Source: an uncultured Candidatus Saccharibacteria bacterium
GTDB lineage: Bacteria > Patescibacteriota > Minisyncoccia > GWC2-36-17 > CAYHJU01
Assembly: GCA_964357175.1 (NCBI GenBank)
Contig: CAYHJU010000004.1
Coordinates: forward strand, 1 to 38,131
Direction: 5' to 3'
DNA length: 38,131 nucleotides
Under the pieces are notes generated by a model that saw only the letters and a list, made by a program, of their open reading frames with translations, ran no database searches and had not been told where the DNA came from. Every line of letters starts with the position of its first letter. Position 1 is the first letter of the stretch. Below, in pieces: positions 1 to 38,131 of the stretch. The position numbers were made by a program, and so were the translations under genes.

Positions 1-159
1 CCCTTTAGAAGAAAAAATTGGTCGCGCGCAAAATCAGAATTGCAAAGAAAGTTTTTCTGCGAGGCAGGCCGCCGCTTTGCGGCGGGGGGAGCGATTGGTT
101 TTAGTTAGAAATTTTTGCTAAAATAGGTTCGAGCGTGGTTGTATAAATACACCAGAATG

Positions 160-198
160 AAAAAGAAAAGGGCGCTCCGTTTTGGAGCGCCCGTTTTT
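160..198 (-). terminator. Intrinsic terminator of the 202-636 gene
   Basis: GGGCGCTCC/GGAGCGCCC stem (170-192) flanked by A- and T-runs, right after the stop codon. Confidence 0.8.
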
Positions 199-201
199 GG
201 G

Positions 202-636
202 TTAGTCGTCGTCTTCGTGGCAGATGGCGAACACCCAGATGCCGTGATTTTGTCCATCGGTCAAGATATTTCTCAGAGTGGCGTTGAGGTTGTTCGTTCT
301 GAAGACATAGATGCTTCCGGCCATCTGAAAGTTGTTGGCAACCCACACCTCATATTTCTTGGCGTAGCAGTTGCCGTCATCGTCCAACGCGACCATGAAG
401 GCGTTTGTGCTGGACAGATCTTCTTCCTCGCAGGTGCCTTCGTACATGCTTCCACACGAAACGGCCTGCCAGTCAATGAAAGCGTCGGCGGGTGGGAGCT
501 TTTCCACCATTAAAGTGTTTATGTCCACCAGTCGTTCCGCGGCCTGGGTTGCCAGTGTCAGCGCGAAAACGAGAAAAAGAGCCAAAAACACACAAATGAA
601 GATCCTGCTTGGCGACAGCTTATTCAAGCTCAACAT
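202..636 (-). CDS. Hypothetical secreted protein (144 aa, signal peptide, 4 Cys in mature part)
   Basis: ATG at 636 preceded by GGGAGG SD; hydrophobic N-terminus ending in an AxA-like site; own promoter TTGACA(720-715)-16-TACAAT(698-693). The track start at 720 lies in the promoter. Confidence 0.7.
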   Translation of the reverse strand: MLSLNKLSPSRIFICVFLALFLVFALTLATQAAERLVDINTLMVEKLPPADAFIDWQAVSCGSMYEGTCEEEDLSSTNAFMVALDDDGNCYAKKYEVWVANNFQMAGSIYVFRTNNLNATLRNILTDGQNHGIWVFAICHEDDD

Positions 637-741
637 CGCGCACCTCCCTTTGAAAGACTTGCCGCCAGAACCCAGCGTCCCAGCTTCCACCCATTGTACT
701 CCTTTTTTAGATTCTGTCAATGGTGATTTGTGGTGTAGCAG

Positions 742-769
742 TTGACACGGTTCATTTTTTGGATAGAAT
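742..769 (+). promoter_or_regulatory. sigma70-type promoter of groESL
   Basis: TTGACA-16-TAGAAT directly upstream of CIRCE. Confidence 0.7.
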
Positions 770-774
770 TCTAA

Positions 775-801
775 TTAGCACTCCTGAAGTGCGAGTGCTA
801 A
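775..801. promoter_or_regulatory. CIRCE element (HrcA operator)
   Basis: Perfect TTAGCACTC-N9-GAGTGCTAA upstream of groES. Confidence 0.97.
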
Positions 802-826
802 GTATAAAATAATTGTAGAAATATTT

Positions 827-1117
827 ATGAAAATACAACCTTTAAACGATTATGTTCTTATAGAGCCACTCAACGCGGAACAAAAACTTAAAAGTGGCAT
901 AGTTTTACCAGATACAGCCGACAAGGAAAAATCCCAACAGGGGAAAGTGGTGGCTGTTGGTCCAGGAAAAATGCTTGAAAACGGTAAGAGACAAGCGCTG
1001 GAAATAAAAAAGGGTGATAAAGTACTTTTTACCAAGTACGGGCCGCATGAAATAAAAATAGAAAATAAAGAATATTTAATTGCCAAAGAAGAAGACGTTT
1101 TGGCGATTTTGAGTTAA
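827..1117 (+). CDS. groES: Co-chaperonin GroES
   Basis: MKIQPLNDYVLI...SGIVLPDTA...GKVVAVGPG; upstream of groEL. Confidence 0.98.
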   Translation: MKIQPLNDYVLIEPLNAEQKLKSGIVLPDTADKEKSQQGKVVAVGPGKMLENGKRQALEIKKGDKVLFTKYGPHEIKIENKEYLIAKEEDVLAILS

Positions 1118-1163
1118 AATTATTTATCAATTAATTTTTTAATACGCTCAAAGTCAGATTTTA

Positions 1164-1183
1164 CCTGCCTGCCGGCAGGCAGG
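1164..1183. repeat. 20-bp palindrome CCTGCCTGCCGGCAGGCAGG (REP-like)
   Basis: Perfect palindrome; related copies at 4697-4716, 13181-13224 and 29259-29274. Confidence 0.85.
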
Positions 1184-1197
1184 GATTTGATTTTTGA

Positions 1198-2871
<1,674 letters not shown>

Positions 2872-2884
2872 ATAGTGAATTAAA

Positions 2885-2932
2885 AAAACCGCCCCACCCT
2901 TTTGGCACAAACCAAAAGGGTGGGGCGGTTTT
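2885..2932. terminator. Bidirectional terminator / REP-like CCCRCCCTTTTGG hairpin, copy 1
   Basis: 21-bp stem between convergent genes; same core at 7874-7911 and 10754-10796. Confidence 0.85.
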
Positions 2933-2939
2933 AATTTAT

Positions 2940-3401
2940 CTAATCAAGAATAACAATATCCGCTGTCTTGATCCCAAAGCGCAAAGCTTCTGCCTCCGAA
3001 GAAAACCAAATGTCTACTTTGTCCGGATGCTTTCGTGCCATACGGTCCTCTACGGTAAAAACCCTGTCTCCAAAAATTTCTGGTATTTTTATTTTGGTAC
3101 CAAAAGGCAAAAAGTTTGCGGCTATAATTCCTGAGCGCACCCATCTGCCAGAAGCGGTGATAAAGGGATCGCTGTCTGTTTGTTCTGGTGTTGAGGAATA
3201 GCCAGTAATGGTTAAAGAGCTTATAACTTTATCACTGATCTCAGTATTTTTTCCTGCGGAAAGTACTTCTTGGATTGCTAATAGTTGTGATTGTGAAGAG
3301 CGGGCCTCTGCATCGTTATTTGCGCCCGAAAAGGTCCATATTGAAGCGTTTTGCGCGCCAAATATGCTCCAAACAAGCGCTAAACTGATAATGTTTATCA
3401 T
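2940..3401 (-). CDS. 3D (Asp-Asp-Asp) domain protein, putative lytic transglycosylase-like
   Basis: TGYSSTPEQTDSDPFITASG...AANFLPFGT...VEDRM...VDIW; N-terminal signal/TM. Confidence 0.88.
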   Translation of the reverse strand: MINIISLALVWSIFGAQNASIWTFSGANNDAEARSSQSQLLAIQEVLSAGKNTEISDKVISSLTITGYSSTPEQTDSDPFITASGRWVRSGIIAANFLPFGTKIKIPEIFGDRVFTVEDRMARKHPDKVDIWFSSEAEALRFGIKTADIVILD

Positions 3402-3513
3402 AAATTGGTCCTTTCAAATTAAAGAACCCCATTGCTGGAGCTCCCTAACATACTAGCACAAGTCTAAACAAAAGTCAAGTTTTTACTGCCCCGCGAGGAA
3501 GTAACGAAACATC

Positions 3514-4665
3514 TTAAAGATCGTATATTTCCAGTGCTTTAAGGACCGTTTTGTTGGTAAGGCCATTAATTTTTTGCGCAAAAGAGAGGACATGGTCTGA
3601 AATAAAGGTTGTGAAACTAAACCCGGCATCATTGCCAGATCCTTTTTTGGTGGATTTGTAGAATTTTACTAGTAAATAAGACAAAATAACCAAGAATCCC
3701 GCCAGCGCTGAAATTAATACAGTGCCCAAGGTACCCGTGCCTGTATTCACCGTTGAAGCTCCGAGCACCACTCCCTCACTACCATTGCCATTTTTATAGA
3801 CCAGCACATTTGTATAGTCGGATGCTATATAGGCAGAGCCCGTGGAAGATTTGACGGAAGCATTGACACCCAAAACAGTAGTGTTTTCTGAAAACGAATT
3901 GAAGGGCGCGACAGATGTTTGAAAAATTAAGTTGTGTTGTGAAGAAGCGCTCAGATAACTCAAATCAATTGATGATATGGATGATATATTTAGTTTAACC
4001 CCATCCAGATAAGCCGAACCGCTCACATAAGACAGTCGAGAGGGCAGGGTAATAAACATTGATCCAATTTTGTTTACAGAATTGTTGTTTATATTCACTC
4101 GAAAGTCGATTACGCGTCCCGGTTGAGAAGAAATCTCTTTAGCAAAAGAAGATGAGGAAATCGCGTCGCGGCTTTTAATGTCTAAGATAAGGTTTGGATT
4201 GTAAACTCCGGTATTTGAGGATGATCCTGCGCTGTAAGTGTTGCCTGAATTTGATGAATTGCCGTAAGAAGGACCCGTATAAGAAGGGTATGAAGAGGAT
4301 CGATCTGTGTAAACCAGCACAGAATCGTAAGAAGTGCCGCCACCATTGTTGTTGCAGGTTATTTCATATTTAGAATTCCTACTTAGTGCAACCGTTTCTG
4401 ATCCGCTCGTTGAGGCGTTGCCGTACCAATCACCAGTTTTGGCGCAGGCATAGACATTTTGTGAGGTCCAGGACAATGTCACAGATCCGCCAGGTGAAAC
4501 ATGCTGAGTGTTGGATGTTATATCAACAGAAGGGCGATTGTATGAGGCAGGATAATGCCAATCAATAGACCATGCTTTTGTGGTATTGGGCAAAACAAAA
4601 ACTCCCAACAAAGAAATTGCGGCTAAAATTATAAAAATATTTATTTTTGAAAATTGTGTTTTCAT
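3514..4665 (-). CDS. Cell-surface protein, probable sortase substrate
   Basis: Signal peptide, beta-rich Ig-like segments, Ser/Gly linker, C-terminal VLGASTVNTG + TM helix + basic tail; directly downstream of a sortase. Confidence 0.7.
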   Translation of the reverse strand: MKTQFSKINIFIILAAISLLGVFVLPNTTKAWSIDWHYPASYNRPSVDITSNTQHVSPGGSVTLSWTSQNVYACAKTGDWYGNASTSGSETVALSRNSKYEITCNNNGGGTSYDSVLVYTDRSSSYPSYTGPSYGNSSNSGNTYSAGSSSNTGVYNPNLILDIKSRDAISSSSFAKEISSQPGRVIDFRVNINNNSVNKIGSMFITLPSRLSYVSGSAYLDGVKLNISSISSIDLSYLSASSQHNLIFQTSVAPFNSFSENTTVLGVNASVKSSTGSAYIASDYTNVLVYKNGNGSEGVVLGASTVNTGTGTLGTVLISALAGFLVILSYLLVKFYKSTKKGSGNDAGFSFTTFISDHVLSFAQKINGLTNKTVLKALEIYDL

Positions 4666-4673
4666 ATTTGTTT

Positions 4674-4835
4674 TTTACCCCCACACCTAATTGGTGCCTG
4701 CCTGCCGGTAGGCAGGCGCGAAGCGTTAAAATTTTGGTGTTAGGGTTGATTAATGTTTAAATTATATAAAAATTGTTAACTAATTTGATTTTGGCTTTGC
4801 AAGAAAGTTTGTATGAATTAGGTGTGGGGGTTTAT
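4674..4835. mobile_element. MITE/REPIN-like element (CCCCACACC family), copy 1, with nested palindrome
   Basis: Inverted arms CCCCACACCTAATT / AATTAGGTGTGGGG flanked by TTTAC/TTTAT; nested CCTGCC palindrome at 4697-4716. Confidence 0.65.
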
Positions 4836-5419
4836 CTTTTTAAATCAGCTGATACGGCTATGCGGATGGAATTTGTGCCTACCGGCCAACAGCTCATTAA
4901 TACTAAATCAGAATTTTGCATTTGTAAAAACTGTATAGATTGTGACGCGGCTTTTATCTGATCTTTGACTATGTACTCGTAATTTTTATTATTATAGATT
5001 ATCGTAATTTTATCTCCAGCTTTTAATTTCTCCAGTAAACTGAAAATGCTACCATAATTTCCTTTGTACCAAGGATACGATGAACTATGTCCGATAATCA
5101 CCATCGTGCCATTTTCTCCCGGACTGACGCTTCCCGGGTAAAGCGCGACGCCTTTTTCTAAATCTTTTTGTAAATCCACCTCCTTTTTGCTTTTAGAAAA
5201 AACTATGGGCGCGGATATATTTAGGGAAGGAATTTTTAATGTGGCCTTGTCGTCCATTAATGATGCGCTATTTGTGATTTGGGGTGTTGGCGTAGGGCCA
5301 ACTTCTTCCGTTTGATCTCCTCTTAAATAGTAATCCGCCCACCTATACAGAGACCCGATATTGAGTAAAATAGCGGTTAAAATGAACGTTATTATAAAGA
5401 TCAGGACAATTCTTTTCAT
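4832..5419 (-). CDS. Sortase family transpeptidase
   Basis: N-terminal TM, LKIPSL, IIGHSS (His), LMSCWPVG (Cys), downstream Arg; ATG at 5419 preferred. Confidence 0.92.
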   Translation of the reverse strand: MKRIVLIFIITFILTAILLNIGSLYRWADYYLRGDQTEEVGPTPTPQITNSASLMDDKATLKIPSLNISAPIVFSKSKKEVDLQKDLEKGVALYPGSVSPGENGTMVIIGHSSSYPWYKGNYGSIFSLLEKLKAGDKITIIYNNKNYEYIVKDQIKAASQSIQFLQMQNSDLVLMSCWPVGTNSIRIAVSADLKR

Positions 5420-5481
5420 CCCGTCTATTATAGCACCAAAAATTAACCTTGTCAACTACTTTTAGGGTTTTTTTCATAAAG

Positions 5482-5507
5482 AAGGCCGCCCCATATGAGG
5501 CGGCTTT
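5482..5507 (-). terminator. Terminator of the 5513-6001 gene
   Basis: GCCGCC/GGCGGC stem immediately after the stop. Confidence 0.65.
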
Positions 5508-5512
5508 ATAAT

Positions 5513-6001
5513 TTAACCGATACCAATATAAATTCCTTTTGGCGCTAAGGGATCGACTTTTACATTTGGTGCGTTTGGACCACTGTAAACTTTGATTTGA
5601 CTATCTGGATGTTTGGCAAAAAGCTGTAGAGTCCACACAGGAAAGCCGTTGCCACGATGCACCGTGCCCAAGATTCTGTATCCAGTCCATGCGATACTTA
5701 GTTTTGCTTTTAAAATATCAATCAAGAATCTCATCACAGCCTCATTTGTGGCTCGCTGAACCCAAGTCTCAAAAGCAAGCTCTCCGTTTCCAGTATGTTC
5801 ATCAAAACATCTGCGCGCGTGATCGTGGTCCCACATAAAACATCTGTCGTGATCAGCGGTGGCAAGAATATCTTTCTCGGTGTATGTGTTGGGGAATTTA
5901 AACTGTCTCAAGAACATCGAGTCGGCCTTGCCAAAAGATCCCATGTTGTCTGGTGTGTAGGGATTGGCCTGCATGACGAACCTATTGCCGGTTGATTTCA
6001 T
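5513..6001 (-). CDS. Hypothetical protein (orphan unit with conserved leader)
   Basis: 162-aa ORF; AAGGAGG SD 4 nt before ATG; conserved leader repeat upstream and terminator downstream. Confidence 0.75.
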   Translation of the reverse strand: MKSTGNRFVMQANPYTPDNMGSFGKADSMFLRQFKFPNTYTEKDILATADHDRCFMWDHDHARRCFDEHTGNGELAFETWVQRATNEAVMRFLIDILKAKLSIAWTGYRILGTVHRGNGFPVWTLQLFAKHPDSQIKVYSGPNAPNVKVDPLAPKGIYIGIG

Positions 6002-6003
6002 GG

Positions 6004-6088
6004 CGCCTCCTTTTCAAAGTTCTCTATCTCCACCGCATCGCGCAGAAGAGATTACAAAAAATGTATCACGATTTGTTTAACAGGTCAA
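6004..6088 (-). promoter_or_regulatory. Conserved ~85-bp leader, copy 1 (promoter, hairpin, boxA-like, SD)
   Basis: TTGACC-17-(TGa)TACATT, ATCTC...GAGAT hairpin, GAACTTTGAAAAGGAGG. Confidence 0.85.
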
Positions 6089-6144
6089 GGCTTTATATTT
6101 TCTAAACCGTTGTTATAATGATAAAGAACAAAATTTTTTAAAAT

Positions 6145-7383
6145 ATGTCTTCTAAAAAATATTTAATCATCGTTTTGGGTGGATTGATCCTAATCTCGGT
6201 TTTGGGAACAGGGTTTTTTTGGGGAGGGTACAAATATGGTCTGAGCAAACTTCCTTCGTCTGAATCTGTCACAAGTGTCGCTAATAAAAACGTTGGTCAG
6301 GTTTCGGGCGTCGATTTCAGCCTGTTTTGGGATACCTGGAAAGATGTGCAGGAAAAATATGTTGGCCGAAAAAATTTAGATGCCCAAAAAATGGTTTACG
6401 GGGCGATCTCGGGCATGGTGAATTCTTTGGGCGATCCTTACTCGGTATTTTTAGAACCACAAAAGGCTAAAAAATTTATGGAAGACGTGCAGGGCAGTTT
6501 TGATGGCATAGGTGCGGAAATAGGTCTTCGTAACGGATTTATAACCGTAGTAAAGCCGCTTGCGGGTTCTCCCGCTGTGCGTGCCGGACTTAAAAGCGGA
6601 GATAAAATTTTGAAAATTGACGGCAAGGACGCAACGACTCTTTCTTTAGATGAGGCGATATCTATGATTCGAGGACCCAAGGGCACGATCGTTACTTTAA
6701 CAGTATTGTCATTAACCGATACAAAGCCCAAGGAAATAAAAATAACGAGAGACACCATAAGCGTTCCGATTTTAACTTATGAAATCACCAAAGATAATTT
6801 TTTGAAAGCGAGCTTAACTGAATTTAGTGAAGATGCTGGCACGAAATTTAATCAAATGGTGCGCCAGCTTTCTGGCAAAGAAGTTAAGGGAATGATTTTA
6901 GATTTGAGAAGCAATCCGGGGGGATATTTAGAGGTTTCGCAGGATATAGCCAGCTATTTTATTCCGGAAGGTCAAACAATAGTGGTGGAAGATTTTGGAA
7001 ATGGTCAGGCAAATAAAACCTATCGCAGTTTTGGATATAAAACTTTTGAAAATATGCCCATGGTCGTTTTGGTGGACGAGGGATCGGCTTCAGCTTCTGA
7101 AATTTTAGCAGGAGCATTGAGAGATAATAGAGGAATTAGTTTGGTGGGTAAAAAAACTTTCGGCAAGGGTTCGGTGCAGGAATTAAATGATTTACCGGGC
7201 GGATCGAAACTAAAAGTTACTATTGCCAGATGGCTTACGCCCAAGGGTTATTCTATCGCTGAAAACGGACTTGAGCCGGACATAAAAGTAGAATTAACCG
7301 AAGAAGATGTCACTGCCGGCAAAGATCCGCAAATGGACAGGGCGATTGAAGTTTTGAAACAAGCAGCCAATGTTAGTAAGTAG
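6145..7383 (+). CDS. ctpA: Carboxyl-terminal processing protease (S41A, PDZ)
   Basis: GDPYS, GIGAEI PDZ, LDLRSNPGG, SASASEI, TFGKGSVQ. Confidence 0.95.
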   Translation: MSSKKYLIIVLGGLILISVLGTGFFWGGYKYGLSKLPSSESVTSVANKNVGQVSGVDFSLFWDTWKDVQEKYVGRKNLDAQKMVYGAISGMVNSLGDPYSVFLEPQKAKKFMEDVQGSFDGIGAEIGLRNGFITVVKPLAGSPAVRAGLKSGDKILKIDGKDATTLSLDEAISMIRGPKGTIVTLTVLSLTDTKPKEIKITRDTISVPILTYEITKDNFLKASLTEFSEDAGTKFNQMVRQLSGKEVKGMILDLRSNPGGYLEVSQDIASYFIPEGQTIVVEDFGNGQANKTYRSFGYKTFENMPMVVLVDEGSASASEILAGALRDNRGISLVGKKTFGKGSVQELNDLPGGSKLKVTIARWLTPKGYSIAENGLEPDIKVELTEEDVTAGKDPQMDRAIEVLKQAANVSK

Positions 7384-7420
7384 AAAGTAGAAAATAGTAA
7401 GTAGAAGTTAAACAAAAAAC

Positions 7421-7864
7421 ATGAAAGTTATTTTACTACAATCAATAAAAGATTTGGGGCAAAAAGGGGATGTTAAAGAAGTAAAAGAAGGATACGGAAG
7501 AAACTTTTTGCTGGCACGAGGCTTGGCCGTTTTAGCTACGCAAGGAGCAGTTTCATCTCGCCAGTCAGAATTAAAAAATTTAGCTGAACATGAAGCAAAA
7601 CTCAAAAAAGACGCCGAAATTTTAAAACAAAAAATTGAAGCGGCACCGCTTTTAGCGCACGTTTCTACCAATGAACAGGGAGTGGTCTTTGGATCAATTA
7701 ACGTCAAAGACATAGCTGACCTTTTGAAAGAAAAGGGAATTGCAGTAGACAAGACGCAACTTGAAATAAAATCTCCTATTAAAAAAATAGGAGAAACTAT
7801 TGTGAAAATTAATCTTTACAAAAACATTAAGGCGGATCTCAAACTAAAGGTAGAGTCCAAGTAA
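7421..7864 (+). CDS. rplI: 50S ribosomal protein bL9
   Basis: MKVILLQ..LG..GDV.EVK.GYGRNFLL; FGSI; PIKKIG. Confidence 0.97.
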   Translation: MKVILLQSIKDLGQKGDVKEVKEGYGRNFLLARGLAVLATQGAVSSRQSELKNLAEHEAKLKKDAEILKQKIEAAPLLAHVSTNEQGVVFGSINVKDIADLLKEKGIAVDKTQLEIKSPIKKIGETIVKINLYKNIKADLKLKVESK

Positions 7865-7873
7865 TAAATAAAA

Positions 7874-7911
7874 CATCCCGCCCTTTTGGTTTCTACCAAA
7901 AGGGCGGGATG
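7874..7911. repeat. CCCGCCCTTTTGG hairpin, copy 2 (probable terminator between convergent rplI and rpmA)
   Basis: CATCCCGCCCTTTTGG-loop-CCAAAAGGGCGGGATG. Confidence 0.85.
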
Positions 7912-7927
7912 ATGTCATAAGATTATT

Positions 7928-8200
7928 TTAAATCACATTGACAACTTTAAAAGTTTTGCGAGAATTATCAAAGCGGACACGTGTTTTTTTAGTAAACTTT
8001 ATAGTGCCATCTTTTCCGGCATATAGAGTATCGTCGCCTCCTTTGCGGACATTTTTTCCGGCTAACCATTTACTGCCGCGCTGTCTTACTAAGACCATGC
8101 CCGCTCTGGCTTTTTCTCCGTCAAATAATTTTATTCCTAAGCGCTTGGATTCTGATTCTCGTCCCAAGCGCGTAGTAGAACCTGCTTTTGTGTGAGCCAT
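7928..8200 (-). CDS. rpmA: 50S ribosomal protein bL27
   Basis: [24 protein letters not shown]...VRQRG...DDTL. Confidence 0.98.
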
Positions 8201-8239
8201 AATTTAATATAGAAAATTCAATTAATATCAACTTGTGGA

Positions 8240-8629
8240 ATGATAAAACATTTTGTATCAAAAATCAAGACATTTGTAAATGAGCGCAGAAAAATGCTTC
8301 TCATGGCCCTTTTTGTGTTTATGATATCTTTAATCAGTTTTGGATTAGGCAGACTAAGCATAGTGGCTCAGCCGGAGTCTTTGGTGATAGAAAACGGTGT
8401 TCCGACGCTTAGCGATGTTGAAAAAATAATGACTACAGGTGGTGCGCAGAGCATTGGTTTGCCCACAGCGCAAAACGGAAATTTTGTCGCCAGTAAAAAT
8501 AGTACATATTACTATCTGCCTACCTGCGCCACAGTCAAAAGAATAAAAGATGAAAATAAAGTTTGGTTTCAAACCGAGCAGGAGGCGCAAAGTTTAGGAT
8601 TTACAAGAGGATCGGGGTGTTTTAAGTAA
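8240..8629 (+). CDS. Membrane-anchored protein with Ada metal-binding-like C-terminal domain
   Basis: TM ending SFGLGRLS; FVASKNSTYYYLPTC...IKDENKVWF...A...G...C. Confidence 0.75.
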   Translation: MIKHFVSKIKTFVNERRKMLLMALFVFMISLISFGLGRLSIVAQPESLVIENGVPTLSDVEKIMTTGGAQSIGLPTAQNGNFVASKNSTYYYLPTCATVKRIKDENKVWFQTEQEAQSLGFTRGSGCFK

Positions 8630-8641
8630 ACTTTCTTCTTT

Positions 8642-8943
8642 TAAACGCTTTTTATCTCTCAGATGCTTGCTCAGATAAAATGACTTTTTTATGATTTTAT
8701 TCGAAAAGACTCTCAATTTCCCCAGCGTGGAAATTTCGCTTCGCTTCTTCCCTCGCTCCTAATATTAAAATCCACCAAATTGGTGGATTTTAATATTAGA
8801 CCCTGCTCGCTCGGTCGAAGAGACTTTTCTTTATAAAATCATGGGGATAATAACTAACGAATAATAATAAAATAAATTCGTTGCGCAAATGTTCGATAAA
8901 AAGCGTTTAGGGGATGTATGGTTTTTCAAAACAACAGTCGCGC
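8642..8943. mobile_element. Nested inverted-repeat (MITE-like) element
   Basis: 15-bp IR 8642-8656/8895-8909, inner IRs, central palindrome 8759-8799; 26-bp exact match (8918-8943) to 28419-28444. Confidence 0.6.
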
Positions 8944-9003
8944 TTATTTGTTTTGTTTTTTAATAAAATCCTAAATATAAAATTAAATACAATTTTAAAT
9001 AAT

Positions 9004-9031
9004 AAAAAACCCGCTCCAGTTTTGGAGCGGG
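9004..9031 (-). terminator. Terminator of the 9065-9256 gene
   Basis: CCCGCTCCA/TGGAGCGGG stem followed by a U-tract on the minus strand. Confidence 0.8.
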
Positions 9032-9064
9032 CACTTCTTTTAAAGAAGTGACACCAAAAAATAT

Positions 9065-9256
9065 TTACTTTGCAAAAGACAACTTTAGAATTTTCGCCCT
9101 GTGAGCGTCGTGGATAGCGACAAATACAAAATACAAAGCAATAATCAGCGAGAGTGTCATAATGTTATAAATATGTAGTTTGTACGCCACCCCGCCAAGA
9201 AAACAAAAGACAAAAGATATCAGCAAACTCAAAAATAGTTTTGCTGTGTTCAACAT
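9065..9256 (-). CDS. Small membrane protein (63 aa, 2 TM; orphan unit)
   Basis: ATG at 9256, 6 nt after GGAGG; two hydrophobic helices; conserved leader and terminator. Confidence 0.7.
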   Translation of the reverse strand: MLNTAKLFLSLLISFVFCFLGGVAYKLHIYNIMTLSLIIALYFVFVAIHDAHRAKILKLSFAK

Positions 9257-9260
9257 GCGA

Positions 9261-9345
9261 CGCCTCCTTTTCAAAGATCTTTATCTTTTCTGCACCATGC
9301 AGAAGAGACTACAAAAAATGTATCACGACTCGTTTAAAAAGTCAA
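9261..9345 (-). promoter_or_regulatory. Conserved ~85-bp leader, copy 2
   Basis: TTGACT-17-(TGa)TACATT, TCTCTTCTGCA-TGG-TGCAGAAAAGA hairpin, GATCTTTGAAAAGGAGG. Confidence 0.88.
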
Positions 9346-9444
9346 ACGCCCCATAAGTGGTATTAATTTTCTAAATCCATTATAATTAAGCTATAATTTA
9401 TAACCTCGCTCCGCCGGCTGGCGGATAGTGAGCTAGAAAAAAAT

Positions 9445-10041
9445 ATGCAAGAAAAACCATTACCGTTTAGTAAAGACTTGGATGGCATCTCTAAAAAAAC
9501 CATAGAGATTCACCATGACAAGCTTTATGTGGGTTATGTAAATAAGTCTAATGAAATAGCTGAAAAATTATCAGTTATTTCCAAGCAGGAAAAAATAGAA
9601 GGCAATGCCACCTATTCAGAATTGCGCGCCTTAAAGGACGCGGAGACGTTTGCTAATAACGGAGTTTATTTGCACGAAGATTATTTCGGCTCCTTAGGAG
9701 GAGACGGAAAGTTGGATGCCACCGGCACTCTGTCTAAGGCCTTGGTAGAAAAATGGGGAAGCGTGGAGCAATTTGTAAAATATTTTTCTGCTTGCGCGAT
9801 GTGCAGCCGCGGTTGGACGATACTGACTTGGGATGTGCGCCAGAAAAAATTGAGAATATTCAATGGAGACGTTCACAATCAAGGCGGGGTGTGGGGTGCT
9901 CTGCCAGTTTTAGCCCTGGATGTATATGAGCATGCGTATTTTATAGATTATGGATCTGATAGAAAATCTTACATCGAAAGTTATTTCAAGAATTTGAATT
10001 GGAAATTTGCGCAGGACGCGTTTGAAAGCTATACTAAATAA
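9445..10041 (+). CDS. Fe/Mn superoxide dismutase
   Basis: IHHDKLY, LHE, LDVYEHAYFIDY metal ligands. Confidence 0.95.
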   Translation: MQEKPLPFSKDLDGISKKTIEIHHDKLYVGYVNKSNEIAEKLSVISKQEKIEGNATYSELRALKDAETFANNGVYLHEDYFGSLGGDGKLDATGTLSKALVEKWGSVEQFVKYFSACAMCSRGWTILTWDVRQKKLRIFNGDVHNQGGVWGALPVLALDVYEHAYFIDYGSDRKSYIESYFKNLNWKFAQDAFESYTK

Positions 10042-10068
10042 GTAAAATTTAAAAAGAAAATTTATTTT

Positions 10069-10731
10069 ATGGATCAAAAAGAAAATAAATGGGTTATGCC
10101 GTTAGCGATTGTGGCCGCTGGACTATTGATTGCCGGAGCCGTGATTTATAGCAACAAAAATTCGTCAAACGGAGACCCTACGGTAAGCGACAATCCGCTC
10201 AAGAGAATATCTATTTTGGGTGACGCAAAGGCGCCGGTGAGTTTAGTGGTTTATTCGGATTTTCAGTGTCCATTTTGCAAGAAATGGCACGATGAAACTG
10301 CCCAGCAAATAATAGATGAATATGTAAAAACAGGAAAAGTTAAAATAGAATACAAAGAATTTGCGTTTTTGGGACAAGAATCTATAAATGCTGCCTTGGC
10401 TGTAAAATGTGCCAATGACCAGGGCGTAGAAAGCTATCTGGATTATCACGATTATTTATTTGATAATCAAAAAGGCGAAAATCAGGGACAATTTTCGATA
10501 AATAATCTAAAAAGATTTGCCGAAAATTTAAAATTAGATGTCGATAAATTTAATAGCTGTTTAGATTCAAAAAAGTATAAAGATGAGGTTCAAAAAGAAA
10601 CAGGGGAAGGTAGGGCGGCAGGTGTCACGGGCACGCCATCATCTTTGATCAACGGACAATTAATTGTGGGAGCTCAGCCGTTTGATGTTTTTAAGAAGGC
10701 GATAGATGACGCGCTTAAATCAAGCAAATAA
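10069..10731 (+). CDS. DsbA-family thiol-disulfide oxidoreductase
   Basis: N-terminal TM, SDFQCPFC, GVTGTP cis-Pro, GAQP. Confidence 0.93.
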   Translation: MDQKENKWVMPLAIVAAGLLIAGAVIYSNKNSSNGDPTVSDNPLKRISILGDAKAPVSLVVYSDFQCPFCKKWHDETAQQIIDEYVKTGKVKIEYKEFAFLGQESINAALAVKCANDQGVESYLDYHDYLFDNQKGENQGQFSINNLKRFAENLKLDVDKFNSCLDSKKYKDEVQKETGEGRAAGVTGTPSSLINGQLIVGAQPFDVFKKAIDDALKSSK

Positions 10732-10753
10732 TTTTTTAAGGTTGTGATTTTGT

Positions 10754-10796
10754 AACACCCCGCCCTTTTGGTTTTTCGCCAAAAGGGCGGGGTGTT
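10754..10796. repeat. CCCGCCCTTTTGG hairpin, copy 3 (probable terminator)
   Basis: AACACCCCGCCCTTTTGG-loop-CCAAAAGGGCGGGGTGTT followed by T-run. Confidence 0.85.
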
Positions 10797-10831
10797 TTGT
10801 TTCATTTCAAAATTAAGTTATAATAAATCTA

Positions 10832-11593
10832 ATGGAACAATCGAACAGCCAAAAAATATTAAAAGTAAAAAATCTAACAGTCGTCTTTGACGACAATGTT
10901 GTCATTGATAATTTGAATTTTGAGGTAGAAAAAGGAGAAATGTTGAGCATCATTGGCCCTAATGGGGCCGGCAAAACTGTTTTAGTGCGGGCGCTTTTAG
11001 GTTTAGTAAATTTTACTGGATCTGTGGAATGGAAAAAAAATATTAAAATAGGGTATGTGCCACAGCGCTTCTTTGTCGAAAATGATATGCCTTTGACGGT
11101 TGAAGAATTTTTTAAGTTTAAAACTAATAAGCATGCTCAAATACACAGGGCCTTAGAGCAGGTAGGTTGGCAAGGAGGTTCAAGTCCGGAACATTTCGAA
11201 CACCATCTTAAAAGCCATCTTTTAAATCAACAGTTGGGCAAACTGTCTGGCGGACAATTGCAAAGAATTTTAATTGCTTGGTCACTGATTGATAATCCAG
11301 ACATTCTGCTTTATGACGAACCAACGTCTGGTATTGACGCGGGCGCGGAAGAAACCATTTATTCGACACTTCTTAATTTAAAAGATAAATCTGGGATGAC
11401 TATTATATTCGTTTCACATGAATTGAGCGTAGTTTATAATTATGCCACTAAAGTCATGTGTTTAAATAAAGAAAAATTTTGTTACGGCGAGCCAGAGGAC
11501 ATATTGGGCGCGGAAAGTCTATCTAAACTCTACGGAGAAAAAATGAAATTTTATTCACACCAACACTTGCAAAATAATTCTTATGATAAATAA
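10832..11593 (+). CDS. Zn/Mn ABC transporter ATPase (ZnuC-like)
   Basis: GPNGAGKT, IGYVPQ, LSGGQLQR, DEPTSGID, His-rich C-terminus. Confidence 0.92.
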   Translation: MEQSNSQKILKVKNLTVVFDDNVVIDNLNFEVEKGEMLSIIGPNGAGKTVLVRALLGLVNFTGSVEWKKNIKIGYVPQRFFVENDMPLTVEEFFKFKTNKHAQIHRALEQVGWQGGSSPEHFEHHLKSHLLNQQLGKLSGGQLQRILIAWSLIDNPDILLYDEPTSGIDAGAEETIYSTLLNLKDKSGMTIIFVSHELSVVYNYATKVMCLNKEKFCYGEPEDILGAESLSKLYGEKMKFYSHQHLQNNSYDK

Positions 11594-12386
11594 TTTAATC
11601 TCTTCATTTTCTCAAAATGCGCCTCTGTGGCTTCTCATGTCCACGGGCGTGGTGGTTGGTGTATCGGCAGGATATATCGGAACTTTTTTGATTTTACGCC
11701 GCATGGCTTTATCTGGCGACGCCTTGACACACGTTGCCTTGCCCGGCATGGGATTGGCATTGCTTTTGGGGCTAAATGCTTTTTGGGGAGCGTGGGTGTT
11801 TTTGATTTTGGCCGCTTTGGGCATTTGGTGGATAAAACGCAAAACTCATCTTTATCCGGAAACTTTGGCCGGCATATTTTTTACTTTTAGTTTGGCATTG
11901 GGTATTTTGATAATTCCCAAAATAGATTTATTGGAAGCGCTTTTTGGCGATATAGAAAATCTTACTGTGTTCAATAGCTCCCTGGCTATTTTTCTGGGTG
12001 TAGCGTCTATAATCATCCTAACCATCTATAGAAAACGCTTGATGCTTCTTACTATATCAGAAGATTTAGCAAAAACTATAAATATAAATGCCTCAAGGCT
12101 TGATCTTTTATTTTTAATACTTTTGGGAGTAATAGTGGCGCTGGGCGTTCAGGTCACAGGAACGCTCTTGATGGGCGCCTTGGTAATAATACCAGCCGCT
12201 TCAGCTCAAAACATTGCTCGTTCTTTTTCCGGGTATTGTTTTTGGAGCATCGTCTTTGGAGCGTTGAGCACGATTTTTGCCTTGCCTATTGCTCATTTTT
12301 TTAAATTAACTCCCGGGCCCATTGTGGTTTTGTCGGCGTCTTTATTCTTCGTCATTTCTTTGATATTTTATCGTTTCAGAAAATAA
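11583..12386 (+). CDS. Zn/Mn ABC transporter permease (ZnuB-like, ABC-3)
   Basis: RRMALSGDALTHVALPG, LFGDI, IPAASA, GPIVV. Confidence 0.92.
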   Translation: MINNLISSFSQNAPLWLLMSTGVVVGVSAGYIGTFLILRRMALSGDALTHVALPGMGLALLLGLNAFWGAWVFLILAALGIWWIKRKTHLYPETLAGIFFTFSLALGILIIPKIDLLEALFGDIENLTVFNSSLAIFLGVASIIILTIYRKRLMLLTISEDLAKTININASRLDLLFLILLGVIVALGVQVTGTLLMGALVIIPAASAQNIARSFSGYCFWSIVFGALSTIFALPIAHFFKLTPGPIVVLSASLFFVISLIFYRFRK

Positions 12387-12536
12387 TTTACCCCGTTAAA
12401 TAATTTTAAATTTTATATAAAATTTAAAATTAAAATTTGTCATTTTGGTCACTACAATCATGCTTAAAATTCAACCAAATTGATTTAATGATATTTTTTG
12501 TAAAATATATAAACAAATTTTATTTAACAGGGTGAA
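12387..12536. mobile_element. MITE-like element (ACCCYGTTAAAT family), long AT-rich variant
   Basis: Ends TTTACCCCGTTAAATA ... TATTTAACAGGGTGAA match the 60-bp elements at 26535 and 34457. Confidence 0.65.
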
Positions 12537-12537
12537 T

Positions 12538-13179
12538 ATGGAGAAAATTAAACTTTTTTCGGAAGATGGCCTTAATTTAGTCGGCAATTATTCCTCTTCA
12601 AAAGGTAGCGCAAAAGGAGCGTTGCTTTTGCATATGTACCAACGCTCAAAAGAGGACTGGAAAGATTTCGCCGAAATGATCGCTCAAAGGGGATATAAGG
12701 TATTGGCGATGGATTTAAGGGGTCATGGTGAAAGCGATGGCGATATACAGAAAATATTTTCACAAGACCTAAACTTAATTATTTTAAAAGATGTGGAGCT
12801 TGCGATGGATTTTTTAAAAAAAGATGGCGCGCAAAGCATTTTTATAATCGGCGCGAGCATTGGCGCAAACGCCGCTTTAATTTACGGCGCGAAGCACAAT
12901 GTGGCGGGTATAGCCTTATTGTCTCCTGGACTGGATTATCATGGCGCAAACATTGAGGTGCCGATGAAAAATTATTCGCGCCCAATATTTTTAGCCGCTT
13001 CAGAAGACGACTCTTATTCTACAGAAACTGTTAAAAAAATTTATGATTTCTCGTCCGTGCCCAAAGATAAAAAAGTTTTGATTTTATACAAAAACGCTGG
13101 CCACGGCACTCAGATGTTCGGCAAAGAAAATCCAGATTTATCAGAAAAACTCACTGAATGGTTGGAAAGTATTAATTAA
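12538..13179 (+). CDS. Alpha/beta hydrolase
   Basis: LLHM, DLRGHGES, GASIG nucleophile elbow, Asp (EDD), GHG. Confidence 0.9.
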   Translation: MEKIKLFSEDGLNLVGNYSSSKGSAKGALLLHMYQRSKEDWKDFAEMIAQRGYKVLAMDLRGHGESDGDIQKIFSQDLNLIILKDVELAMDFLKKDGAQSIFIIGASIGANAALIYGAKHNVAGIALLSPGLDYHGANIEVPMKNYSRPIFLAASEDDSYSTETVKKIYDFSSVPKDKKVLILYKNAGHGTQMFGKENPDLSEKLTEWLESIN

Positions 13180-13180
13180 A

Positions 13181-13224
13181 CCTACCCTGCTGTCTGCCTA
13201 TCGATAGGCAGACAGCAGGGTAGG
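13181..13224. repeat. 44-bp perfect palindrome
   Basis: CCTACCCTGCTGTCTGCCTATC|GATAGGCAGACAGCAGGGTAGG. Confidence 0.9.
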
Positions 13225-13258
13225 TAGGAAATAAAAAAACTCCGTTTTAAACGGAGTT

Positions 13259-13558
13259 TTATTTTGAGGCTGGCTTTGCAAATACAATAAACTCATCTCG
13301 TTTTCCTTGTGGGTTTTTAGCGTATATGGTGAATTTTGCCACATAGTCTTTTCCGCCTCCACGCAAAGCAATGAGAAACCAACGGTGGCGCAGGATTTTA
13401 ATTTCGCTATAGCCATTTTTTTCCAAGTCGCGCATCAAAGAATCCTTATCAACCCAAAACCCCTGAAGAGATGTTACCACTATTAAAACTAAAACCCAAA
13501 ACAAAACAATGCACAATAAAACTACACAAATATAAAACACTGCATCGATAAGCGTCAT
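13259..13558 (-). CDS. Hypothetical membrane-anchored protein (orphan unit)
   Basis: 99 aa, N-terminal TM; leader GCACATTAAAAAGGGG; promoter TTGCAT-18-TACACT; terminator 13233-13260. Confidence 0.7.
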   Translation of the reverse strand: MTLIDAVFYICVVLLCIVLFWVLVLIVVTSLQGFWVDKDSLMRDLEKNGYSEIKILRHRWFLIALRGGGKDYVAKFTIYAKNPQGKRDEFIVFAKPASK

Positions 13559-13633
13559 GGCCGGACCCCTTTTTAATGTGCCACTTTAGTTAAAGTGTAA
13601 GCCAAAATACGAATCTAATGCAAGTATTTGGCG

Positions 13634-13744
13634 GTTTACCACCACACCCAAAATATTACATCGTAAGGTCGTAGATGGGTGGGTTGAAACAAGCCTCGCA
13701 AAGCGAGAATTGGCAGTATCATGCTCGTGGGTGTGGTGGTTTAC
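13634..13744. mobile_element. CCCCACACC-family element, copy 2
   Basis: GTTTAC-CACCACACCCA ... TGGGTGTGGTG-GTTTAC. Confidence 0.65.
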
Positions 13745-13798
13745 ACAATGATATTAGTGTGATATAGTAGAAATCTAGCGTTATTTAATAGTTTAAAT

Positions 13799-13908
13799 TT
13801 TACCCCCACACCATAAGCTCTATCCACGAAGGGCGAATATAAATAGAGCAAAGTTCTGAAAAATGTTGCGTAAAATCATGAGCGTGAGCTTATGGTGTGG
13901 GGGTTTAC
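13799..13908. mobile_element. CCCCACACC-family element, copy 3
   Basis: 17-bp perfect IR CCCCACACCATAAGCTC/GAGCTTATGGTGTGGGG flanked by TTTAC direct repeats. Confidence 0.7.
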
Positions 13909-13910
13909 CT

Positions 13911-14861
13911 ATGAAACTAATAAAAGCACACAAATTAAAGGCGGGAGACAGGGTCGGCATTATTTCTCCTTCTGAGCCCATAACTTATAAAAATGAATTT
14001 TTTGCAGGCGTTAGGGAATTGGAAAAACTGGGCTTAAAGGTAGAGCTTGGCAAAAATGTTTTTAAAACCTATGGGGGATATATGGCCGGAACAGTCAAAG
14101 AGCGATTGAGAGATTTTAATTCAATGATTAAAAATCCGAAAATCAAAGCCATATTTGCCTCTACGGGCGGTTTTTGTGTCAACCAAATGTTGCCACTTAT
14201 TGATTATTCACTCGTTAAAAAAAATCCTAAAATTATTTTAGGATATTCAGACATAACCGCTCTTACCAATGCCATTTATACTAAAACCGGTCTTATAACT
14301 TTTCATGGGCCCCACGTGGAGTTTACCATTGCCGGGTGGGATAGTTTTACCAAAAAATCTTTTATCCGGGCCGTCTTTCAGACCAAACCTATCGGCCGAG
14401 TTACTGAGCTTTCCTCTTGGAATGTTTTGAAAAGAGGCAAGGCAAGCGGTCCCTTGATAGGCGGAAATTTGACCGTCTTAAGAACTTTAATAGGCACAAG
14501 TTACAATCCCAATTGGAAAGGCGCCATTTTGTTTTGGGAGGATTGTGATCTTACTTATGAAGATTTAGATCATTTTTTGACGCATTTAAAATTGGCAGGC
14601 ATTTTGGATAAAATATCTGGAATGATTATAGGAAAGAACAAAAACTTTATAGAAATCGAAGAAGAGCCAGAATTAAAAAAGAAAGATCTTCTCTCTCCTA
14701 AAAATATTATTTTGGAAAGAACGCAAGAATATCGCTTTCCTATAATTAGCGAAGTTCAATTTGGCCACGTTGGTCAGCAGGTGACCATTCCGATAGGTGT
14801 AAAGGCCACAATTGATACTTCTAAAAGGCTGTTTTCTATTGATGAAAATGGGGTAATATAA
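13911..14861 (+). CDS. LD-carboxypeptidase / MccF-like S66 peptidase
   Basis: GIISPS, GYSDIT (Ser), GGNL, FWED (Glu), FGH (His); ATG at 13911 preferred because the track's N-terminal extension lies in the repeat. Confidence 0.93.
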   Translation: MKLIKAHKLKAGDRVGIISPSEPITYKNEFFAGVRELEKLGLKVELGKNVFKTYGGYMAGTVKERLRDFNSMIKNPKIKAIFASTGGFCVNQMLPLIDYSLVKKNPKIILGYSDITALTNAIYTKTGLITFHGPHVEFTIAGWDSFTKKSFIRAVFQTKPIGRVTELSSWNVLKRGKASGPLIGGNLTVLRTLIGTSYNPNWKGAILFWEDCDLTYEDLDHFLTHLKLAGILDKISGMIIGKNKNFIEIEEEPELKKKDLLSPKNIILERTQEYRFPIISEVQFGHVGQQVTIPIGVKATIDTSKRLFSIDENGVI

Positions 14862-14883
14862 GCGAGCGCGTTTCTATTTTTAT

Positions 14884-15831
14884 ATGTTCGGCATTTTAAG
14901 AAAACCCGCGTTAACAAATTTATTTTTAATGCTATATCTCTCCATTTTTGGAGGGGCCATCGGTCTTTTCGCGAAACTTTCTTTCGTCGCTTTTTCTCCA
15001 CTGGCAACGATTTTTTTTCGTATTTTAATATCATCTTTATTTTTTATACTGATTTTAGCTTGGCAAAAAAGAATTAAATCGGTTTTTAAAACAATTTTTG
15101 CCAATTGGAAACAGGTTTTGATTTTATCTTTCTTTGGAGTTGGGGCGGCCATGATTGTGGGTTTTGTGGGCCTTCGCCACACAAGCGCCATTAATTACGG
15201 TCTTATATACAATTTAAGTTCAATATTTATTTTGATTTTCTCCTTGTTTTTCTTAGGAGAAAAATTAAAAAAACTGGACATCTTTTTAATTGTGGTTGCT
15301 TTTATCGGGGCTGATATCATAATTACAAATGGCAAATTTTATTTTAATGTTTTGGAGGCGCACATCTTTGGAGATTTACTGGTTTTGATTTCGGCAATAG
15401 GATGGGCGCTTTATTCGGTGCTGGGAGCTAAATTTTCTCGACAAAATAAAGAATTTGACTCTCTGTCTATCAATTTAGGGGTTTTTCTTTTTTCGCTGGT
15501 CGTTTTAACGCCAATTATGTTTCTATCTCCTTCAAATGGTATTAATTTCCCCGCTTTAAATTTAAAGGTTATATTGGGTATTTTAGGACTTTCTATTTTG
15601 TCCACCGCCATACTTTTCTTTTTGTGGCTGAAATTTGTCGATAAGGAAGGGGGGATTTGGGCGACCCTAATTTCTCTTTCGGAAAATTTGACCGGTGTGC
15701 TTTTGCCCATTATTTTTCTGGGCGAAAGACTGACAGTACCTATTGTGGCGGGGGGCATTTTAATGATCTTGGCGATCTCCGGCAAGGAGCTGTTTGGTTT
15801 GTGTTATAAAAAAGACAAGGCGATTAATTAG
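14884..15831 (+). CDS. EamA/DMT family transporter
   Basis: About 10 TM helices, duplicated FLGE motif, GDLLVL.SA.GWA.Y. Confidence 0.9.
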   Translation: MFGILRKPALTNLFLMLYLSIFGGAIGLFAKLSFVAFSPLATIFFRILISSLFFILILAWQKRIKSVFKTIFANWKQVLILSFFGVGAAMIVGFVGLRHTSAINYGLIYNLSSIFILIFSLFFLGEKLKKLDIFLIVVAFIGADIIITNGKFYFNVLEAHIFGDLLVLISAIGWALYSVLGAKFSRQNKEFDSLSINLGVFLFSLVVLTPIMFLSPSNGINFPALNLKVILGILGLSILSTAILFFLWLKFVDKEGGIWATLISLSENLTGVLLPIIFLGERLTVPIVAGGILMILAISGKELFGLCYKKDKAIN

Positions 15832-15836
15832 CGTTT

Positions 15837-16847
15837 ATGAAACACGACAATTTTTTTATTTTTAAAGCCAAAGACAACCATGGGCTGGGAGTTTTGATGG
15901 GAAAGAGCTTTTCTTCACGTATCAGATCTATCGTAGAAAAAGAGAGTAAAAAACCCGACTGGAGCGCGCGTGTTTTAAGAGCTCAAAAATATTTAAAAAT
16001 AAATCAAAAATATTTCCCCGATTTTATTGATGAATTAAAAGGATATTCCGAGGGATCGGGAATCGATTTTATTTATTTGTGGGCGCTTCATTTAGAAGAA
16101 GAAGTAAGTCAGATAATAAATCAAAATAGATGTACTACTATCATCACAAATGACGGCTTATTGATTGCTCATAATGAGGACTGGGGAAAAACCAGCGCAA
16201 ATACCAGCTGTTTTCTCTTTAAAGAAATTGGCAAAACAAAAATATTTGAATTGCATTATTACCACACTTTGGGCGGGGACGCTATCGGCATTAATTCAAA
16301 CGGTTTTGTGTCTGCGGTTAATTCTTTGAGCCACCCTGACGCGCGAGTTGGCGTTTCGCGTAGTATAATCGCCCGTTGGCTATCGGAAACAAAAAACCCA
16401 GAAAAAGACTTCCAAAAACTTAAAGGCATTCCTCGCGCAAGCGGATACAATCACAATATAGTTAATTCATATGGAAAAATTTGGAATTTAGAATGTACAG
16501 CCAAAAAAATCGTATTGTCTCACCCAACTTCGCCTTTTGTACACACAAACCATTACCTTTCTGAATTAAGGGCTTTTGATGTGAATGATAATAGTACCGC
16601 CACAATAAAGAGATATAATTCTGCTCAGCTTTTAACAAAGCCACACATGACTATCAATAAGCTTATGGATATTACAAACGACACTTCATCAGGAGACGCC
16701 AACAGTATAATGAACGAAAGAACTGTGGCGAAAATGGTGATTGATGTGAAAAGCTTAGCTGTCAAGGGTTGGTTGAGGTCCGAAAAAGAAAAGGGTTGGG
16801 TGGATTATAATCTTAAAGATCTGTTTTATCAAAATAGGAGTCGGTGA
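15837..16847 (+). CDS. C45 family Ntn-hydrolase (acyltransferase/peptidase)
   Basis: DELKGYSEG, RCTT nucleophile, AHNEDW, GINSNG, HTNHY. Confidence 0.85.
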   Translation: MKHDNFFIFKAKDNHGLGVLMGKSFSSRIRSIVEKESKKPDWSARVLRAQKYLKINQKYFPDFIDELKGYSEGSGIDFIYLWALHLEEEVSQIINQNRCTTIITNDGLLIAHNEDWGKTSANTSCFLFKEIGKTKIFELHYYHTLGGDAIGINSNGFVSAVNSLSHPDARVGVSRSIIARWLSETKNPEKDFQKLKGIPRASGYNHNIVNSYGKIWNLECTAKKIVLSHPTSPFVHTNHYLSELRAFDVNDNSTATIKRYNSAQLLTKPHMTINKLMDITNDTSSGDANSIMNERTVAKMVIDVKSLAVKGWLRSEKEKGWVDYNLKDLFYQNRSR

Positions 16848-16881
16848 TGCGAGTTCGATTTAGATTTTTGACTGGCAATCT

Positions 16882-17163
16882 TTAATTTTGGGACAATTCA
16901 TCTTGGTGTATTTTTTTCTGTACTGCTGTTTGATTTGTATATTCTAAAATTGATCCATCCTCTGAAATCAACGCTTCAATTCTATCTCCGTCCTTAGTTG
17001 TTTTTGTTCCTTTTTGCGCCCTTCCTGCGATTTCTGCTCGTCTATGCTCATCAGCCGGATCTATGGTTGATTGCAAGTATTGTTTTTTGGCTATAACGTT
17101 ATCTGGTCCAGCGCTATTTTTGGGTGCCTTTTTACTGAAAAATTCAAATTTTGGAATTTCCAT
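16882..17163 (-). CDS. Hypothetical protein
   Basis: Hydrophilic ~93-aa ORF; start uncertain (17163 or 17220). Confidence 0.5.
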   Translation of the reverse strand: MEIPKFEFFSKKAPKNSAGPDNVIAKKQYLQSTIDPADEHRRAEIAGRAQKGTKTTKDGDRIEALISEDGSILEYTNQTAVQKKIHQDELSQN

Positions 17164-17371
17164 ATTTTTGATATATTGGACATTATTTGGATATGTTTTT
17201 ATAATATTACCTAATTCCATTTAAGGCAAGGGGGACACTGCCCTAAGGGTAGTCAGTAGTAAAATGTCTCACGGTCCCACCTCATGCTTAAATGTATTAA
17301 AAAATTGGACTTTTTTAAGTTTTTGTATAACTATAATTATAGGACCTTGAAATGGAATACGGAGGCGGGCC

Positions 17372-17716
17372 ATGTTGATATATGTTTGTTCGTGTTGCTA
17401 CAATCCAGAAGTTTTACTTAGGGAGCATGCTGAAAGCTTACTAAGCGTTAAATTCGTAGCATCTCGTAGAAAAGATGATAATCCAGGATATTTTGTTGTT
17501 GAGGCAGGGAATAGTCCGCCAATTTTTCATAACAAAAATGGAGTGAAAAAACTGAAACACGACTTTTTGTTAAAAATGGGATATCGGTGGGAAGAAACCA
17601 GGCCAGCTTCCAGGGACGATATGACCGGAGAACCCATTAACCCCTTGGGTTGGTGGTACGAGCCAGAAAGTCGAAAAACCAAACTATTGGAACTTGTGCC
17701 CGATCTTAAAAGATAG
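17372..17716 (+). CDS. Hypothetical protein (orphan unit)
   Basis: TGGACT..TATAAT promoter, leader GGACCTTGAAAT..GGAGG, terminator 17735-17765. Confidence 0.7.
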   Translation: MLIYVCSCCYNPEVLLREHAESLLSVKFVASRRKDDNPGYFVVEAGNSPPIFHNKNGVKKLKHDFLLKMGYRWEETRPASRDDMTGEPINPLGWWYEPESRKTKLLELVPDLKR

Positions 17717-17976
17717 AATAACTCAAAACTTACCAAAGGCGCCCCAATGGAGCGCCTTTTTATTTTAATAAATTGTATACTCGACTTTTTTGGATTGAGC
17801 CGTGCCGTTTATTTAAGGATAATTTTGTAAAAGAGCCCAAAACAGGACACTTTTTTCTTTTTGCATTGTTCGTTATTGTTTTTTGCGCGTAAAATCAAAA
17901 ATGGCGACAATCACTTGATATTAAAATAGATTTAATTGTACAATGTTTTTAAGCACATTTAAAAAGGAGATCTGTC

Positions 17977-18795
17977 GTGCAGACACCGGAACCCTGGAGA
18001 ATTGATAAAGAAGACGTGTGTTACAGAATTATTACAGGGTGGTCCCTAAAGACTTTTGATGAATGGCTTGTCAAAACCTCTGAAAAATATGGTTTAAGCA
18101 AAGAAGATTTGCTTTTGGGTATTGCCGAAACTATTCGAAAAATATCCCATCGAACAATTGAAATTCTTGAATGGCAAACTAAAATCAGAAATAAGGTTCA
18201 AATTCCGCCCTTTATTATCACTCTTAAATTGAAAAGTTATGATGCGGCCATTTCTGCTCAGTTAAAAAATGGTCGGAGTCTTGATGATTTGTGTGATAAA
18301 AAAGAATTTCTTTCAGCTCTTGGGACATTTGGTCAAATTGCCATGGAGATTGCGGGCATCAGAGAGCTTTGCAGGTTTATTGGTGAAAATGTTAGGGTTA
18401 ATGGAGTGGCGTCTGAATTTCTAATCATTTATAATCAATTTTTGGTTCAGGGAGCATTTGAAGAATTTCTAAAAACCTTTCCAAATTCACAATCTTCCGA
18501 AAATTCTTTAGAGCTATCTAGATCCAGCAAAGAGCATTTAATTAAAGTTGTGGCTGAAGAAACTATGCATTACTTTGATTATCAGACCAATCCCCAGCTG
18601 ATGGATGATTTGTTTAAGAGGGTCAGAGAAAAAACCGGAGACACCAAAGATCCTGAAAAATTAGTAGATGCAGAACAAGAAGTAGAAGTGGAGCTTGGGC
18701 TCAAAGATCGAGCCGAACAGATTTTTTTGATTTTGAAAGACGGCACAGATCTATTTCTTCCCTTGGAAATGAGGCTTTCTTGGGTCTTCCCTTGA
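17977..18795 (+). CDS. Hypothetical protein (orphan unit; EExxH motif)
   Basis: 272 aa; TTGATA-18-TACAAT promoter; leader GCACATTTAAAAAGGAG then GTG. Confidence 0.75.
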   Translation: MQTPEPWRIDKEDVCYRIITGWSLKTFDEWLVKTSEKYGLSKEDLLLGIAETIRKISHRTIEILEWQTKIRNKVQIPPFIITLKLKSYDAAISAQLKNGRSLDDLCDKKEFLSALGTFGQIAMEIAGIRELCRFIGENVRVNGVASEFLIIYNQFLVQGAFEEFLKTFPNSQSSENSLELSRSSKEHLIKVVAEETMHYFDYQTNPQLMDDLFKRVREKTGDTKDPEKLVDAEQEVEVELGLKDRAEQIFLILKDGTDLFLPLEMRLSWVFP

Positions 18796-18811
18796 AAATG
18801 ATGTAAAAATT

Positions 18812-18840
18812 AAACCCTCCGCTGAAAACGGGGGGTTTTT
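18812..18840. terminator. Bidirectional terminator between convergent orphan units
   Basis: AAACCCTCCG-loop-CGGGGGGTTTTT. Confidence 0.8.
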
Positions 18841-18858
18841 ACTTTTTATTATTTAAAT

Positions 18859-19086
18859 TTAAGATCTTGATTTTACAGGTTGATCGTAATCGATACACAT
18901 AAAACCGCCATTAAATCTATTGCTACGAGCTCGTAGGACAATCGTCTTGCCTTCTTTGGTCAAAATATAGTTTTCGCCGGCGTCCAAATTTCTATATTCA
19001 ATAGTTTCGGCACCTGCAAATTTAGCCAATTCTTTCAGCTGTCTTTTGTGCGTTTCACTTGTAGCTCCAATAATAACGGGATCCAT
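18859..19086 (-). CDS. Hypothetical protein (second gene of a unit)
   Basis: 75 aa; starts immediately after the upstream stop; AAGGA SD-like inside the upstream gene. Confidence 0.65.
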   Translation of the reverse strand: MDPVIIGATSETHKRQLKELAKFAGAETIEYRNLDAGENYILTKEGKTIVLRARSNRFNGGFMCIDYDQPVKSRS

Positions 19087-19425
19087 TTAGTTGGCCGTTC
19101 CTTCTGAGATTTTTTTCTCAGAAACGATTATCCAGCTCTGTTCTGCCCATTTGTCACTCACCTCGATTTTTTTGCCTGACTTGTCGTGCCACTGTAGGCC
19201 GACATCTTTGGCATGAACTAAACTCCAGGCTCCCAGAGATGTTAGTTTTTCTAAAAGTTTTGTTTCCTGGGGACGTGAATAGGGAAGATCTTTTTCTTTA
19301 TATAGCGCCGCTATGAACTGTGTGCGGTTTCCAATGATGCCCAGTTCAACATGTACCACCATTCCTTCGGGAACATTGGTTGCGATAAGAAGAGTTTTCT
19401 GCGTGCTGGGTTCATCCAAGGGCAA
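19087..19425 (-). CDS. Hypothetical protein (orphan unit)
   Basis: TTG at 19425, 6 nt after GGAGG; conserved leader upstream. Confidence 0.7.
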   Translation of the reverse strand: MPLDEPSTQKTLLIATNVPEGMVVHVELGIIGNRTQFIAALYKEKDLPYSRPQETKLLEKLTSLGAWSLVHAKDVGLQWHDKSGKKIEVSDKWAEQSWIIVSEKKISEGTAN

Positions 19426-19430
19426 AACGC

Positions 19431-19514
19431 ACCTCCTTTTCAAGGTTCTTTATCTCTTCTGTACCACGCAGAAGAGATTGTAAATAATGTATCACAACTC
19501 GTTTTAAAAGTCAA
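19431..19514 (-). promoter_or_regulatory. Conserved ~85-bp leader, copy 3
   Basis: TTGACT-17-(TGa)TACATT, perfect 10-bp stem ATCTCTTCTG/CAGAAGAGAT, GAACCTTGAAAAGGAGG. Confidence 0.88.
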
Positions 19515-19605
19515 ATGCCTGAGCCGCTTTAATTTGTGAAATAGTCCAAACAAAAAAATACGGCTTGACCGTATTTTTTTGTTTCGGATACAGTAGAGCT
19601 TGTGT

Positions 19606-19893
19606 TTATGACAAATGTTTCGAAACCAATTTTGTCATCTCAAACATATCTACTACGCCTTTCCCGCCAAAAACTACTTTCAATTTGGCGTCAGCGACTA
19701 TATTCCTCTTTTTGTTTGGATCCTGCAAGTTATTTCCCTTGATATATACCCAAAGTTTTTTTACAACTTCGGATCGTGGCATAGGACCTTTTCCCACGAC
19801 CGCTTCTAAATCAGCGGTAAGATTTAACGGCTTCATAAAAGCCGAATTTGCTTTTCCTGGCATAATTTTATGATTCGACTTAGCCATTAACAT
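19606..19893 (-). CDS. Stand-alone SWIB/MDM2 domain protein
   Basis: FMKPL...L..VVG..PMPRSEVVKKLWVYIK.NNLQDP..KR.I.ADAKL; terminator 19552-19580. Confidence 0.93.
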   Translation of the reverse strand: MLMAKSNHKIMPGKANSAFMKPLNLTADLEAVVGKGPMPRSEVVKKLWVYIKGNNLQDPNKKRNIVADAKLKVVFGGKGVVDMFEMTKLVSKHLS

Positions 19894-20039
19894 GGCTATA
19901 TCGAAAATTAGCTACTTCTCTATTAATATTGCCACAAATTACAATTTAAAACAACTGTTATAGAATAACTTTGCTTTTTGATGGATAAAAGCGCAGAATC
20001 TATCTATAATAGTATAATAATCAAATAATAAACATATAT

Positions 20040-20564
20040 ATGGGAAATTTTAATCGTGGTAGTGGTAAGGGTCAATTTGGAGGTAGTGGGGGCGGAAATA
20101 GATTTGGTGGAAAAAATTCTGGACGACCAAATTTTCCGAGAAAAAGCTGGGGAGGGCAAAGTTCGGGATCCGGAGACAGGGGGCCTGCTGTTATGCATCA
20201 GGCAATATGTGACGAATGTAAAAAAAGCTGTGAGGTTCCTTTTCGTCCAATGTCAGGAAAGCCCGTTTATTGTAGCGAATGTTTTAGCAACAAGAAGGAA
20301 CAAGGCGGCGATAGATTTGCCAGAAGAGAGTTCGTTGATAGAATGCCCGCTAAGAATAATTTTATAAATGATAATGGAGGAGGGGACATTGGAAAGAAGC
20401 AATTAGAATTAATAACTATAAAATTAGATCAACTTATTAAATCAGTGGAGAAAATTGCGCAATCCCAAGCTGGTCAGACTCAAAGCGCTCCAAAGATAAT
20501 AGCTAAAAAGGTTGATGTTTTTAAACCTAAAAAAATAGTCAAAGGAAAATCTTCAAAAAAGTAA
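20040..20564 (+). CDS. CxxC-x17-CxxC zinc-ribbon protein with Gly/Arg-rich N-terminus
   Basis: MHQAICDECKKSCEVPFRPMSGKPVYCSECF. Confidence 0.88.
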   Translation: MGNFNRGSGKGQFGGSGGGNRFGGKNSGRPNFPRKSWGGQSSGSGDRGPAVMHQAICDECKKSCEVPFRPMSGKPVYCSECFSNKKEQGGDRFARREFVDRMPAKNNFINDNGGGDIGKKQLELITIKLDQLIKSVEKIAQSQAGQTQSAPKIIAKKVDVFKPKKIVKGKSSKK

Positions 20565-20653
20565 GGCGTTATAAGACCATGCTTAAACCGCTAACTATTA
20601 TTTTGGAAAAGAAAAACCGGCCCTTTTGAGCCGGTTTTATTTTTTAACTAAAA

Positions 20654-21811
20654 TTATATTTTATGTACCAAAACCGATAAAATCATGCCCAACATTGACC
20701 AGTCAACGCTTGCTTGTTTGCAAATCTCACCCAGTTTCATAATTTCAACATAGGTTCGTTCAGTGTCTTCTACGACTCCGTGAGCAATGCCTTGCTGAGA
20801 ACGAAGCCAATCCAATTCTTGGTCAGTAATTTCTACCGAGAACAGATGGGCTTTGTGAGCTGATAGAGTGGCAACTAATTGACGAGCTTCATGCTTTTTA
20901 ATTCTGCTTGATTCAATCTTTAGTCCGGTTTCTTCCTCGCATTCATTGGCGGCAAGCACCAAGGGGTCTCCTTTGGGCTTAAAAGATGAACCACCAGGCA
21001 CTTCCCAAACATACCCATCAGAAGTTGTTACGGGACTGCGGAATTCACGAATTAAAACAATGTCCGTGTTATATAAATCCGCTTTCTTTTGATACATAAC
21101 AATGGTAGCTATGTCTGGCCTGGAAATTACTACTTCGTTAGTTTTATTTCGATTTTCTTTGGTAATATAAACATTAACGTGCAAAATCCAAAAGAAAACA
21201 AAACCTCTTTTTGGACCCACGCGAAATGTCCACTCTACTTTTGCTCCGTCTAAACGATTGCCCGCTGATTTTTGAGCTTGATACCAATTTTGAAAATGTG
21301 ACGTTCGCCAAATATATAACGGGACATCTCTTTCGCCGCCAGTTCTCAAAGCTCCTTCGCCGATCATCTCTAAAGCGTTTTTAATCGTTTCTTCTAAAGT
21401 GTTGGCAATGGGCACTTGAAATTTGCAAGCATAATATTCTTGATAACGAATATTTATGGCCTCATAGGGTGCTCCAAAAACGACTTTGCCGCTATTTTGC
21501 CAAACGCCCCATTCTGTATTAGTTGTTAGAGCAGGCATGGTCTTCATGTTTCGTGGAACCCAAAAAACAATACAATCAGACATATGAAGACATTTTTCTT
21601 CCCATTCTACTTGATTATTATAATCAAATCGTTGCTTCTTATTTGAGCGTTCTGGATTAAAAACAACTCCGTCATACCCAAGTTTTTTAAGAATTTTAAG
21701 CGCTTCAGGGCGCCATGAAGATGTTTTCTTTGAACGTGGAGTAGGACCAGCCAAAAAAATTGCCTTACTAAAACTTTCGGGTAATTCTTCTCCCGCGTAA
21801 ATAACTCTCAT
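20654..21811 (-). CDS. Nucleoside 2-deoxyribosyltransferase-like domain fused to a NUDIX hydrolase
   Basis: N-term IFLAGPTPR..SWR..QVEWE..DCIVFW..TTNTEWG; C-term REFRSP..WEVPGG..ANECEEETG; ATG at 21811 after AAGGAG; terminator 20612-20638. Confidence 0.8.
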   Translation of the reverse strand: MRVIYAGEELPESFSKAIFLAGPTPRSKKTSSWRPEALKILKKLGYDGVVFNPERSNKKQRFDYNNQVEWEEKCLHMSDCIVFWVPRNMKTMPALTTNTEWGVWQNSGKVVFGAPYEAINIRYQEYYACKFQVPIANTLEETIKNALEMIGEGALRTGGERDVPLYIWRTSHFQNWYQAQKSAGNRLDGAKVEWTFRVGPKRGFVFFWILHVNVYITKENRNKTNEVVISRPDIATIVMYQKKADLYNTDIVLIREFRSPVTTSDGYVWEVPGGSSFKPKGDPLVLAANECEEETGLKIESSRIKKHEARQLVATLSAHKAHLFSVEITDQELDWLRSQQGIAHGVVEDTERTYVEIMKLGEICKQASVDWSMLGMILSVLVHKI

Positions 21812-21931
21812 GGATTTCTCCTTTTTAAAGATCAAAAACTTACCTAAAGCATAGGTTTGTTTTTATTTTTTGTAAAGATATTGTTTTAGAAATTAAAAAA
21901 GAAAAACCCCGACTTTGTGTCGGGGGTATTT

Positions 21932-22270
21932 TTATTTAGTATCGTATTTTTCCAAAATCGTTATGAACGGGAAACGCTTAACGCTGTAAGCGTATCCGCG
22001 CAGGATATCCCTTGTCCCGCGATACTCCTCATCATAACCGAGATTAAAAGAAGCACGATTGGCCCACCACCAGTAGCGAAACCCTTCGGTTTCAACAAAG
22101 CTTCGCCACTCCTCGGGGTTGAATTGGACTAGCATTGCGCTAAATCCATGCCCGGCTGTTGTAATAGCGACTCGTTGCGGGCGAAGGTCAATTTTGGGCA
22201 CAAAAACCCATGGTGGGGTTAAGCGTGTTTGTTCTGGGACTGAGCCACTTTTTGAATCCATCTTTGTCAA
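21932..22270 (-). CDS. Hypothetical protein, possibly frameshifted near the N-terminus
   Basis: 112-aa ORF with terminator 21902-21927; the SD-positioned ATG at 22277 is out of frame. Confidence 0.55.
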   Translation of the reverse strand: MTKMDSKSGSVPEQTRLTPPWVFVPKIDLRPQRVAITTAGHGFSAMLVQFNPEEWRSFVETEGFRYWWWANRASFNLGYDEEYRGTRDILRGYAYSVKRFPFITILEKYDTK

Positions 22271-22530
22271 ATCGCATTTCCGCGTCCTTTCTTTTCAAAG
22301 AACTCAACTTGTCTAAAGCTTAGGTTTATTTTTGTATTTTGTAAAGATATTCGCGGGGTCGTGTTGTGAGGGATCCGTCCAAGACGGACAAGTGTTACTG
22401 TGTCCGTCCTAGTCCGAAGGAGGAGAAATATTTTAGAGGGGGGAGAGTAAGAAAAAAGAGACACACGAGTGTCTCTTTTTGGAGATTTGATCCCATCTGT
22501 TAAAGAGGGGATAATTTTTAACTTCGTAGA

Positions 22531-23142
22531 TTATAGGGCTAAGGAGTAGATTTTTTTGGCACCATCCAATCTAAAGCCCATTCTTCTGGCTGTAACGTCA
22601 TATTTCATATACAAATGTTGTTTCTTTTCGGGGCATGCAGAATACCACACGCTATCTCTGCTTCTTATGATGTTAATTTGTTTTATGCTATGGAATTTGG
22701 CCCAATCCAAAACAATTTGTACAAGCATTTTTTCCCAGCGAAATGGACAAAGCTCGGTATTTTTATTTTTGACGCCCTGAATTTGCCTTATAACACATCT
22801 AGAGTCATTTTCTTCTAGATCGAACCCGATGCTACAGATAGGTTTATTATTTTTAAACAAAACAAAATTATAGTTAGCGTCAAAATAAATAGAATGAAAG
22901 TTGCCACACCCCCAACCTTCGCCATAATATAAATAAATTTTAAACGAATTTGAAGTTAGTTTATCAGTAAAATTTTTCTTTAGAAATTTTTTTAAATAAT
23001 CAACCAGATCAATTCTTCCATAGGGTCCTCCACTGATCATGTTTCTGAACAATTCTGGCGCATCGTCTAATTTTTTGGGATTGACACTTAATTTTCTACC
23101 AAAAAATTCTAAAAATTTTGCCAGGAGGCTTTTTTTGAGCAA
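22531..23142 (-). CDS. Hypothetical protein, possibly VirK/YbjX (DUF535)-like
   Basis: CSIGF..IRQIQGV..W..YD..ARRMGF pattern; GAGGAG SD, TTG start, TTGACA promoter; terminator 22452-22480. Confidence 0.55.
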   Translation of the reverse strand: MLKKSLLAKFLEFFGRKLSVNPKKLDDAPELFRNMISGGPYGRIDLVDYLKKFLKKNFTDKLTSNSFKIYLYYGEGWGCGNFHSIYFDANYNFVLFKNNKPICSIGFDLEENDSRCVIRQIQGVKNKNTELCPFRWEKMLVQIVLDWAKFHSIKQINIIRSRDSVWYSACPEKKQHLYMKYDVTARRMGFRLDGAKKIYSLAL

Positions 23143-23386
23143 GGCTTTTACTCCTCTGCGTTACTGTAAAAGGGCTAAATGATTAATATCACATTTAGTA
23201 ACACGTTGTCAATACTTTGCCTGGGAATTTTAATTTTTTGGCAGGCTGTTGTTTTGGAAAAGAGCCAAATCAAAAAGCCAGCATTCTCTGGCTTTTTGTG
23301 GGCATTTCCCGGACCGTTGATGTTAGAACTTTTTTGGAATACGCTGTTATTCGATATTCAGGCTATTAATACTCTATACCAGCTTG

Positions 23387-23767
23387 TTACTTAAGAGCAT
23401 CCACAGTTGCGGAAACAGCACGATCCATAAAAAAAATACTTGCCCTTGAAGCCGCGCTTCCCCCTTCTTTTATATCATTGAAATTGCTCTGAAGCTCATT
23501 GTCGGCAGTTGCTTTTGTGGCTTCTGTGAGTGATAAAATCCAATCTGTCTCAGAAAATGGTTGCCTAGTTGGTAGACCGGCCTGTTTTCGAGCAGGCTCT
23601 AAAAGCAAATCTAGGGCTTTAGCGTAAGTTAAGCCCTTATCAATTTTATTTTGCAAAGCCTCTTTTTCACTGCCCAATTTGATCTTTCCTTGCTGTAAAG
23701 ACCATGCCCAGCCAACACTAGCTAGCAATAGAACTACCAATACTACAACAATAATATTTTTGTTCAT
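23387..23767 (-). CDS. Hypothetical exported/membrane-anchored protein
   Basis: 126 aa, hydrophobic N-terminus; hairpin 23272-23297 downstream. Confidence 0.7.
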   Translation of the reverse strand: MNKNIIVVVLVVLLLASVGWAWSLQQGKIKLGSEKEALQNKIDKGLTYAKALDLLLEPARKQAGLPTRQPFSETDWILSLTEATKATADNELQSNFNDIKEGGSAASRASIFFMDRAVSATVDALK

Positions 23768-24055
23768 TTTAAATTATTTATTTATACTTTCTAAAAACTT
23801 GACCTTTTTTATTTCTTTTTTTATTTTAACAAAAAATTGCTTCCTTGGCAATCGAATCATGAGATAGAGCAAATTAAAACCAGGCCTTCTCGGATCTCTC
23901 ACTAAATGGGGTCGCATCGTGAAGGATGTTAGAAATATTTTAGAGAGGGAAGAAGAGAAAAAGATGCACAAGATACTTGACTATTTTTCAACCACATGGT
24001 AAATATGTAATAGCTGTTTTACAACTAAACGGGGAGTCAAATAAGGAGGTTACGG

Positions 24056-24805
24056 ATGCGGATAATCAGGGCTCTGTATAAAATCTTTTTATTTATTGTT
24101 CTTTTAGAAGTGGTGCTTGCGATCCATGAATATGGTCATTTGCGTGAATTTCAAAAAAAGCACGTTCCTATCCAGGAGTTTTCTTTGGGGGTGGGGCCAG
24201 TTGTGTACCAGAATCAAATGAATTCTTTTATTTTTAGTGTAAGGCTTATTCCTTTAGCGGCATATGTGGCGGCAGAGGACGGTGAAGCGTATAGCAAATT
24301 ATCCGCATGGGATAAAATCATCATATACATGGCGGGCATAAGAAATAATATTTTATCCGCTGTAATTTTTGTATTTTTCTTCCAGATCCTTGGATGGAAA
24401 AGAGATAATTTGTCTTCTCGAGAACTTGTTAAAACAATAGCTATAACGCCAGTAAAGATCGTGGCAAGATTTTTCTACTTGTTGTTTGGCTGTATAACTT
24501 TTGGATTCATAAAACCACCGAGCTGGATTCTTGTCTCGACTGGAAAAATTCACCCACCAAAACTAATTAGAGAATTTATGTTTTTTAGTTTGGTGTTGGG
24601 GCTTTTCAATTTGGCGCCAATCTCTATGCTGGACGGCGGCCAAATAGCCAAAACTGTAATTCAGTCAATGGGTTATGGCGAATATTTAGCAATGATTCCT
24701 CAGTTTGTGTCCTCTCTTGTTTTAATGTTTCTTATTATCATCGCAAACGTCTGTTTGGACTTGAGACTTTTTGAATTTGATCTCAAGCAGGAAAAAACTT
24801 TGTAG
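24056..24805 (+). CDS. Site-2 (M50) intramembrane metalloprotease without PDZ
   Basis: HEYGH, FSLGVGP, AGIRNN, FNLAPISMLDGG; TAAGGAGG SD; terminator 24830-24855. Confidence 0.88.
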   Translation: MRIIRALYKIFLFIVLLEVVLAIHEYGHLREFQKKHVPIQEFSLGVGPVVYQNQMNSFIFSVRLIPLAAYVAAEDGEAYSKLSAWDKIIIYMAGIRNNILSAVIFVFFFQILGWKRDNLSSRELVKTIAITPVKIVARFFYLLFGCITFGFIKPPSWILVSTGKIHPPKLIREFMFFSLVLGLFNLAPISMLDGGQIAKTVIQSMGYGEYLAMIPQFVSSLVLMFLIIIANVCLDLRLFEFDLKQEKTL

Positions 24806-24968
24806 AATATATGTAAAAAGACATGTAACAACACCCCCAATATGGGGTGTTTTTATTTGGTGTTAATTATTAACAAATTGGATGCCAAAGCTATTTAACG
24901 ATTACGAACCGCAACAAATGCTGATGAATAAAGGAAAAAGTGCCGTTTTTGACAGCGCTTCTCCTGTT

Positions 24969-25044
24969 TGGGGTGGATGATGGGATTCGAACCCACAACC
25001 GCCAGAGCCACAATCTGGTGCTCTACCATTGAGCTACACCCACC
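24969..25044 (-). tRNA. tRNA-His (GTG)
   Basis: Cloverleaf with G-1, anticodon arm CCAGA-TTGTGGC-TCTGG, GGTTCGAATCC, encoded CCA. Confidence 0.96.
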
Positions 25045-25122
25045 AATTTTTTACATGTTCATTATACCATTTTTAAGGTGATAAAATAACTTTCATACAT
25101 TTTAGAATCTAGAATATAATAA

Positions 25123-25225
25123 CAATTTTCAATTTCCAATTCTCAATTTTCAATGAATTTTCAATGATTTAATTTTTAATTTAAAACTTTAATTTTTAAC
25201 TTTTCACTTTTAATTTTAAATTTTC
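25123..25225. repeat. Degenerate 6-7-nt tandem repeats (AATTTTC / TTTAAT)
   Basis: aattttc aatttcc aattctc aattttc aatg... followed by tttaat-type units. Confidence 0.55.
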
Positions 25226-25265
25226 TTCTACTTTCTATTTACTATTTTCTAAATTCTTTCGGGGA

Positions 25266-26303
25266 TTACTCTTCTTGAAAAGCGCTTATTATATCATCTA
25301 AATTTCCATCCATTATGTTGGCAATATTATGCCAGCTTTTTTGTATGCGGTGATCGGTGATGCGGTCCTGTGGAAAATTATATGTACGAATTTTTTCAGC
25401 TCTCTCGGCAGTGCCTATTTGAGATTTACGCAAACCTTCCTCCGTGCTTCTGCGCTTATCCTCTTCCATTTGATAAAGCTTGGAGCGCAATATCTCCAGC
25501 GCCAATTCTTTGTTGCGAGCTTGAGACCTCTCTGTTTGAGATCTGATGACTATACCTGTGGACGCGTGGATTAAACGCACAGCGGTTTCTACTTTGTTCA
25601 CATTTTGTCCTCCAGGTCCGCCAGAGCGGGTGGTCTCAAATTTGATGTCCTGTGATTTTATGTTTATCTTGGTTTCAGGCACTTTGGGTAAAATAGCGAC
25701 TGAGGCGGTAGAGGTGTGCACGCGGCCGCCTTTTTCTGTCTCGGGTATTCTTTGCACACGATGCACGCCACTCTCTTGTTTTAAAAGATTATAAACATTT
25801 TTGCCCGAAAGTGAAAAAACTATTTCTTTGTATCCGCCAATATCTGTGCGAGAAGAGTCCAATGTTTCAAGTGCGAATCCATTTCTTTCGGCAAAGCGGG
25901 AATACATTCTAAATAGATCTCCGGCAAAAAGCGCCGCCTCTCCACCCCCTGTGCCTGCCCGAATTTCAACGAGGGCGCCATTTATCTGTTCTGCCTTGGT
26001 AGACGTGAGTTCCTTGTATTCTTTTTCAAAGTCCGTGAGATTTTTTAAAAGTTGAGGCAATTCATCTTCTGCCATTTTTTTAAATTCGGATTCGTTTTCT
26101 GAAGACATTATTTTTTTATTTTCCTCTATATTTTTCTCAACGTCTTCAATTTTTTGAATTATAGCGATATGTTTTTGAAGTTCAGAAAATCTAGATGCTA
26201 TATCTTTAGCTTCTTGTGGATGAGCTGAAAAAAGCTCGGGGTCGGCGAGCTTTTTTTCTAAATCCGCGTACTCTTTTTTTATGTCCAAAAAACGCGAATC
26301 CAT
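25266..26303 (-). CDS. prfA: Peptide chain release factor 1
   Basis: [28 protein letters not shown] (PxT), [20 protein letters not shown]. Confidence 0.97.
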
Positions 26304-26313
26304 AAGAAATAAA

Positions 26314-26529
26314 TTATTTTTTACTCTTGGTGGCTTTAGCCGAACGTCTCTTGAATTTCTCTACGCGTCCTGCGCTGTCCATGATTTTTTCTTTTCCTGT
26401 ATAAAAAGGATGGCAGGCGGAGCAAATTTCTACGCGAAGTTCCGCTTTGGCAGAACCTACTTTAAATTTATTTCCGCAAGCGCATACCACGTCCGCTTCT
26501 TGGTATTGAGGATGTATTTTTGGTTTCAT
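26314..26529 (-). CDS. rpmE: 50S ribosomal protein bL31 (Zn-binding type)
   Basis: [29 protein letters not shown]. Confidence 0.98.
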
Positions 26530-26534
26530 ATCTT

Positions 26535-26594
26535 TTTACCCTGTTAAATGCCCTTTGGGCAATCCCACTTTGTGGGATTATTTAACGGGGTGAA
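26535..26594 (-). mobile_element. 60-bp MITE-like element (ACCCYGTTAAAT family)
   Basis: Reverse complement matches 34457-34516 at 56/60; terminal IRs enclose two small hairpins. Confidence 0.8.
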
Positions 26595-26701
26595 TTATTT
26601 TTTTAAATTAGACTGAATTCTATAAGATACTAACATAAATATATTTTTGTGGCAAGGAGCGGGCGGGCCTTACTATTATTTTGGAAAAGAAAAACCCGCT
26701 T

Positions 26702-26977
26702 CTAGGCGGGTGTCATTTTGAAATTTCTGCAAGTAAATTTTGCAAAAATAGAGCGGGAGTTTTTGTTTATCCAGATATATTTGATTTCTGGCTTTGTTTT
26801 TGAACATTGATGTATGATAGCCTCAATAAGAGAAATTGTCTGACCGGGCTCAATGATTTTATAATCATCTTCATTTTCGTCTTCAACCTTACAAATTTTA
26901 ATATCGGCTTCCGGAAAGCCGCTTTGGTAAACGATGTACTTTCCTGGGCTCAAGCCGCACTTCCTGAGAAGGGTCAT
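26702..26977 (-). CDS. Hypothetical protein (orphan unit)
   Basis: 91 aa; AAGGAG SD; conserved leader; stop codon lies in the terminator loop (26688-26711). Confidence 0.7.
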   Translation of the reverse strand: MTLLRKCGLSPGKYIVYQSGFPEADIKICKVEDENEDDYKIIEPGQTISLIEAIIHQCSKTKPEIKYIWINKNSRSIFAKFTCRNFKMTPA

Positions 26978-26983
26978 ATGCAG

Positions 26984-27067
26984 ACTCCTTTTTCAAGGTT
27001 CTTTATCTCTTCTACACCGTGTGGAAGAGATTGTGATTAATCTATCACGACTTGTTCAAAAGGTCAA
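26984..27067 (-). promoter_or_regulatory. Conserved ~85-bp leader, copy 4
   Basis: TTGACC-17-(TGa)TAGATT, ATCTCTTC..GAAGAGAT hairpin, GAACCTTGAAAAAGGAG. Confidence 0.88.
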
Positions 27068-27152
27068 ATGCTGGCTAAATTCTAGATTCTAAATTCTAGA
27101 TTCTAATTCGTGGGTTGACATCAAAATTCATTATGCTAACATTTCTAGTATT

Positions 27153-27296
27153 GTAGTCGCCATAGACAAGAAGCACTCCGCTTACAAGGTGGGGAATAAG
27201 ACTTCTCGAGGTGCTAAAGTTTTTGCGCAAAGTGATTTTGCGCAGAACAACGCTCTTGTGTGTTTGTGGGACCTCAAAAAAGGTCTTTTTTATTTT
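27153..27296 (+). ncRNA. Ribosomal protein L10 leader
   Basis: CCATAGACAAGAAG...TAA..CTTCTCGAGG pattern upstream of rplJ, followed by a GACCT/AGGTC hairpin with U-tract; TTGACA at 27115-27120. Confidence 0.75.
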
Positions 27297-27311
27297 ATAA
27301 ACTAATAATAT

Positions 27312-27827
27312 ATGCCACGAACTAGACAACAAAAAGAATTAACATTGAAAGAGGCTGTAGAAAGCGTTTCTAAAGCCAAATCTTTGGTTTTTGTTGGTAT
27401 GTCAGGCGTAAGTGTTTCCAAGCTTACAGATTTAAGAAAACAAATGCGCAAGCAAGGAGTCTCTTTTACTGTCATTAAAAAGACATTACTGAAAAAAGCT
27501 TTGGAACAAAATAACCTGAAGGCCGACAAAGAAGCTTTTGAAGACAAAAATATTTTCGGGGTAGCCATTGGTACAAATGACGAAGTGGCGCCGGCTAAAA
27601 TAATTTATGATTTTGCCAAAAAAGAAATGATGGCTAATAAAAATTTTAAATTAAACATGTTGGGAGGATTTCTTTTGGGCGATTTCTTGACAGCACAAGC
27701 AGTAAACAATTTAGGTAAACTGCCCAGCAAAGAACAACTCATTGCCCAATTTGTCTGTACTATTGCCGCTCCGCTTAAAAATATGCTGTACACCCTCTCA
27801 GCGGTAAAAGATAAATTAAGCGCATAA
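27312..27827 (+). CDS. rplJ: 50S ribosomal protein uL10
   Basis: GVSV..LTDLRK.MR, VIKKTLLKKA, LPSKEQLIAQ; upstream of rplL. Confidence 0.95.
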   Translation: MPRTRQQKELTLKEAVESVSKAKSLVFVGMSGVSVSKLTDLRKQMRKQGVSFTVIKKTLLKKALEQNNLKADKEAFEDKNIFGVAIGTNDEVAPAKIIYDFAKKEMMANKNFKLNMLGGFLLGDFLTAQAVNNLGKLPSKEQLIAQFVCTIAAPLKNMLYTLSAVKDKLSA

Positions 27828-27879
27828 TAATTAATTTCCGCCCAAAGCGGATCAGCCTCTGGCTGAAAAATAAATAAAT

Positions 27880-28272
27880 ATGGAAGAAGAAAAAAAAGCA
27901 GTTCCGGAAAAATTTTCGGACATTATAAAAAAGGTGGAAACTCTGAATGCCTTAGAGCTTTCTGAATTAATCCACACGCTCGAAGATTATTTTGGCGTTT
28001 CAGCATCTGTGCCGGTGGCAGTGGCTGGTGGGGTATCTAGCGAGGGTCCGGTTGAAGAAAAAACATCTTTTGATGTAGTTTTGACCAGCGGCGGTGGACA
28101 AAAAATACAGGTTATTAAGGTCATAAGAGAATTAACCGGCTTGGGCCTTAAAGAGGCCAAGGATGTGGTTGATAGTGCTCCTAAAAATGTAAAAGAGGGC
28201 ATGAACAAAGAAGATGCGGATGAATTGAAGAAAAGGCTCGAAGAAGCTGGCGCGACTGTGCAGATCAAGTAA
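27880..28272 (+). CDS. rplL: 50S ribosomal protein bL12
   Basis: [39 protein letters not shown]. Confidence 0.98.
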
Positions 28273-28283
28273 TTTTTAGTATC

Positions 28284-28447
28284 TTGGCGCGACTGTTGCT
28301 TCTCAAAACACACTCAATCGTTTCCAGCGAACGATTTCATCACGTCCTCGGAAAATTTATTTAAAATGAAACCTATTTTATAGGTTTCATTTTAAATACC
28401 AAGCAAATTTTCCTGCGGATGGTTTTTCAAAACAACAGTCGCGCCAA
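28284..28447. mobile_element. 164-bp MITE-like element
   Basis: 15-bp perfect TIR TTGGCGCGACTGTTG/CAACAGTCGCGCCAA; central AT-rich palindrome ATTTAAAATGAAACCTA..TAGGTTTCATTTTAAAT. Confidence 0.75.
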
Positions 28448-28545
28448 CTTATTGAGGGTGGGTTGTTGACGTTGAAAATCTTATCTAAACGTGGTATAAA
28501 AGAAAAAAGTGCGCTTATAAGCAACGGTCCATTTTTTAATTTATT

Positions 28546-29124
28546 ATGCAGGAAATTTTAGAAAAGATTTTTAGCTCACCCAGACATTTTAAAGAAGTGG
28601 TATTTTTTATTCGTAGCAAAACATCTGCCGATGTTGAGGCGTTAAAGAAATATTTAAAAAATTCATCTTCGCAAATTAAAAAGGATTTGGAAAGTTTAGT
28701 AAAACTCGGCGTCTTAAAAAAAGATGCGCGCACTCTAAAATATTCTGCCAACCAAGAATTTTTTCTTTACGAGGAATTGGAAAAGCTTTTTGAAAAAGAA
28801 TTTTTGTTGATTCAGAAAGATTTTGCTAAAATTTTAAATAAGTCGGGAAATATAAAATTGTTAATTTTAAGCGGGGAACTGGTAAAAGATTTATACGCGC
28901 CAACAGATATGATAGTGGTAGGGGATAGGCTGAAAGAAAAATATATAGAAAAAACAATTTCGGATCTGGAAAAAATTAATGGCAAGGAACTACGCTACAC
29001 TATTTTTGACACTAAAGAATTTCTATATCGTGTTCAGATGCGCGATGCGTTTATTAAGGAAATTTTGGGCCGCCCCAGAAATGTTTTGATAGACCACAAC
29101 GGATTTTTGGATAAGTTGATTTAA
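28546..29124 (+). CDS. Putative transcriptional regulator (wHTH plus nucleotidyltransferase-like fold)
   Basis: N-terminal helix-turn-helix pattern (KKDLESL..LGVL), C-terminal LSG...DMIVVGD...ELRYTIF..EF.YR. Confidence 0.6.
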   Translation: MQEILEKIFSSPRHFKEVVFFIRSKTSADVEALKKYLKNSSSQIKKDLESLVKLGVLKKDARTLKYSANQEFFLYEELEKLFEKEFLLIQKDFAKILNKSGNIKLLILSGELVKDLYAPTDMIVVGDRLKEKYIEKTISDLEKINGKELRYTIFDTKEFLYRVQMRDAFIKEILGRPRNVLIDHNGFLDKLI

Positions 29125-29164
29125 AAGAGGTCGCAGACCATAGATTTTTAAAAAGCGTGATTAA

Positions 29165-29238
29165 GGGCGTTTAGCTCAGCTGGTTAGAGCGTTGCATTCA
29201 CATTGCAAAGGCCGCTGGTTCGAATCCAGCAACGCCCA
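29165..29238 (+). tRNA. tRNA-Val (CAC)
   Basis: GGGCGTT/AACGCCC acceptor, TTGCA-TTCACAT-TGCAA anticodon arm, GGTTCGAATCC; CCA not encoded. Confidence 0.95.
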
Positions 29239-29426
29239 CATTAATGCAAGATCATGGACCTGCCTGCTGGCAGGTTCGAATCCTGTGGTGCAACTTTACA
29301 ATAAAGCTCGAACTTACTTATTTTATCAAAAATTCGTAAAAACTAAAAGCAAAATTTAATACTGCCAGCGTCGTCGGCGGCTACGGCGAGGAAAAGGGGT
29401 TAAAGGGTAAAGGGAATCGCCGTAGT

Positions 29427-29486
29427 CGCCTCCGCATTGCTCGGCCGCCTTCGTCGGCCTTGCTTCCCGCAAAATTTTTCGCGCCG
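29427..29486 (+). repeat. Left 60-bp arm of inverted repeat flanking the aminotransferase-ppcA module
   Basis: Exact reverse complement of 32603-32662. Confidence 0.92.
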
Positions 29487-29568
29487 TTTAAAAATTAGGA
29501 AAGGAAAAAGAAGAAAAAGTGTCGTTGCCCCACCCACCCGCGCGCCGACACACGCTCCCCAATAATTA

Positions 29569-31077
29569 CTAACCTAGACTTTTGCGCAATACTGCTAAAG
29601 TTTGTAAATGCTCTGCAAATGATTCGCCAGATTTTAATTTTTGATATAACTTCTTAACAATTTCGGTGTGTTTTATTTCCTCTTGTGTAACTGGCCCCAA
29701 CTTTTCTCCAAGATAACTTTCAACTTGGCGCACGTCCTCTAAGACCCCTTTCCATATTTCAGATTTTTGTGCCAGTTTCACTAATCCTTCTTTATACAAA
29801 AATCCGCCCGCACGCTTTAATTCTTTTCTTAAACCAACGTAATACTTCTCCAATAATGCTTCTTTTCCTATTTCTCTTACATATTTTATGCCTCTTCCGG
29901 TTCCAATGATTTCAGGCGGAATACCCAAAGAATATAAAGCACCTGTGAAGCCAATTGCCCTTGGTAGCTTTGCTTTTCCTACACTTCGCGAGTAACCAAA
30001 CAATCCAATGTGCTGGACTCGTTCTCTCCGTTTGGGTAATTGTGAAGCAACTTTGTTTATTAAAGGAGCGATCTCTTCAATCGTTTGTCGATAGAACGCT
30101 TCAAAAGTTGGAATAAGCCCCTTTAATTCTTTTTCTTCTAACAACGAGATAGAAGCAGGGCTTCCATAAGGAAGGGTTTCCTCTATTTTTTTAATTGACT
30201 CTAAAACCTTGATCTTCTCAAAATCGTAACGAAACGCACTTTGTAGTAGTGCTGTACGAATCCCCCGATACTCTAGGCAAAATTGTTCAACGGTTTCCGG
30301 CACTAGTCCCCCTCGAAAGGGTAAAGAGCCAGAGCCAATAATTGGATAAAGCCTTACGCCAGTTTTCTTTTCAAGTTCCGAATAGCGAGACAAAGCAATT
30401 TTTATTGCTAGTACTGTTGGAACCAAACCGGAATTCAGGGCAGGATCTGATCTGGCTAAATATGGACGAATATAATCAGGCGTGAAACCAAATTTTAGTT
30501 TATGAAGCCGAAGATACTTTTCCAGAATTCTATCGGAAGAAATGATAACGCCAACCTGCTCAAAAAGAGGGATTATTTTTATGTGCTTAAGATCTCCACT
30601 TTCGAGATTATAAAGACGATGTTTGAGTGAAGCCATCTCTTTGAATGCTTCTTGAATAGCAATCATTTCCTCGGCTGATTCTGTCATTGGCAGAATAACT
30701 TCAAACAGGGGTGGACTGTGAACGCCGACCCTCTTAGCTAAACCTGCAGCTCCAAAAATTCCCATGAAAGCTCTGCCCAGACGAAATTCAGTTTCCACCT
30801 TGGGGTTTGGGAGACGGAAAGTCAGAAACTTTTCTTTTCCCAATGGAAATTTTTTGAAATATTCAAAATGTTCGCTAAATAGTCGCTCAATTACTGACTC
30901 ATCAACAAGCTTTCCCTCCCAGTCCCATTTATACTCTGACGCTCCAAGTTCAGAAAAAGAGAGAAAACACTCATGAGCTTCCTGCTGGGTACTAATAAAT
31001 TCCTCACTATGCCAATAAGGTTTGCTGGCGTGATCAGGATGTTGAGAAACCATTGTGGCTGGTATTTTTCTAATCAT
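29569..31077 (-). CDS. ppcA: Archaeal-type phosphoenolpyruvate carboxylase
   Basis: IPATMVSQHPD, WDWEGK, LTFRLPNP, FEVILPMT, IIPLFE, LARSDPALNSG, GSLPFRGG, HIGLFGYSR, LPRAIGFT; 502 aa. Confidence 0.95.
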   Translation of the reverse strand: MIRKIPATMVSQHPDHASKPYWHSEEFISTQQEAHECFLSFSELGASEYKWDWEGKLVDESVIERLFSEHFEYFKKFPLGKEKFLTFRLPNPKVETEFRLGRAFMGIFGAAGLAKRVGVHSPPLFEVILPMTESAEEMIAIQEAFKEMASLKHRLYNLESGDLKHIKIIPLFEQVGVIISSDRILEKYLRLHKLKFGFTPDYIRPYLARSDPALNSGLVPTVLAIKIALSRYSELEKKTGVRLYPIIGSGSLPFRGGLVPETVEQFCLEYRGIRTALLQSAFRYDFEKIKVLESIKKIEETLPYGSPASISLLEEKELKGLIPTFEAFYRQTIEEIAPLINKVASQLPKRRERVQHIGLFGYSRSVGKAKLPRAIGFTGALYSLGIPPEIIGTGRGIKYVREIGKEALLEKYYVGLRKELKRAGGFLYKEGLVKLAQKSEIWKGVLEDVRQVESYLGEKLGPVTQEEIKHTEIVKKLYQKLKSGESFAEHLQTLAVLRKSLG

Positions 31078-32236
31078 ATTTTTTAATAAATCTACTAATT
31101 CGCTTTATTCCTTCTTTAACATGCTTCATAGACGCAGCAAAGCTAAGCCTAAAATAACCAGGACACATAAAAGCTTCTCCAGGAACTAGTGCGACTTTTT
31201 CCTCTTCAAGGAGTTTTTGGCACCATTCTTTTGAACTTCTAAATCGTCTGCCAAGGAGTTGTTTGATATCCACAAAAAAATAGAAAGCTCCGTCTGGTGA
31301 AACAAACGAAATTTCTTTTATTTTTGAAAGTTCTTTAATAAGATAGCCACGTCGCTTCTCAAGCTCTAATCTCATTAACTCAACCGACTCTTGAGAACCA
31401 GTGAGTGCCGCAAGCGCTGCCTTTTGAGAGATTGATGAAGTGTTTGATGTTGTTTGACTCTGTAACGAAACCATTGCTTCAATAATCTCTTTTGGCCCAG
31501 CGGCATAACCTATTCGCCATCCAGTCATTGCGTAGCTCTTGGAAAATCCATTTATGGTGACTGTTAATTGCTTGATCTTTTTACCCAAGGACGCAATTGA
31601 ATGGTGCTTTTTCCCAAAAGTAATTTTCTCGTAGATTTCATCGGAAATCACAAAGATACTTTTCTCAACCGCTAATTTTGCTATCCTTATCAGTTGTTTT
31701 TTTTCTATCACTGCCCCTGTTGGGTTAGATGGACTGTTTAGAAGAATCACTTTTGTTTTTGGAGTGATTCTTTTTTCTAAATCCTCGGCGGTAAGTCTAA
31801 AAGGTGATTCAATGGAAATGAGAACAGGAGTGGCACCGCTTAATTTTATTTGTTCTATGTATGTGCTCCATGTTGGAATAGGAATTATAACTTCATCTCC
31901 TTCTTCACATAAAACTTGGAAGGCGTGGTAAAGAAGCTGTTTGGTTCCTACTCCAACTACTATTTCTGATGGATGGCAGGAAACCCCATTCTCTTCTAAT
32001 AGTTTTTTACAAATAGCTTCTCTAAGTTCGGGAATACCTGCTGTTATAGTATAATGAGTGAATCCCGCTTTTATGGCAGCGATGGCAACTCTACGGATAT
32101 GCCAAGGAGTAATAAAATCTGGTTCACCAAGACCAAGATTAACCACAAGAACACCTTCGGCCTGAAGCTGCCTCACTTTAGCGTCTAAGCCCAAAGTTGG
32201 CGATTGTTTTAATTGTTGAATGTGTTTAGAAATCAT
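31070..32236 (-). CDS. aspC: Aspartate aminotransferase (class I/II PLP enzyme)
   Basis: GEPDF.TP, NSPSNPTG, SDEIY, NGFSKSYAMTGWRIG, RLSFA; ATG at 32236 preferred because 32272 lies in the terminator. Confidence 0.88.
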   Translation of the reverse strand: MISKHIQQLKQSPTLGLDAKVRQLQAEGVLVVNLGLGEPDFITPWHIRRVAIAAIKAGFTHYTITAGIPELREAICKKLLEENGVSCHPSEIVVGVGTKQLLYHAFQVLCEEGDEVIIPIPTWSTYIEQIKLSGATPVLISIESPFRLTAEDLEKRITPKTKVILLNSPSNPTGAVIEKKQLIRIAKLAVEKSIFVISDEIYEKITFGKKHHSIASLGKKIKQLTVTINGFSKSYAMTGWRIGYAAGPKEIIEAMVSLQSQTTSNTSSISQKAALAALTGSQESVELMRLELEKRRGYLIKELSKIKEISFVSPDGAFYFFVDIKQLLGRRFRSSKEWCQKLLEEEKVALVPGEAFMCPGYFRLSFAASMKHVKEGIKRISRFIKKYD

Positions 32237-32254
32237 AATAGTCAATTTAGGCAA

Positions 32255-32489
32255 CAAAAACTTCGTCTCCATCCATTAATTTCTTTTGGGTAGACAGAGA
32301 CGAGGTTTCTCGCGGCGCCGCTCTGTTTTCTTAGTTTCTTAGTTAGTTGCCCAACTAAGCTTTGTCAGTGCTACGAACACTTCGACACACTGTTGTTCTA
32401 TAATGGGAACTCCCGGCAAAGTTCTACTAATCTCTCTTTTGAGATTTTCTTTCTGCAACTCCGGAGTGTCAACTCCACCAACGCCTTTG
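32255..32489 (-). ncRNA. T-box riboswitch, probable Asp (GAC) specifier, ultrashort stem I
   Basis: GGAGT-TGAC-ACTCC hairpin; stem II with AGTA/GAA; GTTC-CCATTATA-GAAC; antiterminator CAGAG-CGGCGCC-GCG...CGTCTCTG; terminator with U-tract; TATAAT at 32501-32496. Confidence 0.78.
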
Positions 32490-32602
32490 ATTTAAATTAT
32501 AGTTCTATTTTATCACAGAATCTTACATTGTCAGCTTTTGGGAGTAATCCGACACGCGCGGATGGATGGGCCAAGCGTGTTTCCTTTTTGTTTTTTTATT
32601 TC

Positions 32603-32662
32603 CGGCGCGAAAAATTTTGCGGGAAGCAAGGCCGACGAAGGCGGCCGAGCAATGCGGAGGCG
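32603..32662 (-). repeat. Right 60-bp arm of the inverted repeat
   Basis: Exact reverse complement of 29427-29486. Confidence 0.92.
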
Positions 32663-33000
32663 TTTTTTCTTTTGATTCTGGTACAATTATTTGATGAAAT
32701 CCGAACCTTTTTTGAACGGAATTGATGGCACGCTTCCCGCCTGCACCGAAGGCAACCCTTTGAGTCCGGCAGACAGAAAAGTTATTCACATCTGATGAAT
32801 ATAACACCAAAGTGGTAGATATCGAATTGTGGATAAAGTGTTAAAAGTAGATTAGAAGTATTAAATACTAAATAATAAACGAATTGTCAAATAACCAAAA
32901 AACGGCTTAAATAAGCCGTTTTTTGGTTAATGTGGCAATATGCGCGGTCGACTTTTTGCATCGGTGTCTACTGGACTTACTCTATTGATTGGTGCTATGA

Positions 33001-33048
33001 AGTGGTGTAAAATGGTAAGTAGATGGCAGAAAGTGGGAAAAAGTGTTA
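33001..33048 (+). promoter_or_regulatory. Probable MraZ-binding repeats
   Basis: GTGGTG/ATGGTA/ATGGCA/GTGGGA/GTGTTA units at 10-11-bp spacing upstream of mraZ. Confidence 0.7.
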
Positions 33049-33110
33049 ACAACTAACCATTATTGTTTATAACCAATAAATATCCTAGGTTTTATCAGCG
33101 TTTATAAATT

Positions 33111-33542
33111 ATGTTAATCGGCCAATACTCACACACATTAGATGACAAAAAGCGGCTCATGATGCCCGCCAAAATTCGCAGATCTTTGGGGGAGGAGATT
33201 GTCATCACGAAAGGATTAGACAATTGTCTTTTTGTGTATCCTTTGATCGAGTGGCAAAAATTAGCTGATAAGTTGGCAAAGCTTCCCATCTCACAAGGCA
33301 ACGCAAGAAGTTTTGCGCGTTTGATTTTAGCTGGAGCGTCGGAAGCAGAAATAGATTCTTTGGGGAGAATTCTTATTCCGGACTATCTAAGAGAATATGC
33401 TCATTTAAATAAAGAGATTGTGATAGTCGGTGTTTATAATCGTTTAGAAGTTTGGGACAAAAGTTCGTGGGAAGAGTATAGAAAAAATTCTGAAGACTCC
33501 AGCAATGACCTGGCGGAAAAATTAGGGGAATTGGGAATTTAA
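33111..33542 (+). CDS. mraZ: Transcriptional regulator MraZ
   Basis: GQYSHTLDDKKRL.MPAK.R, TKGLDNCL, DSLGRILIP, RLEVW. Confidence 0.98.
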   Translation: MLIGQYSHTLDDKKRLMMPAKIRRSLGEEIVITKGLDNCLFVYPLIEWQKLADKLAKLPISQGNARSFARLILAGASEAEIDSLGRILIPDYLREYAHLNKEIVIVGVYNRLEVWDKSSWEEYRKNSEDSSNDLAEKLGELGI

Positions 33543-33544
33543 AA

Positions 33545-34507
33545 ATGCCAGAAGAAGAAAAAATTTACCCCTTTGTTCAGGGTGGCGGGGTTCACGAGAG
33601 CGTTTTGACAGAAGAAGTTTTACAACTGTCTGGCGCAAAAGAAAACTCTGAAGCCATAGACGCGACATTGGATGGGGGAGGGCATGCACAGGAAATTTTA
33701 AAAATAATCTCGCCCCATGGAAAATTACTTGGCATTGAGAAAGACCCAGAAATGGTAGAAGTGGCAAAAAAAAGGTTGAGCAGTTTTAAAAATATAAAAA
33801 TAGTGCAGGGATCATTTGGAGATATTGAAGAGCTGGCTAAAGAAAATGGATTTTTGTCGCCAGATATTATTTTTTTCGATTTAGGTGTCTCATCGCATCA
33901 CTTTGATAAAAGCACAAGAGGATTTTCCTTCCGTCGCGATGAAGATCTTGATATGCGGCTGGACCCCGGACAATCGCTTACGGCTAAAGAGATTATAAAT
34001 AATTATTCGGAAGAGGAGATAGAAAAGATATTTAAAAATTTTGGTGAGTTGAGGTTTTCGTACAAAATAGCGTCTGCCATAGTAAAACACAGGAGGCAGC
34101 ATGAAATAGCCAGCACTAAACAGCTTGCCGATGTGATAGGAGCCGTTTCGCCGCTTTTTAACAAGCCAGGATATATGGCCAAAGCGTTCCAGGCGTTGAG
34201 AATCGCAGTCAATAGCGAGCTAGACGTTCTCTCAAGTGCTTTGCCTAAGGCTTTGAAAATTTTAAAAGGGGAGGGGCGGATATTGGTGATAAGCTTTCAT
34301 TCACTGGAAGACAGAATAGTAAAGAATTTTTTTAGAAATGAGGCGTCGCTGGGCCATTTAAAAATTATCACCAAAAAACCAATTGTGCCCAGCAGAAATG
34401 AAGTAATAAAAAATAAAAGGTCGCGTAGCGCAAAATTAAGAGCAGGTATAAAAATTTTCACCCCGCTAAATAATCCCGCAAAGCGGGATTGCCCAGAGGG
34501 CATTTAA
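33545..34507 (+). CDS. rsmH: 16S rRNA m4C1402 methyltransferase
   Basis: HESVL, DATLDGGGH, DLGVSS, RGFSF, LDMR, FQALRIAVN.EL, ISFHSLEDRIVK, RSRSAKLR. Confidence 0.97.
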   Translation: MPEEEKIYPFVQGGGVHESVLTEEVLQLSGAKENSEAIDATLDGGGHAQEILKIISPHGKLLGIEKDPEMVEVAKKRLSSFKNIKIVQGSFGDIEELAKENGFLSPDIIFFDLGVSSHHFDKSTRGFSFRRDEDLDMRLDPGQSLTAKEIINNYSEEEIEKIFKNFGELRFSYKIASAIVKHRRQHEIASTKQLADVIGAVSPLFNKPGYMAKAFQALRIAVNSELDVLSSALPKALKILKGEGRILVISFHSLEDRIVKNFFRNEASLGHLKIITKKPIVPSRNEVIKNKRSRSAKLRAGIKIFTPLNNPAKRDCPEGI

Positions 34508-34516
34508 CAGGGTAAA
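34457..34516 (+). mobile_element. 60-bp MITE-like element overlapping the rsmH 3' end
   Basis: Matches the reverse complement of 26535-26594; supplies the last residues and stop of rsmH. Confidence 0.8.
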
Positions 34517-34526
34517 TAAAAAAAAC

Positions 34527-34892
34527 ATGTCTCCTTATACTAGGAATTTACAGAAAAAAAATCAGAGTTTAGTGAGCGCGCTAAGCTTGAATAATATGAA
34601 TGAAGCAAAATTTTGGATGATATGCTCAATCTTTGTCGCGGCAGTTTTGGGTATATCGTTTTTGATTGTGGTTTCGCACGTTACGACACTCGGCAAAGAC
34701 ATCAATGTCATGAATAGTGGTTTAAAAGAGGCCCAACAAAAATTGCTTGTTTTAAGAATGGGTTTGGCCAATAATCAAATTGATTATGCTCTGCGCGGTT
34801 TTGCCGCAGATAATAAAATGGTCGCTTCAAACAAATTTGAATACACTTCACGAGCTAGCACCGCATTGGGTATAAATCTATTGCCAAACTAA
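34527..34892 (+). CDS. FtsL-like bitopic membrane protein
   Basis: Single TM plus coiled coil, positioned between rsmH and ftsI. Confidence 0.6.
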   Translation: MSPYTRNLQKKNQSLVSALSLNNMNEAKFWMICSIFVAAVLGISFLIVVSHVTTLGKDINVMNSGLKEAQQKLLVLRMGLANNQIDYALRGFAADNKMVASNKFEYTSRASTALGINLLPN

Positions 34893-34998
34893 AAATTTAG
34901 CCATCCTTAGACAAGCCCTTCGGCAGTGAGCTCAGGGCCGAACTGCTCGAGATTTTAAGTAGTAAATTTGTGGAGCTGTTTTCAGTTAAGAGGGAATT

Positions 34999-36765
34999 AT
35001 GTCCAATAAAACTTATGACAAAACTATAGAATTTCGGATCAAGCTTTATTTTATTATTATTTTATGTGGAGCGACCTTAGTTTTAGGCCGCTATTTTTAT
35101 TTACAAGTAATAAATCATCAAGAATTGTTAGCAAGCGCCAATGCTGAACATGCTTTTGATAAAATACTAAAGCCACAAAGAGGAGAAATTTTTATTAAGG
35201 ATAAGTCTGGGGAAAAATATGCTGTGGCCATAAACAAACAACTATTTACTCTGTATGCCATCCCAGCACAAGTGGAAGACAAAGAGGTCGCGGCTAAATT
35301 TTTAGCAGATATTTTAAAAATTGATCAAGAAAAATTGTACAACAAATTAAACTCTAACTCTAAGGCGGCGTATTTGGTGGCTAAAAACATAAGCGTTGAG
35401 ACTATGGGCGCTATTTTAAATAAAAAAATTGAGGGTACATATAATGAAGAAAATGACTTTAGAGAATATCCTTTGAAAAATATTTTATCCCAAACCTTGG
35501 GATTTGTTGGTTTTGATGAAAATAGCAACAGAGTTGGGCGTTATGGTTTGGAAAAATATTACAATGATATTTTAGAGGGCCGTGAAGGAAAGTTTATAGG
35601 AGAAAAAACAAATGAAGGAACGTGGTTGCCTTTTGGAAAACAGGAAATAGACGCGGCTCAGGATGGCGCCGATTTAACGCTGACCATTGATTATTCAATA
35701 CAAATAAAATCCCAACAGGTTCTTGAAGAAACAATTAAAAAATGGAACGCAGAAAGCGGGGTAGTGATAGTGATGGATCCCAAAGATGGCAAAATCTTAG
35801 CCTTGGCCGGCTCTCCTGGTTATGATCCAAATAATTTTGGCCAGACAAAAGATTTCAGTTTGTTTTTAAATGGAGCCACGCAGATTGGATTTGAGCCGGG
35901 CTCTATCTTCAAGCCATTTACTATGGCGATGGGACTGGACTTGGGGCTTGTGACTCCCAGTACTCAATATGAGGACACGGGGTCTCTAAAATTTGGAGGA
36001 TATACTATAAAAAACTATGACGGCAAGGCGCATGGAGTGCAAACTATGACAGAGGTTCTGGAAAAATCATTAAACACAGGGGCGGTTTTTGTTCAGCAAA
36101 AAGTGGGGATGGATAATTTTTTGAAATACACCTCAATTTTTAAATTGGATGAAAAAACGGGGATTGATACGCTGGAAACAAATGGATCTTTGGCCAACCT
36201 CAACGATCGCCGTGATATTAATTTTGCTACCGCTTCTTTTGGTCAGGGCGTGAGATTGACGCCGATGGAAATTGTCAGGGCTTTCAGCGCTGTCGCCAAC
36301 GGAGGATTTTTAATTCAACCTCATCTGCTTAGCACCATAAAACATTCTAGCGGTATGGAAGAAAAAGCGACTTGGCCAAAACCTCAGAGGATTCTAAAAG
36401 AAAGTACAGCTCAGAATTTATCCGCCATGCTTGTCAATGTGGTTGAACACGGATTTGATAAAGCCAAAATAGAAGGATATTCTATAGCTGGAAAGACAGG
36501 TACGGCCCAAATACCAAATCCTAATGGCGGAGGTTATTTGCCACCGGACCAGATGATCCATTCATTTGTCGGTTTTGCTCCGGCTTACGATCCTAAGTTT
36601 TTAATTTTAATGAAAATAGTAAGGCCCAAAGGTATAAACTTTGCATCAAATTCTTTGACGCCATATTTTAGAGAATTAACAAACTTTATCTTACAATATA
36701 TGCAAATTCCTCCCGATAGGCCCATAGCGTCACCATCTCCTTCTTTAACTAATATAAATTTATAG
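34999..36765 (+). CDS. ftsI: Class B penicillin-binding protein (FtsI/PBP3-like)
   Basis: RGEI.., REYP, GLEKYY, LTID, EPGSIFK (SxxK), SLN (SxN), GKTGTAQ. Confidence 0.92.
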   Translation: MSNKTYDKTIEFRIKLYFIIILCGATLVLGRYFYLQVINHQELLASANAEHAFDKILKPQRGEIFIKDKSGEKYAVAINKQLFTLYAIPAQVEDKEVAAKFLADILKIDQEKLYNKLNSNSKAAYLVAKNISVETMGAILNKKIEGTYNEENDFREYPLKNILSQTLGFVGFDENSNRVGRYGLEKYYNDILEGREGKFIGEKTNEGTWLPFGKQEIDAAQDGADLTLTIDYSIQIKSQQVLEETIKKWNAESGVVIVMDPKDGKILALAGSPGYDPNNFGQTKDFSLFLNGATQIGFEPGSIFKPFTMAMGLDLGLVTPSTQYEDTGSLKFGGYTIKNYDGKAHGVQTMTEVLEKSLNTGAVFVQQKVGMDNFLKYTSIFKLDEKTGIDTLETNGSLANLNDRRDINFATASFGQGVRLTPMEIVRAFSAVANGGFLIQPHLLSTIKHSSGMEEKATWPKPQRILKESTAQNLSAMLVNVVEHGFDKAKIEGYSIAGKTGTAQIPNPNGGGYLPPDQMIHSFVGFAPAYDPKFLILMKIVRPKGINFASNSLTPYFRELTNFILQYMQIPPDRPIASPSPSLTNINL

Positions 36766-36778
36766 TTTTTAATTAAAT

Positions 36779-38050
36779 ATGATGAGAAAAATTTTACAAA
36801 AAATCACTAAATTTTTAGCCCAGCTTGTCGTTAGAAGATATCAACCCAAGGTCATAGCTATCACAGGGAGTGTGGGAAAAACCAGCACCAAAGAGGCGAT
36901 ACGTACAGTTTTGGAGCATGAATTTAAGGTGAGAAGCGCTATTTTAAATCAAAACAATGAAATTGGTGTTCCGCTTACTATACTTGGTGAGCAAGGCGCC
37001 GGCAAAAATATTATGGGCTGGGTGACAATTTTTTTACATGCTGTATTTTTAATTTTGATAAAGTCTAAAAATTATCCGCAGATTTTGATTTTAGAATATG
37101 GAATAGATAAGCCAGGCGACATGGATTATTTGCTCTCTATCGCAAAGCCCTTGGTGGGAGTAATGACCTCTATTGGGGAAATTCCTGCGCATGTAGAATT
37201 TTTCTCGGGCTCAAAGGCGCTTGCTAAAGAAAAGTCCAAGATGATTTATGCTTTGCCAGAAAGGGGACTGGCGGTATTAAATTTTGATGATGCGGTTGTT
37301 TCTGCGATGCAAGATATTACAGACGCAAAATGCGTGACATATGGCTTTGGGCAGGGAGCAGATATTTTGGGGGATGAAATATCTATTTTACAGGATGTGG
37401 AAAAAGGCTTGCTGGGCACGACTTTTAAAGTTCATGCTGGCGGAAGTTTTGTGCCGGTGAGAATTTTAGGTTCTTTTGGTAAACCTCAGGCCTATGCGAT
37501 ATTGGCGGCTTTTGGAGTAGGAATGTTTTTAGGAATGAATTTGGTGGAAATTTCTCAGGCTTTGCAAAAGTATCAATCTTTGCCTGGCAGGACAAAAGTT
37601 ATTCCAGGCATAAAAAACTCTTTGATTATAGATGACACTTATAACGCATCGCCACTGTCAATGCACGCGGCGTTGGATTTTTTACAGGGCATCAGCGCGT
37701 CGCGTAAAATTGTTGTTTTGGGCGATATGCTTGAAATAGGTAAATATTCGGAAGAGGCCCACAGGAGCGTTGGTGATAAAGCTAAAAATATAGCCGACTT
37801 TATAATAACAGTAGGGGAGAGGGCTAAATTTATATACCAGGAGGCTTTGGAAAATAATTTTTCCCAAGATAATTTAAAACATTTTGAAACATCTAAAGAG
37901 GCCGGAGAATTTTTGGATAGAATAATTGAGGCGGGCGATGTCGTGCTTGTGAAAGGTTCTAGGGCCATGCGCATGGAAAAGGTGGTGTATGAGATCATGG
38001 AACATCCGGAGGAATCAAAGAAACTATTAGTAAAAGATCCTCTTTCTTAA
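36779..38050 (+). CDS. murF: UDP-N-acetylmuramoyl-tripeptide--D-Ala-D-Ala ligase
   Basis: ITGSVGKTSTK, NNEIGVPLT, DDTYNASP, VLGDMLEIG, VLVKGSR. Confidence 0.95.
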   Translation: MMRKILQKITKFLAQLVVRRYQPKVIAITGSVGKTSTKEAIRTVLEHEFKVRSAILNQNNEIGVPLTILGEQGAGKNIMGWVTIFLHAVFLILIKSKNYPQILILEYGIDKPGDMDYLLSIAKPLVGVMTSIGEIPAHVEFFSGSKALAKEKSKMIYALPERGLAVLNFDDAVVSAMQDITDAKCVTYGFGQGADILGDEISILQDVEKGLLGTTFKVHAGGSFVPVRILGSFGKPQAYAILAAFGVGMFLGMNLVEISQALQKYQSLPGRTKVIPGIKNSLIIDDTYNASPLSMHAALDFLQGISASRKIVVLGDMLEIGKYSEEAHRSVGDKAKNIADFIITVGERAKFIYQEALENNFSQDNLKHFETSKEAGEFLDRIIEAGDVVLVKGSRAMRMEKVVYEIMEHPEESKKLLVKDPLS

Positions 38051-38131
38051 TTTTAATTACCTGGAATTAAATAGGTTTGTTTTAGGCAAACACATTTTGC
38101 ACTCAAGACAACCTCAGAGCTTCATTAGGAG

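Follow-up and report, generated by a model that had tools for sequence, protein, structure and literature searches.

In bacteria with Bacillus-type mRNA decay, the aprE leader combines a 5′ stem-loop with ribosome binding into an mRNA stabilizer, and the STAB-SD of cryIIIA acts likewise. Putative mobile promoters, as described by Matus-Garcia, Nijveen and van Passel (2012), are recognized by 80% identity across 50 nt or more, in a search window from −150 to −50 relative to the start codon, as summarized in a commentary (PMC3575422). For boxA, Baniulyte et al. [quoted passage not shown] Phage morons, in turn, are defined as independent transcription units with their own promoter and terminator (PMC3594210).

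The window analyzed here, a 38,131-nt stretch of a 758-kb groundwater Patescibacteria genome, contains four unrelated small genes behind one ready-made promoter and RNA leader, which ends in what appears to be the signal of the clade's rRNA genes. As described for putative mobile promoters, near-alike upstream sequences precede non-paralogous genes and are explained by no known IS or RNA family; unlike those promoters, the module lies at about −90 to −5 from the start codon, includes the whole 5′ UTR and SD, and has an anatomy of hairpin, boxA and SD. It resembles the aprE leader and STAB-SD in that a stem-loop at or near the predicted 5′ end is followed by a strong SD, and the host, like the Bacillus-type decay systems in which those elements work, has RNases J and Y (582 and 614 bits, both above the cut-offs) and no RNase E/G that could be found in its genome. 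Those stabilizers, however, belong to single genes and lack a boxA, whereas the present module is multi-copy and carries one.

Four homologous copies of a promoter and leader module

The four copies, all on the minus strand within 21 kb, align over their exact intervals in 85 columns, with 87% mean column identity and 52 invariant columns. When 40-nt flanks were included, conservation collapsed directly 3′ of the GGAG in every copy; in copies 3 and 4 it was also lost just upstream of the −35 element, whereas in copies 1 and 2 similarity continued for about 27 nt further upstream. The module spans about 85 bp, extending to about 110 bp for copies 1 and 2. The end-to-end alignment claimed in the initial annotation was thus confirmed at its positions, and so was the stop at the SD; the claimed upstream limit needs correction for copies 1 and 2.

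Two degenerate patterns, one covering the −10 and stem and the other the stem, boxA and SD, each matched exactly the four sites and none of 100 shuffles. An nhmmer search of the whole genome returned the four copies with E = 1e-22 to 2e-24, the next match having E = 0.0017. By pairwise blastn, copies 1 and 2 are 84% identical over 77 nt, copies 2 and 3 87% over 83 nt, and copies 1 and 3 83% over 64 nt, so that three of the six copy pairs satisfy the 80%/50-nt rule as published for mobile promoters. Copy 4, the most diverged, aligns with the others only in pieces of 24–29 nt and passes only by profile search. All copies have the same orientation, with the 3′ end 2–8 nt before the start codon. 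They are homologous to each other, being paralogous copies of one promoter and 5′-leader module, and they differ from one another by 13–25%, which indicates that they are not recent. The features of the four cassettes are as follows.

6004–6088, minus strand: leader copy 1; −35 at 6083–6088, −10 at 6060–6065 with TG, hairpin at 6026–6052, boxA-like motif at 6011–6022, GGAG at 6007–6010
5513–6001, minus strand: 162-aa ORF behind copy 1; conserved uncharacterized family, mostly Patescibacteria, without Pfam or PHROG match
5485–5504, minus strand: terminator of cassette 1, an intrinsic-terminator-like hairpin
9261–9345, minus strand: leader copy 2; −35 at 9340–9345, −10 at 9317–9322, hairpin at 9283–9309, boxA-like motif at 9268–9279, GGAG at 9264–9267
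9065–9256, minus strand: 63-aa ORF behind copy 2; hydrophobic, with two apparent membrane helices (by eye), without Pfam or PHROG match
9009–9032, minus strand: terminator-like hairpin of cassette 2
19431–19514, minus strand: leader copy 3; −35 at 19509–19514, −10 at 19486–19491, hairpin at 19452–19478, boxA-like motif at 19437–19448, GGAG at 19433–19436
19087–19425, minus strand: 112-aa ORF behind copy 3; TTG start at 19425
18859–19086, minus strand: 75-aa ORF, second in cassette 3; its start and the 112-aa ORF stop overlap (TAAATG)
18812–18838, no strand assigned: two-way terminator-like hairpin common to cassette 3 and the convergent gene at 17977–18795
26984–27067, minus strand: leader copy 4; −35 at 27062–27067, −10 at 27039–27044, hairpin at 27005–27031, boxA-like motif at 26990–27001, AGGAG at 26985–26989
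26702–26977, minus strand: 91-aa ORF behind copy 4
26694–26711, minus strand: terminator-like hairpin of cassette 4, overlapping the stop codon

A promoter scan found TTGAC(C/T), a 17-nt spacer and TA(C/G)ATT preceded by TG in all four copies, with 9 of 12 consensus matches, and each is read as a sigma-70-type promoter with an extended −10. A hairpin of 10–12 bp lies a few bases past the predicted transcription start in each copy; as the start site is predicted, so is the "5′-terminal" position of the hairpin. The hairpin is followed by a 12-nt boxA-like motif joined directly to the GGAG SD. The same scan placed the terminator-like hairpins listed above after cassettes 1, 2 and 4, and the two-way one after cassette 3. 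With promoter, leader, ORF(s) and terminator of its own, each cassette reads as a self-contained unit placed between core genes. These promoter elements and the hairpin near +1 agree with the initial annotation, as do its four ORFs; its assignment of one ORF to each leader fails for cassette 3, which has the coupled 75-aa ORF as well.

The cassettes carry unrelated, mostly lineage-restricted genes

The downstream ORFs are mutually unrelated, the best cross-pair giving E = 0.14, and no paralogue of any was found elsewhere in the genome; their being diverged paralogues was rejected on both counts. Together with the leader alignment, this comparison bears out the earlier view of a reusable expression module before unrelated proteins. 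The 162-aa ORF has 31 homologues: in a sample of 400 other genomes of the class its family turned up in one, yet members also occur in several groups of Patescibacteria and in one viral contig, and inspection by eye of 17 homologue loci (16 genomes and the viral contig) showed the leader at none. No homologue other than itself was found for the 112-aa ORF, and among 1.84 billion representatives the 91-aa ORF has only two, both distant (54% and 46% identity). The small genes are mostly lineage-restricted.

We consider it reasonably probable that the four sequences represent a duplicated "mobile promoter" leader with an rrn-like hairpin–boxA architecture. The module would have been duplicated in front of unrelated small genes, where its promoter would drive autonomous transcription. 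We infer two roles for the transcribed part: the 5′-terminal hairpin and strong ribosome binding may shield the mRNA from 5′-end-dependent decay, and NusB–S10 may bind boxA and tune translation start or elongation, in a manner likened to that of the E. coli suhB leader. Short-tract recombination or duplication is the likeliest way for the copies to have spread, as for the many further families of intergenic repeats here, and the module would on this account be a putative mobile promoter family.

The leader ends in a boxA-like motif shared with rRNA leaders

In 5 of 12 relatives, a pattern derived from the mRNA leaders alone matched the 16S leader, between −77 and −120 (antisense, 1), with a background of about 0.008 per 300 nt. 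This is the sole test free of circularity, the wider 12-mer pattern used below having been drawn after both kinds of leader had been viewed. The genome's own rrn leader is one base off the mRNA-leader pattern and has it 3′ of a hairpin, and the order in the cassettes, a hairpin (boxB) and then a boxA-type 11–12-mer, is that of rrn antitermination leaders. By its position, its likeness to the published consensus and its match to the clade's 16S leader motif, the 12-nt element is identified as a putative boxA, in line with its initial annotation as boxA-like.

Of 722 genes (crude, script-made gene calls), 23 are preceded within 60 nt by the wider version of the motif in the sense direction, compared with 0.41 ± 0.61 expected from shuffles, 1 in antisense and 0 when reversed. 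For 15 of these 23 genes, the distance from the motif end to the SD start is −1 to +3 nt. The boxA and SD, the 3′ third of the module, are therefore not special to the four copies. In addition, the 3′ end and build recur in at least three further leader families: B with 2 copies, C with 3 and a fourth with 4 loci. Families B and C have different hairpins at the same place, and the fourth has two members in the window:

21815–21905, minus strand: fourth-family leader with a boxA-like and GGAG end, before a nucleoside-deoxyribosyltransferase-like gene
22291–22351, minus strand: second fourth-family leader in the window, before the ORF at 21932–22270

Both the genome-wide boxA–SD combination and the similarly built families had been overlooked in the initial annotation.

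As in suhB, boxA adjoins the SD of an mRNA and NusB is encoded in the genome; the boxA–SD gap is 0–3 nt (fused) here, compared with the 6 nt given for suhB. The four copies match GYTCTTTAANA at 7–9 of 11 positions, the consensus being a gamma-proteobacterial one. In 758 kb, about 23 genes have the clade-specific pattern and 9 the strict gamma consensus, against the 0–7 per genome that the survey reports. The targets here are accessory genes and peptidases rather than genes of translation, and Rho was not found in the genome.

The best-known job of boxA is to block Rho termination, which in a genome where no Rho is found cannot be its role. Given that the motif is A/T-rich and partly self-complementary with the SD, it could instead work without any Nus factor. 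On this reading, CYTTGAAAAGGAG would be a translation-initiation signal, either an SD-masking weak hairpin (CYUU with GGAG or AAGG) or an enhancer, and the likeness to rrn leaders would reflect shared composition or a shared unknown binder; we regard the two parts jointly as possible, if doubtful. In three of the four copies, the predicted fold has the SD base-paired to the motif's 5′ half, and the motif is mostly fused to the SD. Moreover, GGAG precedes 136 of the 722 genes and 20 of these 136 carry the wider motif, indicating that motif and SD travel together; the lack of a detectable Rho also fits. Against this, the same 12-mer occurs in rrn leaders with no SD following, the parts of 16S rRNA examined offered no extended complementarity beyond the 3′-end AAAGGAG (the best other match being a single 8-mer), and the fold z-scores of the leaders are modest, from −1.0 to −2.7.

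The hairpin as RNA structure or DNA operator

In the stem of the four copies, 44 of 48 cells pair and a single pair has changed on both sides. As many as 232 of 500 shuffles equalled this covariation, which is accordingly not significant for four copies; the initial annotation had taken the kept pairing of the inner stem as a sign of selection on RNA structure, a claim that this result does not sustain. Variation falls in the inner four pairs and the loop, with hardly any in the outer arms. The palindrome ATCTCTTC...GAAGAGAT might accordingly be a DNA operator through which one dimeric repressor co-regulates the four cassettes, the remaining similarity being a remnant of duplication. The site covers predicted +1 to +27, and a position just downstream of or over the start site is a classic one for a repressor. 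Nevertheless, the inner stem pairs in 14 of 16 cells (counted from the alignment) despite change in every column, arms of 10–12 bp are long for an operator, and families B and C place different hairpins at the same spot. Across the stems of families A, B and C, 10 one-sided changes keep a G–U pair on the sense strand and 5 break pairing (binomial P = 0.0085 if one third is expected, 0.15 if one half is expected); this excess favors RNA structure, and is suggestive only. Taking these points together, we think an operator unlikely.

Distribution and origin of the module

Searches of the 758-kb genome, 60 relatives and two collections uncovered no additional copy of the leader, bar one contig matching copy 2; the viral collection was queried with the 162-aa protein only. 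The search across genome and relatives called for earlier thus returned the four strong matches and added none. The matching contig, 1,080 bp from an independent metagenome, reproduces copy 2 with its flanks and is near-identical to the window, so the leader is not an assembly artefact. In eight DNA runs from two studies, 67–95% of the sampled words of 5400–9400 were present. No Rfam family matched the leader, including IS-related and other mobile-element RNA families.

The cassettes resemble phage morons, as defined above, in being autonomous promoter–gene–terminator units between genes with other jobs. They could be such units from one donor, phage or plasmid, inserted separately between core genes, an origin that we consider distinctly improbable. 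Their rare or orphan ORFs would fit, as would the patchy distribution of the 162-aa family with its one viral contig. Cassette 4 also looks like a possible insertion: among 18 same-order relatives, rplJ is divergent from rpmE–prfA in one, where the spacer is 356 nt; the spacer in the window is 782 nt and contains the roughly 380-bp cassette. Unlike morons, however, the cassettes lie in a cellular chromosome among core genes, with neither prophage context nor clear compositional deviation: ORF G+C is 0.36–0.45, no more than about 1.2 sd from the genome mean of 0.396 ± 0.042. None of the five cassette ORFs has a PHROG match, and a Pfam scan of 40 window ORFs found no integrase, as initially noted, and no transposase or phage domain. 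The four terminators are dissimilar from one another, the leader was not found in the collections apart from the near-identical contig at copy 2, and the boxA–SD ending is present in front of ordinary chromosomal genes too, peptidases among them. Morons are not known for a common leader. As a point against the preferred account of duplication, no intermediate or empty sites of the module were seen.

Dispersed repeats, in 89 families, make up 21% of intergenic and 2.4% of coding bases in this genome, including large palindromic intergenic families of 112, 25 and 13 loci; that the module is likewise a selfish miniature repeat (MITE, REP-like or IS end) lying upstream of genes by chance is nonetheless highly improbable, given the single orientation and start-codon spacing of its copies, a full promoter and SD inside each, a closed four-member family without link to the large ones, an internal hairpin as its only palindrome in place of terminal inverted repeats spanning the unit, and the lack of an Rfam mobile-element match or of a transposase domain in the window ORFs scanned. 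The clustering of all four copies on one strand within 21 kb counts against the preferred account of duplication, being unexpected under simple random dispersal.

A closed family of four promoter-leader copies

The genome, of which the window is one entire contig of 38,131 bp, comprises 757,863 bp in 30 contigs at 39% G+C. In the window, the initial annotation had recognized four minus-strand copies of a leader of ~85 bp, consisting of a promoter, a hairpin, a boxA-like element and a Shine–Dalgarno (SD) sequence, and had taken it for a reusable expression module placed before unrelated open reading frames (ORFs). The copies and the ORFs behind them are as follows.

6004-6088, minus strand: copy 1, before a 162-aa ORF (5513-6001)
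9261-9345, minus strand: copy 2, before a 63-aa ORF
19431-19514, minus strand: copy 3, before a 112-aa ORF and a coupled 75-aa ORF
26984-27067, minus strand: copy 4, before a 91-aa ORF

The four intervals do align end to end, as had been proposed, over 85 columns with a mean column identity of 87% and 52 invariant columns. When aligned with 40 nt of flanking sequence on each side, the copies remained conserved from a few bases upstream of the −35 element to the end of GGAG, right after which conservation ended. Two degenerate patterns each matched only copies 1–4, with no matches in 100 shuffles, and a profile search of the genome returned the four copies at E = 1e-22 to 2e-24, the next match being at E = 0.0017. 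The four-copy match is far above chance, and the leader forms a closed repeat family, each member of which lies 2–8 nt upstream of a minus-strand start codon.

All four copies share the same anatomy. The promoter scan gave 9/12 consensus matches for each, with TTGAC(C/T), a 17-bp spacer and TA(C/G)ATT preceded by TG. A hairpin with a stem of 10–12 bp sets in 7–8 nt past the −10 hexamer; the boxA-like 12-mer, G(A)(A/T)C(C/T)TTGAAAA, follows 4 bases past the hairpin, and GGAG is fused straight onto the 12-mer, with the start codon 6–8 nt further. A terminator-like hairpin closes each of the four units (hereafter cassettes: leader, ORF or ORFs, and terminator), and the four terminators differ from one another. 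The neighbours of the cassettes encode a sortase, a CtpA-type protease, L9, L27, a superoxide dismutase (SOD), a DsbA-like protein, L31, RF1, L10 and L7/L12.

The leader feature is real and confined to this lineage. The profile search found no fifth copy in the genome. The leader was likewise not found in 60 relatives from within its order or class, in which the best match had E = 0.002 over 27 nt, and from the genome_contigs collection (0 matches). The single match from the metagenome_contigs collection, a contig of 1,080 bp, is almost the same as the window in the region of copy 2 and adds no diversity. The wider search that had been proposed thus extended the known set only by a near-duplicate. 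At Rfam gathering thresholds the window yields only two tRNAs, both away from the leaders, and copies 1 and 3, scanned by E-value, gave only noise far below threshold; identity with a known Rfam family was rejected on these grounds. Nor did any of the 40 window ORFs scanned contain an integrase, transposase or phage domain, which agrees with the earlier remark that no integrase is nearby and leaves no indication of an insertion sequence (IS) end.

Some features lie just outside the conserved part. Upstream of −35, copies 1 and 2 share ~27 further bases (6089-6130 and 9346-9400), and read on the other strand this piece has a TATAAT, which would act on the divergent ctpA-type and sod genes; a plus-strand promoter-like site upstream of copy 1 (6092-6119) scored 10/12. 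Copies 1 and 2 may represent a bidirectional promoter region that was duplicated. Next to copy 4, immediately upstream of its −35 element, a 14-nt unit (TTAGAATCTAGAAT) is tandemly duplicated, with the start of a third, at 27075-27106 (minus strand), in the spacer toward rplJ. Another self-contained minus-strand cassette occupies 2940-3401, with its upstream region reaching to ~3490; it has a promoter of TTGACT, 17 nt and a TG-extended TAGTAT, a leader containing GTTCTTTAATTT, a strong terminator and a 153-aa ORF that belongs to no Pfam family.

The genes behind the leader are unrelated

The initial annotation had described the downstream proteins as unrelated. This proved correct: all-against-all blastp gave a best cross-pair E of 0.14, and tblastn found no paralogue of the cassette ORFs elsewhere in the genome. 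The leader was found in four copies only in this genome, and the ORFs behind them are not diverged paralogues. None of the five cassette ORFs matched a Pfam family or a PHROG.

The 162-aa ORF behind copy 1 is a member of an unnamed, conserved family, ~155 aa in length, in which the motifs DHDR, WTG and APN are invariant; we found 31 homologues at E <= 1e-31. Its AlphaFold model is confident (pLDDT 90.3, pTM 0.85) and gave no PDB fold match at E <= 0.001. The spread of the family is patchy: it was found at 16 loci in genome collections, mostly of Patescibacteria, and on one viral contig; of 400 other genomes sampled within its class, just 1 had it. These relatives use promoters of their own, and inspection by eye showed the leader at 0 of 17 loci of the homologues, so that a leader travelling with its gene was rejected here. 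For the 91-aa ORF, a search of 1.84 billion representatives gave two distant relatives, and no homologue of the 112-aa ORF was found, including no usable Atlas match. Since the leader is absent from the loci of the 162-aa homologues and the 91- and 112-aa ORFs are rare, the genes did not bring the leader with them; inside this lineage, it became attached to genes that are rare and unrelated to one another.

The 12-mer is shared with rRNA leaders of the clade

The label boxA-like, which the initial annotation had given to the motif, is supported by the 16S rRNA leaders. A pattern derived from the mRNA leaders only, with a background of ~0.008 per 300 nt, matched the 16S leaders of 5 of 12 relatives in the sense orientation at −77 to −120, against one antisense match. 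The 16S leader of the genome itself carries GTACTTTGATAA after a hairpin, one position off the same pattern, and those of relatives carry GTTCTTTGAAAA, GAACCTTAAAAA, GTACCTTGAAAA, GTTCCTTGAAAA and GTACTTTAAAAA. The motif is the same as the rrn leader motif of the clade. Against the boxA consensus GYTCTTTAANA, which was derived for gamma-proteobacteria only (PMC5725501), copies 1–4 agree at 7–9 of 11 positions by our own count, and the sister leaders described below at 10–11 of 11. The same source describes E. coli suhB, in which a boxA at a distance of 6 nt from the SD acts through the Nus complex to repress translation (PMC5725501). Judging by titles, we found no paper on boxA in Patescibacteria or the CPR, only unrelated water-microbiome papers, and nothing that treats the 12-mer together with boxA.

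A NusB gene is present (117 bits, cut-off 23.1), and the RNA-binding domain of Rho was not found in this genome, which is scored 100% complete. Action on Rho-dependent termination is therefore not expected, and any Nus-factor action here must work another way. A translation signal operating without Nus factors is possible, if somewhat doubtful. It would replace only the boxA step of our reading; on the other side stands the identity of the motif with that of the rrn leaders.

Two forms of base pairing with 16S rRNA were considered and rejected. A long SD is excluded for CTTTGAAAAGGAG because the 16S 3′ end (contig C22), GGATCATCTCCTTTCTAGGG, complements only AAAGGAG. Enhancer pairing elsewhere in 16S reached chance level, the best case being a single 8-mer in the 5′ part. 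The 12-mer with its SD also has a likeness to the gene 10 leader of phage T7, namely to its translational enhancer.

In the 16S stretches at C22:91-150 and C12:23239-24592, the 3′ end reads GGATCATCTCCTTTCT, an anti-SD with T at the first C of CCTCC, and GGAG was found upstream of only 136 of 722 crude gene calls. The 16S gene is followed by a terminator-like hairpin, not by a 23S gene, none of which was found in the assembly, and the 16S match is interrupted between model positions 546 and 663. A 19-nt hairpin, CTGCCTACCGGCAGGCAGG, seen at 4697-4715 (minus strand) and C12:23294, occurs 16 times in the genome; its copies include one in the 16S rRNA leader and one upstream of the window gene 3514-4665.

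The boxA-SD ending recurs behind other promoters

The fused ending is not limited to the four copies. The genome contains 14 occurrences of TTGAAAA(A)GGAG, ~12 of them just upstream of a start codon by our own reading, and at least three other leader families share the boxA-like and SD ending after different promoters and hairpins: family B with two copies, family C with three, and a fourth family with four loci. A wider version of the 12-mer was found 46 times in the genome, compared with 10.6 +/- 3.4 in shuffles. Within 60 nt upstream of genes, it occurred in the sense orientation before 23 of 722 genes, as called by a crude script, with one antisense and no reversed occurrence, the shuffles giving 0.41 +/- 0.61. 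Of the 136 genes having GGAG, 20 carried it. In 15 of the 23 genes the SD set in at −1 to +3 nt from the end of the wider 12-mer. Since this wider pattern was drawn up after both kinds of leader had been seen, the clean test is the pattern from the mRNA leaders alone.

A Pfam scan of 20 motif-bearing genes, the four cassettes excluded, assigned families to nine and none to 11, and returned no translation genes. The families were peptidases M3, M50, S41 and M29, a putative aminopeptidase, patatin, a nucleoside-deoxyribosyltransferase-like protein and DUF483.

The boxA-SD expansion is lineage-specific. The 12-mer reached 46 against a control of 16 in this genome and stayed near 1:1 in the majority of relatives, one other genome being a clear exception (36 vs 8). 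A class-wide expansion of boxA was rejected: the fused 16-mer occurs eight times here and 10 times across the 60 relatives combined, its reversed control occurring once.

Two loci of the fourth family lie in the window.

21815-21905 and 22291-22351: leaders with a TTTACA −35, a TATACT-like −10, no hairpin, and the boxA-like and SD ending

The genes that this family precedes are unrelated, being a PepF-type peptidase on another contig and, in the window, a nucleoside-deoxyribosyltransferase-like gene and a 112-aa ORF.

The leader hairpin and the mRNA decay setting

A hairpin formed in the predicted fold of all four copies, with modest z-scores of −1.0 to −2.7. The initial annotation had seen selection on RNA structure in compensating changes of the stem. 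In the four copies, 44 of 48 stem cells pair, with one two-sided change (G-C to A-U), five one-sided changes to G-U and four broken pairs, and 232 of 500 shuffles do equally well, so that covariation is not established. The stems of family C show four one-sided G-U changes and one break, and those of family B one G-U. Pooling the stems of the four-copy leader with those of families B and C gave, on the sense strand, 10 wobble-preserving versus five pairing-breaking changes, for which a binomial test gives P = 0.0085 under an expected share of one third and P = 0.15 under one half. The pooled wobble changes give no more than a hint of pairing at the RNA level.

The genome encodes RNase J (582 bits, cut-off 400) and RNase Y (614 bits, cut-off 454); a search for an RNase E/G domain was negative, at a completeness score of 100%. 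RNase J and Y without RNase E/G make the setting in which a 5′ stem-loop together with ribosome binding stabilizes messages; the aprE leader and STAB-SD are reportedly precedents for such 5′ stabilizers. The host is equipped for RNase J-type, 5′-end-dependent decay. In the leader, a hairpin sets in 7–8 nt after the −10, near the predicted start site, and GGAG(G) follows; if transcription starts where predicted, the leader may stabilize the mRNAs that it heads.

Kind of element and origin of the copies

The best-supported reading is that the module is a duplicated promoter-leader, built as an rrn-like hairpin followed by boxA and welded to a strong SD, and that it forms a putative mobile promoter family by the published criteria (PMC3575422). 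The homology of the copies, their anatomy, the lack of kinship among the genes and the match of the motif to the rrn leader motif of the clade are demonstrated; the start site, the stabilization of mRNA, binding by Nus factors and the mode in which the copies arose are inferred. The published criteria set a minimum of 80% identity across 50 nt or more, which three pairs exceed: copies 1 and 2 with 84.4% over 77 nt, copies 2 and 3 with 86.7% over 83 nt, and copies 1 and 3 with 82.8% over 64 nt. Copy 4 falls short by blast, which aligns it in pieces of 24–29 nt, but is recovered by the profile at E = 1.2e-22. The adjacent coding sequences are not paralogous, and comparison with Rfam and the 40 window ORFs disclosed no known IS, tRNA or RNA family. 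Promoter reuse and boxA-bearing mRNA leaders are already-known kinds, of which the leader here is a lineage-restricted form.

As for function, we tentatively propose that this Rho-less, ultra-small bacterium uses boxA with SD as an expression tag for ~3% of its genes, mostly accessory, peptidase and orphan genes, spread by copying whole promoter-hairpin-boxA-SD modules; taken as a whole, this proposal is rather unlikely. An equally unlikely account is that the palindrome of the hairpin is the operator of a repressor. It is a little less probable still that the cassettes were imported from one donor in the manner of phage morons. They do resemble morons as independent units with their own promoter and terminator, but they lie between core genes and not inside a phage or prophage, none of the five ORFs having a PHROG match, and the repeat-rich background described next favours short-tract copying over four independent imports. 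A selfish repeat, with the same background behind it and no transposase domain among the ORFs scanned, is highly improbable.

Patescibacteria are mostly uncultivable and have small genomes encoding few regulators, and to our knowledge almost nothing is known of their gene control. Being compact and defined by its sequence, the module would reveal which signals govern transcription, mRNA lifetime and translation in such cells, and it offers a concrete case for how horizontally acquired or de novo genes obtain expression signals, namely by a ready-made leader copied in front. If the expression-tag proposal is true, NusB and S10 would govern about two dozen mRNAs as a regulon, well above the small number of targets known, and the module would give new or acquired ORFs ready-made transcription, stability and translation. 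If NusB-S10 really reads the SD-adjacent boxA, Nus factors would be broad mRNA regulators in a Rho-less lineage, not rRNA specialists only. If the likeness to boxA reflects a translation signal only, the finding would still be clear but would amount to ordinary promoter reuse.

Dispersed repeats make up 21% of intergenic versus 2.4% of coding bases in this genome. Their families number 89, and the three largest comprise 112, 25 and 13 loci. Since intergenic pieces are widely repeated, reuse of short intergenic pieces is the rule here. Copying of the module by short-tract recombination fits this background better than four independent imports.

A comparison at the rpmE-rplJ locus had been suggested earlier as a way of finding empty sites. 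Only 1 of 18 same-order relatives has rplJ divergent from rpmE-prfA. Its spacer measures 356 nt against 782 nt in the window, a difference of about the size of cassette 4, and the two spacers have no sequence in common. This single genome provides weak evidence that cassette 4 was inserted.

A further leader-like repeat of ~78 nt, which has no Rfam match at gathering thresholds, lies at 26529-26606, upstream of rpmE (L31), and at 34447-34525, just before the gene at 34527. It contains two small hairpins inside an outer stem (CCCCGTTAAA...TTTAACAGGG), and similar copies, within the family of 25 loci, are found on several other contigs. Other dispersed repeats in the window include those at 1121-1238, 8628-8948, 25079-25257, 28264-28455, 12361-12543 and 4659-4838.
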